In this document: positions 1-64,000 of the stretch, piece by piece | Layout of the letters: the number at the start of each line of letters is the position of its first letter | How positions within the stretch are numbered: position 1 is the stretch's first letter | Assembly (NCBI GenBank): GCA_041658985.1 | Contig: JBAZZC010000003.1 | Span: 10,540-74,539, forward strand | Length of the DNA: 64,000 nt | Source of the DNA: Minisyncoccota bacterium | GTDB taxonomy: Bacteria > Patescibacteriota > Minisyncoccia > Phycocordibacterales > DATDWN01 | Direction: 5' to 3' | Made by a program: the position numbers and the translations under genes | The notes under the pieces: model-generated | What the model saw: only the letters and a program-made list of their open reading frames with translations | What the model was told of the DNA's origin: nothing | Database searches by the model: none

Positions 1-71
1 GAGAAGTTGAATAGATTCTAGTTTTTAGTTGCTAGGTTTTAGAAAAAATTCTAGAAGCTAAAACCTATAAC

Positions 72-548
72 CTAGCCCCTATTTATTGCGAAATGGGTTA
101 GACCAATGGCAATGGCGTCAAATTCATCGTCACTTTTTGTTTTTGAGGTTATCACAATTAGTTTTCTGACCATATCTATAATTTGTCTTTTTTCACTTCG
201 GCCGTAACCAGTGATAGCAATTTTGACTTCGTTTGGTGTGTATTCAAAAACTTTTAAACCAAGAGAACTTCCTGTGTAGAGAATTACTCCACGGGCCTCT
301 GCCACAAGCATGGCTGTTTTCTGGTTTCCACTAAAAAACAATTTTTCTGTGGCCAGTGCAGTTGGTTTATGTTTTTTTATGACTTCTTTAATTCTATTTC
401 CAATCATAGCCAGTCTCTCGTTGTGTGGGAGTTTACTAGAAGTTTTGAAACATTCAGAAAAAACCAAAATTTCTTTTTGCTTAGCTTCTTTTTCTAGTAT
501 AGCTATTCCAAGTCTTTCGTATCCAGGGTCAATGGAGATAATAATCAT
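72..548 (-). CDS. ruvC: Crossover junction endodeoxyribonuclease RuvC
   Basis: 158 aa with an N-terminal MIIISIDPGYERLGIAI motif and conserved acidic residues typical of RuvC resolvase. Confidence 0.8.
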   Translation of the reverse strand: MIIISIDPGYERLGIAILEKEAKQKEILVFSECFKTSSKLPHNERLAMIGNRIKEVIKKHKPTALATEKLFFSGNQKTAMLVAEARGVILYTGSSLGLKVFEYTPNEVKIAITGYGRSEKRQIIDMVRKLIVITSKTKSDDEFDAIAIGLTHFAINRG

Positions 549-550
549 GA

Positions 551-593
551 TAATTTCTAATTAACCTAATTATTCTAATTTCTAAATAATAAC
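551..593. repeat. AT-rich inverted-repeat arm (left) flanking the four-helix-bundle gene cassette
   Basis: TAATTTCTAATTAACCTAATTATTCTAATTTCTAAATAA here; its reverse complement recurs at 961-1010, and related copies lie at 14488-14583 and 48603-48712. Confidence 0.6.
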
Positions 594-610
594 CAATAAT
601 TAATTAACAA

Positions 611-958
611 TTATTTTACTTTTTTAAATATACTATTAAAAATCAGATTTAATTCTTTTGCCTCAATCCACAACTTAATAGCTTTTTCTCTGCAATCTGG
701 AACGGCAACAGCCACCATTCGTAAGAAATGTTTCGTTTCCCTAGATTCTTTTTTACAGATTCCAATTTTATGTTTAAAGTCTTTACCACTTTCAGCATCA
801 TCCGCTTCACAGTAATTAGCTCCAACACTTGTGCCACATTTTACTAACTGATTTATTATCGGTTTAGTTATTTCATTTTTTATCAAACCAGAACAAAAGA
901 TAATAATATTTTCTCCAAATTTAGCAGTTCTTTCTTCAAGGTCGAATTTGTTATTCAT
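611..958 (-). CDS. four-helix-bundle protein (TIGR02436-like, 23S rRNA intervening-sequence protein family)
   Basis: 115 aa helical protein whose sequence resembles the four-helix-bundle family. It is bracketed by inverted repeats. Confidence 0.6.
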   Translation of the reverse strand: MNNKFDLEERTAKFGENIIIFCSGLIKNEITKPIINQLVKCGTSVGANYCEADDAESGKDFKHKIGICKKESRETKHFLRMVAVAVPDCREKAIKLWIEAKELNLIFNSIFKKVK

Positions 959-960
959 TG

Positions 961-1010
961 GGGTTTATTTAGAAATTAGGTCAATTAGAATAATTAGGTT
1001 AATTACCCCC
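961..1010. repeat. AT-rich inverted-repeat arm (right) of the four-helix-bundle cassette
   Basis: The reverse complement shares 23 identical bp (TAATTAACCTAATTATTCTAATT) plus TCTAAATAA with 551-593. Confidence 0.6.
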
Positions 1011-1015
1011 ATGCT

Positions 1016-1546
1016 TTACTCCGCATTTGTGTATACCTCCTGCACCTCATCGTTTTCCTCAAGTTCATCTATAAGTTCTCCTAATTTTTCTCCATCTTCA
1101 TCAGAAAGGGGAACTGTTGTTTGGGCTGTCCAACCGCTACCTGGAGTATGTGTGAAGGCCCATGTGGCAGAGCCGATACCAGCAAGTGGGTGGCCGTGTT
1201 TTGTCAGAATGGCTTTTATTTCTTGTGCAGCTTTGTTGTGATTGTCTGTCAAAACATCTATTATCATTGCGCATCCGCCCGGGCCATATGCCTCGTATAC
1301 AATTGACTCCATCGCGACCCCGCCCTCAGAGAACTTCTTGATTGCTCTTTCTATATTGTCTTTTGGTACATTTGCAGCACGAGCCTTTTCAATGGCGGAT
1401 TTTAATCCAGGAGAATTTATATTTCCCATGGCCTTTTTTGCCTCAACAGTAATAAGTTTAACCATCTTTCCGTAGATTTTGGATTTTTGGGCGTCAGTTT
1501 CTCCCTTTTGTCTTTTTATTTTTGACCATTTATTGTGTCCACTCAT
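1016..1546 (-). CDS. YebC/PmpR family DNA-binding regulator (shortened form)
   Basis: N-terminal MSGHNKWSKIKRQK and C-terminal DEVQEVYTNAE match YebC. At 176 aa it lacks part of the middle domain. Confidence 0.75.
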   Translation of the reverse strand: MSGHNKWSKIKRQKGETDAQKSKIYGKMVKLITVEAKKAMGNINSPGLKSAIEKARAANVPKDNIERAIKKFSEGGVAMESIVYEAYGPGGCAMIIDVLTDNHNKAAQEIKAILTKHGHPLAGIGSATWAFTHTPGSGWTAQTTVPLSDEDGEKLGELIDELEENDEVQEVYTNAE

Positions 1547-1554
1547 ATTGGTTT

Positions 1555-2607
1555 TTATAGTAAAGTGCCTCTATTTGGTGGTGTAAGTCCCAAGTGCTCA
1601 TAACCAGATACTGCTACCGTTCGTCCTCGCGGTGTTCTTTCAAGGAAGCCGAGTTGTATTAAATATGGCTCGTTGAATTCCTCAATTGTTGCTTGCTCTT
1701 CCGACATGGCGGCGGCCAAAGTATTGAGCCCAACTGGCCCACCGGCAAATTTATTTATTATGGTGTGTAAAATATCTCTGTCGGCGGGAGAGAGCCCAAC
1801 TTCATCAATACCGAGAAGTTTCAAAGTTTCGTCAACAGATTTTTTTGTTAGTTTTGTCTTGTGGACTTGGGCAAAGTCTCGACAGCGTTTCAAAAAGTAA
1901 TTGGCTGTTCTTGGGGTGTATCTACTTCTTTTGGCAATTTCAATCCCAGCTTCTTTTTCCAAGTCAATACCTAAAATTTTTGCCGACCTTACTAAGATTT
2001 TTTGAATCTCTTCATTTGTGTAGAATTCTAGTTTAAATATTCCTCCGGAGAAGCGTGAGCGGAGAGGGGAGGAAATCATGGCAATTCTTGTTGTTGCGCC
2101 GATTAAAGTAAATGGTGGGAGTTCTAGCTGTATAGTACGAGCTGAAGGCCCTTTGCCAATAATAATGTCTAGTGACCCTGATTCCATAGCGGGGTAAAGG
2201 ATTTCCTCAATAGTTTTGTTTAGTCGGTGTATTTCATCTATAAACAAAATATCTCCTGGCGAGAGGTTGGTCAGTATTGAAGCAAGGTCCCCGATTTTTT
2301 CTATAGCTGGACCGGAAGTCACTTTCATCTGAGCGTTTATTTCTTTTGAAACAAGGTGGGCGAGGGTTGTCTTGCCTAATCCCGGTGGACCGTAAAAAAG
2401 AATGTGTTCTGGTGGGTGGTTTCTCTCTTTAGCTGCGGTAAGTAGGATATGGAGGTTGTTTTTTATGCTTGTTTGACCAACATAATCGTCCCATTTTGAT
2501 GGACGAAGGGTTGTATCAAGAAAAAGATTTTCTTTGTCTCCAATAATATCCAAATTCTCACCTTTTTTGGCCTTGTTTTTTGGTGTTGTTTTCTTGTTGC
2601 CAAGCAT
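1555..2607 (-). CDS. ruvB: Holliday junction branch migration ATPase RuvB
   Basis: Walker A motif GPPGLGKTTLA plus an AAA+ module and the RuvB C-terminal winged helix. The length (350 aa) fits RuvB. Confidence 0.9.
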   Translation of the reverse strand: MLGNKKTTPKNKAKKGENLDIIGDKENLFLDTTLRPSKWDDYVGQTSIKNNLHILLTAAKERNHPPEHILFYGPPGLGKTTLAHLVSKEINAQMKVTSGPAIEKIGDLASILTNLSPGDILFIDEIHRLNKTIEEILYPAMESGSLDIIIGKGPSARTIQLELPPFTLIGATTRIAMISSPLRSRFSGGIFKLEFYTNEEIQKILVRSAKILGIDLEKEAGIEIAKRSRYTPRTANYFLKRCRDFAQVHKTKLTKKSVDETLKLLGIDEVGLSPADRDILHTIINKFAGGPVGLNTLAAAMSEEQATIEEFNEPYLIQLGFLERTPRGRTVAVSGYEHLGLTPPNRGTLL

Positions 2608-2698
2608 ATACCTATATTATATACTATTGTCTACCTCCGCCAGCACCAAAATTGAGTCTTGACACGAAAAGTTTTTTATGCTAGACTGTCCGTGACAT

Positions 2699-2834
2699 AT
2701 CCGCACACCAACTTTAGTATTGTGTCTTATCGTTGCGGGTATGGTAATTATACTATGTAGTGGTGGGGATAAAAACACTGAGAAGTATACTTATATTAGA
2801 CACGGAGCAACGATACTAAAGTTGGTGTGCGGAT
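2699..2834 (+). repeat. R135 inverted-repeat element, copy A
   Basis: Termini are ATCCGCACACCAACTTTAGTAT ... ATACTAAAGTTGGTGTGCGGAT. Inner modules TGTGTCTTA and CGTTGC are permuted between the arms. Confidence 0.8.
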
Positions 2835-3147
2835 GAATTTGAAAAAAAAGATTACATTAAAAGGTTTTGAGGTTTTTTGGTTCCAAAATATAAATCTCTA
2901 AGCAACTAAGCGTTTACGTTTACGAGTCTTTCTACGAGGACATTCTGGGTATTACTTTATGTAATATTCTGGAATTATCCTTTGTGAAAAACTTAGCTTT
3001 TGGTTTGATTATTGAAAGTGTTGCTTAGAGATTTATGTCTTGGAACTATCGTCCCGCCGACTGGCGGCTTTTTTGTTCCCAAAGATTATCTCTATTTACT
3101 AGTATAGATATGAAACAATTTTCTGCAAGAGTTTTTAGTATTAGAGC

Positions 3148-4824
3148 CTATTCGGTTTCAATGTCAACCACTCTTTGCAATTCTTCCAAAGTAGTTATCC
3201 CTTGCAAAACTTTTAATATACCGTCTTGTCTTAAGTTCAAAATGTTTTGGGGTTTGGCGGCTTTTTCTATTTCTCTTTCACTTGGGTTATCCTTAACTAC
3301 ATTTTCAATATTTTCGTCCATGGTGATGGCCTCGTAGATTCCTATTCTACTTTTGTATCCAAGCATATTACATTTGTCACATCCGACTGCTTGCCAGATA
3401 TGTGTTTGGTCAATTCCATCTAAGTATGTTTTGTCAGTTATCGTATCTAAAATCTTATCTATGGTTACTTTACTCTCTCCATTAAGTGAAATCTGTTTTT
3501 TACATTCTGGGCAAAGTACTCTGACCAACCGCTGGGCTATTGCAAGATTTAAGGCAGAAGAAATAATTTTTGGATTAACTCCGAGGTCAATTAGGCGAGG
3601 GAATGTTCCTGCTGCCGTGTTGGTGTGAAGGGTAGAGAAGACAAGGTGACCCGTCAGGGCCGAGTTGATGGCAATCTCTGCTGTTTCTCCGTCTCTAATC
3701 TCACCAACCATAATAATATCGGGGTCCTGGCGAAGGGCACTTCGCAGACCTTCAGCAAATCCGTAATTCTTTTTTTCGTCTGTTTGGGTTTGAACTATTC
3801 CTGGCAGATGATACTCAATCGGATTTTCTATGGTGATTATTTTTATTTCTGGAGTGTGAACTTTTCTTAGAAATGCGTACAGTGCGGTAGTTTTACCAGA
3901 GCCGGTTGGACCAGTATTCAAAATCATGCCGTTTGGCTTACTCATCTCATGGAGAATAATTTTTAACAGACGTGGATGAATTCCTAAACTCTCAAGCGGG
4001 ACAGAAATAGAATTTGGATTAAGAACTCGAAGCACCACTGATTCGCTGTATGCTCCTGGCAGAAGGGAGGTTCTGATTTCAATTTCACCTTCGTTTATTT
4101 TTATACTAAAACGACCGTCCTGTGCGCCATAAACATTTAATTTTAAGTTAGAAATTAGTTTGATACGGGAGAGGAGTAATTTATATGTTTCTAAATCAAA
4201 ACGTAAAATATCAGTGAGCATACCGTCGAGTCTGTATCTTAACCTGACATAGTCTTCCTCTGCTTCTAGGTGGACATCAGAGGCGTTGGTAGCGATTGCT
4301 CCGGCTAAAATGATTTCCATTATTCTGGAGATACGGTAACTTTTTTTCATTTGCAAAACTTCCTCAATCAGACTTTGAACATCGGGTATAGTGTGAACTT
4401 TGGCTAAAAAGTCTGTGATTTGTTCGTTGGAAATATCCAAAGCCCCTGACTTTGTTTCAAATGAATATGATAAATCTTTATATCTGTCCCAGACTTTATT
4501 CAAACTGGCGTGGGAAACCATAAAAAGTTCTATGGTGTAACCTTTGGCTTTCAAGGCATTTAAGGCTTCTACTGTTTTAGGGTTTTCGGGAGATAGAGCT
4601 CCAATACTTAGAACTTTATCAACTTCATTGAACACGGCGATTTGGGCTTCGCGTGTTTCCACCTCCCCGATAACCCGAAGGGCGTCTATGTTTATTGGGG
4701 TAATAGTTAAATCAAGATAAGAGACCCCGTACTTTGACGACAGTATTTGAGCAAGCTCTTCTTCCTCTTGTCTGCGGAGGTCGTCCACTCGTTTATTTTG
4801 TTTGTCTTCATCAAAGATAACCAT
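3148..4824 (-). CDS. pilB: Type IV pilus assembly / type II secretion ATPase (PilB/GspE family)
   Basis: Walker A motif GPTGSGKTT, a GspE N-terminal domain and a C-terminal CxxC zinc motif; 558 aa. Confidence 0.85.
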   Translation of the reverse strand: MVIFDEDKQNKRVDDLRRQEEEELAQILSSKYGVSYLDLTITPINIDALRVIGEVETREAQIAVFNEVDKVLSIGALSPENPKTVEALNALKAKGYTIELFMVSHASLNKVWDRYKDLSYSFETKSGALDISNEQITDFLAKVHTIPDVQSLIEEVLQMKKSYRISRIMEIILAGAIATNASDVHLEAEEDYVRLRYRLDGMLTDILRFDLETYKLLLSRIKLISNLKLNVYGAQDGRFSIKINEGEIEIRTSLLPGAYSESVVLRVLNPNSISVPLESLGIHPRLLKIILHEMSKPNGMILNTGPTGSGKTTALYAFLRKVHTPEIKIITIENPIEYHLPGIVQTQTDEKKNYGFAEGLRSALRQDPDIIMVGEIRDGETAEIAINSALTGHLVFSTLHTNTAAGTFPRLIDLGVNPKIISSALNLAIAQRLVRVLCPECKKQISLNGESKVTIDKILDTITDKTYLDGIDQTHIWQAVGCDKCNMLGYKSRIGIYEAITMDENIENVVKDNPSEREIEKAAKPQNILNLRQDGILKVLQGITTLEELQRVVDIETE

Positions 4825-4861
4825 GTAAATATAATAACATTTCTTTTCAAGACACGCACAA

Positions 4862-4992
4862 AATCAAGAGTTTCTTTTTCATTGTATCTCTCAGAGAGAC
4901 ACGCATAAATTTCTGCTGAAATTTTGCTTGAGTTCGGCTCGACAGCCTCACTAGTCTCTCTTCAAGACACAACTCAACAAAACTCTTGATTT
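4862..4992 (+). promoter_or_regulatory. Conserved promoter/operator module, copy 1: TTGTAT-17-ATAAAT with a TCTCTCAGAGAGA palindrome in the spacer and a distal GTCTCTC
   Basis: About 85% identical to the reverse complement of 60462-60580, which lies upstream of recA. The -35 is at 4882-4887 and the -10 at 4905-4910. Short flanking inverted repeat AAATCAAGAGTTT / AAACTCTTGATTT. Confidence 0.55.
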
Positions 4993-5010
4993 TTAGCACC
5001 ATTAACTTAT

Positions 5011-5039
5011 TTGACAGAAGTGATAAAAGGGTGTATAAT
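5011..5039 (+). promoter_or_regulatory. Consensus sigma70 promoter (TTGACA-17-TGnTATAAT) for the GC-rich lipoprotein gene
   Basis: TTGACA at 5011-5016, a 17-nt spacer, and an extended -10 (TGTATAAT) at 5032-5039. A GGAGG Shine-Dalgarno lies at 5055-5059. Confidence 0.6.
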
Positions 5040-5069
5040 GTGGGATAGAGGCATGGAGGTGCCTGCGGT

Positions 5070-5729
5070 ATGAAAACATTGAGATTGCTCATGGTGTTAG
5101 CGGTCGTCGTTTCGGTGGCGGCCTGCGCCGGCAAGGTGGCTCCGGCCACCATTCCGCTCAGTGAGCGGATCGCCGAACTCAAGGCCCAGGAGGCCGAGAG
5201 GTTGGCGAACGAGACCCCCGAGGACCGGGCCATCAGGGCTCGCGCCGAGGAAATCGAGCGCGAGATGGCGACGAAGAAGGCCCGCGAGGAGGCCAAGAGG
5301 AGTGGCTCGCCGGCCATGCGCAAGGCCATTAAGGAGTTTGAGAAGGCCAAGAAGGCCATCACGAACTCCGGCCTTCAGGGGTGCGACCCGAGTACGGTCG
5401 ACGTCCACCCGGATGTGGCGCCGCGTCGGAACGCTAGTTCAACCGTGAAGGTTCAGGCGTTCAATCAGGGGCAGGTCCCCGTTGATATCTATGAGCCAAA
5501 ACACGGGCTAGTCGTTCGCAACCTGTGCCCCGGAGGGTCACTGACCCTCTTCCGGGCACGTCGGCTCGGGATTGACCCGGACTACATCCAGTTTCGGTAT
5601 GTCGCCAAGGCGATATTGTCGGACGGGCGGATGCTGACGGCTGAGTCACAGCAATACCAACTATCCAAGTACGACTGGTCGTCCGGTCGAGGGCGACAGG
5701 AGTACGACTGGTACATCGAGGTTCGATGA
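5070..5729 (+). CDS. Hypothetical secreted lipoprotein, GC-rich (about 62% GC), probably horizontally acquired
   Basis: Signal peptide with a lipobox (LAVVVSVAACAG). A strong promoter and Shine-Dalgarno precede it. The high GC makes the overlapping antisense ORFs artefacts. Confidence 0.6.
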   Translation: MKTLRLLMVLAVVVSVAACAGKVAPATIPLSERIAELKAQEAERLANETPEDRAIRARAEEIEREMATKKAREEAKRSGSPAMRKAIKEFEKAKKAITNSGLQGCDPSTVDVHPDVAPRRNASSTVKVQAFNQGQVPVDIYEPKHGLVVRNLCPGGSLTLFRARRLGIDPDYIQFRYVAKAILSDGRMLTAESQQYQLSKYDWSSGRGRQEYDWYIEVR

Positions 5730-5767
5730 GGTAGTCCACGCAACGTGCTGGCACCTCTGCACAACTG

Positions 5768-5810
5768 CCGGGAGGAGGGGTTCACACCCATCCTCCCAGG
5801 CGGTTTTTTC
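5768..5810 (+). terminator. GC-rich hairpin plus T-run terminator after the lipoprotein gene
   Basis: GGGAGGAGGGG ttcaca CCCATCCTCCC followed by GGCGGTTTTTTC. Confidence 0.55.
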
Positions 5811-5925
5811 ATCCAGGCACCAACTAAACGAGTTGAGCTCGTTTTTTCAATTTTTATTTTTGTTATTCGATGAACAGAATTGGCTAGAAGTAATACCGTG
5901 ATCTCGTTTAGTTGGTGCCTGGATG
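5810..5925 (+). repeat. Divergent R135-family element with perfect 25-bp terminal inverted repeats and an internal terminator-like hairpin
   Basis: CATCCAGGCACCAACTAAACGAGAT and its exact reverse complement ATCTCGTTTAGTTGGTGCCTGGATG. The interior has AACGAG-ttgag-CTCGTT followed by TTTTTT. The arm consensus resembles copy A (ATCC..CAC.CAACT). Confidence 0.6.
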
Positions 5926-5932
5926 AATATAA

Positions 5933-6066
5933 ATCCGCACACTAATTTTGCCATCGTTCTATTTTTTAAAACAAAACCAATACCATTTTTATTTTCTTAC
6001 TCAACTTCACACAAGTTAATATATTTGATTTAGAACTAAAAATAATGGCAAATTTAGTGTGCGGAT
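5933..6066 (+). repeat. R135 inverted-repeat element, copy B
   Basis: ATCCGCACACTAATTTTGCCAT ... ATGGCAAATTTAGTGTGCGGAT. It ends 22 nt before the tsaE start codon. Confidence 0.8.
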
Positions 6067-6088
6067 AAAATTATGCTAATATGTCTTT

Positions 6089-6523
6089 ATGAAATTTGTT
6101 TCAGAAAATTTAGAACAAACCCAAAAAATCGCAAATGATTTTGTCTCTACACTTTTATCAAATCCTGATAGGGCGACGGTTGTTGGTTTATACGGAAATC
6201 TTGGTGCAGGAAAAACCACATTTACTCAGTGTATAGCCAAAGCTTTTGGTGTGATTGATACAGTAACAAGTCCGACTTTTGTCCTGGAAAAGATTTATGA
6301 ACTAACCGACCAAAAGTTTACCCACTTAATTCATATAGATGCATATAGAATAGAAAAATCCAGTGAGCTTTTACATCTTGGTTGGAATGACTTAATTTCT
6401 GACCCAAACAACATAGTTCTTATTGAATGGCCAGAGAGGGTAGCGGACATTATGCCAGAGCATATAAAAATAAATCTTAGTCATATAACAGAAAATAGTC
6501 GGGAAATTGAGATTTTGGAATAA
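6089..6523 (+). CDS. tsaE: tRNA threonylcarbamoyladenosine biosynthesis protein TsaE
   Basis: P-loop motif YGNLGAGKTTF; the ~140 aa YjeE-family length fits TsaE. Confidence 0.8.
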   Translation: MKFVSENLEQTQKIANDFVSTLLSNPDRATVVGLYGNLGAGKTTFTQCIAKAFGVIDTVTSPTFVLEKIYELTDQKFTHLIHIDAYRIEKSSELLHLGWNDLISDPNNIVLIEWPERVADIMPEHIKINLSHITENSREIEILE

Positions 6524-6531
6524 TGGTATAA
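6522..6531 (+). promoter_or_regulatory. Extended -10 element (TGGTATAAT) placing a transcription start at the first nucleotides of R135 copy C
   Basis: TG at 6524-6525 and TATAAT at 6527-6532, about 7 nt upstream of the element start at 6535. Confidence 0.35.
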
Positions 6532-6534
6532 TTC

Positions 6535-6669
6535 ATCCGCACACTAAATTTGGCATTATCTCATAGTTGCTATACATGTGGTTATGTCAAATTTAATAAT
6601 CATGTTTAAATATAAGTATGCATCTAGAATTTGAGATAATAGCAACGATGCCAAAATTAGTGTGCGGAT
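6535..6669 (+). repeat. R135 inverted-repeat element, copy C
   Basis: ATCCGCACACTAAATTTGGCAT ... ATGCCAAAATTAGTGTGCGGAT. It ends 3 nt before the polA ATG. Confidence 0.8.
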
Positions 6670-6672
6670 AAA

Positions 6673-9024
6673 ATGGCCAAACCTAAAAGCAAAAAAACAC
6701 TGGTACTTCTTGATGTGCATGCTATTTTGCATCGTGCCTATCACGCCCTTCCGGAGTTTGAATCAAGTAAAGGTGAGCCGACGGGAGCTCTTTATGGGCT
6801 TTGCACCATGCTTATCAAGCTGGTAAAAGATTTTAATCCAGACTACATTATTGCTTGTTATGATTTGCCAGAGCCGACCTTACGACACGAAGCATATGGA
6901 GAATATAAGGCTGGTCGTAAAAAAGCTGACGATAATTTAGTAAAGCAGTTGGAGAGGTCAAAGGACGTTTTCAAGGCCATGAATGTGCCGATGTATTCGT
7001 CCCCAGGATTTGAGGCAGACGATATGCTTGGCACCATTGTTGAGAGCTTAAAAAATAACAAAGATATAGATATTGTTATTGCTTCTGGAGATATGGACAC
7101 CATGCAACTTATAAATGGTGATAGGGTGCGGGTTTACACTTTAAAGAAGGGAATAAAGGACACCATTATTTATAACGAGAAAGCAGTGATGGAAAGATGG
7201 GGCTTTGCTCCAAAACTTTTAACCGACTACAAGGGGTTGAGGGGCGACCCGTCGGATAACATAATTGGTATTGTGGGTATTGGGGAAAAAACAGCAGAAG
7301 AATTAATTCAAAAATTTGGTTCGATAGAAAATATATATAAAGAAATTAAAAATCCAAAATCTAAAATTCACAAAGAAGTTAGACCGAGGGTTTTAGAACT
7401 ACTTAAAACGGGAGAGGAAGAAGCTTTGTTTAGCAAAATGCTGGCTACCATTCGAATTGATGCACCGATTTATTTTACAATGCCCACAAAAATTTGGCGG
7501 GATGATATAGATATGAAAAAAGTTCAAGATTTGTTTTCACAATTTGAATTTAGAATGCTGGGGCAGAAATTTGCCGAGAGTCTATCTCTGGACATGCCAG
7601 AAAGAGCAGAAATAATGGCTAATCCTAAGGACGTATTTGAAGTTGGACTATTGCTCTGGGTAGTGGATTCAAACAAAACAAATTCTACGTTAGATGATAT
7701 TTTGTCGTATACCAGAAGCGACAATCTATCTGATGCTCGGAAGGTTTTGGAGAAGACAATAAAAGACCAAGACCTATCTTTTGTTGTAGAAAAAATAGAA
7801 AAGCCACTTATGCCAATTGTTGAGACAATGAAAGAGGTTGGTATAAAAATAGACACCGAAAGACTAAAAATTTTATCAAAGAAATACCACACAGAATTAT
7901 CGTCACTTGAGAAAAAAATATGGAAAATTGTCGGTGAGGAATTTAATATTAATTCACCAAAACAATTAGGTGAGATGCTTTTTGTTAAAATGGGGCTTAA
8001 AGTAAAAAACCAAAAGAAAACAGCTAGTGGTGGATTTTCTACAAAGGAATCAGAGTTGGAAAAATTAAAGGAAGAGTATCCGATTGCTGGATTAATCCTG
8101 GAGTATCGTAAATTAGCAAAACTTCTTGGCACTTATATAGATACCATGCCAACCCAAGTAGATAAAGGTGATAGGTTACATGCTAATTTTTTACAAGCTG
8201 GGACAACCACTGGCAGAATGGCAAGTCAGGACCCGAATTTGCAAAACATTCCAAATAAAACAGAGCTTGGTCGAGAAATTCGTAAATCGTTTATTGCCGA
8301 AAAAGGCTGGAAACTTATTTCGTTTGATTATTCCCAGATAGAGCTTCGTATTGCTGCTTTCTTGTCGGGGGATAAGAAACTAATTGAGATTTTTAAAACA
8401 GGCCAGGATGTCCACACTGCTGTGGCTTGCGAAGTTTTCGGAGTCAAACCAGAAGAGGTAACAAAGGAGATGAGAATAAAAGCAAAAACCATAAATTTTG
8501 GTGTGATGTATGGAATGGGTGTAACTGCTCTACAGAAAAATATTAAAACAAACAGAGAGGAGGCCCAGGAATTTTTGAATGGATATTTTAATAAATTTTC
8601 TGGACTAGCTGAATATCTAGAAAAAGTAAAAAGGGAAACGGCCCAAAAGGGCTTTACCTCGACATTTTTTGGTCGCAGGAGATATTTTCCTGAAATCAAT
8701 TCCAGACTACCTTTTATGAAGGCCCAAGCAGAAAGAATGGCAGTCAATGCGCCGATACAGGGGACAGAGGCAGACATAATCAAAATGGCTATGATAGAAA
8801 TTGATAGATTTATAAAAAGTAAGAATTTAGAAAAGAACGTCCAATTGCTTTTGCAGGTTCATGATGAGTTGGTATACGAAGCAAAAGAAAATATAGTTAA
8901 TTCAATAACTCCAGAAATAAAAGTAATAATGGAAAATATAATTGACCCAAAAAAAATACACGGAATAGTTTGTGTAGCGAATAGCTCCTTTGGAGACAAT
9001 TGGGCAGAAATGATATCAGTATAA
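6673..9024 (+). CDS. polA: DNA polymerase I (5'-3' exonuclease plus polymerase domains; 3'-5' exonuclease region reduced)
   Basis: N-terminal FEN-like domain, a helix-hairpin-helix, and polymerase motifs A (DYSQIELR), B (RIKAKTINFGVMYG) and C (QVHDELV). 783 aa. Confidence 0.9.
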   Translation: MAKPKSKKTLVLLDVHAILHRAYHALPEFESSKGEPTGALYGLCTMLIKLVKDFNPDYIIACYDLPEPTLRHEAYGEYKAGRKKADDNLVKQLERSKDVFKAMNVPMYSSPGFEADDMLGTIVESLKNNKDIDIVIASGDMDTMQLINGDRVRVYTLKKGIKDTIIYNEKAVMERWGFAPKLLTDYKGLRGDPSDNIIGIVGIGEKTAEELIQKFGSIENIYKEIKNPKSKIHKEVRPRVLELLKTGEEEALFSKMLATIRIDAPIYFTMPTKIWRDDIDMKKVQDLFSQFEFRMLGQKFAESLSLDMPERAEIMANPKDVFEVGLLLWVVDSNKTNSTLDDILSYTRSDNLSDARKVLEKTIKDQDLSFVVEKIEKPLMPIVETMKEVGIKIDTERLKILSKKYHTELSSLEKKIWKIVGEEFNINSPKQLGEMLFVKMGLKVKNQKKTASGGFSTKESELEKLKEEYPIAGLILEYRKLAKLLGTYIDTMPTQVDKGDRLHANFLQAGTTTGRMASQDPNLQNIPNKTELGREIRKSFIAEKGWKLISFDYSQIELRIAAFLSGDKKLIEIFKTGQDVHTAVACEVFGVKPEEVTKEMRIKAKTINFGVMYGMGVTALQKNIKTNREEAQEFLNGYFNKFSGLAEYLEKVKRETAQKGFTSTFFGRRRYFPEINSRLPFMKAQAERMAVNAPIQGTEADIIKMAMIEIDRFIKSKNLEKNVQLLLQVHDELVYEAKENIVNSITPEIKVIMENIIDPKKIHGIVCVANSSFGDNWAEMISV

Positions 9025-9103
9025 TGTATAACGTATTATGTATAAAACACTGACCCAGATTCCATACGTTATACTTTATACATAATACTTTATACATACT
9101 CAT

Positions 9104-9817
9104 ATGATTTATTTTTTACACGGCACAGATACACACAAAAGTCGGAAGAAAATGCATGAAGTTTTGCAGAGTCTTTCTGCTAAAAGACCAAATTCTGAAA
9201 TTTTTAAAATAACAACGGAAAATTGGAGCGAGGGGCAATTCAATGAGCTTTTAGAATCACAGGGATTATTTGATAAAAAATATATTGTTGTTTTAGATTC
9301 TCTTTTCTCAAACAAGGAAGCTAAGGAAATTGTTGCGGGTGGATTAAAAAAAATGCAAGAAGCAGAACATTGGTTTTTGATTTTAGATGGCAAGATTGAT
9401 TCAGCAACAGTAAAAAAAGTAGAAAAAGCCTCTTATAAATCACAGGAATTTAGTGAGAAGGAAGTAAAAAAAGAATCACCAATCATTTTTTCTATTACAG
9501 ACAAACTTTTAAACAGAGATAAAAAGAAATTATGGATTTCATTTACTGATTTGTTAAGTCAGGGAATACCAGTAGAGGAAATTCACGGAGTGCTTTTTTG
9601 GGCAATGAAAAATATGATTATAGCCGGAAAGGTTTCAAGTCAAAAAGAATCTGGGTTAGCACCTTTCTCATACAGTAAAGCGCTTTCTGGAAGTAGAAAC
9701 TATAAATCAGAGGAATTACAAAAAATGTCATCCGATTTGATTGAGATGACACACAGGGTTCGTCAGGGGGAGGGGGATTTAGAAGTGATGATGGAGAAGT
9801 GGATTTTGGAGAGATAA
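9104..9817 (+). CDS. Hypothetical protein, possibly a DNA polymerase III delta subunit (HolA-like)
   Basis: N-terminal MIYFLHGTD resembles the start of the delta subunit. It lies directly downstream of polA. The similarity is weak. Confidence 0.4.
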   Translation: MIYFLHGTDTHKSRKKMHEVLQSLSAKRPNSEIFKITTENWSEGQFNELLESQGLFDKKYIVVLDSLFSNKEAKEIVAGGLKKMQEAEHWFLILDGKIDSATVKKVEKASYKSQEFSEKEVKKESPIIFSITDKLLNRDKKKLWISFTDLLSQGIPVEEIHGVLFWAMKNMIIAGKVSSQKESGLAPFSYSKALSGSRNYKSEELQKMSSDLIEMTHRVRQGEGDLEVMMEKWILER

Positions 9818-9821
9818 ATTC

Positions 9822-9865
9822 TTAAAAACGAAAGGGGCCCCAAGCGACAAAAATGTCGGGGCCCC
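9822..9865 (-). terminator. GGGGCCCC...GGGGCCCC hairpin, T-rich on the minus strand
   Basis: Two self-complementary octamers at 9834-9841 and 9858-9865, followed on the minus strand by TTTCGTTTTTAAG. Confidence 0.4.
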
Positions 9866-9884
9866 ATGTCGGACCAGACCGAGG

Positions 9885-10034
9885 TTACCGGAGAACGTTG
9901 TCGTGTCTCAGTCGTCGGCGGAAATCACCGAGAAGGAGACGAATGACAAGTCCGGCAACAATCACGTAGGCTAACATCGCTGCGCCTACGACGGAGTCTT
10001 TCACTGCCACCACGGAAGACGTTATCTTGTGCAT
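9885..10034 (-). CDS. Small GC-rich hydrophobic peptide (49 aa), hypothetical
   Basis: ATG preceded by an AAGGAGAGG Shine-Dalgarno. Hydrophobic core LAYVIVAGLVIRLLL. GC is about 57% against a ~34% background. Confidence 0.35.
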   Translation of the reverse strand: MHKITSSVVAVKDSVVGAAMLAYVIVAGLVIRLLLGDFRRRLRHDNVLR

Positions 10035-10313
10035 CCGAACCTCTCCTTGGTGAGTTGTGACCTCTTTGATTAATGCTACTCAGAAGTTTAGAAAAAGCAA
10101 ATATAAGAATTAAACAGGGTGTGAATTGGACTTTCTTGAGATTTTTGTTATATTTTGTAGGTTAATAGAGTGTTTACGGTCAGGGATAATTTTCTTGCCG
10201 TCGCAAGAAAATTTCCACGACCCTGCCTCGCCTGTTTTGCATGGTAGCAAAACATGGCTGTGGCTCGCAAAAGCTTTTAATAAGTCAAAGCAGTTTGATT
10301 TATTAAAGCATTT

Positions 10314-10386
10314 GCGCCCGTAGCTCAGTCGGTAGAGCAGCTCCCTTTTAAGGAGATGGTCGCAGGTTCGATTCCTGCCGGGCGCA
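10314..10386 (+). tRNA. tRNA-Lys (anticodon TTT)
   Basis: Acceptor stem GCGCCCG/CGGGCGC, D-arm TAGCTCAGTCGGTAGAGC, anticodon loop CTTTTAA, T-arm GGTTCGATTCC. Confidence 0.85.
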
Positions 10387-10660
10387 CAATTAAAAAATCT
10401 CTGTGGTGGGGATTTTTTAATTGTGCGCCCGGAGCAAGAGTGTGGGGCACTCTTGCGTCAGGAATCGAACAGATTCACGGTTTACGCTCGCAGAAGCGAG
10501 TGTTGTGAATCTGCGTTTTAAATTCTGATGAGTGACGACGAATCAGAATTTAAAAAGATTCCGTCCAGAAAAGGTGTACTGACCATGTAATGGTCGATAT
10601 TCCTGCCGGGCGCACAAACCAAAAAATCTCCACTGCTGGAGATTTTTTGCACTAGTGTGC
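10387..10660. repeat. tRNA-Lys 3'-end duplications and hairpin repeats (scars of site-specific integration)
   Basis: A direct copy of the tRNA 3' end (CGATATTCCTGCCGGGCGCACAA) lies at 10595-10617. An inverted, interrupted copy lies near 10425-10475. Hairpins AAAAAATCTCC..GGAGATTTTTT are shared with repeats at 18566-18703 and 23259-23396. Confidence 0.55.
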
Positions 10661-10775
10661 TGACCGGAATACAATATAATTATAATAACTTTTAGTTGAG
10701 AGTTGAGTTTAGGTTTTATAAAAAGCAGGCACACAGAGATTCCCTGTGTGCCTGTTCAAGTGGTACTCTCCGACC

Positions 10776-12185
10776 TTACCCCAAGCGCTTGAGAAAAGCT
10801 GTTACTTCGGGCGGTAGCGGGAGCGATGGCGAAAAGACCGCTTCGTATTTGTAGTGACGGTAGGCGCCGAACACGCTCTGGAGTTCTTCTGGCGTGTGCG
10901 TCTCGTCTTGAACGACCTTCTTAATCGCCCCCAGAAGATGAGGGAAATCGACAGCAAGAGAGAAAAGCTTGTGAAGCACATCCACTTGCAGTCGATGTGG
11001 CAGACGAATTGGAGACCGGTAGTGATATGTCGAGAAGACACTCTCAACACTGTCAATCAAACCCTCCCGCAAACTCTGCTCCCCGAGCCGAGTCCCTGGA
11101 TAGGGGGTGAAAATTGAAACCCAGGCAAAATCAGGTTTGAGTTGAGTGTTGAACTCAACCGTCTCGTAGTCGTTGTCCAAGGTTGTGCCGGGAAAACCCA
11201 AAATATTCTGGGTAAAAACGGCAATACCCTGGGCGCCAAGCAACTTCCGCGCCAGAATCATCTGGGCTTTGCTAATCCGCCTGCCCAAAAGTTCTGTGCG
11301 CACCTTGTCATTACCAGCTTCTACACCCATGAAAATCTTCGCGCAACCTCCTTGCTTTAAGAGTGTAGCAACTTCTTCGTTTACCAAATCGGCCCGCAGG
11401 GAACAGATAAACGGCATGCCGATCTCAGCACGATACCTCGACACAAAGGTGCGAAGTCGAGGTCGATCAAGTACGAAAATGTCGTCGTGAAAATTGATGG
11501 TTTTCAGATTATGGTGCATCTTCAGTTCCACCAGCTCCGCCATCAAATTTTCCGCCGAGCGAGTTCTGACAAACTTCCCCTTGCTCATATAAAGAGTGCG
11601 CAAGGGTCTATTGGCGCAGTACGAACAGTCGTAGGGGCAACCTCGACTTGAAAAGACGCAATATTCCCCGTCAGCGGGAACGCGCTGAAAGAGATCTCGG
11701 TCTGGGAAAGGCAACGCATCGAGGTTCGCCACTAGTGGGCGCACTTCATTGCGATACACGACACCCTTCTCCTTGATCCAGAAATTGCGTATTTCTCTGA
11801 TCGATGAGTGGGTTTTGATCGCTTGGGCCAGCTCCACAACCGCCTCATCTCCCTCTCCGATTCCAATGACGTCCACCGCCTCATGTGTCAGAATCTCTGG
11901 CACAAGAGTCGGATGAAAACCACCAAAAACAGAGAGAAATGGGTGCCGCCGCTTGAGCCGACTGCACAATTCCAAACAATGCGTCTGTTCGCCCGTGATG
12001 ACGCTAAACATCACCACATCCGGAACGAATTCTTCGAATATTCGTTCGGTATCCTCTTGGCTGGACAGAGAGCCGCGGACGACAAACCCATGTTGCTTGA
12101 GTGCTGACGAGAGATACATCGCCCCAAGCGGTTCATCGACCAAAGCAGGACTAACGATCAAAATCCGCGGGTAATCTTTGTCCAT
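10776..12185 (-). CDS. B12-binding domain radical SAM protein (GC-rich, about 55% GC)
   Basis: CxxxCxxC motif (CPYDCSYCAN), an N-terminal cobalamin-binding-like domain, a GGAGG Shine-Dalgarno, and foreign base composition. Confidence 0.75.
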   Translation of the reverse strand: MDKDYPRILIVSPALVDEPLGAMYLSSALKQHGFVVRGSLSSQEDTERIFEEFVPDVVMFSVITGEQTHCLELCSRLKRRHPFLSVFGGFHPTLVPEILTHEAVDVIGIGEGDEAVVELAQAIKTHSSIREIRNFWIKEKGVVYRNEVRPLVANLDALPFPDRDLFQRVPADGEYCVFSSRGCPYDCSYCANRPLRTLYMSKGKFVRTRSAENLMAELVELKMHHNLKTINFHDDIFVLDRPRLRTFVSRYRAEIGMPFICSLRADLVNEEVATLLKQGGCAKIFMGVEAGNDKVRTELLGRRISKAQMILARKLLGAQGIAVFTQNILGFPGTTLDNDYETVEFNTQLKPDFAWVSIFTPYPGTRLGEQSLREGLIDSVESVFSTYHYRSPIRLPHRLQVDVLHKLFSLAVDFPHLLGAIKKVVQDETHTPEELQSVFGAYRHYKYEAVFSPSLPLPPEVTAFLKRLG

Positions 12186-12196
12186 TTCTCAAACCT

Positions 12197-12270
12197 CCAG
12201 GTTTGATACTACAATGTTGATAGTCTTTTCTAGGAACTTCTAAGTTTGATAATACAATGTTTATAGGTCT
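12197..12270. repeat. Imperfect tandem direct repeat (~31-bp unit GTTTGATAcTACAATGTTgATAGTCT) upstream of the radical SAM gene
   Basis: Two units at 12197-12226 and 12239-12270. Confidence 0.5.
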
Positions 12271-12326
12271 ATTGTCAATATTTAAATAAAATTTACACCG
12301 CCCTCATCTCCCTAATATACAACAGC

Positions 12327-12749
12327 TTAAAACTTATATTCTTCTTTCATTGACCGACGATACCAAAGGTAGGATATAATTGCCAACCCCAACAAAATCC
12401 AAGCAAGTAATGGTCCGGGTGTGTACGTGTCGGCAACATTCCACAGATTGATTTTTTGTAGGGAGATAGAGCCGTTTACTGTGGCAACATCATCAATAAG
12501 ATTGCTGTCCCGTGTTTCTATATACTTCAGATTTTCTTGTCCATATTTAATTCGTGTATCAACTCCGCCTATCTTTGTTTGATAATTTCTGTTTTCATTT
12601 ATAATTTCAGATTCAAGATTGCCAATCTCAACTTGCAACTGATTAATTTTATTTAGAATCTCTGCCTGACGTACTGGTGTCGCAATTTTATACTCGGCTT
12701 TGAGGGTTGTTACTTCTGAATTTATAGAGTTAATCCTAGTTTGATACAA
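12327..12749 (-). CDS. Hypothetical coiled-coil protein with a C-terminal transmembrane helix
   Basis: TTG start. The same frame stays open upstream into the end of the preceding gene, so this may be a frameshifted extension. Confidence 0.4.
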   Translation of the reverse strand: MYQTRINSINSEVTTLKAEYKIATPVRQAEILNKINQLQVEIGNLESEIINENRNYQTKIGGVDTRIKYGQENLKYIETRDSNLIDDVATVNGSISLQKINLWNVADTYTPGPLLAWILLGLAIISYLWYRRSMKEEYKF

Positions 12750-12805
12750 AGAAATGTTTTGGTTGTGATTTCTTACGATTTGTTGTCTTTCTGCGTTTAA
12801 ATCAC

Positions 12806-13552
12806 TTAGGTTGTTTTGGACTTGCTTCTGGTTTTGTTCAAGGGCTTGTTTTTGAGAAAGAAGGTTTTAGAATTTGTTTGTTCAATGTAAAATCTTGACC
12901 CCACTAAGTTTTTTACCTCTTCTCTGAAAGCATCAAATTCACTTTTTGGTATAGCAAAACTAATGTCGCCCCATTTGTCTCCGCTATTTGATGTATCCAC
13001 CCTTCCGTTAAAGCCCCTAACCATGATTTCTATCCTATTTTTTGTATCGGACACTTGTCTAGTTTGAAGTGTTGCATTGTAGTTAATTTTTAGAAACTCC
13101 CTTTTATCAGAAATGGCTCCGCTTGGTTGTGGCACTGGAGGAGTTGGTCTGTAAATGTTTATTTCTGGAGCATACATAACCCTAGATTCATCTGAGGCGA
13201 CTATTTTATTAGCAGTATTACCTGTTGCACTGGTTTGTTCTACTGAATCTCTAGCATTGTTGCTGTAGTCAATTGCTTCTACAGAAGGTATTTCAATACC
13301 ACCGCTTGAGACGGTGAAGTTTTTACTGACACCACCTGAACCATAGCTTATAAGTAGAGTAATTACGGCCATTGTTGCAAAGGCATATGAAAACCATGGA
13401 GAATGATGTTGGGCGTAAGGAGATATTTTATCTACAACGACAGGAACATTTGATAAAATCTCTCTTTTTAGCGCCTCATTATTTTGAGGTGTTTGTTGTT
13501 TGTTTTTTCCCCAAGATTCAAGTATGTCATGAATTGTTTTGTGATTAGTCAT
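12806..13552 (-). CDS. Putative anti-sigma factor (membrane-anchored)
   Basis: Overlaps the ECF sigma gene by 4 bp (ATGA). N-terminal cytoplasmic segment, then a transmembrane helix (ATMAVITLLISYG), then an extracytoplasmic domain. Confidence 0.5.
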   Translation of the reverse strand: MTNHKTIHDILESWGKNKQQTPQNNEALKREILSNVPVVVDKISPYAQHHSPWFSYAFATMAVITLLISYGSGGVSKNFTVSSGGIEIPSVEAIDYSNNARDSVEQTSATGNTANKIVASDESRVMYAPEINIYRPTPPVPQPSGAISDKREFLKINYNATLQTRQVSDTKNRIEIMVRGFNGRVDTSNSGDKWGDISFAIPKSEFDAFREEVKNLVGSRFYIEQTNSKTFFLKNKPLNKTRSKSKTT

Positions 13553-14040
13553 ATTTGTTGGTTTTTAAGTATAAGTTTTGCGGCTCCCAAAGCACGGTGC
13601 ATTCTGACTCTTATTGTCACAGGATTTGTTTTAAGAATTTTTGCAATATTGTTTAGTGGCAGGCCGGCGATATAGTGTAAATTAATAAGCTCTTGGTCAC
13701 TTAGAGAAAGTTGAGCTAACATTTGGTCTATAAAAATTTTATCTTCTTCTTTTGAATTTATTTCTTCTTTGTCGTGTATTACGGGGTCAAACGGAATTTC
13801 TCTTTTGGGTTTGCGCCAATGTTGTTTGCACTCATTTCGGGCGATGGCAAATAGCCACGAAGAAAAACTAGTGTCATTGCGATTATCAAATTTAGGAAGC
13901 GCCTCAATAGCCTTAAGCCAGGTGGTCTGTAATATGTCTTCGGCCAGGTTTTTGTCGTGCAGGGTGTTCACTAGATAACCGTATAATCTTGGGGTTATAG
14001 TATCCCACAGCGCACCAATGTGGTCTTTATTTAAGGTCAT
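13549..14040 (-). CDS. ECF-type RNA polymerase sigma-70 factor
   Basis: Region 2 (DILQTTWLKAIE ... WLFAIARNE) and a region 4 helix-turn-helix (LSDQELINLHYIAGLPLNNIAKIL). Confidence 0.8.
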   Translation of the reverse strand: MTLNKDHIGALWDTITPRLYGYLVNTLHDKNLAEDILQTTWLKAIEALPKFDNRNDTSFSSWLFAIARNECKQHWRKPKREIPFDPVIHDKEEINSKEEDKIFIDQMLAQLSLSDQELINLHYIAGLPLNNIAKILKTNPVTIRVRMHRALGAAKLILKNQQI

Positions 14041-14115
14041 TTTATTTATGAAGTATGATCACATTAAGTATAATGCATCAACTAGGCAAAATGTTACAAT
14101 TTGACCAATTTTTAT

Positions 14116-14484
14116 TTATAGAGGCAGATCTAAAGCAAAAAATCCTGGGCCAGTGAACAATAAAGACAATAGAATAACTTTTATTACCACATATAAAATT
14201 TTCTTCTCTGTTGAAAAAGTAGCTGAGTTATTTTCTAAAAAATAATCAAAACAAATTACTAAGATGGAAACAATAGCTGCTATTTGTGTATAAAAACCAG
14301 CAATGAGTAAAATACCAGACAAAATATAAATAACTGCTGACCAACTGTAGATTTTCTGGTTACGCTCTTTTCCGAGATATATCATAAACAGACCTACAGT
14401 TAGACGGAGTAAGGTTGGAGCGATAAGTCCAAGAAAAAATAATTGTGGAAAAACAGCTAATGGATGCATGAAAATAGTATACAA
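14116..14484 (-). CDS. DoxX-like small membrane protein
   Basis: Four predicted transmembrane helices; 122 aa. Confidence 0.4.
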   Translation of the reverse strand: MYTIFMHPLAVFPQLFFLGLIAPTLLRLTVGLFMIYLGKERNQKIYSWSAVIYILSGILLIAGFYTQIAAIVSILVICFDYFLENNSATFSTEKKILYVVIKVILLSLLFTGPGFFALDLPL

Positions 14485-14487
14485 TAA

Positions 14488-14583
14488 CTAATTTCTAATT
14501 ACTAATTAATCTAAATAATGACCAAACCCCAATAATCAGCTAGTATTTCTTTAGAAATTAGAAATTAGGTTAATTAGAAATTT
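14488..14583. repeat. Cargo-less pair of four-helix-bundle-cassette-type inverted repeats (MITE-like)
   Basis: CTAATTTCTAATTACTAATTAATCTAAATAATGACC, a 27-bp spacer, then TTAGAAATTAGAAATTAGGTTAATTAGAAATTT. Confidence 0.5.
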
Positions 14584-14612
14584 GTTTGGTATGTGTTATA
14601 TTGCTATAAATT

Positions 14613-15095
14613 ATGAAAAAATCTAACCTTCAGATTTCTGTCTTACTGCACAATATTCGTAGTACTCACAATGTTGGGTCTATTTTTCGGACCTCTGATG
14701 CTCTGGGTATCACCAAGATTTATTTATCTGGATTTTCTCCTACACCGGTAGATAAATTTGGAAAACCAAGAAAAGATATCACAAAAGTAGCCTTGGGTGG
14801 AGAAAAAAATATTTCTTGGGAGTATTCAAAAAATCCAGAAAAAATAATTAAAAAACTAAAAAAATCTAACTATCAAATAATTGGTTTGGAACAAACAAAA
14901 AATTCACAGGATTATAAAAAGGTAAAAATTAAATCCCCGACTTTATTTATAGTAGGGAATGAGGTGGAAGGGGTTGAAAGAAAGATTTTATCTCTTTGTG
15001 ATGTTCTAGTTGAAATACCAATGAAAGGTAAAAAGGAGTCACTAAACGTTTCTGTGGCTTTCGGGGTGGCTCTCTTTAGAATACTTAATATTTGA
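14613..15095 (+). CDS. SpoU/TrmH family RNA 2'-O-methyltransferase
   Basis: SPOUT motifs HNVGSIFRTSDALG and IVGNEVEGV. Confidence 0.75.
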   Translation: MKKSNLQISVLLHNIRSTHNVGSIFRTSDALGITKIYLSGFSPTPVDKFGKPRKDITKVALGGEKNISWEYSKNPEKIIKKLKKSNYQIIGLEQTKNSQDYKKVKIKSPTLFIVGNEVEGVERKILSLCDVLVEIPMKGKKESLNVSVAFGVALFRILNI

Positions 15096-15972
15096 GTGTA
15101 TCCACCACTTTTCCAAAATTATCGTATAGAATAATAACCTCACGTTTGTCTTTCCATAAACTCTCACCACGTTTTAGATATACTCTCCACTCTTTCAAAT
15201 AAAAATCCTTGTCATTTTTATGAGTGTCTACGCACGAAGAATAGTTTATTTTTTTTGATATAAAGTTATTACACTCAACACCCAAATATTGTGGGGGTGT
15301 TTCCGTTTGGATTCTGCACGTTGGCATTGAATCAATATAGTCAAAACAACGGTCATTGGCTGTTATTTTTGGTATGGAAGAAAGGTCCTCGTCTCTAGGT
15401 GCCGGACAATTGCTGTTTAGGTAAGGAACAAAAGTTTGAAATTGTCCGAGATATCCAGAACATTTGTTGGCTCTAAAACTGCTACCATTTGGAGAAATAC
15501 CGGTAATGAGATATAAAGTATCTCCGCCGATTAGAAATATATTATCTTCTGTGTTCATTACTCCAGCAAAAAATAAGTATGATGCTTTTGGTATTAATAT
15601 TTGATTTTTTGTGTTCAGGCTTTTTAAAATCCAGCCAGTAACGGGTACCGTTCCCGTCGCATTATTGGCCATTTTTATGGTGACATATTCTTGGCTTGGA
15701 TTTGTGGACCTATTTATATATGAAAGTGTTATCACCCCCTTGTACTGACTCTGGGTTTTTTTGTCCTCCTCTATCTGAAGTTGCTTTTTTAAATCATCAA
15801 TCTGATTTTGGGTGTCTATAATTTTTTGTTCAACTGATACCTCTGTCTGTTTTTGGGTTTCATTGCCGGTGGGGGCTGGTTGGGTGACACCGGCGTTTTT
15901 ACTACCACCAAATAAAGCAATGGCCACGATAGCCAGTAGAATTAAAATTCCTGTTGAGTCTTCTTTACTCAT
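15085..15972 (-). CDS. Membrane-anchored secreted protein, possibly with a lamin-tail-like domain
   Basis: N-terminal transmembrane helix, a coiled coil, a NATGTVPVTGWILKS motif, and a Cys-rich C-terminus. Confidence 0.35.
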   Translation of the reverse strand: MSKEDSTGILILLAIVAIALFGGSKNAGVTQPAPTGNETQKQTEVSVEQKIIDTQNQIDDLKKQLQIEEDKKTQSQYKGVITLSYINRSTNPSQEYVTIKMANNATGTVPVTGWILKSLNTKNQILIPKASYLFFAGVMNTEDNIFLIGGDTLYLITGISPNGSSFRANKCSGYLGQFQTFVPYLNSNCPAPRDEDLSSIPKITANDRCFDYIDSMPTCRIQTETPPQYLGVECNNFISKKINYSSCVDTHKNDKDFYLKEWRVYLKRGESLWKDKREVIILYDNFGKVVDTLKY

Positions 15973-16011
15973 ATTTCTCTATTTTACAACAAAATTACCC
16001 AAAATGCTTTA

Positions 16012-16146
16012 CCCGCACACCAATTTTGGCATTGTCTCTATATTGCCACATCAATAATTATATAAAGAACGAGTCATTTTCATCTAAGTAAGGTTGTTTA
16101 ATTATCTTGAGAGACTGGGCAATGATGCCAAATTTGGTGTTCGGGT
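16012..16146 (+). repeat. R135 inverted-repeat element, copy D
   Basis: CCCGCACACCAATTTTGGCAT ... ATGCCAAATTTGGTGTTCGGGT. It ends exactly at the mutM stop codon. Confidence 0.8.
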
Positions 16147-17046
16147 TTATTTTTGGTGGACATTGCAAAAATGGCTAGTTCTACCCCCGATTATCTTTCT
16201 CATAATAATCCCTCGGCAGTCCTTTTTTAGACATTTTTCTTCTGTCCTTTGGTAAACCTTGTGGCTGTTTTGAAATCTACCTCTTTTTCCATCAACATTC
16301 CTGTAGTCTGACATAGAATCTCCTCCCATTTTGATTGACTTTGTAAGAATGGTTTTTATGGCTTTCCACATGGTTTTTAACTCTTTGTCTTTTAAGTTTG
16401 AAGTTTTTCGTTCCGGATGTATTTCTGCCGTCCACAAGATTTCGTCCGAATAAATATTACCAATTCCAGCGAGGATTGTTTGGTCCATTAAAACAGTTTT
16501 TATTTTTCCGTTGGGTTTTTTCAATAATTGTTTTTTTAATGTTTCTAGAGATAAGCCGGGGATTGATTCTGGTCCCAAGATTGTTAGGTCAATAACTTCG
16601 TTTCTTTTGCTGGTTTCAAAAAGAGTTACTTTGGCAAATTTGCGCATGTCGGAGAAAGCCAGGTGTTTCTTGTTTGAAAATGTAAATAAGAGATGAATAA
16701 ATTTATTGAATGGGTCAGAAAGAAGTTTTTCGTTACTTCTCCACTTTTTGTTTTCCCAGAGATATTTTCCATATAAAAAGTGTCCAGTCATTTTCATATG
16801 AGCCAAGATTGTTTTGTTGTTTGTCAGGTGAATAAGAATATTTTTTCCTCTCCGCTCGGTGTTTTTTACTTTTTCACCAACGACTTCCTCTCTAAAATGT
16901 TCGAAAAAACCCTTGTTTTTAATTACATCCTCTCGTTTATTTTTTGTTCGCAAAAAATAATCAGACCAAACATCTGTGATTTTGAGATTTTTAATGGTTC
17001 TGTTGAGACCATTAACTGTCGTTTGTACTTCGGGCAATTCAGGCAT
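16147..17046 (-). CDS. mutM: Formamidopyrimidine-DNA glycosylase (Fpg/MutM family)
   Basis: MPELPEV N-terminus (catalytic Pro2) and a C-terminal zinc finger with four Cys/His. Confidence 0.85.
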   Translation of the reverse strand: MPELPEVQTTVNGLNRTIKNLKITDVWSDYFLRTKNKREDVIKNKGFFEHFREEVVGEKVKNTERRGKNILIHLTNNKTILAHMKMTGHFLYGKYLWENKKWRSNEKLLSDPFNKFIHLLFTFSNKKHLAFSDMRKFAKVTLFETSKRNEVIDLTILGPESIPGLSLETLKKQLLKKPNGKIKTVLMDQTILAGIGNIYSDEILWTAEIHPERKTSNLKDKELKTMWKAIKTILTKSIKMGGDSMSDYRNVDGKRGRFQNSHKVYQRTEEKCLKKDCRGIIMRKIIGGRTSHFCNVHQK

Positions 17047-17054
17047 TTTGTATT

Positions 17055-17087
17055 TACTTTATGGACTTTATAACTTTATAAACTTTT
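17055..17087. repeat. Tandem 9-bp ACTTTATAA-type repeats in the mutM promoter region
   Basis: TACTTTATGGACTTTATAACTTTATAAAC. Similar arrays lie at 37144-37180 and 54041-54073. Confidence 0.5.
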
Positions 17088-17093
17088 GACTCA

Positions 17094-17681
17094 CTACGAT
17101 AGTAGTTTCATTGCCTTTTTTATTTTTTCCCCGGTACTTTTTTCACCCCCTGCTTTTTTCAGTGCTTCTCGCGCCTCACGTTCACCAAACCCCAGAGATT
17201 TTAGGGCCTCGAGAGCGTCAATGTCGTCGGAAAGGGAAGACCCATCACTTCCAACGTGTTCTAGCTTGTCTCGGAGTTCTACAACTATTTTCTCGGCATT
17301 TTTCTTGCCAACCCCGGAGACTTTTGTAAGATGTGCCGTGTCACCTGTAACTATTGCCTGGCGTAAGTTTTGGAGTGAAGCGATGTTTAAGATACCAAGG
17401 GCCGACTTTGGTCCAATGCCAGAAACGGTTAAGAGAAGCTCAAAAAAGTTAAGTTCCTCCCTCGTTCCAAATCCATATAAATCTAGGGCATTTTCTCTAA
17501 CAGCCAAATGTGTCCAAAATTCTGTCGTAGCTTGCGCCTTATATGATTTATTGCCTTCGCTTCGCTCCGGCGAGGACAGGGAGGCTGTATTTGTGTAGAT
17601 TTTATAACCAACACCAGAAACATCCAGTGTTATTGATTTTAAGTCTTGGTGTATTATCTTTCCTTTTAAATATCCAATCAT
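17094..17681 (-). CDS. ruvA: Holliday junction DNA helicase RuvA, carrying a 52-bp in-frame repeat insertion
   Basis: MIGYLKGKI start and HhH motifs (VSGIGPKSA). The loop sequence SPERSEGNKSYKAQATT is encoded by a segment shared with rlmI. Confidence 0.85.
   Translation of the reverse strand: MIGYLKGKIIHQDLKSITLDVSGVGYKIYTNTASLSSPERSEGNKSYKAQATTEFWTHLAVRENALDLYGFGTREELNFFELLLTVSGIGPKSALGILNIASLQNLRQAIVTGDTAHLTKVSGVGKKNAEKIVVELRDKLEHVGSDGSSLSDDIDALEALKSLGFGEREAREALKKAGGEKSTGEKIKKAMKLLS
17522..17573 (-). repeat. 52-bp GC-rich in-frame repeat (copy in ruvA)
   Basis: 50 of 52 bp identical to 34096-34147. Encodes SPERSEGNKSYKAQATT. Confidence 0.8.
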
Positions 17682-17844
17682 AATAGCTATTGTATCATTT
17701 TGTTGTGTTTTTTCGAAGTTTGTGTATTATATTACCAATATGCCTATAACCCCATACCAGAGCAAAGCTCGGTACGGGGCAGGAAGTTCCAGTTTTGATT
17801 TTATTTATGTAAATACAATTATTATATAAATCGGTTTATATCAT

Positions 17845-18105
17845 ATGCCCATAACAACATCAGCAAAAAAAGCCCTAAGAGGCTCCAAAAGAAAGAGGGA
17901 GTTTAATATTGTTAAAAAAGAACTTTTAAACAAGGCTGTTAAGAAAGTTAAAAAGTTGATTGTAGAAAAAAAGACAAAAGAAGCTCTTGCTATGATGCCG
18001 GAGGTTCAGAAGATAATTGATAAGTCTGTAAAAACGGGATTATTAAAGAAAAACACTGCAGCCAGAAAGAAGTCAAGAATCTCTGCCATGATAAAAAAAA
18101 CTTAA
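17845..18105 (+). CDS. rpsT: 30S ribosomal protein S20
   Basis: Lys/Arg-rich helical 86 aa with the SAKKALR motif. Confidence 0.8.
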   Translation: MPITTSAKKALRGSKRKREFNIVKKELLNKAVKKVKKLIVEKKTKEALAMMPEVQKIIDKSVKTGLLKKNTAARKKSRISAMIKKT

Positions 18106-18112
18106 AAACAAA

Positions 18113-18137
18113 AAACCTGACGAAAGTCAGTTTTTTT
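18113..18137 (+). terminator. Rho-independent terminator after rpsT
   Basis: AAACCTGAC gaaa GTCAG followed by TTTTTTT. Confidence 0.7.
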
Positions 18138-18558
18138 GTTAAACTTTGTTTATATGACCGGAAAGAGTAAAAGCGACAGAATTTTTAGTATTGATATATG
18201 GAGATATTTAGTAAACTTTTGGACACTGGTTATTTATATTATTGTTGTAGCTGACTTTTTTATGAGGAATAGTCTGGTGGAATTTCTTGGGCCAATCTGT
18301 GCTATCTACATTGCTCTTCTGGCTGTCTATACTACCCAAAAAGAGTTTGAACGATGGCATGATGAAAATATTGGCAAACATCCCGGGGAAGTATATGTAA
18401 TAGTTTGGACTGCCTTAATTGTTGTATTAATTGTTCTAGAAATTATTTACCAAGAGAGTTATGTATTACCAAGTGAAGCTTTTTCAACATATGTTGTAGT
18501 GATGGGTATATTAGCAATCTCAAGAAGGTCAAAGGCAAATTATTGTCGTATAAAATAA
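18136..18558 (+). CDS. Hypothetical membrane protein
   Basis: Three or four transmembrane helices; no recognisable family. Confidence 0.4.
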   Translation: MLNFVYMTGKSKSDRIFSIDIWRYLVNFWTLVIYIIVVADFFMRNSLVEFLGPICAIYIALLAVYTTQKEFERWHDENIGKHPGEVYVIVWTALIVVLIVLEIIYQESYVLPSEAFSTYVVVMGILAISRRSKANYCRIK

Positions 18559-18565
18559 AAACTTT

Positions 18566-18703
18566 GTGGTCAGGAATATTTTGCTCGTCGTCACTCGCAA
18601 AATTTCATGACCCTGACTCAGCTGTTTTTTCTGTTGAAAAAACATGCTTCCGTCCAGCACATAACAATAAAAATCTCCAGCAGTGGAGATTTTTATTGTT
18701 ATG
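18566..18703. repeat. tRNA-flanking hairpin repeat X1
   Basis: About 85% identical to 23259-23396. Contains a 22-bp-stem hairpin GCACATAACAATAAAAATCTCC..GGAGATTTTTATTGTTATGTGC abutting the tRNA 3' end. Confidence 0.7.
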
Positions 18704-18775
18704 TGCTCACGGCAGGAATCGAACCTGCATTTCTCCCTTCGCAGGGGAGTGTCTTATCCATTCAACGACGCGAGC
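18704..18775 (-). tRNA. tRNA-Arg (anticodon GCG as read; the exact anticodon needs checking)
   Basis: Acceptor GCTCGCG/CGTGAGC, anticodon stem CTCCC/GGGAG with loop CTGCGAA, T-arm GCAGGTTCGATTCCTGC. Confidence 0.65.
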
Positions 18776-18802
18776 TATAAAAAAAAGAGTAACACAAAGA
18801 TA

Positions 18803-19258
18803 TTAGAATCCAAAGTAAAGCAATAGTTTTTCGAGTAACGGCTCAGCGTGTTCCTCTTCTAGCAGATGTTGTGAGAGGGCCTCACGAATCTGCTCTGGTT
18901 CAACGTCTTCTATAAGAATCATCACGAAAGGCATAAGTACCTTTTTAGATTTTAGTAATATCCTAGGGTAAGAATCACGAGTCTCAATCCAAAACGACTC
19001 AAGTTCTTTATATGGATAATTATTTTTTCCTACAGCAATCCCAGCCTCGCCGATGTCTATAGTGATTATTTCTGGTTTTTTTGAAGCAAAAAGAGAGAGA
19101 GTAAAAGAAGAAACAATTATAAGAATGGCAAAAATCAAGTTGTTTAATATTATTGAAATTAAGGCGATTGATACAGTAACAATACCAACGGTCCAGTACC
19201 AGTCGGGGGTTTTTTCTTTGTGTAAGTATTCAATCGTTTCCCAGGATAAATTTTGCAT
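18803..19258 (-). CDS. Hypothetical membrane protein
   Basis: The ORF in the track extends into tRNA-Ser. The start was moved to the internal Met (MQNLSWET). Confidence 0.4.
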   Translation of the reverse strand: MQNLSWETIEYLHKEKTPDWYWTVGIVTVSIALISIILNNLIFAILIIVSSFTLSLFASKKPEIITIDIGEAGIAVGKNNYPYKELESFWIETRDSYPRILLKSKKVLMPFVMILIEDVEPEQIREALSQHLLEEEHAEPLLEKLLLYFGF

Positions 19259-19281
19259 ATAATTAAGTATAACAAATTTTG

Positions 19282-19366
19282 CGGAAGCGGTGAGATTCGA
19301 ACTCACGGTACCTTGCGGCACTTCGGTTTTCAAGACCGATGCACTAAGCCTCTATGCGACGCTTCC
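19282..19366 (-). tRNA. tRNA-Ser (anticodon TGA)
   Basis: 85 nt with a long variable arm. Anticodon loop CTTGAAA, T-arm GTGAGTTCGAATCTCAC. Confidence 0.75.
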
Positions 19367-19462
19367 GTGCTTGGAATAATGACATATTTTATGGATATTT
19401 TCAAATAAAACAAAAACCACCCAGAAGAAACAGGATGGTTTTTGTCTTTTTGTTTTGTTAAA

Positions 19463-19741
19463 TTATGCTTGGTGTTCTGTCTCTACTGTATATTTTTTTG
19501 CCACAAAATATATGTAGATTATTTCCAAGATACCCAGGGTGTTAACTACAAGCAAAATAATAAACCACCACTTGCTTGATAATCGTGCAGCTTTCCACAA
19601 GGCCCAGCCTTTCCAAGCTAGTGACCAAACGATTAATAATGCTACAACCCAAGGTGCAACTTTTAGAAAAGGCAACATTTCAGGTTGTGTTAGAAAACTT
19701 GTTATTGTTGTTTCCATCCCATTAGAAGTAGGGCTCAGCAA
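19463..19741 (-). CDS. Small hypothetical membrane protein
   Basis: Two transmembrane helices with a Trp-rich segment (WKGWALWKAARLSSKWW). Confidence 0.35.
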   Translation of the reverse strand: MLSPTSNGMETTITSFLTQPEMLPFLKVAPWVVALLIVWSLAWKGWALWKAARLSSKWWFIILLVVNTLGILEIIYIYFVAKKYTVETEHQA

Positions 19742-19893
19742 ACTTTGTTGTTGTGATACCTACTCAAATTAATTTATAAAGATTTATTGCTATCTACAAT
19801 TTCCCGTTAACTTCTAACGGGATAAATAATCATTAATTATATCAAAAATATATTTTCCTAGCTACTAAACGCTAGCTACTATATACTATTCTT

Positions 19894-20277
19894 ATGAAAT
19901 ATCTTGGTATTGATTATGGTTCAAAACGAATTGGCCTGGCGGTTTCTGATGAGGCTGGTAGTTTTGCTTTTCCCTTGAAAGTTTTAAGTAATTCAGAAAA
20001 TCTAATTAAAGAATTGGTTGAAATATGTAGGGAAAACAATGTGGAAGGGGTTGTGGTGGGGGAGTCAAAAGATTATCTTCAAAAAGACAATGAGATTATG
20101 GATGAAATTTTGCCATTTGTTGAGGATTTAAAAAATGTACTTAACCTGCCAATATATATGCACCCAGAATTTTTGACTTCCCAGGAGGCCGAGAGATTGC
20201 AGGGTAAAAACGATATGCATGATGCTAGTGCAGCGGCTCTTATTTTAAAAAGTTATTTGGATTCATCCGCACACTAA
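19894..20277 (+). CDS. ruvX: Putative pre-16S rRNA nuclease / Holliday junction resolvase-like protein YqgF (RuvX)
   Basis: MKYLGIDYGSKRIGLAVSD N-terminus typical of YqgF. Confidence 0.8.
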   Translation: MKYLGIDYGSKRIGLAVSDEAGSFAFPLKVLSNSENLIKELVEICRENNVEGVVVGESKDYLQKDNEIMDEILPFVEDLKNVLNLPIYMHPEFLTSQEAERLQGKNDMHDASAAALILKSYLDSSAH

Positions 20278-20395
20278 GTTTAGCATCGTTGCCATTTTTT
20301 GTGGTTTGGCTAACGTTCAATTTTTTGTAATATCCCGTGTATTATAGTTGTATGTGTTGTGGCAACAAAAATAATGCTAAACTTAGTGTGCGGAT
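20265..20395 (+). repeat. R135 inverted-repeat element, copy E
   Basis: ATCCGCACACTAAGTTTAGCAT ... ATGCTAAACTTAGTGTGCGGAT. The left arm overlaps the ruvX stop codon. Confidence 0.8.
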
Positions 20396-20419
20396 AAAAA
20401 AATAATAAAAATTAATTTT

Positions 20420-20776
20420 ATGGCAGTTTCAATTGATGATTTTAAAAAACTAGAAATAAAAGTTGGCCAGATTCTTAGCGTGGAAAAAATTGAAAACACA
20501 GACAAACTCTTAAAGTTGTCTGTCGATTTTAACGAAGGAACTTTTCGTCAAATAATTTCAGGGATTTCGTCATATTTTTCTGACCCACAGGTTTTGGTGG
20601 GGAAAAAGTGTGCTTTTGCAACCAATCTAGAGCCTAGAGTTATAATGGGTCTTGAAAGTCAGGGTATGATTTTGGCGGTAAGTGGGCTGAAACAGTCAAA
20701 AGATGATTTAGAAGATAGTTTTTTCTCTCTTTTAGAGGTGGAGAAAGATGTTCCGGCAGGAAGTGCTGTTAAGTGA
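20420..20776 (+). CDS. tRNA-binding protein (CsaA/Trbp111 EMAP-like domain, free-standing)
   Basis: OB-fold tRNA-binding motif (KLEIKVGQILSVEKIENTDKLLKLSVDFNEG) like the MetRS C-terminal domain. Confidence 0.7.
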   Translation: MAVSIDDFKKLEIKVGQILSVEKIENTDKLLKLSVDFNEGTFRQIISGISSYFSDPQVLVGKKCAFATNLEPRVIMGLESQGMILAVSGLKQSKDDLEDSFFSLLEVEKDVPAGSAVK

Positions 20777-20806
20777 TTGTTAAAAAACACACCAGAATGA
20801 TATAAT

Positions 20807-21796
20807 TTGACAATGAATCTCAAGAGGATATCTAATATTTTTCCTTCTCCTAGGTTTTTAAGTCTTCCTTTTGCAGGTTTGTCTATTTCCGATTCAGCCA
20901 TTCATTGTGTCCAGTTTAGTGGAGGAAAAAAACCATTACATATTGAAAAATATACGGAAAGGGCTCTTCCTGCGGATGTTATTGTTTCTGGACAAATAAA
21001 TGACAAGGAGGCCTTGGTAGATATTTTGAAAGTTTTAAAAAAAGACCTAAAACTTGGTCGGGTAAAGGTATCCTTACCAGAAGAAAAAGCCTATTTATTT
21101 ACAGCCAAGATTCCAAGGGTGACTCAAGAAGAAATAAGAAGTGCCATAGAATCTAAAATGGAAGAAAATGTTCCAGTTTCTCCAAATGAACTAACTTTTG
21201 ATTACAAAATAATTGACCGTAGTCAGAAGGAATATCTTATTGTGTCTGTTTCTACATTACCAATAACACTTGTTGATTTGTATGTGGAGATTTTCGAAAA
21301 GGCAGAATTGCCACTTCTTTCTTTAGAGATAGAATCACAGGCAATTGCTAGGTCTTTATTGCGGAGAGAAAATCCAGAAAATTTAGACACAGTTCTTATT
21401 GTCAATTTTGGGCCAGAAAAAGTTGGTTTGTATGTGGTGGTGGACAGGGTTGTACATTTTACGTCTACGGTTTCCATTAAAGGAGAATCCTCAAAAGCTT
21501 TGGATTTTCTGTCGCAAGAGATAAAAAGACTTTATGTATATTGGCACACCTTAAAACAAAATGCTGGTAGGCCAGAGAAAAAAATAAATCAGATTATTGT
21601 TTGTGGTGAGGGTTTCAAAGATGAAATTGTTTCTTACTTATCTACAAGCAGTCAAACCCCCACTGTCTTGGGAAATGTTTGGACAAACGCATTTGATGTA
21701 AACACTGAAGTTCCAGAAATTCTATTTACTGATTCTTTGCGATATGCCACTTCGGTTGGACTAGCTCTTCCATCTAGTATCTTAATACAAGAATAA
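20807..21796 (+). CDS. pilM: Type IV pilus assembly protein PilM (actin-like ATPase)
   Basis: Length and actin-fold motifs fit PilM. It is followed by pilN and pilO homologues. Confidence 0.65.
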   Translation: MTMNLKRISNIFPSPRFLSLPFAGLSISDSAIHCVQFSGGKKPLHIEKYTERALPADVIVSGQINDKEALVDILKVLKKDLKLGRVKVSLPEEKAYLFTAKIPRVTQEEIRSAIESKMEENVPVSPNELTFDYKIIDRSQKEYLIVSVSTLPITLVDLYVEIFEKAELPLLSLEIESQAIARSLLRRENPENLDTVLIVNFGPEKVGLYVVVDRVVHFTSTVSIKGESSKALDFLSQEIKRLYVYWHTLKQNAGRPEKKINQIIVCGEGFKDEIVSYLSTSSQTPTVLGNVWTNAFDVNTEVPEILFTDSLRYATSVGLALPSSILIQE

Positions 21797-21804
21797 AAAT
21801 CGAA

Positions 21805-22356
21805 ATGTTTAATTCACTTCCATACGAGTTAAAAGAAAAAATAAGGTCTGAATATCACCTTCGTCTACTTATTGTCGTATTTGTTTCTATTATTTGTATT
21901 CAGATATTCTTTTTAATTATTCTACTTCCATCATGGTTTATTTCTCTAAACAAAGAAAAAGAAATTATTTTACAAACAAAAAAAACCGACAGTTTATCAT
22001 TGGACTCAGAGATTAGCATGATTAATTCTAAAATTAAATCTGTAAATGCAAGATTAAATATAATTAATTCAACCCTTGAGTATCCAAAAGCTACATTTTT
22101 TATTGATAGTATTCTTTCAAAAAAAACCGATAATATTTATATAAAGGAATTGATGTATACCTCTTTAAGTAACAACACAGGTAAAATTGTTCTTGCTGGT
22201 ATATCAAAGACAAGAGAATCTCTCGTTTCTTTCGTTAAGGAACTTGAGGGGTTAAAACTTTTTGAAAATGTTGATTTACCGATATCAAATTTTACGAAAG
22301 ACAAGGACATTAATTTTTCTATAAACATGACAATAGCATCACAACATGTACAGTAA
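21805..22356 (+). CDS. pilN: PilN-like pilus assembly protein
   Basis: N-terminal transmembrane helix plus a coiled-coil periplasmic domain, in the pilM-N-O gene order. Confidence 0.5.
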   Translation: MFNSLPYELKEKIRSEYHLRLLIVVFVSIICIQIFFLIILLPSWFISLNKEKEIILQTKKTDSLSLDSEISMINSKIKSVNARLNIINSTLEYPKATFFIDSILSKKTDNIYIKELMYTSLSNNTGKIVLAGISKTRESLVSFVKELEGLKLFENVDLPISNFTKDKDINFSINMTIASQHVQ

Positions 22357-22915
22357 TAAATTATTAAAAATAATACTTGCAATACTTAGCTTATTAGTCG
22401 TAGTTGTTTTTTTGATATGTTATTTTGTCTATGAAGATATCAGACATAAAAACGAAAATTATCATACTCTTTTATACAACCTATCCTTTCGAAATGATAA
22501 ACAAAATTATTTGACTTACGCACAAAAAACAATAGGTAGTTTGAGTTTAGATATTAATCGTATGGACGACTCAATTATTTCTAAAAAGGGAGAGGTGGAA
22601 TTTATTGAAAACCTTGAATCAGTTGCTCGGGGAAGTGGTCTCTCTATAGAGATAAATTCTCTTATTCTCAATAATAATTCAAATCTTGCTTCAAGTTCAA
22701 TAGATATTCTTAAAATCAAAGCAAAGACTAAGGGCTCTTGGTCAGCCAGTTATACTTTTTTGACACGATTAGAGCTGTTGCCTTTTAAGTTGAGAGTTAA
22801 CAAATTTGGTCTTGTCAGTATTGATAAAGAAGTTACTTCTACTGAAATTAGAATGGCTGTGTCTAGTGGCATTTGGCAAAGCGAGTTTGAAATTGATGTT
22901 CTAAAGTACAAATAA
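22346..22915 (+). CDS. pilO: PilO-like pilus assembly protein
   Basis: Single transmembrane helix plus a periplasmic domain, in operon context. Confidence 0.45.
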   Translation: MYSNKLLKIILAILSLLVVVVFLICYFVYEDIRHKNENYHTLLYNLSFRNDKQNYLTYAQKTIGSLSLDINRMDDSIISKKGEVEFIENLESVARGSGLSIEINSLILNNNSNLASSSIDILKIKAKTKGSWSASYTFLTRLELLPFKLRVNKFGLVSIDKEVTSTEIRMAVSSGIWQSEFEIDVLKYK

Positions 22916-22916
22916 A

Positions 22917-23252
22917 ATGAAAAATTTACTCCAAAAAATTAAATTCTTTTATACTAAGATAATAAAGAAAGAAGAAATATATAAGAGACGAGCAATAAGA
23001 CCTGCGCAAGACTGGTCTATTATTCTGATTATAAATATTGTTATTTTTTGTATATTACTTATTTTTGCTTCCTATTTTTATATACAAATTAGAAGAGATA
23101 AGTTGTTTGCTATAACCGAAGCGAACATAATAAATGAGACGAAAATAAATTCAGTGCTTCTAAAGAAAACAATAAACGATATTAATCTTCGTGAGGAATT
23201 AACCAACAACCTTAAAAATAGTGGAATAAGGTTTCCTGACCCATCTATGTAA
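22917..23252 (+). CDS. Small transmembrane hypothetical protein (possibly PilP-like)
   Basis: One transmembrane helix, translationally coupled to the preceding gene. Confidence 0.35.
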   Translation: MKNLLQKIKFFYTKIIKKEEIYKRRAIRPAQDWSIILIINIVIFCILLIFASYFYIQIRRDKLFAITEANIINETKINSVLLKKTINDINLREELTNNLKNSGIRFPDPSM

Positions 23253-23258
23253 ACTTAT

Positions 23259-23396
23259 GTGGTCAGGAATATTTTTGTTTCCGTCAAAACAAAAATTTCA
23301 CGACCCTGACTCGGCTGTTTTTTCTACTGAAAAAACATGCCTTCGTCTAGCACATAACAACAAAAATCTCCAGCAGTGGAGATTTTTGTTGTTATG
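23259..23396. repeat. tRNA-flanking hairpin repeat X2
   Basis: About 85% identical to 18566-18703. Same hairpin abutting the 3' end of tRNA-Arg(TCT). Confidence 0.7.
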
Positions 23397-23468
23397 TGCT
23401 CTCGGTTGGAATCGAACCAACATCAAAGCCTTAGAAGAGCTCTACTCTATCCATTGAGCTACGAGAGC
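23397..23468 (-). tRNA. tRNA-Arg (anticodon TCT)
   Basis: Acceptor GCTCTCG/CGAGAGC, anticodon loop CTTCTAA, T-arm GTTGGTTCGATTCCAAC. Confidence 0.75.
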
Positions 23469-23550
23469 GATAACGATAGGTTATCATAGAAAATCATTTA
23501 ATTCCACAAAATATGTGTTATTATTTTCTCTATAACACTCAAATAAATCT

Positions 23551-24345
23551 ATGAAAATTATTAATCCAGAAAAAGAATTTATTATTGTTAGGCACAGTAT
23601 GTTGAATGGGGTAGGTTATTCTTTTAAAAATGCAATTCAAGAATCATTAACTTTACAAAGTTATATAGGTGATAAAAAAATTGTTGTCTGTTTTGAGGGG
23701 GATTTACATCAAATACAAGAAAACGGTGAGATTGTCTTTACTCACAGAAACACTATTAAAGTTGATATTGAGACATCACTACGGTTTAGAGAAATGGGGA
23801 TTATTTCATCTCTTGATGAGGTTGTGGAAGCGGTTTTGTCTTTTAAAAAAGAGTCGCCTGGCACACGTCTGATTTTTTGTATTGAATTAAAACAAATCAC
23901 ATGGTTTTCAACAATTAAAAAAACAATGCTTAAACTAAAAGAAAACAATATTACAGAAGTATATTTTGATTCATTTAATGGAAATAAATTAGATGAAGTT
24001 TCAGAAATAAACAAACAAATAGGAACAAATTTTGAAAGGAGTTTTCATGTAATAGGAAATATTTCAAAAATTATATTATCTCTTAAAAAACCAAGATACG
24101 GATATGATGTATTAACGGTTCCTTTGGCTACATCTTTTGGAAAACTAAATAAACCGTTAATTAATGGTGCTGTAAACTCACACCACATACTTAATAGGAT
24201 TGCAAAGTTAGACAATGTTTTTGGGGCTTATGTCAGGTTCCGAGAAGGGAACCCATTATTTTTATTGTTTAATTCTGTGCGTAACACAAAATGGTTTAGA
24301 GGAAAGCATGTTATGAGGTCACATCAGATTGTTGAAAAAAAATAA
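23551..24345 (+). CDS. Hypothetical protein, distantly similar to glycerophosphodiester phosphodiesterase (GDPD/PLC-like TIM barrel)
   Basis: FIIVRHS ... CFEGDLHQIQENGEIVFTHRN resembles GDPD motifs (HRG ... ExD ... HD). It is flanked by two tRNA genes. Confidence 0.35.
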   Translation: MKIINPEKEFIIVRHSMLNGVGYSFKNAIQESLTLQSYIGDKKIVVCFEGDLHQIQENGEIVFTHRNTIKVDIETSLRFREMGIISSLDEVVEAVLSFKKESPGTRLIFCIELKQITWFSTIKKTMLKLKENNITEVYFDSFNGNKLDEVSEINKQIGTNFERSFHVIGNISKIILSLKKPRYGYDVLTVPLATSFGKLNKPLINGAVNSHHILNRIAKLDNVFGAYVRFREGNPLFLLFNSVRNTKWFRGKHVMRSHQIVEKK

Positions 24346-24347
24346 TT

Positions 24348-24421
24348 GTGCGGGATGGAGGGCTCGAACCCCCGACATCGTCAGTGTAAATGACGCGCTC
24401 TACCAACTGAGCTAATCCCGC
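24348..24421 (-). tRNA. tRNA-Val (anticodon TAC)
   Basis: GCGGGATTAGCTCAGTTGGTAGAGC..., anticodon loop TTTACAC, T-arm GGGGGTTCGAGCCCTCC. Confidence 0.85.
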
Positions 24422-24501
24422 ATGTGTTATTTATACAGGAAAAAGTGAGCTATTTCAAGTTTTACTAGAAAAATTATTAATAATAAGATATCATTGGAAA
24501 A

Positions 24502-25197
24502 ATGAGTAATGAACTAAAAATTCCAAATTGTGTTGGTATTATTATGGACGGTAACCGTCGCTGGGCGGAATCAAAGGGCAAGCCTAGGATAGAGGGACAT
24601 CGTTCCGGAGGGGAAAAGTTAAAAGAAGTGACTAAATGGGTAAAAGAAGCTGGTATAAACCACCTTGTTTTGTATACATTTTCTAATGAGAATTGGAATC
24701 GCTCACCCGAGGAGGTTTCTTACATGCGTGATTTAATGGGGAAATATCTTACTGAAGAATTGAGTCATTTTAATAAAGAGGGGGGTATTTTGCGTTGTAT
24801 CGGAGACCTCTCTCGTTTTCCGGCAGACCTGCAAGAAAAATTAAAACATGTGGAAAAAGAAACAGCGGGTAATCCTGGTCCTCACATATATCTAGCTTTG
24901 AGTTATGGTGGCCGACAAGAAATCATTCATGCAGTAAAAGAAATAGTAAAGGAAAATCCAAAGGTAGAGGATGTGACCGAAGAATATTTTGCAAAACATT
25001 TACAAACTTATCCTATGCCTGACCCGGATATTATTATTCGTACTTCGGGAGAAATGCGTTTGTCCGGATTTTTGCCGTGGCAAGGGGTTTACAGTGAATT
25101 ATTTTTTGTAAAAACTCTTTGGCCTGATTTTTCCAAGGAAGAATTTGTAAAAATTATTGAAGAATATGGTAATCGTGACCGGAGGATTGGAAAATAG
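24502..25197 (+). CDS. uppS: Isoprenyl transferase (undecaprenyl diphosphate synthase)
   Basis: GIIMDGNRRWA motif and a C-terminal RTSGE motif. Confidence 0.9.
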   Translation: MSNELKIPNCVGIIMDGNRRWAESKGKPRIEGHRSGGEKLKEVTKWVKEAGINHLVLYTFSNENWNRSPEEVSYMRDLMGKYLTEELSHFNKEGGILRCIGDLSRFPADLQEKLKHVEKETAGNPGPHIYLALSYGGRQEIIHAVKEIVKENPKVEDVTEEYFAKHLQTYPMPDPDIIIRTSGEMRLSGFLPWQGVYSELFFVKTLWPDFSKEEFVKIIEEYGNRDRRIGK

Positions 25198-25205
25198 TAT
25201 TTAGA

Positions 25206-25928
25206 ATGGAAATAGAAATTTTATATGAGGATGAAAATGTTGTGGCAGTGAATAAACAGGCGGGTCTTATTGTGCATGGAGACGGGAAGACTGACGGGCT
25301 GACTCTGGTAAATTGGGTTTTGAAAAAATATCCTAAAATAAAAGAAGTTGGTGAACCCGGAAGAAATGCAAAAGGGGAAATAATTTTTCGTCCGGGTATT
25401 GTTCATCGATTGGACCGAGAGACCTCAGGGGTTATGCTAATTGCAAAAAATCAAGAATCTTTCGAAAATCTAAAAAAACAATTTCAAAATCACGAAATTA
25501 ATAAAATTTATCATGCTTTTGTTGTGGGGGAGATGAAAACTATGCAGGGAAAAATTGAAAGACCCATTGGCCGAAGTTCAAAAGATTTTAGGATGTGGTC
25601 TGCCCAAAGAGGAGCAAGGGGAGAAATGAGAGAGGCAATTACTGATTATCGAGTGATATCTAAAACGTTAGGATATTCATTTGTAGAGGTTTCTCCAAAG
25701 ACCGGCAGGACCCATCAAATAAGGGTGCATTTTAAGGCGATCAGCTATCCTTTGGTTTGTGACTCCCTATATGCTCCAAAAGGCCAAAATACTCTTGGTT
25801 TTAATCGCTTAGCCCTACATGCGTACCAAGTTACTTTTACAGACTTAAAGGGAAAGTTACATACAATAACAGCACCATACCCAGATGATTTTAAAAAAGC
25901 CTTACTTTTATTGCAAAGCCCGAAGTAG
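25206..25928 (+). CDS. RluA family pseudouridine synthase
   Basis: Catalytic motif HRLDRETSGVMLIAK. Confidence 0.8.
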   Translation: MEIEILYEDENVVAVNKQAGLIVHGDGKTDGLTLVNWVLKKYPKIKEVGEPGRNAKGEIIFRPGIVHRLDRETSGVMLIAKNQESFENLKKQFQNHEINKIYHAFVVGEMKTMQGKIERPIGRSSKDFRMWSAQRGARGEMREAITDYRVISKTLGYSFVEVSPKTGRTHQIRVHFKAISYPLVCDSLYAPKGQNTLGFNRLALHAYQVTFTDLKGKLHTITAPYPDDFKKALLLLQSPK

Positions 25929-25963
25929 TGTGTTAGTCTGTTATTCGTTATCATAAAAAACAA

Positions 25964-26410
25964 ATGACGCCACCAAAACCCAAAGAAACGATAGAGAAAA
26001 TAGTCTTAGCGCCGGTTAAGGCCGAAGATCGACAAAAGCTGGATATCCGTTCGGGCGATACTGTTCGTGTGTGGCAAAAGATTATTGAAAAGGGAAAAAT
26101 CAGATTGCAGGCATTTGAAGGTTTAGTTATAGCTGTTAAGCATGGTAAAGAGGATGGCGCAACATTTACAGTAAGACGGGTAGCATCGGGAGTTGGGGTT
26201 GAGAAAATTTTTCCTCTATATTCTCCAATGATTGATTCTGTTGAAACACTCAAACGTTCAAAAGTAAGACGAGCGAAACTTTATCATATTCGCGAAAAGG
26301 CGGCCAAAGAAATTCGTCGACAAATGAGAAACATTCGTGCTCTACCAGACAATACTCCAAGTGCGGACGAAGTTGTTGAGGAAGTAGTGGCAGAAACTCC
26401 AATCGAATAG
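25964..26410 (+). CDS. rplS: 50S ribosomal protein L19
   Basis: [28 protein letters not shown] ... [21 protein letters not shown] matches L19. Confidence 0.85.
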
Positions 26411-26517
26411 AAAATAAAAAGCATCCGAAAAATAATATCTTTTGAATAGTTATGTTTTATAAAATATTTTTATAGGTCAGTCGGTACTGGTTTATATTTA
26501 ATAGGTCTATTTTTCTT

Positions 26518-26539
26518 ATCATACGATATATCGTATGAT
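26518..26539. promoter_or_regulatory. Perfect 22-bp palindrome ATCATACGATATATCGTATGAT, 9 nt upstream of the HTH gene
   Basis: Self-complementary. Identical copy at 26937-26958. The core TACGATATATCGTA also occurs at 59159-59184. Confidence 0.6.
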
Positions 26540-26548
26540 ATAAATACT

Positions 26549-26935
26549 ATGCCTCACATATCAAAACAATTTTTAGAAAAGAAGAAGTTTCAAGATATCC
26601 ATAGCCAGTTATTTAAAGTTATTAATATGCTTGTGAGAGAAGGAAAGACAACGGCGATTTTAAATGAACTTTTTACAAAGACAGAAAAATTAATGCTTGC
26701 AAAAAGACTAGCTATTATATTTATGTTGGATCAAAAAGAATCATCTTATGCCATATCAAATATTCTTAAGGTAAGCCAATCAACTGTTGCACTAATGTCA
26801 CTTAAACAAGAAAATGGGAAATATTCGGATATAATAAAAGAAATGAGGAAGCAAAATAATTTTTGGATACAACTTCAGAAAATTATTCCACCACGTGTTG
26901 GCAGAAATCGTTTTAAGAATTTTCTTCAGTTCTAA
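26549..26935 (+). CDS. TrpR/YerC-YecD-like helix-turn-helix DNA-binding protein
   Basis: 128 aa with HTH-like region KRLAIIFML ... SYAISNILKVSQSTV. Exactly bracketed by identical palindromes. Confidence 0.45.
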   Translation: MPHISKQFLEKKKFQDIHSQLFKVINMLVREGKTTAILNELFTKTEKLMLAKRLAIIFMLDQKESSYAISNILKVSQSTVALMSLKQENGKYSDIIKEMRKQNNFWIQLQKIIPPRVGRNRFKNFLQF

Positions 26936-26936
26936 T

Positions 26937-26958
26937 ATCATACGATATATCGTATGAT
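26937..26958. promoter_or_regulatory. Second copy of the 22-bp perfect palindrome, 2 nt after the stop codon
   Basis: ATCATACGATATATCGTATGAT. Confidence 0.6.
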
Positions 26959-27073
26959 ATTATATGTATAAAGGAATAAACGACATGTCTATATTAAAGA
27001 GAAAAAAGTTGAAAATCAATGAATCTTTAAGTACTATTGGAATATCTCGGGTTTGAGAGTGTCGTCATTTAAA

Positions 27074-27158
27074 GCGCGAGTGGTGAAATTGGCATACACG
27101 CTAGCATGAGGTGCTAGTGCCGTAAGGCGTGGAGGTTCAAGTCCTCTCTCGCGCACCA
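27074..27158 (+). tRNA. tRNA-Leu (anticodon GAG), with encoded CCA
   Basis: GCGCGAGTGGTGAAATTGGCA..., anticodon loop ATGAGGT, a long variable arm, and 3' CTCGCGCACCA. Confidence 0.85.
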
Positions 27159-27220
27159 ACAGAGATGTTGCTTTTTGTCTCCAGTGCTACAATATAAACA
27201 TTACAATTTAACCTAAAACC

Positions 27221-27976
27221 ATGTACTACGCACTCGGAATTATAATTGTTTTGCTTTTACTTTCTCTTCGTGTAGTCAAAGAGTATGAACGAGGGGTGAT
27301 TTTCTTTCTTGGTAAATGCACCGGAATTCGTGGGCCAGGACTCATCATTCTTATTCCAATTTTGGAAATGATGACACGGGTACAACTCCGAACCATCACC
27401 ATGGCTATTCCATCTCAAAAAATTATTTCGAAAGATAACGTTTCTATTGATATTGCGGCGGTGGCTTATTATCATGTTGTTGACCCAATCAAAGCGACAG
27501 TCGCCATTGAAAATGTTTACGATGCTGTAAACCAGATAAGTCAAACAACTGTTAGAAATGTTGTTGGGCAGTTCCAGCTTGACCAACTTTTATCACAGAC
27601 AAGTCAAATCAATATGCAGATAAAAAATGTTATTGATGAACACACCGAGCCTTGGGGTGTACAGGTTACAGCCGTGGAAATAAAAGATATTGTTTTACCT
27701 GATAACATGCAGAGAGCTATGGCAAAGGAAGCGGAAGCGGAGCGAGAAAGAAGAGCAAAAATCGTAGCAGCCCAGGGTGAGTTTCAAGCAGCGGTTAAAC
27801 TTGGTGAGGCTGCAGATATTATGTCTATGCATCCAGTGGCACTTCAACTGCGTACACTTCAAACAATGGCTGAAATAAGTGTAGAGAAAAATTCAACAAT
27901 TATTTTTCCCGCACAATTTATGACAACAGTCAGTGAGGCTATATCAATGATAAAGGCAGATAGTAAAAATAAATAA
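27221..27976 (+). CDS. SPFH/Band 7 (stomatin-like) membrane protein
   Basis: N-terminal transmembrane helix, a PHB domain, and a C-terminal coiled coil (AKEAEAERERRAKI). Confidence 0.8.
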   Translation: MYYALGIIIVLLLLSLRVVKEYERGVIFFLGKCTGIRGPGLIILIPILEMMTRVQLRTITMAIPSQKIISKDNVSIDIAAVAYYHVVDPIKATVAIENVYDAVNQISQTTVRNVVGQFQLDQLLSQTSQINMQIKNVIDEHTEPWGVQVTAVEIKDIVLPDNMQRAMAKEAEAERERRAKIVAAQGEFQAAVKLGEAADIMSMHPVALQLRTLQTMAEISVEKNSTIIFPAQFMTTVSEAISMIKADSKNK

Positions 27977-28028
27977 TCAACAAGGTATACTACTCTTGTA
28001 AGGAGACAACGGATAAATAATAAAAATC

Positions 28029-28580
28029 ATGTTATATACGAGGAAAGGAGATCAGGGTGACACATCAACATTTGGTTGTGACCAAAGAATTTCAAAAAGT
28101 TCAGCAATAGCTGAAGCTTTGGGTTCTATGGATGAAATTAATTCTTTTCTCGGTATTTGTAAAATAAAATCAACCGAAAAAAATCTTAAGCTTGGTGATA
28201 AAAATATTAGTGACATTGTGCATGATATTCAACAAACACTTTTCATAATTCAAGCAGAATTGGCTGGTGCCGACAAAAAGGTAGCAGAAGAAAAAGTTTT
28301 AGAAATTGAGGGTTTGATAGGAGAGATAGAAAAATTGCTTCCACCAATAAAATCCTTTTTTATTTCGGGGGGAACAGAACTTGGGGCCACATTTGATGTG
28401 GCTCGGACTATTGCCAGGAGGGCAGAGAGGCGAGTGGTGCAGGTGATAGAAGAGGGAACCCGACCCGTTGGTCCAAATACAAAAAAATACATGAACCGAT
28501 TATCTAGTATTCTCTATGCTCTAGCTAGACTTTCTAACCACTTGGGTGGTATAAATGAGGAGTCTCCAAGTTATAAATAG
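28029..28580 (+). CDS. Cob(I)yrinic acid a,c-diamide adenosyltransferase, PduO type
   Basis: MLYTRKGDQGDTS N-terminus; the ~180 aa helical bundle length fits PduO-type enzymes. Confidence 0.75.
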   Translation: MLYTRKGDQGDTSTFGCDQRISKSSAIAEALGSMDEINSFLGICKIKSTEKNLKLGDKNISDIVHDIQQTLFIIQAELAGADKKVAEEKVLEIEGLIGEIEKLLPPIKSFFISGGTELGATFDVARTIARRAERRVVQVIEEGTRPVGPNTKKYMNRLSSILYALARLSNHLGGINEESPSYK

Positions 28581-28601
28581 TGTTATAATTCAGGAGTTAA
28601 T

Positions 28602-28673
28602 GGTGGCTATGGTGTAGCGGTAACACAGAAGCTTGTGGAGCTTTTATCTCCGGTTCGACCCCGGATAGCCACC
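28602..28673 (+). tRNA. tRNA-His (anticodon GTG) with G-1
   Basis: G + GTGGCTA acceptor pairing with TAGCCAC + C73. Anticodon loop TTGTGGA. Confidence 0.8.
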
Positions 28674-28677
28674 CAAG

Positions 28678-28773
28678 ATGACGGGAACTTATTTTCAAGG
28701 AAATAGTTTACATCCTCAACATATTTCAGTTGGGGCCGTTTTAGTCAATGAAAAGGGTGAGATTTGTGGATAA
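28678..28773 (+). pseudogene. Truncated Nudix hydrolase N-terminal fragment (31 codons)
   Basis: MTGTYFQGNSLHPQHISVGAVLVNEKGEICG* resembles the start of a Nudix fold but stops before the Nudix box. Confidence 0.3.
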
Positions 28774-28781
28774 CTATGGAC

Positions 28782-28811
28782 TTGACTTATAATACCCCCT
28801 GGGGGTATAAT
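28782..28811 (+). promoter_or_regulatory. Promoter TTGACT-18-TATAAT with the CsoR-type operator ATACCCCCTGGGGGTAT in the spacer
   Basis: -35 at 28782-28787. A perfect 17-bp GC-rich palindrome at 28792-28808 overlaps the -10 at 28806-28811. Matches the known CsoR operator pattern (TACCC..GGGTA). Confidence 0.65.
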
Positions 28812-28840
28812 GATCATGTTATCAAATAATTAATAAATAT

Positions 28841-29062
28841 ATGATGTACTATTACAGCAACTTCCTTCCGTTTTCTTTTTTTGGACCAGTACTTATGGTT
28901 CTATTTTGGGTTTTAGTTATTTATTTAATTATTTCTCTCCTTAGGAGAACACCACACCATTACGAAGGTAATAATGCAGTAGAAATATTGAAGGAAAGAT
29001 ATGCCAGGGGTGAAGTCACCAAGGAACAATTTGAAGTAATAAAAAAAGATTTACAAAAGTAA
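28841..29062 (+). CDS. SHOCT domain membrane protein
   Basis: Transmembrane helix plus a C-terminal ILKERYARGEVTKEQFEVIKKDL SHOCT motif. Confidence 0.75.
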   Translation: MMYYYSNFLPFSFFGPVLMVLFWVLVIYLIISLLRRTPHHYEGNNAVEILKERYARGEVTKEQFEVIKKDLQK

Positions 29063-29067
29063 TCATA

Positions 29068-29178
29068 TGAATCCCGTACGAAATTTATGTTATTTGTCTT
29101 ACGGGATAAATATTAGTAAATAATAGTTAATAAAAAATAAAGGTGAATAAATAGCTTTTATTTCGTACGGGATGAATT
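29068..29178. promoter_or_regulatory. Three ATCCCGTACGGGAT-type (CGTACG-core) sites between SHOCT and csoR
   Basis: TGAATCCCGTACGAAAT (29068-29084), TTACGGGAT (29099-29107), and ATTTCGTACGGGATGAATT (29160-29178, overlapping the csoR ATG). The outer sites are mutual inverted repeats. Confidence 0.5.
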
Positions 29179-29435
29179 TACCAAAACAAAAACTTATTCG
29201 TCGACTAAAAATAATTGAAGGACAGGTTCGTGGACTTCAAGAAATGATAGAGAAAGACGTTTATTGTATTGATATCATCACTCAAACATCAGCCGTTAAA
29301 CAGGCACTTTCAGGTATTGAGGATGTTTTAATGGAAAGTCATTTAGAAACTTGTTTAGTACACCAAATTAAAAAAGGCAAAGAAAAACAAGCAACGGGAG
29401 AAATGCTGAAAGTTTATAGGTTAAAAAGAAAATAA
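29172..29435 (+). CDS. csoR: CsoR/RcnR family metal-sensing transcriptional repressor
   Basis: [28 protein letters not shown] with Cys/His ligands at the conserved positions. Confidence 0.85.
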
Positions 29436-29437
29436 CT

Positions 29438-31732
29438 ATGAGTGATACAAAAACTTACCGAATAAAAGGTATGCACTGTGCGTCATGTGCAAATATTATA
29501 GAAAAGACTTTCAGAAAAATTGAAGGTGTTTATCATGCCGAAGTAAATTATGGTACTGAAAAGACAAAAGTTTCTTTTGATGAGACAAAAACTAATCCTC
29601 ATCATCTTTCAAAAAAAATTGAACCACTTGGTTATTCTTTGATTATTCCGACAGCGGAGTCCATGGGGATGTCGGAAAGTGAACATGCGAAGCATCTTGG
29701 ATTAAATCAGTCAAAGCAGGAAAAATTAGCAGAGGTAAAAAGTATGAAAAATAAAGTTTATTCTATTTTACCTTTGGCTGTTATAAGTATTATCATAATG
29801 AGTTGGGATATTTTCTCCCAATTTGGATTAGTTAATGAGCCCTCATTCTTTTGGAGAAATATTTTTCAATATCTTCTTCCTTTGATGGCAGTGATTACAT
29901 TTGCAGTTTTGGGAAAGCCATATTTACTGGGTGTGTATCGTTTTGCGCGTTATGGCAAAGCAAACATGGATACCCTTATAGGTGTAGGAACGTCGGTGGC
30001 TTTTATATATAGTGTGATTGTTACTTTTTTTACAGAAAGTCTAAAATCATTTATAAATGTTTCCAGTGTATATTTCGACGTTACTATTATAGTTATTACT
30101 TTTATAGCTCTAGGAAAATATTTAGAGGCTCGTTCAAAAATAAAAACAGGAGATGCTATAGAAAAGCTTCTGAATCTTCAAGCCAAGACGGCTTTAGTAA
30201 TTCGTGAGGGGGTAGAAATAGAAGTACCAATAGACCAAGTTGTTCACGGTGATTTAATAATAATAAAACCAGCAGGAAAAATTCCTGTTGACGGCGTTCT
30301 TGTTTCAGGAAGTTCTTATGTAGATGAGTCAATGGTTACAGGGGAACCAATGCCTGTTTCTAAAAAAATTGGTGATAGTGTTGTTTCTGGAACAATAAAT
30401 ACAAATGGGACATTTACGCTCAAGGCGACAAAAATTGGTTCGGAAACCATGCTTGCTAGAATCATAAAAATGGTTGAAGAAGCACAAGGAAGTAAGGCTC
30501 CTATTCAAGCTCTTGCTGATAAAATATCAGGGGTTTTTGTGCCCATTGTTCTGGTTATTTCAGTTCTTTCTCTAATTTTGTGGCTTAGTATAGGTTCACA
30601 ATATTTAGGGTTTTCACAAGCACTTTCATTTGGTCTGGTTTCTTTTGTTGGTATTCTTGTTATCGCTTGTCCGTGTGCTCTAGGACTTGCAACACCGACA
30701 GCAATTATTGTTGGAGTAGGAAAGGGGGCGAGTGAAGGAATATTGATTAAAGATGCTGGAACATTAGAAAAATTAGGAAAAGTAAATGTGGTTGTGGTTG
30801 ATAAGACGGGAACATTAACCTATGGAAAACCAGAGCTTACATCAATACAAAATTTGTCTAACAAAACGGACAATGAACTCGTTTCGGTCTTGGCTTCATT
30901 AGAAAAAAGTTCTGAACATCCGATTGCTCATGCAGTTGTTTCATACGCAAATGAAAAGAAAATTGAACTTAAGTCAGTAAGTGCGTTTGACGCCATTAAG
31001 GGTAAGGGGATACAAGGTGAGATTGATGGAGTAAAATATTATGCGGGCAATACAAAACTGATACAAGATTTAGGCTTATCATTTGATACAGAATTATTTG
31101 AGAGAGAAACGATTGAAGGAAAAACTCCTATCATTGTTGCTATAAATGAGAAAGTTTTGGGTGTGGTAATGGTGGCAGATGCAATTAAACCAGAAGCGGT
31201 TGAGGCTGTAAAAAATCTTCACAAACTTGGAATAAAAATAGTAATGCTTACTGGGGATGATAAAAATACCGCGGAATTTATCGCCAAACAGGTTGGTATT
31301 GATGAAGTGGTAGCAGAGGTCATGCCTGAGGACAAATTGAATAAAATTAAGGAACTTCAGTCTCAAGGTAAGATAGTTGCTATGGCCGGAGATGGGGTCA
31401 ATGATGCTCCAGCCTTAGCCCAGGCAGATGTTGGTATAGCAATGGCCACGGGAACTGATGTGGCTATAGAAAGCGCTGGAATTACTCTTCTCCATGGAGA
31501 TATATCAAAACTTGTCAAGGCAATCAATTTATCAAAAATGACAATGCGGGGTATTAAACAAAATTTATTTTGGGCCTTCATATATAATATAGTTGGTATT
31601 CCGCTCGCTGGTGGATTATTTTATCCCATTTTCGGATGGATGTTGTCACCAGTTTTTGCGGGGTTCGCTATGGCTATGTCTTCTGTGTCTGTGGTAGGCA
31701 ACTCACTTCGCTTAAAGACAAAAAAATTATGA
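29438..31732 (+). CDS. copA: Copper-translocating P1B-type ATPase
   Basis: N-terminal HMA motif (MHCASCA), a CPC transmembrane motif, DKTGTLT phosphorylation site, and GDGVNDAP. Confidence 0.9.
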
Positions 31733-32754
31733 AAAACGTAACTTATACATTTCATGTGGAGGGTATGCACTGCAAATCATGCAGTTTAGTAATTGAACAG
31801 GAACTTTCTGACTTATCATATGTAGAATCAGTTCAGGTGAACGGACACAAACACACAGTAACAGTCACGGGTGATTTTGAGGGTGTACCACAAGAAGAAT
31901 TAGCAAAAGACTTTTCTGTTTTACTTGCTTCACAGGGGTACACTTTTTCAGTGGAGAAAAAGGAAATCATTAAAAATTGGAGCGATTTCAAAATTGCTAT
32001 ACCGGTAGCATTGGGGTTTGTTGCGTTGTTTGTACTATTGCAAAAAATAGGGATTGTAAATATTGTAGATGCAACAAAAATGACATACGGTACTTCTTTT
32101 ATGGTTGGTATTATTGCTTCTCTTTCATCTTGTGCCGCAGTTGTTGGAGGTCTCCTTCTTTCTATGTCTGCCACTTTTGCAAAAGAAGGAGATAGGTTTA
32201 AGCCACAGTTTATGTTTCATGGCGGACGCCTTATTTCCTTTTTTGTCTTCGGAGGAATAATTGGCTTAATTGGTTCGGCTTTTACATTGAGTATTAGCGC
32301 ATCATTTACCCTTGGAATAATAATCGGTTTGGTGATGTTGATTCTAGGAATTAATCTTCTTGATGTTTTTCATTTCACAAAAAGATTTCAACCAGCAATG
32401 CCAAAATTTCTCTCTAAACATGCACTTGGTGTTTCAAAATTAAATCACGCAGCTACGCCATTTTTGGTGGGAATAGTTACATTTTTCTTGCCATGTGGTT
32501 TTACCCAATCAATGCAAATATACACTCTCTCCACCGGCAATTTTCTTTCGGGTGGGTTGACTATGCTGGTTTTTGCCTTGGGTACATTACCAGTACTTGC
32601 CTTAATTAGTTTCAGCTCATTCAATATTAAAAATAGTTCAAAATCTAGTGTATTCTTTAAATCTGCTGGACTTATTGTTATAATGTTTGCTTTATTTAAT
32701 ATTATTAATAGTTTAGTGGTTGTCGGAGTTATTCCGCCAGTTTTCAGTTTCTAG
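31729..32754 (+). CDS. Heavy-metal-associated domain fused to a polytopic membrane protein (putative metal permease, CcdA/TauE-like)
   Basis: Start moved to MKNV, overlapping the copA stop as ATGA. HMA motif GMHCKSC; transmembrane Cys motifs SSCAAV and FLPCGF. Confidence 0.55.
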
Positions 32755-32766
32755 TAGAATAAATAT

Positions 32767-33156
32767 ATGAAAGGAATCACTATATCAATAATAATTGCTG
32801 TTGGTCTTATCGGTGCAGTTCTTATTCTTGGAAAAAACAAATCTGGACCAGGAGAGGGTATTCCCGTTAATAATGTAACTATAGTAGATGGAAAACAAAT
32901 TATTGAGATACAAGCCAAAGGAGGATATTCTCCTAGAAAAAGTGTGGCCAAAGCCGGTATACCGACGATTATTCGTTTTAATACAGCAGGAACTTTTGAC
33001 TGTTCTTCTTTTGTCCGTATTCCGAGTATGAATATAAGTCAAAATCTTTCTCAGTCTGGTACTACAGACATAGATCTGGGTAGTCCTACAGTTGCTATCT
33101 TACAAGGAATGTGTGGAATGGGGATGTATCCCTTTGAAATAAATTTTACAAACTAG
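32767..33156 (+). CDS. Membrane-anchored cupredoxin-like copper-binding protein
   Basis: N-terminal transmembrane helix, a beta-rich domain ending in the Cys/Met-rich GMCGMGMYPFE. Sits in the copper operon. Confidence 0.5.
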   Translation: MKGITISIIIAVGLIGAVLILGKNKSGPGEGIPVNNVTIVDGKQIIEIQAKGGYSPRKSVAKAGIPTIIRFNTAGTFDCSSFVRIPSMNISQNLSQSGTTDIDLGSPTVAILQGMCGMGMYPFEINFTN

Positions 33157-33196
33157 TTTTTGGAGTTTGATATTAATACTGTTATAATAAACTCTT

Positions 33197-33721
33197 ATGA
33201 AACAGGAATTTTCTGTGCACCTTGAGACCAAAAAATATCAAACTCGTTATCGTGCGGAGTTTATTACTATTACAAAAGATGTTGAAAAAGCGATAGAAAA
33301 AGCTGGTATAAAAAGAGGAACTGTATTAATTCAAACCCTTCACACAACTTGTGGTATATGGGTGAACGAAAATGAAAAAAATCTTATAGGCCCATCAGAA
33401 GAGCTTGGCTACACGTCTGATTTAAGGAAGGTTTTGGACAATTTTGCTAATCCTGCTTTGGAGTATGGTCATAATGACGTTCGTGATGGAAAAAATGTCA
33501 ACGGGAAACGTAATACGCATTTGTGTGAGCCGGATGAAAATGGAGTAATTCATGAATGTATAAATGGCCATGCCCACGCCCAGGCCTTTTTGGTTCACCC
33601 GTCAATTACGCTTATTGTGGAAGATGGAAAACTTTTGCGAGGTAGTTGGCAAGAGATAATGCTTGTTGAACTAGATCACGACAGAGAAAGAACTGTTTCT
33701 TTTCTTGTGTCTGGTCAATAA
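33197..33721 (+). CDS. YjbQ family secondary thiamine-phosphate synthase (UPF0047)
   Basis: QTLHTTCGIWVNENE ... HECINGHAHAQAF motifs. Confidence 0.7.
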   Translation: MKQEFSVHLETKKYQTRYRAEFITITKDVEKAIEKAGIKRGTVLIQTLHTTCGIWVNENEKNLIGPSEELGYTSDLRKVLDNFANPALEYGHNDVRDGKNVNGKRNTHLCEPDENGVIHECINGHAHAQAFLVHPSITLIVEDGKLLRGSWQEIMLVELDHDRERTVSFLVSGQ

Positions 33722-33726
33722 CTTTT

Positions 33727-34647
33727 ATGATAGATAATATTTTAATCACTGAAAAATCAGTTGACTACGAACTGCTCGATAGTGGCGAGGGGGAAAAATT
33801 AGAGAGATATGGAAAGGTTGTTCTTTCTCGTCCAGACCCACAAGCCATCTGGTCAAAGTCATTACCTGAATCAGAATGGAAAAAAGCTGATGCCGTCTTC
33901 AGTCGTGTCGGTACAACAGGGAAATGGGAAGTAGTAGCTAGTAGTAAGCATCTAGCATCTAAAGGGGGGTTTTGGAACATTCAATTAGATAACTTAACTT
34001 TTCAGTTACAACTTTTACCTTCAAAACATATTGGAGTTTTTTCAGAACAGAGTGAACAGTGGAAATGGCTAGAGGAAAAAATTGTTTCCCGTATTTCGCC
34101 GGAGCGAAGCGAAGGCAACAAAACATATAAGGCGCAAGCTACGACAGTTCTGAATTTATTTGGTTACACGGGTGGTGCCAGTTTGGCTTGCGCCAGGGCT
34201 GGAGCAGAAGTTTGTCATGTAGATAGTTCAGAATTTGCTGTTGATTTGGCTCATACTAATATGAAACTTTCTGGCCTTTCGGATAAAAAAATAAGATTTA
34301 TTGTTGATGATGTCAGAAAATTTGTGGAAAGAGAAATAAAAAGAAAGAAAAAATACGACGTAATTATTTTAGACCCACCTATTTATGGTAAGGGCACGAA
34401 AAAAGAAGTGTGGAAGGTTGAAGATGACTTGTTGCCTTTTTTGCTTCACCTAAAAAATATTATTTCAGATAATCCATTAGCTATCGTTCTAAATGGTTAT
34501 GCTTCAAATTATTCTAGCATCACCTACGTTCAATTACTTGAAACTTTAAAATTAAAAGGCAAAATTACTCACGGTGAATTGGCTATAAAGGAATCATCAG
34601 CTGGTAGGCTCTTGCCTTGCGGCATATTTGCTCGTTGGGAACAGTAA
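33727..34647 (+). CDS. Class I SAM-dependent rRNA methyltransferase (RlmI/YccW-like), carrying a 52-bp in-frame repeat insertion
   Basis: PUA-like N-terminus, SAM-binding motif LNLFGYTGGASLA, and ILDPP. The ISPERSEGNKTYKAQATT segment is encoded by the repeat shared with ruvA. Confidence 0.75.
   Translation: MIDNILITEKSVDYELLDSGEGEKLERYGKVVLSRPDPQAIWSKSLPESEWKKADAVFSRVGTTGKWEVVASSKHLASKGGFWNIQLDNLTFQLQLLPSKHIGVFSEQSEQWKWLEEKIVSRISPERSEGNKTYKAQATTVLNLFGYTGGASLACARAGAEVCHVDSSEFAVDLAHTNMKLSGLSDKKIRFIVDDVRKFVEREIKRKKKYDVIILDPPIYGKGTKKEVWKVEDDLLPFLLHLKNIISDNPLAIVLNGYASNYSSITYVQLLETLKLKGKITHGELAIKESSAGRLLPCGIFARWEQ
34096..34147 (+). repeat. 52-bp GC-rich in-frame repeat (copy in the rlmI-like gene)
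   Basis: TCGCCGGAGCGAAGCGAAGGCAACAAAACATATAAGGCGCAAGCTACGACAG; 50 of 52 bp identical to the reverse complement of 17522-17573. Confidence 0.8.
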
Positions 34648-35191
34648 AGAAATGAACTCACTTGATATATTTATTCAAAATTATTTTTCCACAGTACGTA
34701 CACCATTTACGACAGAATTTGCCTATATTGTTAGCCGTTTTTTTGATGTGACTGATTGGGAGGGTGCGATTGCCTTTATAGCCATGGTTTTTTGTATTTT
34801 TGTTTTGATTTATTTATTTAGGAATAAAAAATATAGTTTTTTATTCCTCTTTACCCTTTTTTGTGGGGCAATTATAATTTATTTTTTAAAAATGCTCTTT
34901 GGGGTTGCTCGTCCTCTTGATGGAGTAATTATTGCGTTTGGTCAGAGTTTTCCTAGTTATCATGCGACTATGGCTACAATGTTTTTTGCAATGCTCATGT
35001 ATATATTTGATGATCATTTTAATAGTCTTGGACGGATAATATTTAACTTAGCTTGTGTCGTTGGTATTTTTCTTGTTGCTATAAGTCGTGTCTATTTGGG
35101 GGTACACTGGTTAAGTGATGTAATCGGTGGTATTGTGCTTGGTGTGTTAATCTGTTTTATGGCAACCAAGGTTTTTAAATATTTTAAATAG
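34628..35191 (+). CDS. PAP2 superfamily phosphatase (membrane)
   Basis: PAP2 motifs KxxxxxxRP (KMLFGVARP), PSYH (SFPSYH) and SRVYLGVHWLSDV. Confidence 0.8.
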   Translation: MLVGNSKEMNSLDIFIQNYFSTVRTPFTTEFAYIVSRFFDVTDWEGAIAFIAMVFCIFVLIYLFRNKKYSFLFLFTLFCGAIIIYFLKMLFGVARPLDGVIIAFGQSFPSYHATMATMFFAMLMYIFDDHFNSLGRIIFNLACVVGIFLVAISRVYLGVHWLSDVIGGIVLGVLICFMATKVFKYFK

Positions 35192-35192
35192 T

Positions 35193-36032
35193 ATGCTTTT
35201 ACTTTCAGGCAAGGAAGTACAGGAATATCTTAAGGATGAACTCGAGAAAAAAATTGAGCATCTTGGTGTTGTACCAAAGCTGGTTATTTTACAAATAGGT
35301 GATAATGAACAATCAAATGTTTATATCAAAAGAAAGAAAAAATTTGGAGAAGAATTAGGTATTGCTGTTGAGCACAGGAAATTTGAAGAAAATATTAAAG
35401 AGGAAGATTTGTTGAAAAATATTGAAAAATATAATCAAGACAAAACAGTTGGTGGTATTATTGTCCAACTTCCAATACCAAAAAATCTAAATAAATCAAA
35501 TGTCTTAAATGCGATTACTCTAAAAAAAGATGTTGATGGTTTGGGAGTTGTTCAAACTGGTTTGTTTTACAGTGGAGACTCACAAGCAATTACTCCGGCT
35601 ACAGCACGAGGGATTATTTCTCTTTTGGATTTTTACAAAATTAATTTGGAATCAAAAAATGTAGTAGTTATTGGTCGGTCTAGTTTGGTTGGTAGGCCCG
35701 TAGGGGAGATGTGTCTTAAAAGAAACGCAACGGTTACAATTTGTCATTCACACACAAAAGATTTAAAAGAAATCACAAAGAAAGCGGATATCTTGATTGT
35801 TGCTTGTGGTGTGCCTTGCCTTGTAGATTCTTCTTATGTAAAAGAGGGTCAGGTTGTTGTTGATGTCGGGATTCATCGTACCAGGGGTGGCCTCTGTGGG
35901 GATGTAGATTTTGATGATGTAAAAAATATTATTTCGGCTATTTCTCCTGTGCCTGGCGGTGTTGGGCCCCTAACAGTAGTGTCTCTGTTTCAGAATCTAG
36001 TAGATTGCACAGTAGACATGCAAAAATCTTAA
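35193..36032 (+). CDS. folD: Bifunctional methylenetetrahydrofolate dehydrogenase/cyclohydrolase
   Basis: Rossmann-fold motifs (VVVIGRSSLVGRPV) and an overall match to FolD. Confidence 0.85.
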   Translation: MLLLSGKEVQEYLKDELEKKIEHLGVVPKLVILQIGDNEQSNVYIKRKKKFGEELGIAVEHRKFEENIKEEDLLKNIEKYNQDKTVGGIIVQLPIPKNLNKSNVLNAITLKKDVDGLGVVQTGLFYSGDSQAITPATARGIISLLDFYKINLESKNVVVIGRSSLVGRPVGEMCLKRNATVTICHSHTKDLKEITKKADILIVACGVPCLVDSSYVKEGQVVVDVGIHRTRGGLCGDVDFDDVKNIISAISPVPGGVGPLTVVSLFQNLVDCTVDMQKS

Positions 36033-36067
36033 ATTGTGTTATAATGACAGTATTATTAAATTAAATT

Positions 36068-36203
36068 CATCCGCACACTAACATTAGTATTGTGTCTTAC
36101 GTTGCTCTACTGGGTATTAAACAGAGTAATGAAGGATAAAATGATGAAGTAAACAAATCAAGATTAGACACAATTGCAACGATACCAATGTTAGTGTGCG
36201 GAT
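36068..36203 (+). repeat. R135 inverted-repeat element, copy F
   Basis: ATCCGCACACTAACATTAGTAT ... ATACCAATGTTAGTGTGCGGAT. The interior is related to copy A. It ends 8 nt before the next ATG. Confidence 0.8.
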
Positions 36204-36211
36204 AAAATTTT

Positions 36212-37066
36212 ATGAACCAATTATTTGATACCTCTAATTTAGATAATCCACAAAAAAGACGATTTCTCAATGCCCTAATAGCCACCTTTATTTTATTGGC
36301 TATCTTTCTTGGTGTTAAGATTATTAATTCTATAAAGGAATACTCTTATATTGGTAGTGGAGTTTATCCGACAAACACCATTATGGTTTCTGGAACAGGT
36401 GAAGTTTTTGCTGTCCCAGATATTGCCTCTTTCTCTTTCTCTGTTAACGAGGTGGGTAAGACAGTAAAAGAGGCTCAGGATAAAGCAAGTACAAAGATGA
36501 ACTCAATTCTTGAGGCACTGAAAGGTATGGCCATTGAAGATAAAGATATTAAAACAACAGGATATAATTCTGGTCCAAAGTATGAATGGAAACAGGGTGT
36601 TTGTCCTCCAGTACCAATAGGAGAAGGAGTTGCTGGGGTGGATTATTACTGTTCACAAGGGAAGAATACCTTAGTTGGATATGAAGTTAATCAATCAATT
36701 ACTGTAAAGATTAGGAAAACAGATGAGGCTGGAAAAGCCTTAACTAAGGTTGGAGAACTCGGAGCAGAAGATATAAGTAGCTTATCGTTTGTGGTTGACG
36801 ACTTGGACGCTGTTAAAGCCGAAGCAAGAGATAAAGCCATCGTAAATGCAAAAGAAAAAGCAAAAAAACTTTCAAAATCACTTGGTATTAAATTGGTCAA
36901 AATAGTAAGTTATAGTGATTCAGGAGATTATTCTCCAATGTATTATGATGCTATGGAGGTGAAAGGTATGGGGGGTGGAATGGTTTCTTCTTCTGTTGCT
37001 CCACAAATTCCTGTTGGAGAGAACACAATCGTGTCAAACGTGTCCATCACCTACGAAGTAAAGTAG
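36212..37066 (+). CDS. SIMPL domain (DUF541) secreted protein
   Basis: N-terminal transmembrane/signal helix. The domain organisation fits the 26 kDa periplasmic immunogenic protein family. Confidence 0.55.
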   Translation: MNQLFDTSNLDNPQKRRFLNALIATFILLAIFLGVKIINSIKEYSYIGSGVYPTNTIMVSGTGEVFAVPDIASFSFSVNEVGKTVKEAQDKASTKMNSILEALKGMAIEDKDIKTTGYNSGPKYEWKQGVCPPVPIGEGVAGVDYYCSQGKNTLVGYEVNQSITVKIRKTDEAGKALTKVGELGAEDISSLSFVVDDLDAVKAEARDKAIVNAKEKAKKLSKSLGIKLVKIVSYSDSGDYSPMYYDAMEVKGMGGGMVSSSVAPQIPVGENTIVSNVSITYEVK

Positions 37067-37143
37067 ATTTGACTAATTAGGGGGAATGGAGTACTATTAT
37101 CTCATTCCCCAGGCGGGGTTTTTTAGTAAGAGAGTTTGAAGGT

Positions 37144-37180
37144 TACTTTATAACTTTCAACTTTATAACTTTATAACTTA
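37144..37180. repeat. Tandem ACTTTATAA 9-bp repeats immediately upstream of secE
   Basis: TACTTTATAACTTTCAACTTTATAACTTTATAACTTA. Confidence 0.5.
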
Positions 37181-37183
37181 TTC

Positions 37184-37363
37184 ATGAGCCTACTTACTTA
37201 TTTTAAAGATACGCAGGGAGAGTTGAAACATGTGTCTTGGCCAACTCGTAATCAAACAATTGCCTTCACTATTGTTGTTGTTCTTATTTCTGTGTTCGTT
37301 TCTTTTTTCTTGGGATTTTTTGATTATATTTTCGAATTGATTATTGGCAAGTTCATCATTTAA
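37184..37363 (+). CDS. secE: Preprotein translocase subunit SecE (59 aa; not in the ORF track)
   Basis: MSLLTYFKDTQGELKHVSWPTRNQTIAFTIVVVLI... with one transmembrane helix. Lies directly upstream of nusG. Confidence 0.75.
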   Translation: MSLLTYFKDTQGELKHVSWPTRNQTIAFTIVVVLISVFVSFFLGFFDYIFELIIGKFII

Positions 37364-37369
37364 CTTACT

Positions 37370-37915
37370 ATGTCAAAACAACAAATACACAGTACTAGAA
37401 ATTGGTATGTTGTTCATACATATGCCGGATATGAAAATGCGGTGATGCGTAATTTGAAACAGCGCATAGAATCACTTGGAATGGAGGATAAAATTTTTAA
37501 TGTCTTAGTTCCAACTGAGAAAAAAATAAAAATTAAAGGTGGAAAACGAGTCGAGGAGGAAGAAAAAATTTACCCTGGATATATTTTGGTAGACATGATA
37601 GTAACCGAAGATTCATGGTTTGTTGTTAGAAATACTCCTCGCGTAACTGGTTTTGTTGGCTCTGGTGTTTATCCTGTGCCGATTGACCCCAAGGAAGCAG
37701 AAGAGCTTTTTAAACGAATGGATGCACATACTGTTAAGCACAAGATTGACCTTTCTTTAAACGACGCTGTAACTATTGTGGACGGTCCGTTCAAAGACCT
37801 TGATGGTAAGGTTAGTGAGGTAGATGAAGAGCGGGGGAAAGTTAAGGTTTTGGTGGCTATGTTTGGCCGGGAAACCCCAGTAGAGTTGGACTTCTTGCAA
37901 GTCAAGAAAATTTAA
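37370..37915 (+). CDS. nusG: Transcription termination/antitermination factor NusG
   Basis: NGN domain (WYVVHTYAGYENAV) and KOW motif. Confidence 0.9.
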   Translation: MSKQQIHSTRNWYVVHTYAGYENAVMRNLKQRIESLGMEDKIFNVLVPTEKKIKIKGGKRVEEEEKIYPGYILVDMIVTEDSWFVVRNTPRVTGFVGSGVYPVPIDPKEAEELFKRMDAHTVKHKIDLSLNDAVTIVDGPFKDLDGKVSEVDEERGKVKVLVAMFGRETPVELDFLQVKKI

Positions 37916-37938
37916 GGTAATCTTGGAAACACACAATT

Positions 37939-38361
37939 ATGGCAAAGAAAATAACAAAAAAATTAAAGCTCGTTATTCCAGCAGGTAAGGCAACACCAGC
38001 TCCTCCTACGGGCCCGGCCCTAGGTCAGGCGGGGGTAGCTATTGGCGAGTTTGTTAAGCAGTTTAACGACGCCACAGCTAAAATGGTTGGAGATATTGTT
38101 CCTGTAGAAATTACAGTATATGAAGACAGGACATTCTCTTTTGTATTAAAAACACCTCCAACCTCAAGCCTTATTCTTAAGGCTCTAGGTAAAGAAAAAG
38201 GTTCAGGCAAAAACACTATTTCAAAAGTCGGAACTCTAACAAAGGCACAGTTAAAAGAAATCGCCGAAAAGAAACTGCCCGATTTGAGTGCAAACGACAT
38301 TGACGCTGCTATGAAAATTGTCGCTGGTTCGGCACGTTCAATGGGCGTTGATATCAAGTAA
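37939..38361 (+). CDS. rplK: 50S ribosomal protein L11
   Basis: [20 protein letters not shown] motif. Confidence 0.9.
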
Positions 38362-38367
38362 TTTTCT

Positions 38368-38760
38368 ATGGAAAAAGTATATCTAGGTTGTTCTCTAACT
38401 GGAGCACCTGAGTCTTTTAAATCAGAGGTAAAAGACCTGATTTTTCTCTTAGAAAAATCTTACACGGTTTTGCCTTTTTTTAGCTTCACCAATAAAATTG
38501 CGAAAAATAACCGCGAGGTCTTTGAATTTGATATGAATCAAATCAAAGAAGCTGATTTTATGATAGCTATTTGTTCACATCCATCAACAGGAATGGGTTA
38601 TGAAATCAAAGAAACATTATCACAAGGAAAAAAAGTTTTTGCTTTTGCTAAAGACGGAGATGGTGTCAGTAAATTTATAGATAATGGTATTATAGATTCC
38701 AACTACAAATTTTCCAGAGTAGAAAATTTAAAAGATATAATAAATATTATTTTTTCTTGA
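38368..38760 (+). CDS. Nucleoside 2-deoxyribosyltransferase-like protein
   Basis: KVYLGCSLTGA start and ICSHPSTGMGYEIKE; flavodoxin-like fold. Occupies the position where rplA is usually found. Confidence 0.4.
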   Translation: MEKVYLGCSLTGAPESFKSEVKDLIFLLEKSYTVLPFFSFTNKIAKNNREVFEFDMNQIKEADFMIAICSHPSTGMGYEIKETLSQGKKVFAFAKDGDGVSKFIDNGIIDSNYKFSRVENLKDIINIIFS

Positions 38761-39388
38761 TTGCGGGGTATTTTTCTTTGAGTTCTTTTATTTTTCCTTT
38801 TAGAATTAAAGAAGATTCATTTTGTTTTTCTTTTTTTATACCATCTATAACATCTCTCTTGTTATATTTACCTTTGTAAGCTCCAGTTGGTTCTTTGAGT
38901 TCTTCAAACACAATTTGACAGATTCTTTCCCCAGGGAAAATTCTAACTACTTGCGAAGATGTGTTGTTTCTTAAAGGAAGAACTAGTTGTCCCTCATATC
39001 CAGCATCTATCACCCCCGTTAAATCAAGAGACAAACCTTTTCTGTTGGTTGATGAACGAGGATATAATACCGCCATTAAATCATTAGGAATTTTTAATGA
39101 TTCAAGAGTTGAGGAAAGCACGTATTCTCCTGGCATGAGTTCAAAAAACTGTCCTTCTTCAAGTTCAACCACCTCAAACTTGTGTGCATTTGCTGTGTCA
39201 AAATTTGATAAAGAAAGTGTCTCGCGCCCTAGTTTTGTCATGCTCCAGGTTTTTGGAATCATAAAGGTAAAGCCGAGGCGCAAATCCACAGCGTGTTCCT
39301 GAAGTTGAAAAGAGTCAATTTCTGGTTTTATTACTAAATCGTTAGCCCTGATCCTTTCAATTATTTGTTTTTTTGTTATTACTGCCAT
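38747..39388 (-). CDS. dcd: dCTP deaminase (dUTPase superfamily)
   Basis: Dcd-like length and motifs (VIDAGYEGQLVLPLRN). Confidence 0.7.
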   Translation of the reverse strand: MAVITKKQIIERIRANDLVIKPEIDSFQLQEHAVDLRLGFTFMIPKTWSMTKLGRETLSLSNFDTANAHKFEVVELEEGQFFELMPGEYVLSSTLESLKIPNDLMAVLYPRSSTNRKGLSLDLTGVIDAGYEGQLVLPLRNNTSSQVVRIFPGERICQIVFEELKEPTGAYKGKYNKRDVIDGIKKEKQNESSLILKGKIKELKEKYPAIKKK

Positions 39389-39424
39389 GGTGTAAGTTTA
39401 TAAAATTTATGTGGTTTGTAAAGA

Positions 39425-39931
39425 TTACAGTGGAATGACTTTGTATTCCAATAAAACAACGTTATCAGAAAGTTTAGTTATATTTACCAAAGATAATTTT
39501 TTGTCTATGGCTTTGTTAAAAAGTTTTATACCAGATCCGAAAATGCGAGGCTCCATTGTCGCGTAGATAGTATCTACAAGTCCCGTTTCCATAAACATTG
39601 TGTAGATACTAGAGCCACCACAAATCGCAACCTCCTCATAACCACGAGATTCCAAATCTAATAGCAGGTCTTTTGGTGGTTTTTGTGTGATTTCCACCCC
39701 AATAATTTGTGGTGTTTCTGTCGGGGCGTAAACAATATTCAACCTATTTGGTAATGGTTTACCAATAGTTTGAAAAGTTGTGAGCCCCATTACTATTACC
39801 CCGGCTCTTTTTGTAACTTCTATAAAATGTTTTTTGTCAGTACCAGAAGTCCAGGCCATAGAAGTCTGTGTAGTTTCCTGTGATATAAAACCGTCTAGGG
39901 TTATGGCTGTTATTATAAATACTTTTACCAT
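39425..39931 (-). CDS. folA: Dihydrofolate reductase family protein
   Basis: ITAITLDGFIS N-terminus and the RibD-C/DHFR fold; 168 aa. Confidence 0.65.
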   Translation of the reverse strand: MVKVFIITAITLDGFISQETTQTSMAWTSGTDKKHFIEVTKRAGVIVMGLTTFQTIGKPLPNRLNIVYAPTETPQIIGVEITQKPPKDLLLDLESRGYEEVAICGGSSIYTMFMETGLVDTIYATMEPRIFGSGIKLFNKAIDKKLSLVNITKLSDNVVLLEYKVIPL

Positions 39932-39932
39932 A

Positions 39933-40769
39933 TTATAAAATTATTTTTATTCCTCGTATTGACTCCATTGGTTTATATTGCTTATTTAAATTATCAAATA
40001 TTTCCTCTACCAATTTTTTGTCTCCTTTTTCTGCTCGATTAAAGGAGTTTTTTGGTAATTTTAAAACAATTGGCTTATTGTTGTTTTTTCTCTTCATTAT
40101 TTCTTTTCCTGCAAAATAGTGTGTGTCATAGATATGTGCATTTGAAATCGAATGGGAATAAACCCCCGGTTTTACACCAAGTTTTTGTGCGAGCATACAT
40201 TGAAGTAAAGCAAACCCCGCCACGTCATGTGGAAATCCTAATAACATGTCATTTGAACGTACAATGAGATGAAGATGGAGTCGTCCGGCTATTATATTTG
40301 TTGTGAAAGTATAGGGACACGGTACATTTTTCTTGTTTACTCCACCCAGCCCATCGGACGCTGGGTCCCAAAACACCACCACCCCATGTCTGGAGCTCGG
40401 ATCTTTTAAAAGCAAATCTACCAATAATTTCATCTGATCTCTGCCAAAATGTTTTCTCATTCTGTATCCATAGGCAACAGTTACTACATCTCCCGGATTA
40501 GTAAAATCGTCCCATATTTTAGTAAAATCTCTCAGAAATATTTCTGGTTTTCTTGCTCCAGTTAAGAACCAAACTTGTTCTGCCACGAATACCTTAAGTG
40601 GTATTTTACGAAGTGTTAATAGTGGAAAGCCCTCCTTTTCTATATCAATGGAAAAATGTACTCCTGGGATTGCCTTTACCTTGTGTCCTGTGCGTTTATT
40701 AATGTCTACAAAGCCCTTTTTCATTATGTCGGAAATCAGGTTTTGGTATATTTGGTCAAATTTTGTCAT
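39933..40769 (-). CDS. thyA: Thymidylate synthase (ThyA family, divergent)
   Basis: VPCPY resembles the LPPCH active site; HIYDTH resembles HIYxNH. Neighbours are dcd, folA, a dCMP deaminase, tmk and glyA. Confidence 0.55.
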   Translation of the reverse strand: MTKFDQIYQNLISDIMKKGFVDINKRTGHKVKAIPGVHFSIDIEKEGFPLLTLRKIPLKVFVAEQVWFLTGARKPEIFLRDFTKIWDDFTNPGDVVTVAYGYRMRKHFGRDQMKLLVDLLLKDPSSRHGVVVFWDPASDGLGGVNKKNVPCPYTFTTNIIAGRLHLHLIVRSNDMLLGFPHDVAGFALLQCMLAQKLGVKPGVYSHSISNAHIYDTHYFAGKEIMKRKNNNKPIVLKLPKNSFNRAEKGDKKLVEEIFDNLNKQYKPMESIRGIKIIL

Positions 40770-40825
40770 TGTTTTTTTATACTCTATACTATATGCTATT
40801 TTCTGTGACTATCAACTATCCATAT

Positions 40826-41293
40826 ATGCCAGAAAATCGTGAAATAAAGATTGTTTCAAAAGACAACCATTTCATGAGTCTTGCCTGTGAAGCAAGAAAA
40901 AAAAGTAATGACTTACTCATTTCAACTGGTGTGGTTGCTGTAAAAGACGGAAAGGTGTTAGGTGAATCGTCAAATATGGCAGGATATAATTGGAAATGGT
41001 TAGTAACACAACATCAAAAATGGTTTTGTCCTAGAAGATGGTTTAAAGCTAAAACCGGAACTAAATATTGGCTTTGTCGTGGTTGTGCAACTAATAATAA
41101 ACATGCGGAGTCGCGTTTAGTGAATAGTTTTGATAAGGTCGGTAAATTGTCCGAATTAAATGGTGCTGATATCTATTTGTGTGGTCATTGGTGGTGTTGT
41201 AAACCTTGTTGGGATAATATGATTCGTGCTGGAATTAAAAATATCTATGTGTTGGAAGGAGCCAAGGAAAAATTTGATTCGAGGACGTGGTAG
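40826..41293 (+). CDS. dCMP deaminase (ComEB/cytidine-deaminase zinc fold)
   Basis: HAE and PCxxC zinc-ligand motifs. Start moved to MPENREIK. Confidence 0.7.
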   Translation: MPENREIKIVSKDNHFMSLACEARKKSNDLLISTGVVAVKDGKVLGESSNMAGYNWKWLVTQHQKWFCPRRWFKAKTGTKYWLCRGCATNNKHAESRLVNSFDKVGKLSELNGADIYLCGHWWCCKPCWDNMIRAGIKNIYVLEGAKEKFDSRTW

Positions 41294-41319
41294 TTATTAT
41301 TTATATAAACAAAAATAAC

Positions 41320-42012
41320 ATGAAGAAAGGAAAATTAATTGTTATAGATGGTATTGATGGGTCTGGTAAGGCCACTCAAGTAAAGCTCCTTGAGGAAAAA
41401 TTAAAGAAAAACAAAGTAAAAGTAAAAACCATAGATTTTCCTCGGTATTACGATAATTTTTTTGGGCAACTAATAGGGGAATATCTTTCTGGTAAGTATG
41501 GCGATTTTATTCAAATGGACCCCCGCGTAGCTTCTATTATGTACGCAGCAGATAGATTTGAATCAAGCAAACAGATAACAAAGTGGCTCAGGGAGGGCTT
41601 TGTGGTTATTGCAGATAGATACGCTAGTGCCAACCAGATTCATCAGGGTGGTAAAATAGATAATCCAAAAGAGAGAAAAATTTTCTTGGATTGGCTGGCA
41701 AAAATGGAATACGGCGTGTTTAATATTCCAAAACCAGATTTGGTCGTTTATCTTGACGTGCCTTTTGAGGTTAGTCGAGAATGGCTCCAGAAAAAAGTTG
41801 CCCAGAGAAAAAAGAAATATCTAAAAGGTAAAAAAGATGTTGCTGAAGATAATTTAATGCACCTTAAAAATTCTAGAAATAGTGCATTAAGTCTGTATAA
41901 AGAAAATAAAAACTGGGAAAAAGTTGAATGTTGCCCAAATAATATTTGCATGTCTCCAGAAGGAGTGCATGAAAAAGTTTATAAAATAATAAGAAGGAAA
42001 TTAAAAATCTGA
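41320..42012 (+). CDS. tmk: Thymidylate kinase
   Basis: P-loop motif IVIDGIDGSGKAT. Start moved to MKKGKLIV. Confidence 0.85.
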   Translation: MKKGKLIVIDGIDGSGKATQVKLLEEKLKKNKVKVKTIDFPRYYDNFFGQLIGEYLSGKYGDFIQMDPRVASIMYAADRFESSKQITKWLREGFVVIADRYASANQIHQGGKIDNPKERKIFLDWLAKMEYGVFNIPKPDLVVYLDVPFEVSREWLQKKVAQRKKKYLKGKKDVAEDNLMHLKNSRNSALSLYKENKNWEKVECCPNNICMSPEGVHEKVYKIIRRKLKI

Positions 42013-42018
42013 AATAGC

Positions 42019-43212
42019 ATGAGAGATAAACAAATAGAAAAGTTAATAGATGCTGAAAAGAAGAGACAAAAAAAAGTCATAAACCTTATTGCTTCTGAAA
42101 ACTATGTTTCAGATGACGTGTTGAAAGCTTTGGGTTCTGAACTTACCAATAAGTATGCCGAAGGATATTCAGCTCTTAGGTATTATGGTGGAAATGAGGT
42201 TGTTGATAAAATTGAAAATCTTTGCAAAGAAAGAGCCTTGAAACTTTTCAAATTGTCTCCCCAGAAATGGCACGTCAATGTTCAGCCCCTCTCAGGTTCA
42301 CCAGCAAATGTTGCTGTTTATTTAGCTCTTGTGCCAACTGGTGGAAAGATAATGGGAATGAATCTTCAAGATGGAGGGCATTTAACTCACGGGCACAAAG
42401 TCTCCATAACCGGCAAGATTTGGCAACAAGTGGCCTATGGTGTTGATAGTGTTACTGAAACGATTAATTATAAAGAAATAAAAAAAATGGCAGAGAAGGA
42501 GAAACCCCAGCTTATTGTGGCGGGTTTTACTGCATATCCAAGGGTTGTTGATTTTAAAAAGTTTCGTGAAATTGCTGATAGTGTGGGGGCGTTTTTAATG
42601 GTTGATATGTCACACCTAGCTGGGCTTGTGGCTGGGGGAGCATATCCAACACCTTTTCAATATGCTGATGTTGTTACCACTACCACACACAAAACCTTAC
42701 GAGGTCCTCGCTCGGCCATGATTTTCTCTAAAATAGACGGAAGAGAAATTTACAAAAAAATTGATAAAGCCGTTTTTCCCGGGATTCAAGGTGGTCCACA
42801 TTTAAACCAAATTGCTGCGATTGCTGTGGCATTAAAAGAGGCTGACACTCCAGCGTTTAAAAAATATGCAAAGCAAATAATAAAAAATGCAAAGGTCTTT
42901 TCCAATGAACTAGCAAAATTGGGCTGGAGAATTGTTTCCGGCGGTACAGACAGTCATTTAATTTTAGTAGACACCTGGATGAACGGTGCGGGAATTTCTG
43001 GAAAAGAGGCCAGTGATAGATTGGAAAAAAACGGCATCATTGTAAATAAAAATACTATTCCTGGAGAGACACGGTCTCCCATGGACCCTTCTGGTATTCG
43101 TCTCGGCACTGCGGCTGAAACAACTAGAGGTAAAAAAGAAAAAGATTTTATCCTAATTGCCCGAAGAATTGATAAAATTTTAAAGAAAAGTAAAACAAAC
43201 AATCCTTTATAA
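42019..43212 (+). CDS. glyA: Serine hydroxymethyltransferase
   Basis: PLP-binding motif TTTTHKTLRGPRS and overall SHMT length. Confidence 0.9.
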   Translation: MRDKQIEKLIDAEKKRQKKVINLIASENYVSDDVLKALGSELTNKYAEGYSALRYYGGNEVVDKIENLCKERALKLFKLSPQKWHVNVQPLSGSPANVAVYLALVPTGGKIMGMNLQDGGHLTHGHKVSITGKIWQQVAYGVDSVTETINYKEIKKMAEKEKPQLIVAGFTAYPRVVDFKKFREIADSVGAFLMVDMSHLAGLVAGGAYPTPFQYADVVTTTTHKTLRGPRSAMIFSKIDGREIYKKIDKAVFPGIQGGPHLNQIAAIAVALKEADTPAFKKYAKQIIKNAKVFSNELAKLGWRIVSGGTDSHLILVDTWMNGAGISGKEASDRLEKNGIIVNKNTIPGETRSPMDPSGIRLGTAAETTRGKKEKDFILIARRIDKILKKSKTNNPL

Positions 43213-43241
43213 ACCCATAAGGCAATGTTATAATCGGGTTT

Positions 43242-44960
43242 ATGAAGGAAATCTTAGAAGAAGAGCTTAAAACGATATTGCGAAATATTGGGATACAGAA
43301 TCCTACGATTACTTTTGATGTGCCTATTCACGTTGAACTGGGGGACTATTCTACAAATGTAGCTATGGCTTATGCAAAACAACTTGGGACAAAACCGGTT
43401 GATTTAGCAGAAGAAATAAAGAAAAAACTCACAGAGAAGAGTATAGAGAATATTTTTAAAATAAATGTTATTGCCCCCGGGTTTTTAAACTTCTTTTTTA
43501 ATGAGAATTATTTTGGCGGTGTTGTGAAAGAGATAATTTTAAAAAAAAATAAATATGGAGAGAGCGACTCTCTTCTAGGGCAAAAAATAATGGTTGAGTT
43601 TACTGACCCGAACCCATTTAAAGAATTTCACATTGGACATTTAATGAGTAACAGCATAGGTGAATCAATTTCTCGAATTTTAGAATCACAAGGGGCCAAG
43701 GTTTTTCGAGCCAACTGGCAAGGGGATGTTGGAGTCCATATTGCTAAGGCGGTGTGGGGCATGTTCCATTCACCACTTTCAAATGATGACAAATCGTCTA
43801 TAGAAAAATCTGTCATCTATCTTGGGAGGTGTTACGCACTTGGTGCTTCACAGTATGAAGAAGATGAAAAGGTAAAAAAGGAAATACAAGAAATAAATAA
43901 TAAGATTTATGAAAAAAGTGACTTAGAGATTAATGAGAAGTATGAATGGGGAAGAAAAGTCAGTTTAGACTATTTTGAAATAATCTACAAAAAACTTGGA
44001 ACAAAATTCGATTACTATTTCTTTGAAAGCAAAGAGGGGGTCCTTGGTAAAAAAATAGTAGAAGAATATTTAGAAAAAGGTATTTTTGAAAAAAGCGACG
44101 GGGCAGTTGTTTTTAAGGGTGAAAAATATGGCTTACACACAAGGGTTTTTATCAATTCAAATGATATACCAACATATGAAGCCAAAGAGTTAGGCCTGAA
44201 CCGAGAGAAATTTATTGTTGAACCAAAGCTTGATCAGTCAGTCATAATTACCGGAAATGAGATAAATGAGTATTTTAAGGTTTTACTGCAGGTTATTTCT
44301 CTGATATTTCCGGAGGTTGGTCAAAAAACAAAACACATTTCTCATGGGATGCTCCGATTACCCGAGGGCAAAATGTCTTCACGAACCGGCAATGTTATTA
44401 CAGCCGAATCACTAATATTAGAAGTTCAACAGAAGACTCTTGAAAAAATGAAAGACAGGAGAATGAGTGAAAAAACACAACAAGAAATTTCTGAGACCAT
44501 AGCTATTGGTGCCCTGAAATATTCCATCCTAAAACAAACGACTGGAAAGGACATAATTTTTGATTTTGATAAGTCGGTTTCATTTGAAGGGGATTCTGGT
44601 CCATATTTACAATATGCAACTGTGCGGGCAAATTCTATTCTAAAAAAATCCGCCTCTTCGGCGGACCAGCCGATGAGGCTGGGCGAAATACCAGAAAATT
44701 GGAAGACCACAAATTTAGAGAGAATTCTTGAGAGATTTCCGTCTGTGATGGAGAGGGCGGGGACAGAGTATGCGCCAAGTCACATTGCCACCTACCTTAT
44801 TGAACTGTCAGGAGAATTCAATTCGTTTTATGCTTCCCACAAAATAATTAATGAGACCGACCCAACATCTTCCTATCGATTAGCCTTAACTCAAGCTTTT
44901 GTTTATATAATGACTTCAGGACTTAATCTTCTGGCGATCAAAATTCCGGAACAAATGTAG
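43242..44960 (+). CDS. argS: Arginine--tRNA ligase
   Basis: HIGH motif in FTDPNPFKEFHIGH, a KMSSR-type motif, and a DALR anticodon-binding domain. Confidence 0.9.
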   Translation: MKEILEEELKTILRNIGIQNPTITFDVPIHVELGDYSTNVAMAYAKQLGTKPVDLAEEIKKKLTEKSIENIFKINVIAPGFLNFFFNENYFGGVVKEIILKKNKYGESDSLLGQKIMVEFTDPNPFKEFHIGHLMSNSIGESISRILESQGAKVFRANWQGDVGVHIAKAVWGMFHSPLSNDDKSSIEKSVIYLGRCYALGASQYEEDEKVKKEIQEINNKIYEKSDLEINEKYEWGRKVSLDYFEIIYKKLGTKFDYYFFESKEGVLGKKIVEEYLEKGIFEKSDGAVVFKGEKYGLHTRVFINSNDIPTYEAKELGLNREKFIVEPKLDQSVIITGNEINEYFKVLLQVISLIFPEVGQKTKHISHGMLRLPEGKMSSRTGNVITAESLILEVQQKTLEKMKDRRMSEKTQQEISETIAIGALKYSILKQTTGKDIIFDFDKSVSFEGDSGPYLQYATVRANSILKKSASSADQPMRLGEIPENWKTTNLERILERFPSVMERAGTEYAPSHIATYLIELSGEFNSFYASHKIINETDPTSSYRLALTQAFVYIMTSGLNLLAIKIPEQM

Positions 44961-44999
44961 TTATTTACAAAAGTATATATTTTAGTTAATATTTAAGTA

Positions 45000-45178
45000 T
45001 AAGCAGTAAAGAGACCAATCACCTCTATGGCTTTGGGAAGAAAGCAGAAATGCAAATAGAACCCAACGGGTGGCCCGTTATAGCCGTAAAGAGAAGTAAG
45101 CAAGGTGGTACCACGAGAAACTCGTCCTTGCATAGCAAGTGTTTGCTGTGTAGGGACGGGTTTTTTATTACAAAAAAT
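45000..45178 (+). promoter_or_regulatory. T-box riboswitch leader with an AUC (Ile) specifier upstream of ileS
   Basis: T-box sequence AAGGTGGTACCACGAG (45102-45117). A 16-bp terminator stem plus GGTTTTTT follows at 45122-45168. The specifier loop ACCAATCAC carries AUC followed by a purine, in the AGAG/CTCT stem at 45010-45030. Confidence 0.55.
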
Positions 45179-48100
45179 ATGGAAAAAGAAAAAATAGAAA
45201 AAAGTGAAGTTGCACTGAAAGAAGAAAAAATCCTGGAGTTTTGGGAGAAAAGTGAAATTTTCAAAAAAACCCTAGAAAAAGAGGCACCAAAAGGGGAGTT
45301 TGTCTTTTACGATGGGCCTCCATTTGCCACTGGTTTGCCTCATCAGGGGACATTGCTTGGTTCCATTGCTAAGGACCTAATTCCTCGCTACAAAACGATG
45401 CGAGGCTACAGTGTGCGTCGTAGATGGGGTTGGGATTGTCACGGTTTACCTATAGAAAATCTTGTAGAGAAGAAACTTGGCCTCAAGCATAAAAAAGATA
45501 TTGAAGAAATGGGTATAGAAAAATTTAACGAAGAATGTCGCAGTCAAGTGTTGACATATGTTCATGATTGGAAAGTGTACATTGACCGCGTGGCTCGTTG
45601 GGTTGATTTTGAGGGCTCTTACAAAACCATGGATTCTAGTTATACCGAAAGTATTTGGTGGGCACTCAAACAAATGAATGACAAAGGCTTGCTTTACGAA
45701 GGCAGAAAAGTTCTTTTGTATTGTCCAAGATGCGAGACTCCTCTTTCTAAAGCAGAGATTGCTATGGACAACTCATATAAAGATATAACGGAAGAGGCGG
45801 TGACAATAAAGTTTAAAATAAAAAATCCAGAAAAACATAAATTACCCCAGAACACATATTTACTTGCATGGACAACAACCCCGTGGACATTACCTGGAAA
45901 CGTTGCACTTGCAGTTGGTAATGATATTGAATATCAAGTAATGAAAAAGGGGCAAGAAACCTATGTTGTTTCTACACAGGTATGGAAACAGGGAATCTTG
46001 GGAGAGTTTGGCAACCTAGCAATAGGAGATGTTCGTAAGGGGGCTGATTTGGTTGGTTTGGAATACGAACCACTTTACGAAATACCTGTTGTAAAAAATA
46101 GTGGCAAAAAAGCTTGGTATGTTACCTCGGCTGATTTTGTTAATACAGAAGAGGGAACGGGTATTGTGCATACGGCGGTAATTTATGGAGAGGATGACTA
46201 TCAACTTGGTCTAAAAGTTGATTTACCAATGGTTCCACTGCTTTTGCCAAATGGAGAGTTTAATAATGAGGCTCCGGAATTTATTCGTGGAATGTATGTG
46301 AAAAAGGCCGAGAGATATATAAAAGAAGATTTGGAAAAAAGAGACTTGCTTTTCAGTAAGACCATGAACACTCACTCATACCCTCATTGTTATCGTTGCG
46401 AAACCCCCCTTATATACAACGCTCTCTCAAGCTGGTTTATTAATATTCAAAAAATAAAAAAACAAGTTATTGATTTGAATGAAAATATAAACTGGGTTCC
46501 GGACCATCTTAAACATGGACGTTTTCTAGATATTGCTCAAAATGCTCCGGACTGGACAATAAGCAGAAATCGCTATTGGGCATCGCCACTGCCAATCTGG
46601 AAAGATGACAAGGGTAAATATATTGTTATTGGAAGTATTTCTGAACTTAAGGATTACATTGGTCGTCGCAATAATTATTTTCTCTTACGTCATGGAGAAT
46701 CGGAAGGAAATGCAAAGGGTGTTATAAGTTGTAAGAAAGATGGTAAAGACTCACTGACTTCTCTTGGTAGAGAAGAATCTCTCTCTTCTGTAAAAGAACT
46801 CAAAAATAAAAAAATAGACATTATTATTTCATCGCCTTTTGTAAGGACACGTGAAACTGCCGAAATTATTGCCGAAGAGATGGGGATTCCAAAAGAGGAA
46901 ATTATCTATGATGATTTGCTTGGTGAGATTTCTTGTGAAAAGTACGATGGGGAATTGTGGACAGGTTTTAATTTCAGGAAAAAAGAAGAAGGGGTTGAAA
47001 CTCCACGCCAGGTTCTCTCGCGAACAATGAAAGTTATGTATGGATTAGATAAAAAATATGAAAGCAAAAACATTTTAATTATTGGACACGGGGGACCACT
47101 TAGAATAATCAAACTTGCGTCAAGTGGTTTAGCAGAGGAAGATATCATGAAGCATTATTATGATGACCCACCAAGAAACGCAAAAACGATTGACTGTGAT
47201 TTTGTGGCATTGCCTCACAATGGGGCATATGAAATTGATTTACACAGGCCATACATTGATGAGGTTGTGCTACATGACAAAGACGGTTCTATTCTCAAGC
47301 GAATACCAGAGGTTATTGACTGTTGGGTTGAATCTGGGTCAATGCCTTTTGCCGAATATAATTATCCGTATTCAAATAAAGAAGAATTTGAGAAAAGAGC
47401 TCCAGGAGATTTTGTGGCTGAGTATATAGCCCAAACCAGAACTTGGTTTTACTACATGCATGTCATCTCTACGGCTCTTTTTGGACGGGAATCTTTTAAA
47501 AATGTTTTGACTACCGGAAATATTCAAGCCAGTGACGGAAGTAAAATGAGTAAGTCAAAGAGTAACTACACAGACCCATTGCTTCTCATGAATAAATACG
47601 GTGCTGACGCTCTGCGTTACTACATGATGACTTCTGTTGTGATGCAGGCAGAGGATTTAAACTTTAAAAATGATGATGTCAAAGAAGTTAACCAAAGAAT
47701 GTTAAATATCTTGCGAAATGTTTTATCTTTCTATGAAATGTATAAGACGGATTTTACTGGAATCCCAAGCAAAAATAATGTTTTGGATAAATGGATTTGT
47801 TCTAGGTTGGCAGTTTTGCACAAAGAAGTAACTGAGGGTCTGGAGAAGTATGACACAATCCGTTCTGGGCGGCCGATAAGACTTTTTATAGAAGATTTAT
47901 CAACTTGGTATTTGCGTCGCTCAAGAGACAGATTCAAATCAGAAAACTTAGAGGAGAGAAAAGAGGTCTCAGAATGTACCGCTTTTATTTTGGTAGAACT
48001 TGCAAAAATAATGGCTCCGTTTACGCCATATATTGCCGAGGAAATTTATCAGGGTGTTAAAGGAAAAAATCATAAAGAAAGTGTACATTTAGAAAATTGG

Positions 48101-48604
48101 ACAGAAAGCATGGAGGATTTTTTAGACAGGGAACTTATTGTTCAAATGCAAAAAGTCAGGGAGGTGGTTACCCAAGCCTTAGATTTACGTCAGAAAGCTG
48201 GGTACAGTGTTAGACAACCTCTGCCATCTCTTGTTGTGTCGCAAAATTTTTCTAAAGAACTATTAGATATTATTGCTGATGAGGTCAATGTAAAAGAAAT
48301 AAAGGTCTTGGAAGGAAGTGAGGTAAGATTGGACACAACCTTAACCGAAGAATTGAAAAACGAAGGAATTGCTCGTAGTGTTATTCGTGGTATCCAGGAT
48401 GTAAGAAAAAATGAAGGTCTTAATCCAGGCGAGAGAATAAAGCTGATTATTTGTGCAGATGAAAAAATAAAATCTGTGATTGTTTCTTTTGAGATTTTAA
48501 TCAAATCTCCAACACAGGTGGTGGAGATAATATACTCAAACGAAAAACAAACTCACGCCATTTCTTTGGGTTCCGGCGAGATGACGGTAACAGTATCTAG
48601 ATAA
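45179..48604 (+). CDS. ileS: Isoleucine--tRNA ligase with an inserted histidine-phosphatase (PGAM-like) domain
   Basis: PHQGT (a HIGH variant), WTTTPWTLPGN, and KMSKS. An internal segment of ~190 aa carries the LLRHGESEGN and IIGHGGPL catalytic motifs of the histidine phosphatase superfamily. Start moved to MEKEKIEK, downstream of the T-box. Confidence 0.85.
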   Translation: MEKEKIEKSEVALKEEKILEFWEKSEIFKKTLEKEAPKGEFVFYDGPPFATGLPHQGTLLGSIAKDLIPRYKTMRGYSVRRRWGWDCHGLPIENLVEKKLGLKHKKDIEEMGIEKFNEECRSQVLTYVHDWKVYIDRVARWVDFEGSYKTMDSSYTESIWWALKQMNDKGLLYEGRKVLLYCPRCETPLSKAEIAMDNSYKDITEEAVTIKFKIKNPEKHKLPQNTYLLAWTTTPWTLPGNVALAVGNDIEYQVMKKGQETYVVSTQVWKQGILGEFGNLAIGDVRKGADLVGLEYEPLYEIPVVKNSGKKAWYVTSADFVNTEEGTGIVHTAVIYGEDDYQLGLKVDLPMVPLLLPNGEFNNEAPEFIRGMYVKKAERYIKEDLEKRDLLFSKTMNTHSYPHCYRCETPLIYNALSSWFINIQKIKKQVIDLNENINWVPDHLKHGRFLDIAQNAPDWTISRNRYWASPLPIWKDDKGKYIVIGSISELKDYIGRRNNYFLLRHGESEGNAKGVISCKKDGKDSLTSLGREESLSSVKELKNKKIDIIISSPFVRTRETAEIIAEEMGIPKEEIIYDDLLGEISCEKYDGELWTGFNFRKKEEGVETPRQVLSRTMKVMYGLDKKYESKNILIIGHGGPLRIIKLASSGLAEEDIMKHYYDDPPRNAKTIDCDFVALPHNGAYEIDLHRPYIDEVVLHDKDGSILKRIPEVIDCWVESGSMPFAEYNYPYSNKEEFEKRAPGDFVAEYIAQTRTWFYYMHVISTALFGRESFKNVLTTGNIQASDGSKMSKSKSNYTDPLLLMNKYGADALRYYMMTSVVMQAEDLNFKNDDVKEVNQRMLNILRNVLSFYEMYKTDFTGIPSKNNVLDKWICSRLAVLHKEVTEGLEKYDTIRSGRPIRLFIEDLSTWYLRRSRDRFKSENLEERKEVSECTAFILVELAKIMAPFTPYIAEEIYQGVKGKNHKESVHLENWTESMEDFLDRELIVQMQKVREVVTQALDLRQKAGYSVRQPLPSLVVSQNFSKELLDIIADEVNVKEIKVLEGSEVRLDTTLTEELKNEGIARSVIRGIQDVRKNEGLNPGERIKLIICADEKIKSVIVSFEILIKSPTQVVEIIYSNEKQTHAISLGSGEMTVTVSR

Positions 48605-48712
48605 TTTCTAATTTTCAATTCTCAATTTTCAAACAATTTCCAATTATAAAATTTCTGAATTAGTAGATTAATTTATTTTTTAGACATTAAAAATTAGAAA
48701 TTGAAAATTTTT
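48603..48712. repeat. AT-rich inverted-repeat pair related to the four-helix-bundle cassette IRs, between ileS and recO
   Basis: TAATTTCTAATTTTCAATTCTCAATTTTC ... AAAAATTAGAAATTGAAAATTTTT. Shares the TAATTTCTAATT start with 551-593. Confidence 0.45.
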
Positions 48713-49300
48713 CTCATGTCCTATCACATTTACACCACAGATGGAATAATTTTAAAACGCAAAACATTTGGAGAAGCCAATGTCTTGTTACATGTTTTAA
48801 CTTATGATTTAGGTTTAATTATTGCTTCGGCTCAGGGGGCCAGACTGTCTTCTTCTAAGCTTCGTTCGGCCCTTCAAGAATATACACTTAATTCCATCTC
48901 GTGCGTTAAAGGTAAAAATGGATGGAAAATGACAAACGCTGTAGAAAAAGAAAACTTCTTTTTTAATTATCCTGCTTATTCTCACAAAACTTTGTCCCAA
49001 GTTGGCTTTGTCTTATTAAAGATGATTCCTGGAGAATCTCCCCACAAAGAAATTTTTCAAACCATAAAGACAGGTTTTGAATTTCTGAAATTTTTGCCGG
49101 AGAAACATGTATCAGATTTTGAGGTTTTGATTGTTTTGCGTATTTTACATCAGCTTGGATATGTAGAAAACAAAAAAGACACAGATAGCTTTTTAGAAAA
49201 TAATGAAGAGTGGAACGAATTAATTCTTGAAAAAGTACTAAAAAACAAGAAAAACATCATTCCAATAATAAACAAGGCCCTAAAGGAAAGTCAGTTATAG
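48701..49300 (+). CDS. recO: DNA repair protein RecO
   Basis: N-terminal OB fold (DGIILKRKTFGEANVLLHVLT) and a Lys-rich region (KGARLSSSKLRS). TTG start. Confidence 0.65.
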   Translation: MKIFLMSYHIYTTDGIILKRKTFGEANVLLHVLTYDLGLIIASAQGARLSSSKLRSALQEYTLNSISCVKGKNGWKMTNAVEKENFFFNYPAYSHKTLSQVGFVLLKMIPGESPHKEIFQTIKTGFEFLKFLPEKHVSDFEVLIVLRILHQLGYVENKKDTDSFLENNEEWNELILEKVLKNKKNIIPIINKALKESQL

Positions 49301-49312
49301 TCAACGTTTAAA

Positions 49313-51229
49313 TTGTTGTGGTATAATATTTGGATGGAATTCGAAAAAAGCAGTATAGAGCGTCTAAAAAGGACTTTATATTCTAGAAATGAAAATGTTG
49401 TTCCGAAGGAAAAACGTACTCCTGTTTCTGGTAAAGAAGTCAATGCCCCTACCGACTGGGGCACAAAACCATCTTTTGATATTCCAATTGACGATACCAT
49501 GACCAAACGAAATCATTCATTTTTTAACAAATTTCTAATTGGTTCTTTCGTTTTCTTTTTTGTTGCCCTTGCTGTGGCTGTTTTTATCTTTTTTGGAGGA
49601 ATGAATACCATTTCTTCCAACAACTTAAATATAAAAATAGTAGCTCCGAGTTCCATGTCTTCTGGAGAAGAGCTTCTGGTGGAGCTTTCTATTATAAATG
49701 ATAATCGTGCAGATTTAGAGCAGGTGGCCTTTTTCGTTGATTATCCAGAGGGAGCTTTGTCAGTTGGAGAAAACAAACCTTTGTCCCGTGATAAAGTAGA
49801 TTTGGGTGTTATTTCTAGTGGTGGCAGTAAAGATTATGTGGTTCGTGCAATATTGTCTGGCGAGAAAGAAACAGTTAAGACTTTTCATTTCAAAATAGAA
49901 TATAAAGTAAAAGGGTCAAATGCTGTTTTTTCAAAGGAAAAAACTTATGATGTCATAATTAGTTCATCACCAATCATTCTAGACGTTTCATATCCAAAAG
50001 AGATAAATTCTGGTCAAGAGGTAAACTTGTCTATAGATTTAATTTCTAATTCAAATGTGATAATTAAAAACTCTCTAATAAAAATTGAATATCCATACGG
50101 TTTTACTTATAAAAACTCAAACATAAAACCTTCAAGAGATAATTCTGTTTGGAATACAGGCGACCTGAAAAATGGTGATAAAAAAACTTTGCTAATTAAT
50201 GGTGTTTTGGTTGGTCAGAATTTAGAAGATAGGTCTTTCAAAATATCTGCGGGGACCCAAAAACCTGGAACAACAGTAGATTTTGAAACGCCATTAGCTA
50301 CTAGTGTGGTGACAATAGGAATACGCAAGTCATTTTTTGATCTTGTTATCGATTCAGAGCCTGTCTCAGTAATGGGTTATCTTATGCCAGTGACAATTAA
50401 GTGGCAAAATATTTTACCTGATAAGATATTGAACACAAACATAGTGGCAACAATCTCTGGGAATATTTTTGACAGAACAACTGTGAAAGCTAACGATGGT
50501 GGATTTTATAGGTCAGTTGATGATACTATCCTTTGGGACAAAAACAGTACAAGTAATTTAACAAGTATCTCTCCGGGTGATTCCGGTGAGGTCTCATTTC
50601 TAATTTCTTCTCTTCGAGATTCAATTCAGACTAAGTCAATAAAAAATCCACATATTGACGTAAATATAAAATCAACAGGAGACCGCTCTGGAACAGAAAC
50701 TGGAATAGTCTCGTCCAGTGAAAATATTACAATAAAAATTTCGTCATCCTTTGTGCTTACCGTCAAAGCTTTTCGTAATCTCGGACCGTTTAGTAATATA
50801 GGACCTATTCCTCCTAGAGCAGATAAAGAATCTACTTATACAGTAGTCTGGACATTGACCAATGCGAATAATGATCTGAAAGACACCTTAGTGACAGCTG
50901 TCTTACCAGCCGGAGTAGAATGGAAAAATGAAATTTCTCCTATCGGGGAAAAATTAAGTTTTAACCAGGAAACAAGAGTCTTATCATGGAATATAGGTAA
51001 TGTCTCCTTAGGTACAGGTTTCACTTATTCACCAAAGGAAGTTTATTTTAAAATTGGAATAATTCCAAGTGTTAGTCAAATTAATTCTATTCCAAATTTG
51101 CTTTCTAAAATTAATTTAATAACCACTGATACTTATACAGAAACACAACTAACATCTGATATTTTTTCGGTTACTACCCAGTATTCTGACCCAAGTTATA
51201 AAAGTGGTGATAATATGGTTGTGAAATAA
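49313..51229 (+). CDS. Large membrane-anchored extracellular hypothetical protein
   Basis: N-terminal transmembrane helix (FLIGSFVFFFVALAVAVFIFFGG) followed by ~550 aa of beta-rich repeats. Confidence 0.5.
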   Translation: MLWYNIWMEFEKSSIERLKRTLYSRNENVVPKEKRTPVSGKEVNAPTDWGTKPSFDIPIDDTMTKRNHSFFNKFLIGSFVFFFVALAVAVFIFFGGMNTISSNNLNIKIVAPSSMSSGEELLVELSIINDNRADLEQVAFFVDYPEGALSVGENKPLSRDKVDLGVISSGGSKDYVVRAILSGEKETVKTFHFKIEYKVKGSNAVFSKEKTYDVIISSSPIILDVSYPKEINSGQEVNLSIDLISNSNVIIKNSLIKIEYPYGFTYKNSNIKPSRDNSVWNTGDLKNGDKKTLLINGVLVGQNLEDRSFKISAGTQKPGTTVDFETPLATSVVTIGIRKSFFDLVIDSEPVSVMGYLMPVTIKWQNILPDKILNTNIVATISGNIFDRTTVKANDGGFYRSVDDTILWDKNSTSNLTSISPGDSGEVSFLISSLRDSIQTKSIKNPHIDVNIKSTGDRSGTETGIVSSSENITIKISSSFVLTVKAFRNLGPFSNIGPIPPRADKESTYTVVWTLTNANNDLKDTLVTAVLPAGVEWKNEISPIGEKLSFNQETRVLSWNIGNVSLGTGFTYSPKEVYFKIGIIPSVSQINSIPNLLSKINLITTDTYTETQLTSDIFSVTTQYSDPSYKSGDNMVVK

Positions 51230-51272
51230 GGAAAGTGGCGAGAATCTAGCATCTAAGTTAATATAGGGTATT

Positions 51273-52661
51273 ATGACTGAAAACAAGAATGACAGAATGG
51301 AAAAGATAGTCTCGCTTTGCAAGAGACGTGGTTTTGTTTATCCATCCTCAGAAATATATGGTGGTTTTGCCGGTGTGTATGATTTTGGACCAATGGGAGT
51401 TGAGCTTGAAAATAATCTCAAAACACATTGGTGGAAATGGATGGTTCATAAAAGACAAGATGTTGTTGGACTAGACTCTAGTATTTTTATGAGCCCACAA
51501 ATTTGGGAGGCCTCTGGTCATACTAAGGGTTTTTCTGACCCAATGGCTGAGTGTAAGGAATGCAATACCAGAATAAGAGTCGATAAGGTACTAAACGATT
51601 TAGGAATTTTTGCTGATGAAAAAATGTCCGAAGAAGAAATCAACAAGCTTTTTGATGAGAATAAATCAAAAATTAAATGTCCTAATTGTAAAAAGCAAAA
51701 TTTTACAAAAGTCAGGAAGTTTAATGTGTTGGTAAAGTCCAATCTTGGTGATTTTACTGAATCCAATTCTAGTCCGTCATATTTGAGAGGAGAAACTTGC
51801 CAAGGGATATATGTAAATTTCAAAAACGTTCTTGATTCACAGCATCCAAAATTGCCTTTTGGTATTGCTCAGATTGGTAAAGCATTTAGGAATGAAATTT
51901 CTGCAAGGCAGTTTCTTTTTAGACTCAGGGAGTTTGAACAGATGGAAATGGAATATTTTACAAGGCCAAAGGATGAAATGGGTGAATATGAAAAATTAAA
52001 AGAATATAGATGGAAGGCAATTTTAAGTCTGGGAATTAAAGAAGAAAATTTGCGATGGAAAAAACACGATAACTTGGTTTTTTACGCAAAAGAAGCATAT
52101 GACATAGAATACAACTTTCCATGGGGATTTGATGAACTAGAGGGGATTCATGCTCGTGGAAATTACGATTTAACACAACATTCTAGTGGGTCAGGAAAAG
52201 AATTGGTCTATCAAGACGAAGAAACAAATGAAAAATTTATTCCGCACATTGTTGAGTCGTCTGGTGGTGTCAGTCGGTTATTTTTTGCAATTCTTTGTGA
52301 CGCTTATCATGAAGACGAAATGGGCGGAGAGACTAGGATTCTTCTAAAACTAAAACCAAGTATTGCACCAATTAAGGTTGCTGTTTTTCCACTTCTAAAA
52401 AACAAACCAGAACTTGTAAATAAAGCCAAGGAAATTTTTGGTTTATTAAATGAAGAAATTCAACCGGTAACATTTGACGATAATGGAAACATAGGCAAAC
52501 GATATCGTAGACAAGATGAGATTGGCACACCATTCTGTGTGACGATTGATTTTGAAACAATTGAAAAAGATGCTGGAGTAACTGTTCGTAATCGTGACAC
52601 TGGAGAACAAGAAAGGGTTCCTGTTATTGAGCTAGTTTCATATCTTAAATCTAAAATATAA
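51273..52661 (+). CDS. glyQS: Glycine--tRNA ligase (dimeric alpha2 type) with a Zn-ribbon insertion
   Basis: Class II motifs (FRNEISARQFLFRLREFEQMEME), a C-terminal anticodon-binding domain, and a CxxC...CxxC insert. Confidence 0.85.
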   Translation: MTENKNDRMEKIVSLCKRRGFVYPSSEIYGGFAGVYDFGPMGVELENNLKTHWWKWMVHKRQDVVGLDSSIFMSPQIWEASGHTKGFSDPMAECKECNTRIRVDKVLNDLGIFADEKMSEEEINKLFDENKSKIKCPNCKKQNFTKVRKFNVLVKSNLGDFTESNSSPSYLRGETCQGIYVNFKNVLDSQHPKLPFGIAQIGKAFRNEISARQFLFRLREFEQMEMEYFTRPKDEMGEYEKLKEYRWKAILSLGIKEENLRWKKHDNLVFYAKEAYDIEYNFPWGFDELEGIHARGNYDLTQHSSGSGKELVYQDEETNEKFIPHIVESSGGVSRLFFAILCDAYHEDEMGGETRILLKLKPSIAPIKVAVFPLLKNKPELVNKAKEIFGLLNEEIQPVTFDDNGNIGKRYRRQDEIGTPFCVTIDFETIEKDAGVTVRNRDTGEQERVPVIELVSYLKSKI

Positions 52662-52793
52662 ATCCGAACACTAACTTTGGCATCGTTGCACATCTCCACA
52701 CGTAGATGTAAACGATAGTCTAGATGTAGATTCATATTTTGTATTAATACTCACTTAGCAACAAGGAGATAATGCCAAAGTTAGTGTGCGGAT
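52662..52793 (+). repeat. R135 inverted-repeat element, copy G
   Basis: ATCCGAACACTAACTTTGGCAT ... ATGCCAAAGTTAGTGTGCGGAT. It begins 1 nt after the glyQS stop codon. Confidence 0.8.
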
Positions 52794-52963
52794 AAGTTTT
52801 TACAAAACAAGATTTAGGTGGTACTATTGGCCTATGGATCCCGTTAGAAATCCCTTGGTTGATTTGTAAAAAATGGATTTTAACGAGAAACCTAATTATT
52901 AAGATATATTAACTAATTAAATGCGGAAAGGCTTTAGTAAAAGGCTTTCCTATTTCTAACGGG

Positions 52964-54034
52964 ATGGATAAAGAGCAAGTCATTAGTATTAGTCTTGGTA
53001 CAATTATTAAGACAGTATTTGTTATTTTGTTTTTTGCACTCCTTTTTTACTTGAAGGATTTAGTTCTTGTGTTACTTTTGTCTATAGTCATTGCTTCTGC
53101 TGTAGAACCAGGGACACAATGGCTTGTTCGGCGCAGAATACCCCGTCTTTTTTCTGTGATTTTCATATATGTAGCCATTGCTATATGTTTTGCTGGTGTT
53201 ATCTTTTTTCTTTTAATACCACTACTTTCTGAATCAAGTGATCTTTTAAGAAATTTTCCAACCTATTTTAAGGCCGGAAGTATTTCTAATTCATTAAATA
53301 ATAACAACTTTTTTTCCTCACAATCAATAAACAGTTTTACGAACAGTCTAAATTTAGAACAAATTACTGAACAGATTAATAATATTATAAATGGTATATA
53401 TTCAAATACGTTCAATACCGTTGCTGTCTTTTTTGGAGGAGTCTTATCTTTTCTTTTAACGGTAATTTTGTCTTTTTATCTAGCCATGGAGGAAGACGGT
53501 GTTGGTAAATTTTTGAAAGCCATCTCTCCCATTAAACACGAAAAATACATAACTTCTCTTTGGAAAAGGTCTCAAAGAAAAATAGGTCTTTGGATGCAAG
53601 GACAGCTTATTTTGGCAATTATTATTGGAACACTTGTTTATCTAGGCCTACTAATCATTAATGTTCCCAATGCCTTACTTCTGGCCACCCTGGCCGCTGT
53701 TTTTGAGATTATTCCACTTTTTGGACCAATTCTTGCCTCAATACCGGCCATTGCAATTGCTTTTATGACTGGAGGAGTTTCTTTGGCTGCCCTTGTTGCT
53801 GGCTTGTATATTATTATTCACCAATTTGAGAATCAACTTATTTATCCACTGGTTGTCAAAAAAGTTGTTGGTGTTTCACCGATAGTTTCCATAATGGCGC
53901 TGGCTATTGGATGGCAATTAGCCGGATTTGTCGGTGTTATTCTGTCGGTTCCATTAGCTTCGGCCATTATTGAATTTTTTGATGATATTGAAAAGGATAA
54001 AATTGAGAAATTCGAAAAGATGAATGCTCAGTAA
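52964..54034 (+). CDS. AI-2E family transporter (PerM/UPF0118)
   Basis: Eight transmembrane helices with the FEIIPLFGPILASIPAI motif. Confidence 0.75.
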   Translation: MDKEQVISISLGTIIKTVFVILFFALLFYLKDLVLVLLLSIVIASAVEPGTQWLVRRRIPRLFSVIFIYVAIAICFAGVIFFLLIPLLSESSDLLRNFPTYFKAGSISNSLNNNNFFSSQSINSFTNSLNLEQITEQINNIINGIYSNTFNTVAVFFGGVLSFLLTVILSFYLAMEEDGVGKFLKAISPIKHEKYITSLWKRSQRKIGLWMQGQLILAIIIGTLVYLGLLIINVPNALLLATLAAVFEIIPLFGPILASIPAIAIAFMTGGVSLAALVAGLYIIIHQFENQLIYPLVVKKVVGVSPIVSIMALAIGWQLAGFVGVILSVPLASAIIEFFDDIEKDKIEKFEKMNAQ

Positions 54035-54040
54035 GTCGAA

Positions 54041-54073
54041 AGTTTATAAAGTCTGTAAAGTCCATAAAGTAGA
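54041..54073. repeat. Tandem TTATAAAGT-type 9-bp repeats (reverse orientation) immediately upstream of metG
   Basis: AGTTTATAAAGTCTGTAAAGTCCATAAAGTAG. Confidence 0.5.
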
Positions 54074-55513
54074 ATGCAAAAGAATTTTTATATTACGACC
54101 ACTTTGCCATATGTAAATTCAGACCCACACATCGGGTTTGCTATGGAAATTATCCGTGCCGATATAATTGCAAGAGCGAAAAAATTACAGGGGTTTGAGG
54201 TGTTTTTTAACACCGGAACAGATGAACACGGCCAAAAAATTTTGAAAGGAGCGGAAAAGGAAAACGAAGAAATAAAAAAATATGTTGATAAATATGCGGA
54301 ACGCTTCAGAGGTCTTATTGATTTACTTCAAATTTCTAACGACATTCATTTTATTAGAACAACGGATTTAGGCCACCAAAAAGCGGCAACACATTTTTGG
54401 AAAATTTGTGATGAAAACGGATTTATCTATAAAAAAGCATACAAGATAAAATATTGTGTCGGTTGTGAGTTGGAAAAAACTGACTCTGAACTTGAAAATG
54501 GTAAATGTCCTCTCCATCCTAATTCAGAAATTGAATTAATTGATGAAGAAAATTATTTTTTTAAGTTTTCTGCCTTTCAGGAAAAATTACTCAATCTGTA
54601 TTCAAAAAGACTGGATTTTGTAGTTCCTGATTTTAGGCAGAACGAAATTAAAATGTTTGTAGAAAGAGGGCTTGAGGATTTTTCTATCTCTCGATTAAAA
54701 TCAAAAATGTCCTGGGGAATACCTGTACCCGGAGATGACGAGCATGTTATGTATGTTTGGTTTGATGCATTGGTGAACTATATATCAACTTTAGGTTGGC
54801 CAGAAAACAAAGAAAACTTTGAAAAATTTTGGATGAATGGCACACCTATCCAATATGCTGGAAAGGATAATTTACGTCAGCAGAGTGCCATGTGGCAGGC
54901 CATGCTTTTGGCTGCCGATCTTCCTCTGTCACACCAGATTGTTATAAATGGTTTTTTCACAGGTGAAGGTGGGGTAAAAATGAGCAAAAGTATAGGCAAT
55001 GTTGTTAACCCCTATGATATTGTGGAGAAATATGGAGCAGAGGCTCTCCGATATTATGTTTGTGGTGAAGTCTCTATGTTTGAAGACAGCCCGGTCTCGG
55101 AAGAATTAATTAAATCATCTTATAACGCCAAATTAGCAAATGGTTTGGGTAATTTAGTTTCAAGAATAATGAAAATGGCTCAAGATAATTTGGATGAGCC
55201 AGTTTCAATCCCTGAATTTGAGGATATGCGTGAGTATTTTGGTTTACTTAATAAATATGAAATCGGAAAAGCTGTCCAAATGATTTGGACGGAGATAGGA
55301 GCAATGGATTTATTTATTCAAGAAAACCAGCCATTCAAAATAATTAAAACCGACAAAACAAAAGGCCAAAAAATGATATCTGATTTAGTTGTTCGGCTTT
55401 ATTCTGTTGCTAGAAAGCTCAATCCTATTCTACCAGAAACATCAGATAAAATTAAAAAACTTATAAAAGAAAATAAAGCTCCGGAGGTACCACTTTTTTT
55501 AAGAAAAGAATAA
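54074..55513 (+). CDS. metG: Methionine--tRNA ligase (short form without the C-terminal tRNA-binding domain)
   Basis: HIGH-type motif PHIGFA and KMSKS. The EMAP-like domain is a separate gene at 20420-20776. Confidence 0.9.
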   Translation: MQKNFYITTTLPYVNSDPHIGFAMEIIRADIIARAKKLQGFEVFFNTGTDEHGQKILKGAEKENEEIKKYVDKYAERFRGLIDLLQISNDIHFIRTTDLGHQKAATHFWKICDENGFIYKKAYKIKYCVGCELEKTDSELENGKCPLHPNSEIELIDEENYFFKFSAFQEKLLNLYSKRLDFVVPDFRQNEIKMFVERGLEDFSISRLKSKMSWGIPVPGDDEHVMYVWFDALVNYISTLGWPENKENFEKFWMNGTPIQYAGKDNLRQQSAMWQAMLLAADLPLSHQIVINGFFTGEGGVKMSKSIGNVVNPYDIVEKYGAEALRYYVCGEVSMFEDSPVSEELIKSSYNAKLANGLGNLVSRIMKMAQDNLDEPVSIPEFEDMREYFGLLNKYEIGKAVQMIWTEIGAMDLFIQENQPFKIIKTDKTKGQKMISDLVVRLYSVARKLNPILPETSDKIKKLIKENKAPEVPLFLRKE

Positions 55514-55514
55514 T

Positions 55515-56348
55515 ATGTTCGAATATTTTGATATTCACTCACACTTGGACGTGTCAGATTTTGATTCTGATAGGGAAAACGAAATTAAAAAAATGAAGGA
55601 ACAAAAGATTGGCACTATCACAATTGGTGTCGATTTTTTATCAAGTCAAAAGGCCATAGAATTATCAGAAAAAAATGAAAATATTTTTGCCACCGTTGGT
55701 CAACATCCGGAAGACATAAACACAGATTCTGTTTTTGACGAGAGAATAAAGACTTTAGTTGCTAATGAAAGAGTGGTTGGCATAGGGGAGTGTGGTCTGG
55801 ATTATTTTTATCTTTCTACAAACACCGAATCACGTCTAAAAAATGAATATATAAAAGAAGTTCAGAAAAAAATCTTTGAAGAACAAATTAAATTATCTGT
55901 TGAATTTCAGAAACCGTTAATGCTCCACATTCGACCGAGTAGGGGTTCTCAAGATGCCTATGTAGATACTCTGAATATTTTAGAGCATTACTCAAAGACC
56001 TATGGAAAAAAATTAAAAGGTAATTCACATTTTTTTGTCGGGGAATTAGATACCCTCAGGCAATTTTTAGATATTGGTTTTACCGTCTCATTTACCGGCG
56101 TTGTCACATTTAGTCGTGATTATGATGAGTTGGTCAGGTATGTGCCAATAGATATGATAATGTCCGAAACAGATGCTCCTTTTGTCGCTCCGACCCCGTA
56201 TCGTGGCACAAGAAATTCTCCAGTATATATTACCGAGGTGGTTAAGAAAATTGCCGAGATAAGGGGAGAAAATTTAGACAAAATGAAGGAGGTTTTAATA
56301 AACAATACACTCAAATATTTTCCGGGTATTTCTGTGGTTGCGTCCTAA
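55515..56348 (+). CDS. tatD: TatD family metal-dependent hydrolase
   Basis: FDIHSHLD N-terminus and TIM-barrel His/Asp/Glu ligands. Confidence 0.85.
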   Translation: MFEYFDIHSHLDVSDFDSDRENEIKKMKEQKIGTITIGVDFLSSQKAIELSEKNENIFATVGQHPEDINTDSVFDERIKTLVANERVVGIGECGLDYFYLSTNTESRLKNEYIKEVQKKIFEEQIKLSVEFQKPLMLHIRPSRGSQDAYVDTLNILEHYSKTYGKKLKGNSHFFVGELDTLRQFLDIGFTVSFTGVVTFSRDYDELVRYVPIDMIMSETDAPFVAPTPYRGTRNSPVYITEVVKKIAEIRGENLDKMKEVLINNTLKYFPGISVVAS

Positions 56349-56406
56349 GTTCATTTATGATACTGTGACTCACATGGAAATAGATATAAAGAGACAAGGC
56401 GAAGCT

Positions 56407-56889
56407 ATGATAAGCGATAAATTGACCATATACGAGGTCTCTTATTTACTTCTTCCATCCCTTGCCGTAGAGCAAGTTCCTGCTAAAGTAACAGCTCTAA
56501 AAAAGCTATTAACTTCTGTAGGTGGCCAAGTGATATCTGATGAGAGCCCAATTCTCATTGACCTCGCTTATTCAATGACCAAAGTTGTTCAAACTGTTCG
56601 CCACAAATGTACAATGGGGTACTTTGGGTGGGTGAAATTTGAAGTAAACAAGGAGGGGATAGAAGCAATAAAGAAAGGATTAGATATGGATAATGAAATC
56701 CTTCGTTATCTTATTATTAAAACTGTGCGCGAAAATACTCTTCTAAATGGCAAAATGAAATTGAAATTTGAAGATATTAAGAGACAAGGTGTTAGCTACG
56801 ACAGCGAAACAGTTGAAATGCCTGTTGTAGAAAAGGAGGCCACACCAGAGGAGATTGATAAGAGCATAGATGATCTTGTTATTGCTTAA
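56407..56889 (+). CDS. rpsF: 30S ribosomal protein S6 (with a C-terminal acidic extension)
   Basis: LTIYEVSYLL ... MGYFGWVKFE. Sits upstream of ssb and rpsR. The start is uncertain (track start is 56338). Confidence 0.7.
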   Translation: MISDKLTIYEVSYLLLPSLAVEQVPAKVTALKKLLTSVGGQVISDESPILIDLAYSMTKVVQTVRHKCTMGYFGWVKFEVNKEGIEAIKKGLDMDNEILRYLIIKTVRENTLLNGKMKLKFEDIKRQGVSYDSETVEMPVVEKEATPEEIDKSIDDLVIA

Positions 56890-56905
56890 TAAATAATAAA
56901 CTGCC

Positions 56906-57349
56906 ATGTATTTAAACAAAGCAATTATAATAGGAAATTTAACCAGAGATCCAGAAGTGAAAGCTATTCCTTCGGGGGTTAAGGTGGCTAGTTTTGGGGT
57001 GGCTACAAATCGAGTTTGGAAGGACAAGAATGGTGTTAAGCAAGAAAATGTAGATTTTCATAATGTAGTAGTTTTTGGTCGCCAAGCGGAAATCTGTGGA
57101 CAATATTTGAAGAAAGGTGGTTCTGTTTTGGTAGAGGGAAGAATGCAGACACGAAGTTGGGATGATGCTGGGGGTGTTAAAAAATACCGCACAGAAATCA
57201 TCGCAGACCGAATACAGTTTGGTCCAAAGAGAGATGCCCCTAGTGGAGCATACAGTGCTCCAGCCCCAACAGAAGACGAACATAAAAAAGCATTAGATAC
57301 TATAGAGTATCCGGAGGAAGAGATTAACCCCGAAGACATTCCCTTCTAA
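56906..57349 (+). CDS. ssb: Single-stranded DNA-binding protein
   Basis: OB fold and a C-terminal acidic tail ending in DIPF. Confidence 0.9.
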
Positions 57350-57369
57350 CTTTAAAAACTTTTAACTTC

Positions 57370-57585
57370 ATGAACTTTATGAACTCTAAGAAATGTTACT
57401 TTACTGAAAACAATATCAAATATATTGATTACAAAGATGTAGAGCTTTTAAAAAAGTTTCTTAATCCTCACGCTCGTATAATTTCTCGAAAGAGAACAGG
57501 AATCACCGCAAAACATCAACGCAATCTGGCAATGGCCATTAAGCGCTCTCGCTTTATGGGACTCTTGCCGTTTGTTTCTAGATAG
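57370..57585 (+). CDS. rpsR: 30S ribosomal protein S18
   Basis: [23 protein letters not shown] ... RITG motif. Confidence 0.9.
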
Positions 57586-57740
57586 CTCTGGTCTTTTTGT
57601 CCGATTTCAGCGTTGGAATTTCAAAAATTCTCGTCACCGTACGTTTAGTACGGCTCCTCGCATTTTTTCATTCCGCCTTGAACTCGAACAAAAATCCTCA
57701 GAGTTTCATTTCTCGACCTATCAAAACTTGCGTGGTCGTA

Positions 57741-57795
57741 TCTTTTTTGGAAACACAAACCCAGACGCTGGTCTGGGTTTGTGTTTCCAAAAAAG
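57741..57795. terminator. Bidirectional rho-independent terminator between convergent rpsR and efp
   Basis: 18-bp stem GGAAACACAAACCCAGAC gctg GTCTGGGTTTGTGTTTCC, flanked by TTTTTT on one side and AAAAAA on the other. Confidence 0.8.
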
Positions 57796-57821
57796 ATACG
57801 ACGAGCTAAAGTTTTGAAAAA

Positions 57822-58403
57822 CTAAAAGTTGTTACCACCGACTCGTTCAGAATACTCGCCAGTATCACTGTTGATTCGTATAACATCTCCTTCTTTTATA
57901 AACATAGGCACTTGAAGTTCGGCTCCTGTTTCTACCTTTACTGATTTTGTTCCTCCTTGAGCAGTATTGCCTTTGACAGCGGGGTGAGCCTCGATAACTT
58001 TTAGTTCAACCTTGATTGGCATTTTTACACCGATGGTTTTGTCTTGGAAAGATAGGACCTGAACAATTGAATCTTTTTTTAGAAATTGGCTTTGTGTGCC
58101 AATGTGAGATTCATCAATTTCAAATCTGTCGGATGGGTCTTTCGGGTCACAGAACCAAAATTCACCACGATTACTATATAAATATTTTACGTCTTTTGTT
58201 TCAATTTCTGCCTCCTCCACTTTTTCAGACACATGAAAAGATTGCTCTGTTACTTTGCCAGTAATGAGGTTTCGGAGCTTTGTGGCATTAACAGGTTTTC
58301 TCTGTTGTTTGCGGAAAACATGAGAGGTGAGTACTTCCCAAGGCTCGCCGTTAAAAACAATGTATTTTCTTTCTTTTATTTCGTCGTATGTAAGCTGTGA
58401 CAT
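57822..58403 (-). CDS. efp: Elongation factor P
   Basis: Three OB/KOW-like domains; the conserved loop lysine context is present. Confidence 0.9.
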   Translation of the reverse strand: MSQLTYDEIKERKYIVFNGEPWEVLTSHVFRKQQRKPVNATKLRNLITGKVTEQSFHVSEKVEEAEIETKDVKYLYSNRGEFWFCDPKDPSDRFEIDESHIGTQSQFLKKDSIVQVLSFQDKTIGVKMPIKVELKVIEAHPAVKGNTAQGGTKSVKVETGAELQVPMFIKEGDVIRINSDTGEYSERVGGNNF

Positions 58404-58550
58404 TCATAGAATATAGCCTATTTAGGCCGAAAAATCAACTCATAATGAGTTTTACTTTACTATCGGGGTCTACTTGACATCATAAATATTTGGGTATCTA
58501 ATAGTGGTGGGAGGTTGGGCGCCGCCTGGCCAAATTGAAAGAGGTGGAAG

Positions 58551-58754
58551 ATGGAACAAGTGTTAGCGGTTCAGGATTACTCACCGGCAGGGGACGAGAA
58601 ATTGTTCCAGGCAAAGATCAACGAGGATCTGAAGCCCTTTCTCACTTCAGCAAGATGGCGCACTAAGTCAGTTTGTGTGACAACGACGATGATTTCGGTC
58701 TGTGGAACCACGTGGGCACTGCGATGTGCTATCTTCGTTCTTTCTGACGACTAG
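58551..58754 (+). CDS. GC-rich small hypothetical ORF (67 aa)
   Basis: A GAGGTGG Shine-Dalgarno lies 4 nt before the ATG. It sits in a ~58% GC island. No family recognised. Confidence 0.25.
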   Translation: MEQVLAVQDYSPAGDEKLFQAKINEDLKPFLTSARWRTKSVCVTTTMISVCGTTWALRCAIFVLSDD

Positions 58755-58881
58755 CTCTAGGTACAACCGGTCCAGCGAGTTCCCTGCAAGGCAGGAAAAT
58801 CCGCTATCGTGGCCGGTTTTTCTGTATCAATTTAGTTGACAAAAATACAATTATATTTATAGTTAAGTTAGGAGGATAGTT

Positions 58882-59048
58882 GTGGAGAATTCAACAAAGG
58901 CTCATCTTGCCGTCATGTATCTCAGTGGTGTTGCGACCATCGTCGCAGTCACTGTTCTGCCGATCAATATCGGCTCGTGGGTGGGAATTCTCACCTTGAT
59001 CGTGTTTGCTGTTATGGCTCTCAAAACAGCCTGGCGGGTCAAAGTATA
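58882..59048 (+). CDS. GC-rich small membrane peptide (55 aa, GTG start)
   Basis: AGGAGG Shine-Dalgarno. Two hydrophobic helices. An upstream TTGACA-17-TATAGT promoter and a downstream terminator. Confidence 0.35.
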
Positions 59049-59075
59049 GTGATGTGATGTAGTCGACCGCCGGAA

Positions 59076-59103
59076 GGAAAACCACCGGTGGTTTTCCTTT
59101 TAT
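59076..59103 (+). terminator. Rho-independent terminator
   Basis: GGAAAACCACC/GGTGGTTTTCC perfect stem followed by TTTTAT. Confidence 0.7.
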
Positions 59104-59158
59104 AAAAATAATAATATACGAAAATTATGCGAATGATACGAATGAATACGAATGGTCA

Positions 59159-59184
59159 ATTTACTACGATATATCGTAGTAAAT
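59159..59184. promoter_or_regulatory. 26-bp perfect palindrome ATTTACTACGATATATCGTAGTAAAT (same core as the palindromes flanking the HTH gene)
   Basis: Shares the 14-bp core TACGATATATCGTA with 26518-26539 and 26937-26958. Preceded by GAATGATAC-type tandem repeats at 59130-59156. Confidence 0.5.
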
Positions 59185-59369
59185 CATAAAAACCAGAACG
59201 AAGCACAATCTCGTTGAGTCATGTCTTGAGAAAGGCCTTTCGCAGGAGTTTAGAAAATAAAGGAAGTATTCTGACTATTATTTTCTTGAACGACGAGAAG
59301 TTCGCTAGCTCACCAGAGCTAGATAGATTGCCTTTTGAGAGATATGACGAGAAAGAGATTGTGCGAATG

Positions 59370-60446
59370 TTATTCTTCGCTTGAGCTTGATTCGGTTTCG
59401 TTTACTGCGACAACAGAGCCTCCATTTTTGGCAAGGCCCTCGCGGATTTCTTTGAGTATAGCGTCGGCGATTTTTTTATTTACTTTATCTTTCAAAAATT
59501 GTCGTGTGGAATCATACCCACGACCAAGTTTTGTTTCTCCGTAATTGTACGACGTCCCAGATTTTTGAATTATCTTCATTTTCTCGCCGAGAGCAATAAG
59601 CTCACCCTCTCGAGAAATTCCCTCGTTATACATGAGATCAAACTCTGTTTGCTTGAATGGAGCAGCAACTTTATTTTTTACAACCTTTACTCTTATGCGT
59701 CCACCCATAATTTCTTCGCCTTTTTTAATTTGAGCAATCCTACGAATATCAATACGAACTGATGTATAGAATTTGAGTGCCTTTCCTCCAGGAGTTGTTT
59801 CAGGATTACCAAACATAACACCAATTTGCATTCTGATTTGGTTAATGAATATAACCAGCGTTTTTGATTTAGCCACGATAGCCGTTAGCTTGCGGAGGGC
59901 TTGTGACATAAGCCTAGCCTGTTTACCCACATGAAAGGCTCCCATATCACCCTCAATCTCATCTTTTGGTGTCAGGGCTGCCACAGAGTCAATCACAATC
60001 ACATCTATCTTGCCGGAGCGCACAAGAGACTCTACGATTTCCAGGGCCTGCTCACCATTGTCTGGTTGAGAAATAAGAAGTTGGTCTATCTTTACACCAA
60101 GCCTCTGTGAATACTCTGGGTCCATAGCGTGCTCTGCGTCAATGAATGCGCAGATGCCACCTTTCTTTTGAGCCTCAGCAATAACATGTAGAGACAAGGT
60201 GGTTTTACCAGATGACTCTGGTCCAAAGATTTCCACAATTCTTCCACGAGGAAGACCACCAACACCAAGAGCGGCATCCAGTCCAATTGAGCCAGTTGAA
60301 ATTGCGTTTACATCTACATGAGGTTTATCACCGAGCATCATTATAGAATCATCACCAAATTTCGTTCGGATTTCCCGAAGTGTGTTTTCTACATTTACTT
60401 TTCCAATTTCTCCCTTCTCTTCCTTCTTTTCTTTTTTCTTCATCAT
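59370..60446 (-). CDS. recA: Recombinase RecA
   Basis: Walker A motif [10 protein letters not shown]1/L2 loops, and the FIDAEHA motif. Confidence 0.95.
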
Positions 60447-60461
60447 AAAAAATATTAGTTA

Positions 60462-60580
60462 AGAAACTTTGTTGAGTTGTGTTTCGAAGAGAGACTAGTG
60501 AGCGCGACGGCGCGAACTCAAGCAAAATTTTAGTAAAAATTTATGCGTGTCTCTCAGAGAAATACAACGAGAAAAAAGTT
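60462..60580 (-). promoter_or_regulatory. Conserved promoter/operator module, copy 2 (recA promoter: TTGTAT-17-ATAAAT with a TCTCTGAGAGA palindrome)
   Basis: -10 at 60539-60544 and -35 at 60562-60567 on the minus strand. About 85% identical to 4862-4992. Inner hairpin GCGC-cgtc-GCGC versus GGCT-cgac-AGCC in copy 1, a compensatory change. Confidence 0.55.
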
Positions 60581-60591
60581 TCTGGTCGCTA

Positions 60592-60945
60592 TTAATACTC
60601 CTTCAGCACTAATTCTAATGTCTTCTCCGTATATTTTTTAAACTTATCTACGGCATCTAGCTTAATTATATTATACCCAGGGGACAGGAGCAATTTCTCC
60701 TTGAAGTATCCATCTTTGTCTGTAAATATAGGTCGACCATTCAGATTGAGATAGGCGACATTATAAGCTCTTCCGTCGATCTCAATAAGGGTTTGATTGT
60801 ATGTGGCTCCGTTCTGGGGGGTATAGACATCGATGACGGGACCTGTTAGGAGTTTTTGAGCTTGAAAGAGGGAATATCCGACTATTACCAAAACTAATAT
60901 GGAAATGAGGGAAATTCTGAGAACAGATATTGCACTTCTATTCAT
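60592..60945 (-). CDS. Hypothetical membrane-anchored protein
   Basis: N-terminal transmembrane helix followed by a ~90 aa beta-rich domain. Confidence 0.4.
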   Translation of the reverse strand: MNRSAISVLRISLISILVLVIVGYSLFQAQKLLTGPVIDVYTPQNGATYNQTLIEIDGRAYNVAYLNLNGRPIFTDKDGYFKEKLLLSPGYNIIKLDAVDKFKKYTEKTLELVLKEY

Positions 60946-60947
60946 GT

Positions 60948-63167
60948 TTATTCGCTTGGATTATTGGGCGGTATCTCATTGTCTGTATTCAGTGGTTCCA
61001 GAATTTCCCTTGGTTTTGCCCCAGAGCCCGGTCCTATAACCCCACGTTCCTCAAGCATATCAATGAGACGGGCAGCACGGGCATAACCAACGCCAAGTTT
61101 ACGTTGAAGGTAAGAGGTTGAGGCCTTACCGGCCTCTAAGACAGTTTGTCTTGCGTCTTCATACAAGTCATCATCTGCTTCCATTTTTTCGTCATCAATT
61201 GTTGCTTCAAATATGTTGTTTTTTTGGTCTGTTCCAGTGATATTTATTTCACTTGGAATTTCATTTTCATAGCTATCTACCAAATATTTAACCACTGACT
61301 TTGTTTCGGTTTCTGATATGTAAGCCGACTGAATCCTTTGTGGTTGTGACATTTCTCCCGAAAGGTAAAGCATATCTCCAGCACCAAGAAGTTTTTCTGC
61401 TCCGCCCATGTCTAATATAGTTCGTGAATCAATCTGTGATGCCACTTGCAGTGCGATACGTGAAGGAATGTTGGCTTTAATGAGCCCGGTGATGACATTT
61501 ACAGATGGCCTCTGGGTTGAAAGAATCAAATGAATTCCGACAGCACGACTCATTTGGGCTAGGCGAACGATAGCAGCTTCCAGTTCACGTGGATATGCCG
61601 ACATAATATCGGCCAATTCATCAATAACTATGATGATATATGGCATAGTCTCAACAACCTTATCCTCTGGGTTAATTTTCTTATTTTTGATTCTCTTTAG
61701 CTCTGGCTCAACAATATTTTTATGGTATGAAGCGATGTTTTGAAGACTCTCGGCTTGCAGAATATCATATCTTCTATCCATCTCTTTTGCCGCCCATTTC
61801 AAGGCTAAAATCGTCTTTTTTGCGTCCGTGATAACCGGGGTTAGGAGATGTGGAATCTTGTTATAAAGAGTTAGTTCTACTCGTTTTGGGTCAATCATAA
61901 TAAATTTAACGTTGTTTGGTGAGTTTCTGTAAAGAAGCGAAGTTATGATTGTGTGAATAGTGACTGACTTTCCAGAACCCGTAGCTCCAGCAATAAGAAG
62001 GTGTGGGGCCTTAGATAGATTAGCAAAATATGACATCCCCGATATTCCTCTTCCGAGAGAAATCAAAAGGGGTTTGTCAGAGTTTTGGAATTCATTTGAA
62101 GCGAGTAGTGTTCCAAGACCAACAGTTGTTTTTGTGTTGTTTGGTATCTCTATACCAACAAGAGATTTACCAGGGATGGGTGCTTCTATACGAATTGGAT
62201 GTGCCGCTAGAGCCAGAGACAAATCATTTTGTAAACCGACTATACGAGAAAGTTTTATACCCTCGGCTGGTTTCAAAGCGTATCTAGTAATAGATGGTCC
62301 GATGGAAATTTCATCCATCTCAACATTTATACCAAAATTAGCTAAAGTTCTTTTTATAATATTAGAATTTGCTTTTATATCACCAACACCAGGTTTACCA
62401 CGGTCTCCTTCAAGCAGTGACAGTGGTGGTGGTATGAATTCTTTACCATTAAGTAATAAAGGACTAATACCAAATTCATCTTTTATCTCGGTTGATTTTT
62501 TAAAAAGAGATTGGGTTTCTTCCAATTTAGTCATTTCTTTTTGGTCTGCTACGTTTAGAAGTTCTCCATTAGAAATGATTACTTCAGGTCCAGCATCTTC
62601 GGTTCCTGGAAGAATTTCTTTCTTTTGAAACAGGGATTTAATAAAGGTAAATTTTATTGGAGCATCAAAAATAGTCAAAAGAGAAATAATCACAAGAGCC
62701 ACCAAAATTATTACACTGACAAACACATCAAACATATTGAGAAGCGGTTTAGAAATAAATCCACCGATGACTCCACCACTTTCTGTTCCACCAACATTTT
62801 GAGAGAGGATATTTATTAGTGCTAATGAAGATATAAAAAACAATGTTCCACCGACAGTATGTGTTAAAGCAAGTTTTTTTTGAAGTGAACGAAAGAAGGA
62901 GACGCAAAGAATAAAAAATAATATAGGTAACAAGTAGTAACCAACCCCAAAAAGGTAATGAAATATTTTATAAGCACCGACCCCAACTTTCCCCCCCTTA
63001 TCTATTGGACCAGAAGAGAGAATCAAAAAAATCCCAAAAACAAAAAACACTACAGCAATGATTGTATTTAAGGTCTCTTTTTGCAAGTGGTTGGAATTTG
63101 TTTTATCTTCAAACTCTTTTTTCTTTTCTTTTCTTTTTTCTTTTTTATTTCTACCAAACATATACAC
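60948..63167 (-). CDS. ftsK: DNA translocase FtsK
   Basis: N-terminal transmembrane helices, Walker A motif GATGSGKSV, Walker B motif IIVIDELADIM, and a C-terminal gamma domain. Confidence 0.9.
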   Translation of the reverse strand: MYMFGRNKKEKRKEKKKEFEDKTNSNHLQKETLNTIIAVVFFVFGIFLILSSGPIDKGGKVGVGAYKIFHYLFGVGYYLLPILFFILCVSFFRSLQKKLALTHTVGGTLFFISSLALINILSQNVGGTESGGVIGGFISKPLLNMFDVFVSVIILVALVIISLLTIFDAPIKFTFIKSLFQKKEILPGTEDAGPEVIISNGELLNVADQKEMTKLEETQSLFKKSTEIKDEFGISPLLLNGKEFIPPPLSLLEGDRGKPGVGDIKANSNIIKRTLANFGINVEMDEISIGPSITRYALKPAEGIKLSRIVGLQNDLSLALAAHPIRIEAPIPGKSLVGIEIPNNTKTTVGLGTLLASNEFQNSDKPLLISLGRGISGMSYFANLSKAPHLLIAGATGSGKSVTIHTIITSLLYRNSPNNVKFIMIDPKRVELTLYNKIPHLLTPVITDAKKTILALKWAAKEMDRRYDILQAESLQNIASYHKNIVEPELKRIKNKKINPEDKVVETMPYIIIVIDELADIMSAYPRELEAAIVRLAQMSRAVGIHLILSTQRPSVNVITGLIKANIPSRIALQVASQIDSRTILDMGGAEKLLGAGDMLYLSGEMSQPQRIQSAYISETETKSVVKYLVDSYENEIPSEINITGTDQKNNIFEATIDDEKMEADDDLYEDARQTVLEAGKASTSYLQRKLGVGYARAARLIDMLEERGVIGPGSGAKPREILEPLNTDNEIPPNNPSE

Positions 63168-63378
63168 CTATTTTAACAGAGTACCATTCAAATCCAAAGT
63201 TTTTTGTTACAAATTTTTACAACAACAAAAAGACAATCTGTCTATTGTCAGTTTGTCTTTTAGTGTTATATAATGGACACACTTGACGGTATTAAAGACT
63301 GGTGGTATTATAAAGGACATGATAAGGACAAAACAGTAAAAGACATTGAATATAAAAGACATATCAATTACAAATAAA

Positions 63379-64000
63379 ATGGAATCCAACAAAGAACTTT
63401 CAACAGAAACATCACAGGAAAATGTCGACCCAATATCATTTTTTAATAAAAACAATGATTTTGTTTTAGCGTATAAAAAGACAGAAAAACTAGCTTCAGC
63501 CGTCTATATGATTACAAATTTGTTTTCGGACAATGAACCAATGAAATGGACTTTAAGAAAAAAAGCTGGAGAACTATTGTCTTTTATTCTTACTTATAAA
63601 GATACTCCGGAAGGTAGTTATGGTGATTTTATTTATAATACAAAAACTTTTACCACTGAGCTCATTTCATTTCTTGAGATTTCTTTACGTGGTGGACTTG
63701 TTTCTCAGATGAATTTTTCTATTTTAAAACAAGAGTTTTTAAATCTTTTAAGTATATTTAACAATGCCAATCCTACTTCAAAATATTCATCAAAAGAGAT
63801 GATATCAAAGGATTTTTTTAATGTTTTAGAAAACTATTCTAATATAGTAAAATCAGAAGGTGAAGATGATAAAATCTATAAAACACCCGAATCTATACCA
63901 TTAGCACACAAAATGTCCTTTAGCAGGATAAAGGACATAAATTTAGATACTAATAGAGATAACTTTAAAAAAACGAATCGCCAAAATATAATTCTTGATT
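63379..64000 (+). CDS. Hypothetical protein (partial; runs off the window end)
   Basis: Open frame from the ATG at 63379 with no stop before 64000. Preceded by TGTTATATAAT and TTGACG-17-TATTAT promoters. Confidence 0.4.
   Translation, partial: MESNKELSTETSQENVDPISFFNKNNDFVLAYKKTEKLASAVYMITNLFSDNEPMKWTLRKKAGELLSFILTYKDTPEGSYGDFIYNTKTFTTELISFLEISLRGGLVSQMNFSILKQEFLNLLSIFNNANPTSKYSSKEMISKDFFNVLENYSNIVKSEGEDDKIYKTPESIPLAHKMSFSRIKDINLDTNRDNFKKTNRQNIILD

Follow-up and report, generated by a model that had tools for sequence, protein, structure and literature searches.

The window (i.e., the whole 64-kb stretch of DNA analysed here) carries on its minus strand a gene for a four-helix-bundle (4HB) protein of 115 aa at positions 611-958. 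The gene lies between a short yebC (1016-1546, minus strand) and ruvC (72-548, minus strand; start codon at 546-548) and on the strand common to ruvB, yebC, and ruvC; the genes around it are ruvB, yebC, ruvC, and lepA. Its product belongs to the S23p/23S rRNA intervening sequence (IVS) protein/Avd-like family, scoring above the cut-offs of both TIGR02436 "four helix bundle protein" (56.5 bits; cut-off 24) and PF05635 23S_rRNA_IVP (36.5 bits; cut-off 33.8) and matching PDB entry 2RLD (E = 2.5e-10), a structure of five chains. Consistently, an AlphaFold model of the protein comprised four helices (pLDDT 94.9), with TM-scores of 0.84 against 2RLD, 0.81-0.83 against 2GSC, and 0.67-0.73 against Avd, which confirms the fold assigned to this gene in a preliminary description of the locus. 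Fifty-three columns were invariant in the alignment of the 4HB protein (29 homologues), and judged by its sequence the protein is strongly conserved here. A relaxed Pfam scan returned no second family such as HEPN, the IMG/VR viral contigs that we scanned contained no relative, and neither PHROGs nor PADLOC yielded a match; thus, these searches provide no evidence of a phage vector or of a listed defence role.

The gene is bracketed by two inverted arrays of short repeated cores. More specifically, the 5' array (967-1004, minus strand), which on the sense strand precedes the 4HB start codon, reads AATT-AAC-CTAATT-ATT-CTAATT-GAC-CTAATT-T-CTAAAT on the minus strand (on the plus strand: outer AATT, 1001-1004; AATTAG, 992-997, 983-988, and 974-979; ATTTAG, 967-972), and these five cores, at 7/9-nt spacing, stop 8 nt before the 4HB ATG. 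The 3' array (552-587, minus strand) has the 5' array type in reverse-complemented form (plus-strand positions: AATT, 552-555; CTAATT, 557-562, 566-571, and 575-580; CTAAAT, 582-587) and stops 3 nt before the ruvC start codon. Inverted repeats with an identical 23-nt core had been proposed for this gene, with arms at 551-593 and 961-1010; the repeats and their core were recovered, and the arms were roughly right in position, the arrays proper being confined to 552-587 and 967-1004. The arms are arrays of about five CTAATT-type cores at 7/9 nt and not ordinary terminal inverted repeats; a repeat search stretches them to 557-603 and 951-997. The 23 nt at 558-580 and those at 983-1005 are perfectly reverse-complementary, and inverted matches of this length numbered 2 in the window versus 0 expected (100 shuffles). 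Clusters of CTAATT likewise exceeded expectation in the 64-kb window (4 versus 0.36) and occurred only at the 4HB locus and at 14488-14583, so that the motif does not represent random AT-rich low-complexity sequence. A generic period-7 detector, when run on the window, reported 14488-14508 only, because the CTAATT subfamily mixes 7- and 9-nt spacing.

When the minus strand of 540-1020 was folded as RNA, the arms were paired in both the minimum free energy and the centroid structures (z = -3.7), and the arm-arm duplex energy at this locus was -42.3 kcal/mol. An inner 5' segment (AAACCCCA; 959-966, minus strand) directly precedes the 4HB ATG, and an inner 3' segment (588-610, minus strand) separates the 4HB stop codon from the 3' array. 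In the predicted fold, CCCCAAUG of the inner 5' segment pairs with AUUGG downstream of the 4HB stop codon, i.e., the ATTGG held by the inner 3' segment has its partner in the CCAAT at the 4HB start codon. An inner segment resembling (A)AATCCCAATG recurs at numerous related loci as well as in ORF-less copies.

Two further loci in the window had been described as carrying the same repeat with no gene between the arms. At 14488-14583 (plus strand), this description holds: the locus has three CTAATT cores per arm, and 20 nt of its sequence, AATTTCTAATTAACCTAATT, recur without mismatch in the 4HB arm. Its forward array (CTAATT at 14488-14493, 14495-14500, and 14502-14507; CTAAAT at 14511-14516) is followed by a 33-nt middle piece (AATGACCAAACCCCAATAATCAG...) and then by a reverse array (AATTAG at 14556-14561, 14563-14568, and 14572-14577; outer AATT at 14579-14582), and the whole is flanked by divergent genes, namely, one at 14116-14484 (minus strand) and one for a SpoU methylase at 14613-15095 (plus strand). 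The locus at 48602-48712 (plus strand; previously given as 48603-48712) fills the ileS-recO spacer, starting at the ileS stop codon (48602-48604) and leaving 3 nt ahead of the recO ATG (48716). Its position and its 7-nt period (TAATT, CTAATT, TCAATT, TCAATT, and TCAAAC, with an opposite arm of AATTAG-A-AATTGA-A-AATT) fit the family architecture; against this, each arm has just one canonical CTAATT core and the fold was not significant, and we tentatively regard the locus as probably a diverged variant, not a clear copy. Folded as lone RNA hairpins, neither 14480-14600 nor 48595-48720 was more stable than shuffled sequence.

Relatives of the 4HB gene were confirmed in species-representative genomes in at least 538 cases, of which 80, from several phyla, were examined. 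Their hosts include Paceibacteria, Doudnabacteria, Microgenomates-type CPR, Caldithrix, and an Ignavibacterium chromosome. The genes for proteins that are 67-93% identical across these groups bear the CTAATT array type, which was detected upstream of 71 and downstream of 72 of the 80 genes, and significant flanking inverted repeats were present in 73/78 relatives. Five cores per arm is the commonest array size, with a core spacing of 9 nt in 196 cases, 7 nt in 94, and rarely 8 nt. Across relatives, the arm-arm duplex energy (-30.1 kcal/mol) was well below that of shuffled arms (-14.2 kcal/mol). We had entertained the idea that each copy keeps its own complementary stem, and we dropped it after three arm-arm covariation tests, in which same-locus pairs showed no excess over cross-locus pairs in duplex energy (-30.1 versus -29.3 kcal/mol), alignment score (38.4 versus 37.5; p = 0.27), or spacer identity (13.9% versus 11.4%). 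There is therefore no locus-specific covariation by which to prove the stem, and the 23-nt identity of the window arms is incidental, because same-locus arms pair no better than arms from unrelated genomes. The two ends of a given copy differ in the order of their units, and an interruption every 6 bp is expected in most stems. A search of the window and 17 related loci with Rfam returned only tRNAs and one riboswitch (in the window itself, only tRNAs), with no known RNA family over the arms and no rRNA context at the window locus or at the 17 related loci.

The relatives occupy unrelated intercistronic spacers: their flanking proteins fell into 117 clusters, 89 of which were singletons, and several genomes hold two cassette copies on different contigs. 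The preliminary description had viewed the cassette as an insertion into a yebC-ruvC pair and had suggested looking for uninterrupted junctions in relatives. Such junctions were found at loci L092, L096, and L088 (RuvC 66-79% identical), where yebC and ruvC are separated by 1-31 nt without a 4HB gene, and the insertion is thereby borne out; in L002 and L003, the yebC-ruvC site is occupied by the same insert as in the window. Taken together, the 117 clusters, an identity of about 75% between the 4HB proteins of CPR and of the Ignavibacterium chromosome, and the empty junction in close relatives require mobility. No strain-level empty site emerged from exact-protein look-ups with RuvC and YebC, the contigs returned all ending inside arrays; independent assemblies of the same organism break within arrays. 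Among 70 junction pairs, no duplication was seen outside the arrays, where the AATT palindrome at both ends would mask a duplication of 2-4 nt. The 4HB gene was the sole ORF in full copies, and no transposase was located beside the cassettes examined.

The cassettes are strongly biased in orientation. The upstream gene was co-directional with the 4HB gene at 73/76 loci (96%) and the downstream gene at 63/73, and this sense bias points to dependence on host transcription and not to a MITE-like DNA element. At related loci, the median distance is 3 nt from the upstream stop codon to the 5' array and 13 nt from the 3' array to the following host ATG. Similarly, the window cassette fills the yebC-ruvC spacer almost entirely, in sense orientation.

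Comparison with 23S rRNA IVSs, to which the gene family had been linked at the outset, is apt, as the Coxiella IVS has the same layout: 3 plus 1 tandem GACAGAT heptamers lie just upstream of the S23p ATG, the terminal stem measures 28 bp, and RNase III cuts at the first repeat (PMC4990558). IVSs with an S23p ORF (Coxiella burnetii, Leptospira, and Xanthomonas/Brucella type) have the PF05635 protein family in common with the cassette. In both, the ORF has the sense orientation of the host transcript and is enclosed by a stem of terminal inverted repeats (a predicted stem in the cassette), short tandem repeats directly precede the ATG, and ORF-less versions exist. The two differ in location (helix 25 or 45 of 23S rRNA versus a spacer between protein-coding genes in the window), in repeat unit (GACAGAT in the Coxiella IVS versus CTAATT with mixed 7/9-nt spacing), and in the state of the ORF, which encodes a strongly conserved protein here, whereas that of the Coxiella IVS is thought to be unexpressed and decaying (PMC4990558). 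A selfish or mobile nature of 23S IVS elements has long been suspected (PMC4990558; 10.1101/2024.02.27.582315).

Avd (PDB 4DWL and 8UB7) has the same four-helix-bundle fold as the window protein, with about 12-15% identity in the structural alignment, and a published comparison places both in the same Pfam family (PMC10053308). Xcc0516 and Avd are pentamers (PMC4990558; bioRxiv 10.1101/2023.10.23.563531), and in the DGR ribonucleoprotein five Avd protomers all contact one RNA stem-loop via flipped-out bases (bioRxiv 10.1101/2023.10.23.563531). A DGR avd gene adjoins a reverse transcriptase and template/variable repeats, whereas the window 4HB gene lacks these neighbours; a crude reverse transcriptase motif scan of the 64-kb window found nothing, which is a weak negative for a genome piece of this kind.

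The ORF-less copies (14488-14582 in the window; L032, L056, L068, and L081 in other genomes) resemble MITEs and REPINs in being short, non-coding, hairpin-forming, multi-copy, and intergenic. The cassette differs from these elements in that no target-site duplication, transposase, or RAYT partner was seen, and whereas the parent of a MITE encodes a transposase, the full-length cassette encodes a 4HB protein and has repeat arrays as its arms. Accordingly, of the earlier proposal of a mobile cassette with MITE-like derivatives, the insertion and the ORF-less copies stand, and a classical MITE mechanism is not supported (no transposase beside the cassettes examined; sense bias). Integron cassettes are like the 4HB cassette in having a promoterless, single sense ORF, imperfect inverted repeats, and a need for upstream transcription; however, they have one attC, whereas the 4HB cassette has repeats on both sides, and 4HB cassettes are scattered singly in housekeeping operons without a nearby integrase or attI.

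We consider it fairly probable that the window locus is a horizontally mobile, IVS-type selfish cassette residing in an mRNA operon, one that is co-transcribed with its host genes, forms a stem, is cut by RNase III, and encodes a protein that binds its arrays. Under this model, a promoterless gene of the S23p/Avd family, set between two inverted short-tandem-repeat arrays, would be transcribed within the ruvB-yebC-ruvC message, and the arrays would pair into a long AU-rich stem of 6-bp core helices with unpaired spacer bases between them. By analogy with the 23S rRNA IVS, we infer that RNase III may cut this array stem, leaving the flanking host RNA functional and freeing the 4HB RNA. The 4HB protein, as a homologue of the pentameric RNA-binding Avd, may recognise the periodic stem formed by the arrays of the cassette that encodes it, and ORF-less hairpins such as 14488-14582 may be internal-deletion derivatives.

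Several observations count against this model. A stem broken every 6 bp is a poor RNase III substrate; the copy at 14488-14582 has divergent genes on its two sides, so that read-through transcription would not be expected there; and none of the 17 related loci tested was located in an rRNA gene. With the Coxiella ORF presumed to be decaying, a function of the protein may not be general. An RNase III signature motif was found neither in the 64-kb window nor in the 20-kb locus L001, a result that is uninformative genome-wide.

Three other explanations were weighed against the selfish IVS-type cassette. That an ordinary small gene simply happens to lie in low-complexity, AT-rich sequence might be suggested by the composition of the genome (30-40% GC) and by the two ORF-less hairpins, which fold no better than shuffled sequence; yet this reading is refuted by the shuffles, by the CTAATT cluster count with its restriction to two loci, and by the same arrays around a homologous gene in >70 other genomes, and we give it practically no credence. 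A classical non-autonomous DNA transposon, whose terminal inverted repeats would be bound by a transposase encoded elsewhere and which would move by cut-and-paste, could account for the inverted arms, the ORF-less copies, the many insertion contexts, and the presence/absence polymorphism, and the ends of Tn7 and Mu indeed each contain several binding-site repeats. Nevertheless, we judge it quite improbable: besides the junctions without visible target-site duplication and the loci without an adjacent transposase, 6-nt cores at 7/9-nt spacing are too short for usual transposase sites, the order of units is not the same at the two ends of one copy, and a 96% sense bias is not expected of a DNA element. 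Moreover, every full copy has an intact, strongly conserved 4HB ORF, which passive cargo would not need.

A resident regulatory module, in which the arrays would be host cis-regulatory elements of translation or transcription and the 4HB protein a host regulator that binds them and is flanked by two of them by coincidence, is favoured by solo arrays that closely precede host start codons at the related loci L005, L010, L061, and L069, by the 3' array adjoining a host ATG, and by the regulatory roles proposed for heptamer arrays in the literature (PMC4679880; bioRxiv 10.1101/2022.06.06.494920). We nonetheless regard this explanation as unlikely, as the gene is found together with its arrays in at least 117 unrelated neighbourhood clusters, the protein is so similar between CPR and Ignavibacterium (about 75% identity), and close relatives have the yebC-ruvC junction without the insert. 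A regulatory role and mobility need not exclude each other.

To our knowledge, no function has been assigned in about 30 years to the ORF of 23S rRNA IVSs, and we likewise know of no binding protein or means of spread for the heptamer arrays of cyanobacteria, giant sulfur bacteria, and Bacteroidota; the STRR repeats of cyanobacteria are another class of intergenic short tandem array. The present data physically link these two puzzles, in that arrays of such repeats, inverted relative to each other, regularly lie on both sides of a 4HB gene. The gene moves between phyla in company with its arrays, and together they insert between ordinary operon genes, not in rRNA alone; the window cassette would be one representative of a widespread mobile type that has until now been known chiefly from rRNA genes. 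The TAACTGA arrays of Beggiatoaceae, cyanobacteria, and Bacteroidetes and the TTTTGAA-type arrays of Nostoc resemble the window arrays in being intergenic and built of tandem units of about 7 nt. As here, published heptamer arrays often stop a few nt before a start codon without a Shine-Dalgarno sequence, have stop codons in all frames, occur inside operons, and are patchily distributed across phyla in a manner suggestive of horizontal transfer. In contrast to the arrays described here, they are mostly one-sided and direct, with no mention of a 4HB gene between inverted arrays, and they lack the CTAATT unit with its alternating 7/9-nt spacing. Translational or regulatory roles have been proposed for intergenic heptamer arrays, with the binding protein unidentified (PMC4679880; bioRxiv 10.1101/2022.06.06.494920). 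We found no paper linking the 4HB family to flanking arrays in general, within a coverage that leaves out most subscription journals, in which earlier descriptions may exist.

As a tentative extension, which we hold to be possible but doubtful, the 4HB family might be the missing partner of heptamer arrays (STRR-type, Beggiatoa TAACTGA, and CPR CTAATT), with pentamers binding their own interrupted stems. On this broader reading, 23S IVSs would make up the rRNA-resident part of a single large class of RNA-level selfish cassettes, with solo and ORF-less arrays as their footprints or landing pads, and spread could proceed by array recombination or through cDNA made by a DGR-type reverse transcriptase. 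Apart from this extension, the layout of gene and inverted arrays gives a simple annotation rule for thousands of "four helix bundle protein" genes and for leftover small hairpins in streamlined CPR genomes, and it would explain 4HB genes inside CRISPR-Cas, DISARM/BREX, and other operons, where they have been called possibly "associated." Binding of the protein to array RNA or DNA and RNase III cutting of the array stem are both testable.

The layout extends to 13 distantly related 4HB genes, whose products are 29-39% identical to the window protein, from cyanobacterial, Bacteroidota, Chloroflexota, and Treponema plasmids, which are flanked by period-7 arrays of other units. These arrays are mostly inverted between the two sides, and the genes lie mostly between co-directional neighbours. 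For instance, the Bacteroidota gene L170 has flanking units of the TAACTGA/ACAGT type, and the Nostoc/Aulosira genes have AATTCAA/TTTTGAA units. The number of units per array in these distant subfamilies ranges from 4 to >30, and a match between five cores per arm and a pentamer is therefore speculation only. With regard to specificity, L162 and L164 encode 4HB proteins that are 76% identical and have different units, so that we rejected strict protein-to-unit specificity as a firm claim. Specificity of protein for repeat appears to be only partly supported by these sequences; the 79% identical proteins of L163 and L174 go with a common repeat unit.

The window derives from a metagenomic contig (91 kb) of a Paceibacteria-like CPR bacterium. 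The end considered here carries four genes, all encoded on the minus strand: ruvB (1555-2607), a short form of yebC (1016-1546, 176 aa), the four-helix-bundle (4HB) ORF (611-958, 115 aa), and ruvC (72-548). The 115-aa protein scored 56.5 bits against TIGR02436 ("four helix bundle protein"; curated cut-off, 24) and 36.5 bits against PF05635 ("23S rRNA-intervening sequence protein"; curated cut-off, 33.8), and it matched PDB 2RLD (E = 2.5e-10). Its predicted structure comprises four helices (pLDDT 94.9), with TM-scores of 0.84 to 2RLD and 0.81-0.83 to 2GSC, both S23p-family structures, and of 0.67-0.73 to Avd of a diversity-generating retroelement. The neighboring YebC has 176 aa versus ~240 in family models, is matched in two separated stretches by the Pfam "second and third domain" model, and is short also in the relatives L002 and L003.

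The inverted repeat around the 4HB gene is genuine, with 558-580 being the exact reverse complement of 983-1005 (23 nt) and 0 such matches expected from shuffles. A repeat search lengthened the arms to 557-603 and 951-997, and in the RNA fold of the minus strand (540-1020) they were paired in both the minimum-energy and the centroid structures (z = -3.7). On close reading, each arm is an array of 6-nt CTAATT-type cores. In sense-strand order, the upstream arm reads AATT-AAC-CTAATT-ATT-CTAATT-GAC-CTAATT-T-CTAAAT-AAACCCCA-ATG, and the downstream arm, an array of the reverse-complement type, stops 3 nt before the ruvC ATG. The 64-kb window holds four CTAATT clusters versus 0.36 expected, confined to the 4HB locus and 14488-14582; the repeat is not random AT-rich sequence, and a chance origin of the arrays is excluded.

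The window 4HB protein has thousands of relatives, the top 120 being 73-100% identical. Scanning one genome per species yielded at least 538 confirmed copies, of which we examined the best 80 (67-93% identical), drawn from many CPR classes, a complete Ignavibacterium chromosome, Caldithrix, and others. A significant inverted repeat surrounded the ORF in 73 of 78 loci, with a forward CTAATT array upstream in 71/80 and a reverse array downstream in 72/80. Arrays most often had five cores, spaced by 7 nt (94 cases, spacer mostly T) or 9 nt (196 cases; spacers AAC, GAC, ATT, and GAT), 8-nt spacing being rare. Arms were no more similar within a locus than across genomes (alignment score, 38.4 versus 37.5, p = 0.27; spacer identity, 13.9% versus 11.4%), and their duplex energies were similar (-30.1 and -29.3 kcal/mol, respectively, versus -14.2 kcal/mol for shuffled arms). 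Thus, conservation extends to an array of motifs, fixed in orientation on either side of the gene, and to neither a locus-specific stem nor a transposon-style terminal repeat; the 23-nt identity between the window arms is incidental.

The cassette, i.e., gene plus both arrays, is inserted, mobile, and dependent on the host operon. Empty sites exist: in L092, L096, and L088 (RuvC 66-79% identical), yebC and ruvC are separated by only 1, 23, or 31 nt without a 4HB gene, confirming that the junction is uninterrupted in relatives, while L082 and L085 (87% identical) carry different short AT-rich or hairpin fillers there, and L002 and L003 share the cassette at the same site as in the window. Sites are diverse, with proteins flanking the 80 loci falling into 117 clusters (89 singletons), and several genomes hold two copies on different contigs. 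Orientation is strongly biased, the 4HB gene sharing its strand with the upstream gene in 73/76 loci and with the downstream gene in 63/73. A median of 3 nt separates the upstream stop codon from the outermost core, which the stop often overlaps, and a median of 13 nt separates the downstream array from the next host ATG. Therefore, the cassette fills intercistronic spacers in sense orientation, leaving no space there for a Shine-Dalgarno sequence or a conventional promoter. Short-read assemblies made independently for the window's organism (L176 1-33; L178 3032-3072; L179 1393-1433) stop inside the arrays on both cassette sides, as expected for repeated sequence, so such cassettes are likely under-assembled in metagenomes. 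Related CPR genomes (L082-L161) show both ruvB-yebC-ruvC spacers to be hot spots for further inserts as well, including unrelated hairpins (80-200 nt, rich in GC or in AT), a 116-aa membrane-protein ORF in L083 and L087, and ruvB-yebC gaps of 350-980 nt.

Of two cargo-less copies proposed in the preliminary description, the one at 14488-14582 held up: it has three cores per arm and a 20-nt exact stretch in common with the 4HB arm, and it lacks the ORF, because its arrays are only 33 nt apart. The other (48602-48712) is at best a diverged relative, with one canonical core per arm, remaining cores of TCAATT at 7-nt spacing, and a fold no better than shuffled sequence. ORF-less hairpins in L032, L056, L068, and L081 retain both arrays and inner CCCAATG...ATTGGG pieces. 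Arrays can bracket other cargo, given that in L022 (816-2080) they surround, besides the 4HB gene, an additional antisense ORF (227 aa) and a GC-rich terminator hairpin, and in L008 (1-540) ~450 nt of other repeats without a 4HB gene. One long ORF of L068 (4418-6985) contains two ORF-less hairpins (5165-5277, 6701-6833) in frame, without stop codons, translating as ...NDEFLISNY(R/S)N..PNPND...LGQLEI...; they appear to lie close to both splicing blocks (N- and C-terminal) of a segment resembling an intein (CVTGDTLL ... VYFGGIIAHNT). A frameshifted 4HB pseudogene in L067 (880-1360, 49% identical) is flanked by arrays of another unit (GTTAAAn / TTTAAnn), showing that this one genome contains two cassette subfamilies whose repeats differ. 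In L007 (352-500), a hairpin made of AATnCCn heptamers follows a second 4HB gene (65% identical).

The array-flanked layout is general to the 4HB family. We chose 13 distant relatives (29-39% identical to the window protein) without regard to flanks, from plasmids of Nostocales, Planktothrix, Pseudanabaena, Euhalothece, two Bacteroidota, Chlorohelix, and Treponema. Each of the 13 genes had surrounding period-7 tandem arrays, mostly inverted between the two sides, with units such as TAATTCG, AATTCAA, AAGTCGG, AATCCCC/AATCGTA, ATGAAGG, GAAAGnG, TTACCAG/TGGTCAC, and ACAGT/TAACTGA-like; correspondence between unit and protein was only partial. Period-7 autocorrelation reached at least 15/21 in one or both flanks of each locus (range, 12-21; control mean, 9.3). 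Most of these genes lie between co-directional genes, in contexts including csx2-4HB-cas1, RND adaptor-4HB-RND permease, fabH-4HB-peptidase, and, three times, the helicase-4HB-methylase order of DISARM/BREX-type operons. On the plasmid loci L162 (Dolichospermum), L168 (Chlorohelix), and L169 (Planktothrix), from three distant taxa, 4HB gene and heptamer arrays occupy one and the same position in DISARM/BREX-like operons, between the SNF2-type helicase and DNA methyltransferase genes. The family has been called "associated" with cas loci (PMC3936711; PMC10910872), which the intercistronic layout probably accounts for.

Related arrangements are known. In Coxiella burnetii, the well-characterized 23S rRNA intervening sequence (IVS) has an S23p ORF with three tandem GACAGAT heptamers and one degenerate copy directly upstream of its ATG, plus a 28-bp terminal stem, and is cleaved by RNase III at the first repeat; the suspicion that the IVS is selfish or mobile, with an ORF that might serve mobility, is long-standing (PMC4990558). 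Some 23S_rRNA_IVP ORFs also occur in CPR rRNA genes (10.1101/2024.02.27.582315). Heptamer arrays between genes, among them TAACTGA (Beggiatoaceae, cyanobacteria, and Bacteroidetes) and TTTTGAA (Nostoc), have been reported as orphan features that end just before start codons, contain stops in all frames, lack a Shine-Dalgarno sequence, and are suspected of horizontal spread; these reports identify no binding protein (PMC4679880; 10.1101/2022.06.06.494920). Avd, the best-studied homologue, is a pentamer whose five protomers all touch one RNA stem-loop via flipped-out bases (10.1101/2023.10.23.563531). In the literature, which we covered incompletely, we found no statement that inverted arrays of short repeats generally surround 4HB genes, or that these genes make up intercistronic cassettes outside rRNA.

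The cassette proposed in the preliminary description largely stands. A classical MITE mechanism is disfavored, since no target duplication is visible, no transposase accompanies the cassettes examined, the arms are arrays, the ORF is conserved, and orientation is strongly biased. "IVS-type 4HB cassette with repeat-array arms" is the more fitting description of the element. Evidence for mobility likewise disfavors a purely resident regulatory role, although such a role could coexist with mobility. We propose that the IVS-type cassette would be transcribed together with ruvB-yebC-ruvC and that its arrays would form an AU-rich paired stem in which core helices of 6 bp alternate with unpaired spacers. 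As in rRNA IVSs, RNase III may cut this stem, leaving host RNAs functional, and the conserved 4HB protein may recognize its periodicity. Against the RNA-stem step, same-locus arms lack locus-specific covariation, stems are interrupted, and divergent genes flank one ORF-less copy. Speculatively, new sites might be colonized by recombination between arrays or via cDNA made with a DGR-type reverse transcriptase. The wider implication of the 4HB cassette is worth testing.

The window contains further repeats. A second, unrelated family of ~140-nt intergenic hairpins is represented in the 64 kb by six complete copies plus a half copy (2699-2839, 5926-6079, 6528-6674, 16004-16041, 20258-20408, 36063-36209, and 52655-52806), with arms of ATCCGCACAC[TC]AA..TT.G.AT.GT and its reverse complement; a piece similar to ATCCGCACAC occurs in L008, another CPR genome. 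A Trp-repressor-like HTH ORF (26549-26935; PF01371, E = 3e-8; region 26517-26960) lies between two identical 25-nt palindromes, TATCATACGATATATCGTATGATAT (26517 and 26936), and a third, similar palindrome is at 59160; the palindromes are possibly operator sites. A 223-nt direct repeat (18558-18780 versus 23251-23473, 79% identity) spans two tRNA-Arg genes (anticodons GCG and TCT) and includes beside them the hairpin AAAAATCTCCAGCAGTGGAGATTTTT, found again at 10622. Finally, isoleucyl-tRNA synthetase (45050-48604, 1184 aa) has at residues 544-697 an inserted domain of the histidine-phosphatase type (PF00300, E = 5e-24), separating the two halves of its catalytic domain.

Follow-up and report, generated by a model that had tools for sequence, protein, structure and literature searches.

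Inverted-repeat elements of about 135 bp in a Patescibacteria genome and their probable partner, a ~300-bp element with a gene for a small GIY-YIG nuclease

A stretch of 64 kb of DNA from a Minisyncoccota bacterium, called the window here, contains a family of repeats of about 135 bp with inverted ends (R135), which raises the question of what these elements are and what could have spread them through a reduced genome. The answer favoured here, with a probability of roughly 0.7, is that the R135 elements are non-autonomous MITEs, most likely mobilised in trans by the GIY-YIG nuclease of ~300-bp sibling elements. The main interest lies not in the repeat itself but in this ~300-bp partner, whose sole gene encodes a tiny nuclease and which has the appearance of a very small transposon of a kind not yet described.

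That the repeat family is real and dense, as an earlier note on this DNA had claimed, is borne out by its 22-nt terminus, which is matched 14 times in the 64-kb window, in seven convergent pairs, where 0 matches are expected by chance. A covariance model trained on 60 copies recovered the same seven copies at 83-102 bits and in addition a divergent copy at 30 bits, giving seven to eight copies in 64 kb (Table 1). The coordinates first proposed are correct overall, with two starts off by 1 nt (16012 for 16011 and 36068 for 36069). The elements are 131-136 bp long in the window and 124-146 bp elsewhere, and contain incidental ORFs only. The divergent copy has arms of 25 nt which are 100% complementary, and forms a tandem with copy 2 at a distance of 7 nt. 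Since the termini are palindromic, only the interior defines the orientation of an element, and judged by module order, with model score differences of 14-33 bits, four copies (2699, 6535, 16011 and 36069) face one direction and three (5933, 20265 and 52662) the opposite one, which contradicts the initial impression that all are co-oriented. A sister MITE family with the termini ATCCCGTWMGAAAT is represented by two copies in the window, both with a 2-bp duplication.

Table 1. Positions of R135 and sister-family elements in the window, with covariance model scores, termini and flanking bases
Element	Coordinates	Strand	Location	Score	Termini	Flanks and duplication
MITE copy 1	2699..2834	-	between ruvB and pilB, both minus strand	97.8 bits (67.1 on plus strand)	ATCCGCACACCAACTTTAGTAT, arms perfect	CAT...GAA, clean duplication absent
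Divergent copy	5811..5924	+		30.2 bits, E = 6e-4	(TTC)ATCCAGGCACCAAC...GTTGGTGCCTGGAT(GAA)	
MITE copy 2	5933..6066	+	upstream of tsaE	83.4 bits		TAA...AAA, duplication AA
MITE copy 3	6535..6669	-	between tsaE and polA	101.9 bits		
MITE copy 4	16011..16146	-	abuts fpg (minus strand)	96.3 bits		TTT...TTA, duplication TT
MITE copy 5	20265..20395	+	overlaps ruvX 3' end	94.7 bits		
MITE copy 6	36069..36203	-	between folD and SIMPL-family gene	95.6 bits		
MITE copy 7	52662..52793	+	after class-II aminoacyl-tRNA synthetase gene	96.0 bits		TAA...AAG, duplication AA
Sister MITE family	29071..29173	.			ATCCCGTACGAAAT	TGA...GAA, duplication GA within T..A
Sister MITE family	52838..52965	.			ATCCCGTTAGAAAT	TGG...GGA, duplication GG within T..A

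All copies are intergenic, as had been stated, and their fit to the neighbouring genes is tighter than was claimed, stop codons being supplied and starts or stops abutted by the elements. The last codons and the TAA stop of ruvX (20275-20277) come from the first 13 nt of copy 5, the first base of copy 7 directly follows the stop codon of the synthetase gene, and the last base of copy 4 is the base before the minus-strand stop codon of fpg. The ATG codons of polA and of the SIMPL-family gene lie 3 nt and 8 nt past the ends of copies 3 and 6, respectively. Gene calling and operon prediction in CPR genomes are affected by elements that provide stop codons and border on start codons in this way.

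The terminal inverted repeats are 22 bp long, and in the 60 copies their arms are 97.7% paired. Within the repeat, conservation covers the outer 13 bp, RYCCGCACACYAA; the inner 9 bp differ among copies and are complementary within each copy, with double changes in 10-16 of 60 sequences at each of the arm positions 14-21. As the arms covary, they probably pair with each other. The interiors, which had been described as variable, are so in part; adjoining the termini, two modules (GTTGC/GCAAC and GTGTTTTT/AAAAACAC) are conserved and form two further helices which covary and are non-nested. When R135 was folded as single-stranded DNA, either strand reached free energies between -29.5 and -33 kcal/mol and z scores between -7.9 and -9.9. 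Covariation of the inner half of the repeat and of the two interior helices suggests that structure and not sequence alone may be recognised. Copies within a genome are highly diverged and yet their arms stay paired, which hints at selection on each resident copy and exceeds a simple model of selfish DNA in which dead copies decay.

The family is conserved outside the window, an outcome on which the earlier note had made its claim depend, and occurs in more than 114 genome contigs, nearly all of Patescibacteria (CPR). Identical dinucleotides were found directly outside the repeats in 72 of 135 copies, compared with 22.1 ± 4.0 and a maximum of 37 upon permutation, and the excess is confined to the register directly adjoining the repeats, other registers showing none. 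The duplication is imperfect or missing in 47% of the copies; it is seen in 31% of the ATCC-type copies, the type of the window, and in 3 of 7 copies of the window itself. Position -3 is a pyrimidine and position +3 a purine in 96% of the copies, corresponding to a Y-NN-R target. The duplicated dinucleotides are AA, TT, AT, TG, CT or GG and rarely TA, and the inferred targets are TAAA/TTTA, CTTG/CAAG, CATG and CATA/TATG, with TATA once. Comparison of orthologous intergenic regions, which had been proposed as a check, revealed gene gaps filled in one genome and empty in another. In 23S rRNA genes, where 4 of the 135 copies are located, MITEs are present at sites which are empty in other genomes, these empty sites lying in conserved rRNA genes of distant genomes; a filled and empty pair in near-identical strains was not found by look-ups with exact proteins, which returned the same strain or locus only. 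At the 3' ends of tRNA-Gly and tRNA-Trp genes the repeat overlaps by 6-8 nt, and its outer bases rebuild the tRNA end.

The claim for a distinct family had been worded such that a match to MITEs would undo it, and in anatomy R135 is a family of MITEs: the elements have the size of MITEs, no ORF, inverted repeats and a 2-bp duplication, their copies are dispersed and differ in presence between genomes, and they have an ORF-bearing relative. This relative was seen in public metagenome collections, which were scanned for spacings of the same termini up to 600 bp. With the termini about 300 bp apart the scan yielded 53 loci, none of them a MITE doublet, and in 46 of the 53 the sole content is one intact gene for a GIY-YIG nuclease of 85-90 amino acids. 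The repeat of these elements is exactly 22 bp. Their ORF begins 4-8 nt past one repeat, with the start codon at element positions 27-30, and stops with the TAG of the opposite repeat, ending 9 nt from the element end in 32 of 35 copies; the same 2-bp duplication as in the MITEs is present in 22 of 35 unique copies. Homologues of the nuclease chosen regardless of termini were flanked by such repeats in five of five cases, and the overlap of ORF and repeat persists in homologues down to 61% identity, which indicates long co-evolution of the gene with the repeats rather than a passenger. MITEs and ORF-bearing copies are found on common contigs and with matching terminus variants, a rare CCGTACAC end being common to both in L048. 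Beyond the repeats, MITE interiors and ORF-bearing elements gave chance-level matches only, and viral contigs that were searched contained no match for either size class of element. A nuclease gene of the partner type is not present within the 64-kb window. The contig encoding nuclease P0042 is present in two samples in which sequence identical with that of the window is found as well, and the tetranucleotide frequencies of contig and window correlate at 0.989; very probably a nuclease-bearing sibling element is located elsewhere in the window's own genome.

The partner protein matches the Pfam family GIY-YIG (PF01541) with E = 1e-15 to 1e-17. The catalytic tyrosine, glycine, arginine, histidine and glutamate are invariant among 44 homologues, and conservation is complete or at least 90% at Y3, Y5, Y16, G18, R26, H30 and E50. 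The protein has the GIY and YIG motifs and the catalytic Arg, His/Tyr and Glu on a beta-beta-alpha-beta-alpha core by which the GIY-YIG superfamily is recognised. An AlphaFold model with a pLDDT of 95.7 had UPF0213, Slx1 and I-TevI as top fold matches; among solved structures UPF0213 and Slx1 come closest, with a core identity of 27-34% and a fold probability of 1.0, I-TevI and UvrC being more distant. The protein consists of the catalytic core and one C-terminal helix. As a separate DNA-binding domain is absent and the insertion sites are many and differing, a GIY-YIG homing endonuclease was rejected; the NCBIfam model of group I intron endonucleases scores 22-24 bits against a cut-off of 56.

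For the mobilisation of R135 by this nuclease a mechanism can be proposed. The two repeats would pair within one strand to form a hairpin or cruciform, as suggested by the covarying arms and by the stable folding of both strands. A structure-selective dimer of the nuclease may then recognise the conserved base of the stem and, by analogy with other GIY-YIG enzymes, for which a 2-nt staggered cut is typical, would cut at the two boundaries and at new targets, leaving ends staggered by 2 nt. A nuclease alone cannot join DNA, and excision and insertion would be completed by host ligation or repair. In a compact genome, copies would persist only where a stable hairpin is tolerated, that is, in gene gaps, gene ends, tRNA ends and rRNA loops. 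In its full extent this proposal would make the ~300-bp elements a new class of prokaryotic DNA transposons and the smallest autonomous ones known, in which an 88-residue Slx1/UPF0213-like nuclease recognises the hairpin or cruciform of the element's own ends and makes 2-nt staggered cuts at Y-NN-R, the host joins, and R135 and the sister families are the MITEs, thereby accounting for many unexplained short rRNA, tRNA and intergenic insertions in Patescibacteria; we consider the chances of this extended form to be evenly balanced.

If the proposal is true, a cut-and-paste-like element is driven by a type of nuclease outside the enzymes counted as transposases, which are the DDE, HUH, serine, tyrosine and Cas1 enzymes, and this element, at about 300 bp, would not reach half the length of the smallest insertion sequences. 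The dense selfish DNA (about 2% of the window) carried by bacterial genomes that are among the most reduced would be explained, as would some of the odd insertions long noted in rRNA and tRNA genes of CPR. The 88-amino-acid enzyme, which apparently reads both sequence and shape of the stem, could moreover serve as a compact nuclease programmable by structure.

A 2-bp duplication together with inverted termini is the hallmark of MITEs derived from IS630/Tc1, and R135 with these same features might have been moved by an unseen classical transposase, for instance an IS630/Tc1-mariner-like DDE enzyme, which also makes 2-bp duplications; the GIY-YIG gene would then be cargo or a homing-endonuclease gene that colonised a MITE. 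The unrelated interiors of the MITEs and the ORF-bearing form would be in accordance with this, and we know of no GIY-YIG enzyme which acts as a transposase. The duplicated dinucleotide is, however, seldom TA, and within the roughly 1.4 Mb of CPR sequence that surrounds 190 elements nearly every terminus is paired within 45-310 bp and no pair lies 0.7-2 kb apart. The 64-kb window lacks a gene for any type of transposase, none is contained in the gene tables of the fetched loci, and the ORF is integrated with the repeats, its stop codon lying inside the repeat even in the most distant of the homologues mentioned above. Movement by a classical transposase appears unlikely on this evidence.

Another possibility is that R135 is primarily a structured RNA or RNA-processing signal selected by the host, such as an RNase III site which separates cistrons or, like an intervening sequence, removes an insertion from rRNA, or a hairpin which stabilises transcripts, with mobility being historical or incidental. 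Every diverged copy retains a near-perfect 22-bp stem and the two further covarying helices. When the direction in which neighbouring genes are transcribed is used to orient the copies, G:U outnumber A:C mismatches by 26 to 10. Copies occupy operon gaps, positions immediately ahead of start codons, and 23S rRNA genes, in which a hairpin would have to be removable, and for short non-intron rRNA insertions in CPR it has been suggested that they are RNase III-type intervening sequences (PMC11270868). The G:U excess could, however, stem from a C-to-T bias on the leading or coding strand, as the GC skew is strongly positive. The orientation of the elements is unrelated to gene direction (11 copies with, 17 against), and tandem, divergent and convergent gene gaps are used roughly in proportion to background. 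No Rfam family was matched, in agreement with the earlier note, which had recognised no known RNA family: at gathering and permissive thresholds nothing real was found on R135, the matches reaching threshold being tRNAs, rRNA and group I introns only, and R135 itself drew sub-threshold matches to generic long-hairpin microRNA models. The lack of a T-run after the stem rules out an intrinsic terminator. Target duplications, tandem insertions and the ORF-bearing partner reveal a mobile origin, and a primary role as RNA is rated as quite improbable.

Transposition of single-stranded DNA by Y1 enzymes yields no target-site duplication. The reading of R135 as REP/REPIN-type repeats moved by RAYT, an IS200-related Y1 HUH transposase, is effectively refuted: the two look alike in having inverted ends that are conserved, a spacer that is less so, and a long hairpin (PMC3116915), but R135 shows target-site duplications, its termini (RYCCGCACACYAA) lack the GTAG/CGTC head, its individual arms are not palindromic, and the gene between the same termini is of the GIY-YIG family and not a Y1 transposase. 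Other identities were rejected as well. An array of the CRISPR or TIGR type was dismissed because the copies are dispersed singly, and an integron attC-like site in view of helices that do not form nested R/L boxes and of adjacent genes with housekeeping roles. The motif GTGCGG resembles the Haemophilus uptake sequence, but a DNA-uptake sequence was discarded since the motif is almost never unpaired; of its 293 matches 25 lie outside the 135-bp elements, mostly in longer or shorter hairpin forms.

As MITEs which a GIY-YIG nuclease would mobilise, the R135 elements can be set beside several known systems. The Correia elements of Neisseria and the pneumococcal RUP, which is related to IS630-Spn1, are likewise non-coding, 100-155 bp long and bounded by inverted termini of about 22-26 bp with a 2-bp duplication; they too are numerous and intergenic, fold into long hairpins once transcribed and can supply gene ends. 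In contrast to these, the duplication of R135 is not TA, the partner sharing its termini codes for a GIY-YIG nuclease instead of a DDE transposase, and its inner repeat half and two interior helices covary. REPIN/RAYT systems share with R135 the conserved inverted ends, the less conserved spacer and the maintained hairpin, as well as the combination of one small enzyme gene, domesticated or selfish, with numerous non-coding copies, and long persistence in a lineage; here, however, the enzyme is GIY-YIG and not Y1 HUH, the GTAG/CGTC motif is missing and targets are duplicated. The Rickettsia palindromic elements are also palindromic repeats of about 100-150 bp, spread in a reduced genome and extending into gene ends, but their sequences are unrelated to R135. 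They are frequently inserted in frame within genes, and we know of neither a target duplication nor an enzyme partner for them.

The intervening sequences of 23S rRNA and the short insertions in CPR (PMC11270868) resemble R135 as hairpin insertions of about 100-200 nt in 23S genes of reduced genomes, whereas R135 lies mostly outside rRNA genes and has defined termini and duplications. This is the nearest paper to an element family which is described neither in Rfam nor in the literature searched. It reports GIY-YIG ORFs in non-intron rRNA insertions of CPR, does not mention repeats, hairpins or palindromes, and does not describe termini and duplications. GIY-YIG homing endonucleases such as I-TevI and Seg have the catalytic fold in common with the partner nuclease and are selfish genes in compact genomes, also within rRNA genes. 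They possess a separate DNA-binding domain and home to one cognate site through recombinational repair, and they lack inverted termini, duplications and non-coding derivatives, whereas the partner is a bare catalytic domain of 88 amino acids with many insertion sites and a repeat-bounded gene. Its nearest relatives in sequence and predicted fold are the structure-specific nucleases Slx1 and UPF0213 (YhbQ-like), neither of which is known as repeat-bounded or mobile, UPF0213 proteins being encoded by single-copy host genes and Slx1 requiring Slx4 and a RING domain. Slx1 cuts branched DNA, and by analogy this activity would fit the hairpin or cruciform substrate proposed for the partner nuclease.

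A search of the window with ATCCGCACACTAANTTTGGCAT, the 22-nt terminus of the family of about 135-bp inverted-repeat elements called R135, tolerating up to three mismatches, returned 14 matches, with none expected in shuffled sequence. These matches form seven plus/minus pairs with a spacing of 131–136 bp, which bears out the repeat family described in the earlier note. When aligned, the copies are conserved at their ends and more variable in the middle. A covariance model, a check proposed at that stage, was built here from 60 copies from many genomes. Run on the window, it found exactly the seven copies with 83–102 bits and also the divergent copy at 5811–5924 with 30 bits. As the termini are palindromic, orientation can be defined from the interior only. 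One arm reads repeat-N-GTTGC-NNN-GTGTTTT, and the other, read inward on the opposite strand, repeat-T-GTGTTTTT-GTTGC. By these arm modules and by model scores, which differ by 14–33 bits between strands for each copy, the four copies starting at 2699, 6535, 16011 and 36069 have one orientation and the three at 5933, 20265 and 52662 the opposite one, so that the earlier claim of uniform orientation had to be abandoned. In a set of 135 copies from many genomes, the orientation of an element shows no relation to that of the genes beside it (11 copies with and 17 against), and the gaps holding R135 are tandem, divergent and convergent roughly in proportion to background. The window itself is ordinary housekeeping DNA of a small genome with 36% GC, including ruvABC, pilB, tsaE, polA, fpg, folD, recA, ftsK, aminoacyl-tRNA synthetases and seven tRNAs, and no transposase gene is encoded in its 64 kb.

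In 72 of the 135 copies the same dinucleotide immediately adjoins the repeat at either end of the element, where permutation of the flanks yielded 22.1 ± 4.0 (at most 37 among 10,000 trials); other registers of these flanks showed no excess of identical dinucleotides. The base beyond this dinucleotide is, in 96% of copies, a pyrimidine to the left of the element and a purine to its right, and the inferred targets of the form Y-NN-R are TAAA/TTTA, CTTG/CAAG, CATG and CATA/TATG. Three window copies carry the 2-bp duplication (5933, AA; 16011, TT; 52662, AA). Its rate is 31% in the ATCC subtype, the terminus variant that includes the window copies, versus 67% in other subtypes; the boundary of the ATCC subtype is uncertain by 2 nt because its terminal AT...AT is direct as well as inverted. 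Comparison of orthologous gaps among genomes, likewise proposed earlier, found syntenic gene gaps which are filled with R135 in one genome and empty in another. Four copies lie within 23S rRNA genes, and for two of these the flanks align without a break to the 23S genes of other CPR lineages. A disrupted GIY-YIG ORF also occurs in the 23S rRNA gene of locus L020, and group I introns are additionally present in loci L012 and L069, all from other genomes.

A candidate source of mobility came from two R135 termini without a nearby mate, which enclose or abut an ORF of 84–88 amino acids with a GIY-YIG domain. Scanning metagenomes for R135 termini with a spacer of 256–286 nt returned 53 loci, and one intact GIY-YIG ORF of 85–90 amino acids was present in 46 of them. 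No internal termini were found in any of the 53 loci, and therefore none is a pair of adjacent MITEs. Among 35 unique copies the repeat of this partner element is exactly 22 bp long, with pairing collapsing at position 23, and the start codon is found at positions 27–30. In 32 of the 35 the stop codon is the TAG of a conserved TTAGTG and ends 9 nt from the element end, and 22 have a 2-bp flanking duplication. MITEs and ORF-bearing copies occur on the same contigs with matching terminus subtypes, in one case sharing a rare asymmetric CCGTACAC end. At 90% identity the nuclease family falls into at least 581 clusters, none with an annotation more specific than 'GIY-YIG nuclease family protein' or 'putative endonuclease'. 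Five out of five homologues with 61–69% identity, picked blind to their flanks, proved to be bounded by R135-family repeats. Terminus variants around such homologues include CCCCACAC and CCCAGACAC, and related GIY-YIG ORFs are found with other repeat families (GCCCGGTAGTGAA..., ATCCTGTTAAATAA...).

An overlap of 6–8 nt with the 3' end of a tRNA-Gly or tRNA-Trp gene is seen in eight ORF-bearing copies. The outer repeat bases ACCCGCA or GCCCGCA rebuild the acceptor strand, and the original tRNA end is displaced to just past the other repeat, after the 2-bp duplication. Insertion beside existing elements is common, the pair at 5811 and 5933 being the example in the window. Such insertion suggests that the enzyme may recognise repeat-like half-sites. 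At locus L194 (about 375–690) an ORF-bearing copy has GGGCGC at the end of its right repeat; these bases seem to serve also as the 5' acceptor strand of a tRNA-like sequence next to it, GGGCGCGTGGTGTAGCCTGG, a counterpart of the 3'-end cases. In strains represented by loci L180–L189 (about 3255–3660) an identical GIY-YIG element lies beside a xerC/D-like integrase gene, and the DNA directly downstream varies by insertions or replacements of about 70–600 bp, a local hotspot of variation.

The partner protein matches Pfam GIY-YIG and scores under the threshold of the intron-endonuclease NCBIfam model. The motif and catalytic residues Y3, Y5, Y16, G18, R26, H30 and E50 are invariant or at least 90% conserved in the family. 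The structure is predicted with confidence (pLDDT 95.7) and consists of the GIY-YIG core and, after it, a single long C-terminal helix. Its closest solved relatives are bacterial UPF0213 proteins and Slx1, a eukaryotic structure-specific nuclease, with I-TevI and UvrC ranking lower. No GIY-YIG ORF is located within the window. A metagenomic nuclease of the partner type, P0042, is encoded in an element copy with the terminus ATCCGCACACTAAC..., on a contig present in JGI sample 3300014208 and run SRR6484324, both of which also contain sequence identical to the window. The genome of the window is represented in ERZ27249449 as well. The tetranucleotide correlation of this contig with the window is 0.989, as high as for other stretches of the contig from which the window comes. 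The circumstantial evidence that the P0042 element belongs to the same genome is good, though short of proof.

The conserved stem sequence of R135 is RYCCGCACACYAA, and in 60 sequences the 22-bp arms are 97.7% paired. Arm positions 3–13 are nearly invariant, in part a product of the search pattern, which required them. Positions 14–22 vary freely between copies with complementarity kept inside each copy (10–16 double changes per position), and the seven window copies have six different inner-arm sequences. The arms enclose two more helices, X:X' (GTTGC/GCAAC, 5–6 bp) and Y:Y' (GTGTTTTT/AAAAACAC, 7–8 bp), which are non-nested owing to the order X-Y...X'-Y'. Their complementarity is element-specific: own-arm helices average 4.8 and 5.4 bp versus 3.2 bp for arms from different elements. 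Double changes are found in five of six and six of eight pairs, and none of 500 shuffles reached the observed scores. Energy-based folding chose X in some copies and Y in others. As the linkers around these helices are very short (0–1, about 3, 0–2 and 0–1 nt), X and Y should on geometric grounds either alternate or form a strained pseudoknot. Both DNA strands have stable single-strand folds. Stem mismatches are unbiased when oriented by element (21 G:U versus 13 A:C) and modestly biased when oriented by transcription (26 versus 10); the latter excess could reflect RNA-level selection or strand-biased C-to-T mutation.

Conservation outside the window was confirmed by scanning a representative genome of each species with an exact pattern. 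Among the matches listed, R135 is present in more than 114 contigs, nearly all from genome bins of Patescibacteria/CPR, including Paceibacterota, Kaiser-, Zambryski-, Taylor-, Campbell- and Moranii-bacteria and bins labelled Saccharibacteria. A match in Streptomyces lies within a long ORF and is probably due to chance. Bins labelled Nitrospira and Bdellovibrionales have one match each, typical-looking copies on short contigs which may be mis-binned. A scan of viral contigs found no copy. The outer stem also occurs in shorter forms of 42–75 bp and in a few longer ones.

Further features are collected in the table. Both window copies of the sister hairpin family have the insertion signature of R135. 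The 167-bp element, placed between the copy at 2699 and the pilB terminator, has no ORF, no 2-bp duplication and termini unlike those of R135. The two tRNA-Arg hairpins are near-identical, and the R135 model gives the tRNA-Lys hairpin, CCGGGCGCACAATTAA..., a weak score (25 bits, E = 0.006); these hairpins could be mini-relatives of the family or tRNA terminators. The GC-rich island, which may be horizontally acquired, contains a 219-aa lipoprotein-like ORF (5070–5729) without a Pfam match and ends at about 5770–5810 in a canonical stem-plus-T-run terminator. In the class I synthetase a histidine-phosphatase domain splits the catalytic domain into halves. The PF05635 family was originally found within 23S rRNA intervening sequences.

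Features of the window (window positions) and R135 copies in 23S rRNA genes of other CPR genomes (locus positions)
Feature	Position	Details
23S_rRNA_IVP family protein gene (PF05635)	611–958	among ruvC, yebC, ruvB genes
167-bp element	2880–3046	27-bp inverted arms GTTCCAAAATATAAATCTCTAAGCAAC / GTTGCTTAGAGATTTATGTCTTGGAAC
GC-rich island	4847–5810	about 47% GC, window about 36%
Perfect 22–24-bp hairpins	10378–10432, 18656–18707, 23349–23400	start inside 3' acceptor strand of tRNA-Lys and two tRNA-Arg genes
Sister hairpin family	29071–29173	termini ATCCCGTWMGAAAT; 2-bp duplication GA inside T..A
Class I aminoacyl-tRNA synthetase	45050–48604	1184 aa; His_Phos_1 at residues 544–697
Sister hairpin family	52838–52965	termini ATCCCGTWMGAAAT; 2-bp duplication GG inside T..A
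Perfect 32-bp inverted repeat	57735–57802	4-nt loop; downstream of efp region
R135 in 23S rRNA gene	L020 843–1090, 1992–2125	
R135 in 23S rRNA gene	L012 5716–5854	
R135 in 23S rRNA gene	L005 3800–3937	
R135 in 23S rRNA gene	L001 7201–7338	

In the model adopted here, the small GIY-YIG nuclease mobilises the R135 copies, as MITEs, in trans. What has been observed is their anatomy, the 2-bp duplication and a partner element that occurs together with the MITEs. In the proposed mechanism the ends of either element would form a hairpin or cruciform, whose stem the nuclease would cut at its base, leaving a 2-nt stagger, and host functions would join the ends. These steps are suggested by the covariation of the arms, the Slx1-like affinity of the protein and the 2-nt staggered cuts known from GIY-YIG enzymes such as I-TevI and Eco29kI. 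The model accounts neither for what the X and Y helices do nor for how arm pairing is kept in diverged resident copies.

A paper on CPR rRNA genes (PMC11270868), the only related literature found, describes GIY-YIG ORFs in insertions other than introns, and also many short insertions of uncharacterised type; repeats, duplications and hairpins are not mentioned there. Neither Patescibacteria nor GIY-YIG is mentioned in a broad survey of MITEs in prokaryotes (PMC11602168), and R135 is not among the families of Rfam. As far as the literature could be searched, there seems to be no earlier description of the repeat-bounded GIY-YIG element or of its MITEs. Identity with REPINs was rejected for R135, as was a classical homing endonuclease gene for the partner element. 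An IS630-type MITE was rejected as well: the duplicated dinucleotide is only rarely TA, and neither the window nor about 1.4 Mb of CPR sequence around other copies yielded a DDE partner. By its anatomy R135 is a MITE family, each of the defining features tested being present.

Follow-up and report, generated by a model that had tools for sequence, protein, structure and literature searches.

Among the short non-coding repeats of bacteria, the closest described relatives in form of the family reported here, R135, are MITEs such as the Correia elements of Neisseria and the ERIC/IRU elements. Like these, R135 is ~130 nt long, non-coding and bounded by terminal inverted repeats and, in many copies, short duplications, and it occurs in intergenic places as many diverged copies, is frequently co-transcribed, and can fold into a long hairpin. 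By its ends, its duplications and its polymorphism, R135 behaves as a MITE, but no transposase-bearing parent was found in the ~270 loci examined, and the sole coding relative found there has a GIY-YIG nuclease gene instead. A further difference is that the inner half of its repeat and two internal modules covary within each copy, the modules in crossed order. In REPINs, as described by Bertels and Rainey (2011, PMC3116915), compensatory changes keep the hairpin, and it is the doublet in its folded form that replicates. R135 is alike in its conserved inverted ends, length-conserved spacer and compensatory changes (PMC3116915), but its ends are not palindromic REP units, as the terminal repeat T has only a weak YTAA-NN-TTAR symmetry and no covariation within an arm; many R135 copies also have 4-bp target duplications, and no RAYT is associated with it. 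A link to RAYT/IS200 through a Y1_Tnp gene beside the syntenic region in the relative L244 was considered and rejected: this gene has its own unrelated hairpins, which occur nowhere else in the loci examined, and no homologue in the window.

Other parallels come from DNA that is recognized in folded form and from mobile nuclease genes. For integron attC sites, single-strand folding and asymmetric bulged bases matter for recognition, and attC and R135 are alike in being imperfect inverted repeats of similar length with structure conserved over sequence. The pairings of attC are nested, whereas those of R135 are crossed, and attC sites lie at cassette ends, all in the same orientation, in an array beside an integrase, whereas R135 copies are scattered in both orientations among ruvB, polA, fpg and tRNA synthetase genes. 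Palindrome-associated elements derived from IS200/IS605 are mobile via folded single-stranded DNA, as we propose for R135, but they lack both a terminal inverted repeat and a target duplication, carry sub-terminal hairpins at both ends, and use a pairing between guide and cleavage site; no internal position of R135 matches the flanking 4-mer or its complement above control. Free-standing GIY-YIG homing endonuclease genes, exemplified by the seg genes of phage T4, resemble the 298-nt coding relatives of R135 in being intergenic, in consisting of a GIY-YIG gene only, and in being polymorphic in position. The 298-nt relatives differ in encoding a bare 88-aa domain of the UPF0213/YhbQ/Slx1 branch without a DNA-binding domain, in their 21-bp inverted repeats, and in their abundant ORF-less derivatives at unrelated sites. 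From its sequence, T was also considered as a terminator, a DNA-uptake sequence, a LexA-like operator or a DnaA box, and these readings were rejected as a misfit with the two-arm architecture, the copy distribution and the flanks. As far as we know, Patescibacteria have tiny, tightly packed genomes from which few mobile elements have been described, and a literature search found no described Patescibacteria MITE, no GIY-YIG element flanked by terminal inverted repeats, and no account of R135.

The window, by which we mean the whole 64-kb stretch of DNA analyzed here, is a housekeeping stretch of 37% G+C with genes for ruvB, a type II/IV secretion ATPase, tsaE, polA, fpg, ruvA, ruvX and tRNAs. 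Relatives of its PolA carry the names Zambryskibacteria or Paceibacterota, and the chromosome is that of a Zambryskibacteria-like member of the Patescibacteria. Seven copies of R135, each 131–136 nt long and all intergenic, lie in the window at a density of ~1 per 9 kb. A covariance model built from those copies has exactly seven matches in the window and scores each copy 40–55 bits better in one orientation than in the other; hence the interior of R135 has a polarity. An oriented copy reads 5'-T-X-Y-center-X'-Y'-T'-3'.

Copy A (positions 2699–2834, plus strand), which separates the promoter of a conserved candidate ncRNA from its body, illustrates the anatomy of the family. Its left T (2699–2720, ATCCGCACACCAACTTTAGTAT) is followed by module X (2721–2729, TGTGTCTTA), whose partner X' is TTAGACAC at 2796–2803, and by module Y (2731–2736, CGTTGC), whose partner Y' is GCAACG at 2807–2812. 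Y' directly abuts the right terminal inverted repeat T' (2813–2834), and the center (2737–2795) has no family-wide conservation of sequence or structure. An orthologue of this copy is present in L244, and the site is empty in L238, L240 and L243. Copy B (5933–6066, minus strand, with the X/Y orientation reversed) is upstream of the extended −10 box of tsaE and has a perfect 4-bp flanking duplication, TAAA (5930–5933 and 6066–6069). Copy C (6535–6669, plus strand) separates tsaE from polA and ends 3 nt short of the start codon; it is missing at the orthologous site of L241 (96% PolA identity), an empty site that is not an exact reconstruction from the filled one. Copy D (16011–16146, plus strand) is flanked by a perfect 4-bp duplication, TTTA (16008–16011 and 16146–16149), the right-hand one of which holds the fpg stop codon, and its site is empty in L238 and L240. 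In copy E (20265–20395, minus strand) the ruvX frame terminates at a TAA within T; the site is occupied in L244, with three concerted double changes in T, and is empty in L240. Copy F (36069–36203, plus strand) is 8 nt upstream of a SIMPL-family gene and has the flanks TTCAT/ATAAA, and copy G (52662–52793, minus strand) follows a class II tRNA synthetase gene, beginning immediately past its stop codon, and has the flanks TAAA/TAAG.

Across the family, T is a terminal inverted repeat of 21–22 nt, ATCCGCACACYAANNTTRGYAT. Its outer half, CCGCACACYAA (11 bp), is near-invariant, and its inner half covaries with the opposite arm. Module X (5–9 nt) begins 0–1 nt after T, module Y (5–8 nt, consensus CGTTGC) begins 0–5 nt after X, with a median linker of 2 nt, and on the other arm the linker between X' and Y' is 0–3 nt (zero, or with the modules overlapping, in ~28 of 75 copies) and Y' ends 0–1 nt from T'. 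The center is ~62 nt long, a tight length that may be a constraint or may just reflect few insertions and deletions; no sequence or fold of the center is shared across R135, the exception being a CATCTARA word in one sub-lineage. The interior of type II copies contains a GC-TTCG-GC (cUUCGg-like) hairpin. The invariant outer 11 bp are presumably the part of T recognized by a protein. For the inner half of T, as for X and Y, the sequence is free so long as each remains complementary to its partner.

The initial annotation, which was made on the window copies, held that at variable positions the two arms of a copy match each other rather than the family consensus, and this is borne out. Copy A has CCAACTTTAGTAT on each of its arms, copy E has CTAAGTTTAGCAT on each of its arms, and the variant of copy F is CTAACATT(A/G)GTAT. 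In the seven window copies, 91.8% of cells are paired, against 83.8 ± 1.0% in shuffles (a value reached in none of 500), and 11 pairs are changed on both sides, against 4.8 in shuffles (one of 500); when the partner was slid by 1–3 columns as a control, 32–42% were paired. Within-copy covariation of the arms is thus far beyond chance in the window, and it is stronger still in 141 other copies. For the T helix in these 141 distinct rows, 97.7% of cells are paired (85.7% in shuffles), double changes are found in 19 of the 22 pairs, and there are 380 double-changed cells, compared to 103 ± 7 in shuffles; in an alignment of 46 copies made by sequence only, the T helix is likewise 98% paired. At positions −1, 8 and 11–19 the variant on one arm recurs on the other, and pairing ends sharply beyond −1 and 19. 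Identity between the arms at variable positions is 0.81–0.98 (0.91–0.98 without position 11), where 0.35–0.85 would be expected. The larger set comprises 146 distinct full-size copies, drawn from matches to the two-arm pattern in at least 119 metagenome stretches and from paired matches in genome records. A first genome scan with a loose pattern had given 118 loci, most of them chance matches in organisms other than Patescibacteria, and of these only the ones whose arms pair were kept. From this we conclude that intra-strand pairing is maintained in R135, via selection or templated correction.

The internal modules show a second layer of the same behavior, in an unusual order. The pairs quoted initially can be read in the sequence: TGTGTCTTA/CGTTGC in A and F, TATCTCA/(A)GTTGC in C, and TGTCTCT/ATTGCC in D. 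On the right arm their complements keep the left-to-right order of the left-arm modules, so that the pairings X:X' and Y:Y' cross. That this order is found "in every copy" is right as a general description and too strong for B and E, in which X is of low complexity (TATTTTT) and registers are shifted. Both crossed modules are at least 5 nt long in 53% of the 146 copies, against 3% for arms taken from different copies, and the crossed geometry is constant across the family. In the 46 copies aligned by sequence alone, pairing in helix X reaches 75% and five of its seven pairs are changed on both sides, and one X pair occurs as CG in 12 copies, GC in 11 and UA in 11; helix Y is 60% paired in one register, with four of five pairs changed on both sides. 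This crossed covariation is an unusual and well-supported structural constraint in an element of MITE/REPIN-like kind.

As single-stranded DNA, the seven window copies fold far better than shuffled sequences (z-scores of −5.8 to −9.9). The minimum-free-energy DNA fold of A, C, D and G combines T with Y:Y' and leaves X bulged, that of F combines T with X:X' and leaves Y' bulged, and each of the two helices contributes about −4.5 kcal/mol. Given their crossed order and the shortness of the linkers, X:X' and Y:Y' would be unable to form together, and it is more likely that they are mutually exclusive alternatives, corresponding to two bulged hairpins.

R135 is mobile DNA, an aspect that the initial annotation did not cover. 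The four bases on each side of the element are identical in 51 of 138 copies, where eight would be expected, and in 35 more copies three of the four match. When duplication lengths and element boundaries were compared, only a duplication of 4 bp at the boundary −1/+1 stood out, and the flank counts given here take position −1 as the start of the element. Common duplications are TTTA/TAAA, TATG/CATA and TTGA, and the stop or start codon of a neighboring gene is often inside them; the duplication would then copy that codon and leave the gene intact. The flank combination that would lengthen the stem, TTTA...TAAA, is absent among the flank pairs listed, which favors target duplication over a longer repeat. 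Approximately 17% of copies fall outside the target-duplication model and have the non-identical flanks TTCA/TAAA; 23 ORF-less copies have TTCAT/ATAAA flanks together with an upstream −10-like hexamer at a fixed distance from T. Besides the duplications, there are empty orthologous sites (those of D and E are empty in genomes at ~82% PolA identity) and recent paralogues, up to 96.6% identical on a single contig with unrelated flanks. R135 inserts into short AT-rich intergenic spacers, in many copies with a 4-bp target duplication. The A and E copies are common to the window and a genome at 80% PolA identity, and such shared copies keep a perfect outer T at this distance, which could mean that R135 has a host function in place, as an alternative to selection when it transposes.

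R135 also has coding relatives, which were likewise missing from the first account. In four distinct elements of 298 nt, T arms of the R135 type bracket an 88-codon reading frame, the sole gene, that starts 4 nt after T and stops on a TAG within T'; the architecture is identical in all four independent genomic contexts examined. The arms are complementary at 20–21 of 21 positions and, despite the right one being part of the reading frame, they covary, with both reading CTCTC or both CCCTC. The 88-aa protein is a GIY-YIG catalytic domain (PF01541, E = 2.5e-16), closest to the solved UPF0213 proteins 1zg2 and 1ywl, and it is bare, with no DNA-binding domain. UPF0213/YhbQ/Slx1-type GIY-YIG proteins are a family of structure-selective nucleases. 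There are 782 homologues of ~88 aa, which where named belong to Paceibacterota or Parcubacteria. The GIY-YIG family with UPF0213 includes Slx1, YhbQ and YazA (PMC7017083). Three of the four distinct 298-nt elements have TTCA/TAAA flanks, and the 298-nt elements have in common with the 23 ORF-less copies both the TTCAT/ATAAA flank type and the upstream −10-like hexamer. Complementarity of the X/Y type was looked for in the 298-nt elements and is absent, indicating that X and Y are not needed in every T-bounded element. At two loci a GIY-YIG gene and an R135 copy are immediate neighbors, the copy following a tRNA gene, and in ~81 kb of the window's own contig there is no GIY-YIG gene. The association of shared arms suggests that the 298-nt element is likely the parent or the trans-acting partner of R135. 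We know of no nuclease that performs transposition alone, and of no GIY-YIG enzyme with 4-nt staggers.

The family is widespread among the ultra-small Patescibacteria, occurring in Saccharibacteria, Paceibacterota, Zambryski-, Kaiser- and Taylorbacteria and other Parcubacteria, and a viral contig collection contained no match to the two-arm pattern. R135 sits exactly at gene boundaries and is common to lineages as far apart as Saccharibacteria and Paceibacterota, and it may account for some fragmented assemblies and for altered gene starts and ends in Patescibacteria genomes. With hundreds of diverged copies and two crossed helices, the family is a natural record of compensatory change in DNA that is unusually clean, and it offers a link, open to testing, from a foldback repeat to a structure-selective GIY-YIG nuclease. 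If that link is true, it would be a new way of moving DNA; without it, R135 remains a repeat absent from the catalogues, one for annotation pipelines to mask, with effects on leaders and operon junctions.

Weighing these results together, we regard it as somewhat more probable than not that R135 is a non-coding, MITE-like foldback mobile family specific to Patescibacteria, in which selection acts on folded DNA and a GIY-YIG protein is the partner. The selected entity would be folded DNA, either a single-strand hairpin or a two-fold symmetric cruciform, used for copying or moving R135, and the trans-acting partner or parent would be the 298-nt element with the same T arms and its 88-aa nuclease of UPF0213/YhbQ/Slx1 type. 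Each strand is predicted to have two alternative folds, in which the T stem is extended by a helix of 6–8 bp past a one-sided bulge of ~9 nt. With a simple bulged hairpin, the top and bottom strands would carry their bulges on opposite sides; permutation of X and Y would let both take the same bulged-hairpin shape, as would be required for a cruciform with two-fold symmetry or for an intermediate formed by either strand. More tentatively, R135 and the 298-nt elements may constitute a new mobile class, with folded DNA recognized by a bare Slx1/YhbQ-type nuclease and with the permutation of X and Y serving to symmetrize the strands; covariation of arms and modules that are free in sequence would then be explained, although in this specific form we consider the proposal speculative and on present evidence rather unlikely.

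Comparison of related copies indicates how quickly pairing is restored. At variable positions of T, 52 related copy pairs show 72 double and 36 single differences, where 24 doubles would be expected, and 60 of the 72 double differences are fully compensatory. Between the 96.6%-identical paralogues there is a single clean double change in T, along with a cluster of three adjacent substitutions in X' that better its match to X. In the pair of copies at the E site (80% PolA identity), the flanks and the outer T are identical, there are three double changes in the inner T, and the centers are unalignable; the pair at the A site has two single changes, which give G-T wobbles. Pairing in R135 is therefore restored quickly, through strong selection, templated correction, or both. 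The last two options bear on the alternative that comes closest to our reading, in which the identity of the arms would stem from the mutational process, either as hairpin-templated repair or gene conversion (quasi-palindrome correction) or as conversion between copies via the T arms. It would account for the excess of doubles over singles in related copies (72 versus 36) and for the clean double change and clustered X' trio of the close paralogues, and the E-site pair would fit replacement by another member of R135. Templating by a simple hairpin, however, yields nested complementarity and not crossed modules, and under it neither the abrupt stop of pairing at position 19 nor the fixed non-complementary register that follows T would survive. 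Nor does it account for an outer T that is invariant, a Y whose sequence is conserved, or a geometry that stays constant. We consider a purely mutational origin unlikely, if worth keeping in view; such upkeep might operate alongside selection instead of replacing it.

A role in transcripts has less in its favor than mutational upkeep. Here pairing would be selected at the RNA level, with R135 acting as a structured RNA: an RNase III stem, a 5' or 3' stabilizer, an occluder of translation, or a panhandle that keeps nuclease gene expression in check. Most copies lie within operons or leaders and must be transcribed, copy C being 3 nt from the polA start and copy A in the leader of an ncRNA. One flank class and the ORF-bearing elements have a −10-like hexamer upstream of T at a fixed distance, T and T' enclose the entire reading frame in the ORF-bearing elements, orthologous copies are kept in place, and the cUUCGg-like hairpin of type II interiors is a hint for part of the family. 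Against this, mismatches of the G-U type are equal between the strands (27 on the top strand, 25 on the bottom), the orientation of X/Y relative to co-directional flanking genes is random (42:40), and copies are found between tandem, convergent and divergent genes alike. In a search of Rfam 15 at the gathering threshold only tRNAs pass and R135 has no family; up to an E-value of 10 it matches only sub-threshold miRNA precursors and generic long hairpins, and its center has no conserved fold. The lack of strand bias, of a preferred transcription orientation and of an Rfam family argues against a strand-specific RNA, and the initial suggestion of a folded RNA finds no support in strand asymmetry. 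The same counts are compatible with a symmetric double-stranded RNA role. Overall, an RNA-level explanation would seem improbable.

More doubtful still is an ordinary MITE, moved by a DDE transposase, in which the transposase of each lineage selects both ends alike and no folding is involved. Terminal inverted repeats, 4-bp duplications, small size, many copies and presence/absence polymorphism all agree with such an element. But in this one genome the seven copies differ in inner T and X, with five or more variants among them, and each variant on one arm is matched on the other; most of the possible base pairs occur at the variable positions, a range that a single protein would not co-select; and the crossed X and Y covary despite differing between copies. 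Among ~270 loci there is no T-bounded transposase gene, the sole T-bounded gene in them being that of the GIY-YIG nuclease. Recognition of the ends by a transposase alone explains neither the covariation of the arms nor the crossed modules, and we think this explanation very unlikely.

The true pseudoknot suggested by the initial annotation, with X:X' and Y:Y' formed together and capped by the T stem, agrees with the crossed topology and with covariation in both helices, but it is the least credible reading of all and hardly to be expected, given that X begins 0–1 nt after T and Y' ends 0–1 nt before T', that the linkers are so short (0–3 nt between X' and Y', zero or overlapping in ~28 of 75 copies, and a median of 2 nt between X and Y) that by geometry two helices of 6–8 bp should be unable to close together beside a 21-bp stem, that each helix is the minimum-free-energy fold in some copy, and that some short members keep just one of the two helices plus a bulge. 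Shorter forms of R135, 63–71 nt in length, consist of the T stem and either two small hairpins or one hairpin and an 8-nt bulge, and mini-hairpins of 27–28 nt consist of the outer T only.

Copy A of R135, a 131-136-nt foldback mobile repeat with seven copies in the window, lies at 2699-2834, within a region (2659-3075) that encodes a candidate noncoding RNA of ~190 nt with its own promoter and terminator. The promoter is strong (TTGACA at 2659-2664, TGC-TAGACT at 2679-2687), a 17-bp closing stem pairs 2890-2906 with 3020-3036, and the terminator is located near 3053-3075; the insertion of copy A separates this promoter from the RNA body. The candidate matches no Rfam family and is highly conserved across five related loci (L238, L240, L243, L244, and L245).

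In 23 R135 copies, including those at window positions 6530-6674, 20260-20400, and 36064-36208, the two flanks differ from each other in a recurring way: one is TTCAT and the opposite one ATAAA. In these copies a TATAAT-like hexamer often precedes the element and a start codon often follows within 15 nt. With respect to transcription, the TTCAT flank lies upstream in most cases (12 versus 3), and the sub-terminal modules X and Y are randomly oriented relative to the TTCAT side (13 versus 10). Some R135 copies, or a lone terminal arm (T), directly adjoin tRNA genes (L155 3380-3800, L226 2225-2645, and L061 1822); in L155 and L226 the tRNA 3' end is followed by R135 and then by a GIY-YIG gene.

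The T arms also enclose other interiors. In 298-nt elements (L142 1113-1410, L220 1570-1867, and 1477-1774 in each of L248, L256, and L264) R135-type arms surround a gene for an 88-aa UPF0213-type GIY-YIG nuclease, whose stop codon falls within the right arm. One such protein, P0145, is identical in L256 and L260, but the right flanks of the two loci differ, which could reflect a true recombinant or an assembly chimera. A second interior type, found at 11 loci (L119, L126, L139, L141, L145, L166, L179, L180, L194, L199, and L203), lacks the X/Y modules; TGCCTCTTATGAA follows one T arm and GC-TTCG-GC..AAATTA precedes the other, the small GC-TTCG-GC hairpin having the appearance of a cUUCGg tetraloop. 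This interior is in the sense orientation to flanking genes in five of six tandem cases. Short family members are present at L001 (6923-6987 and 7086-7113), L019 (3414-3476 and 4702-4728), L026 (1571-1634), L132 (2262-2332), L198 (8552-8618), and L213 (3641-3707). In forms of 63-71 nt the T stem bears either a pair of small hairpins or a single hairpin together with an 8-nt CGCTTTGC bulge; mini-hairpins of 27-28 nt consist of outer T alone.

At short intergenic sites occupied by R135, relatives with no copy there have other, unrelated foldback repeats instead: a GC-rich palindrome (CATCCCGTTAGAGAC...GTCTCTAACGGGAT) at L240 14963-15060 and an AT-rich AATTTTCAAT-type repeat at L238 9850-10000. 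L244 (1059-1860) is the only relative to carry, between murJ and lepA, a gene for a 212-aa IS200-like Y1 transposase with an HUH motif, bordered on either side by its own hairpin, CTAACAC-TCC-GTGTTAG. Eleven Streptomyces loci caught by the loose pattern of the first genome scan (L003, L016, L029, L039, L041, L062, L070, L088, L101, L110, and L117) all share CTGTGCATCCGCACACCAATCTTTACATC, a conserved site that is T-like beyond the bases forced by the pattern and is probably unrelated.

The window holds further repeats. Both copies of a 223-nt direct repeat (18558-18780 and 23251-23473, 79% identity) include a gene for tRNA-Arg as well as a near-perfect palindrome of 52 nt (18656-18707, 23349-23400). 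The 52-nt arms of an inverted repeat (17522-17573 and 34096-34147), 96% complementary, are separated by 16.5 kb. A perfect ATCATACGATATATCGTATGAT-like palindrome present in three copies (26515-26545, 26934-26964, and 59158-59188) resembles an operator. A weak T-box leader match at 44951-45132 (47 bits versus a gathering score of 93) overlaps the start, at 45050, of a 1184-aa ORF. At 57735-57802 lies a hairpin with a perfect stem of 32 bp and a loop of 4 nt.
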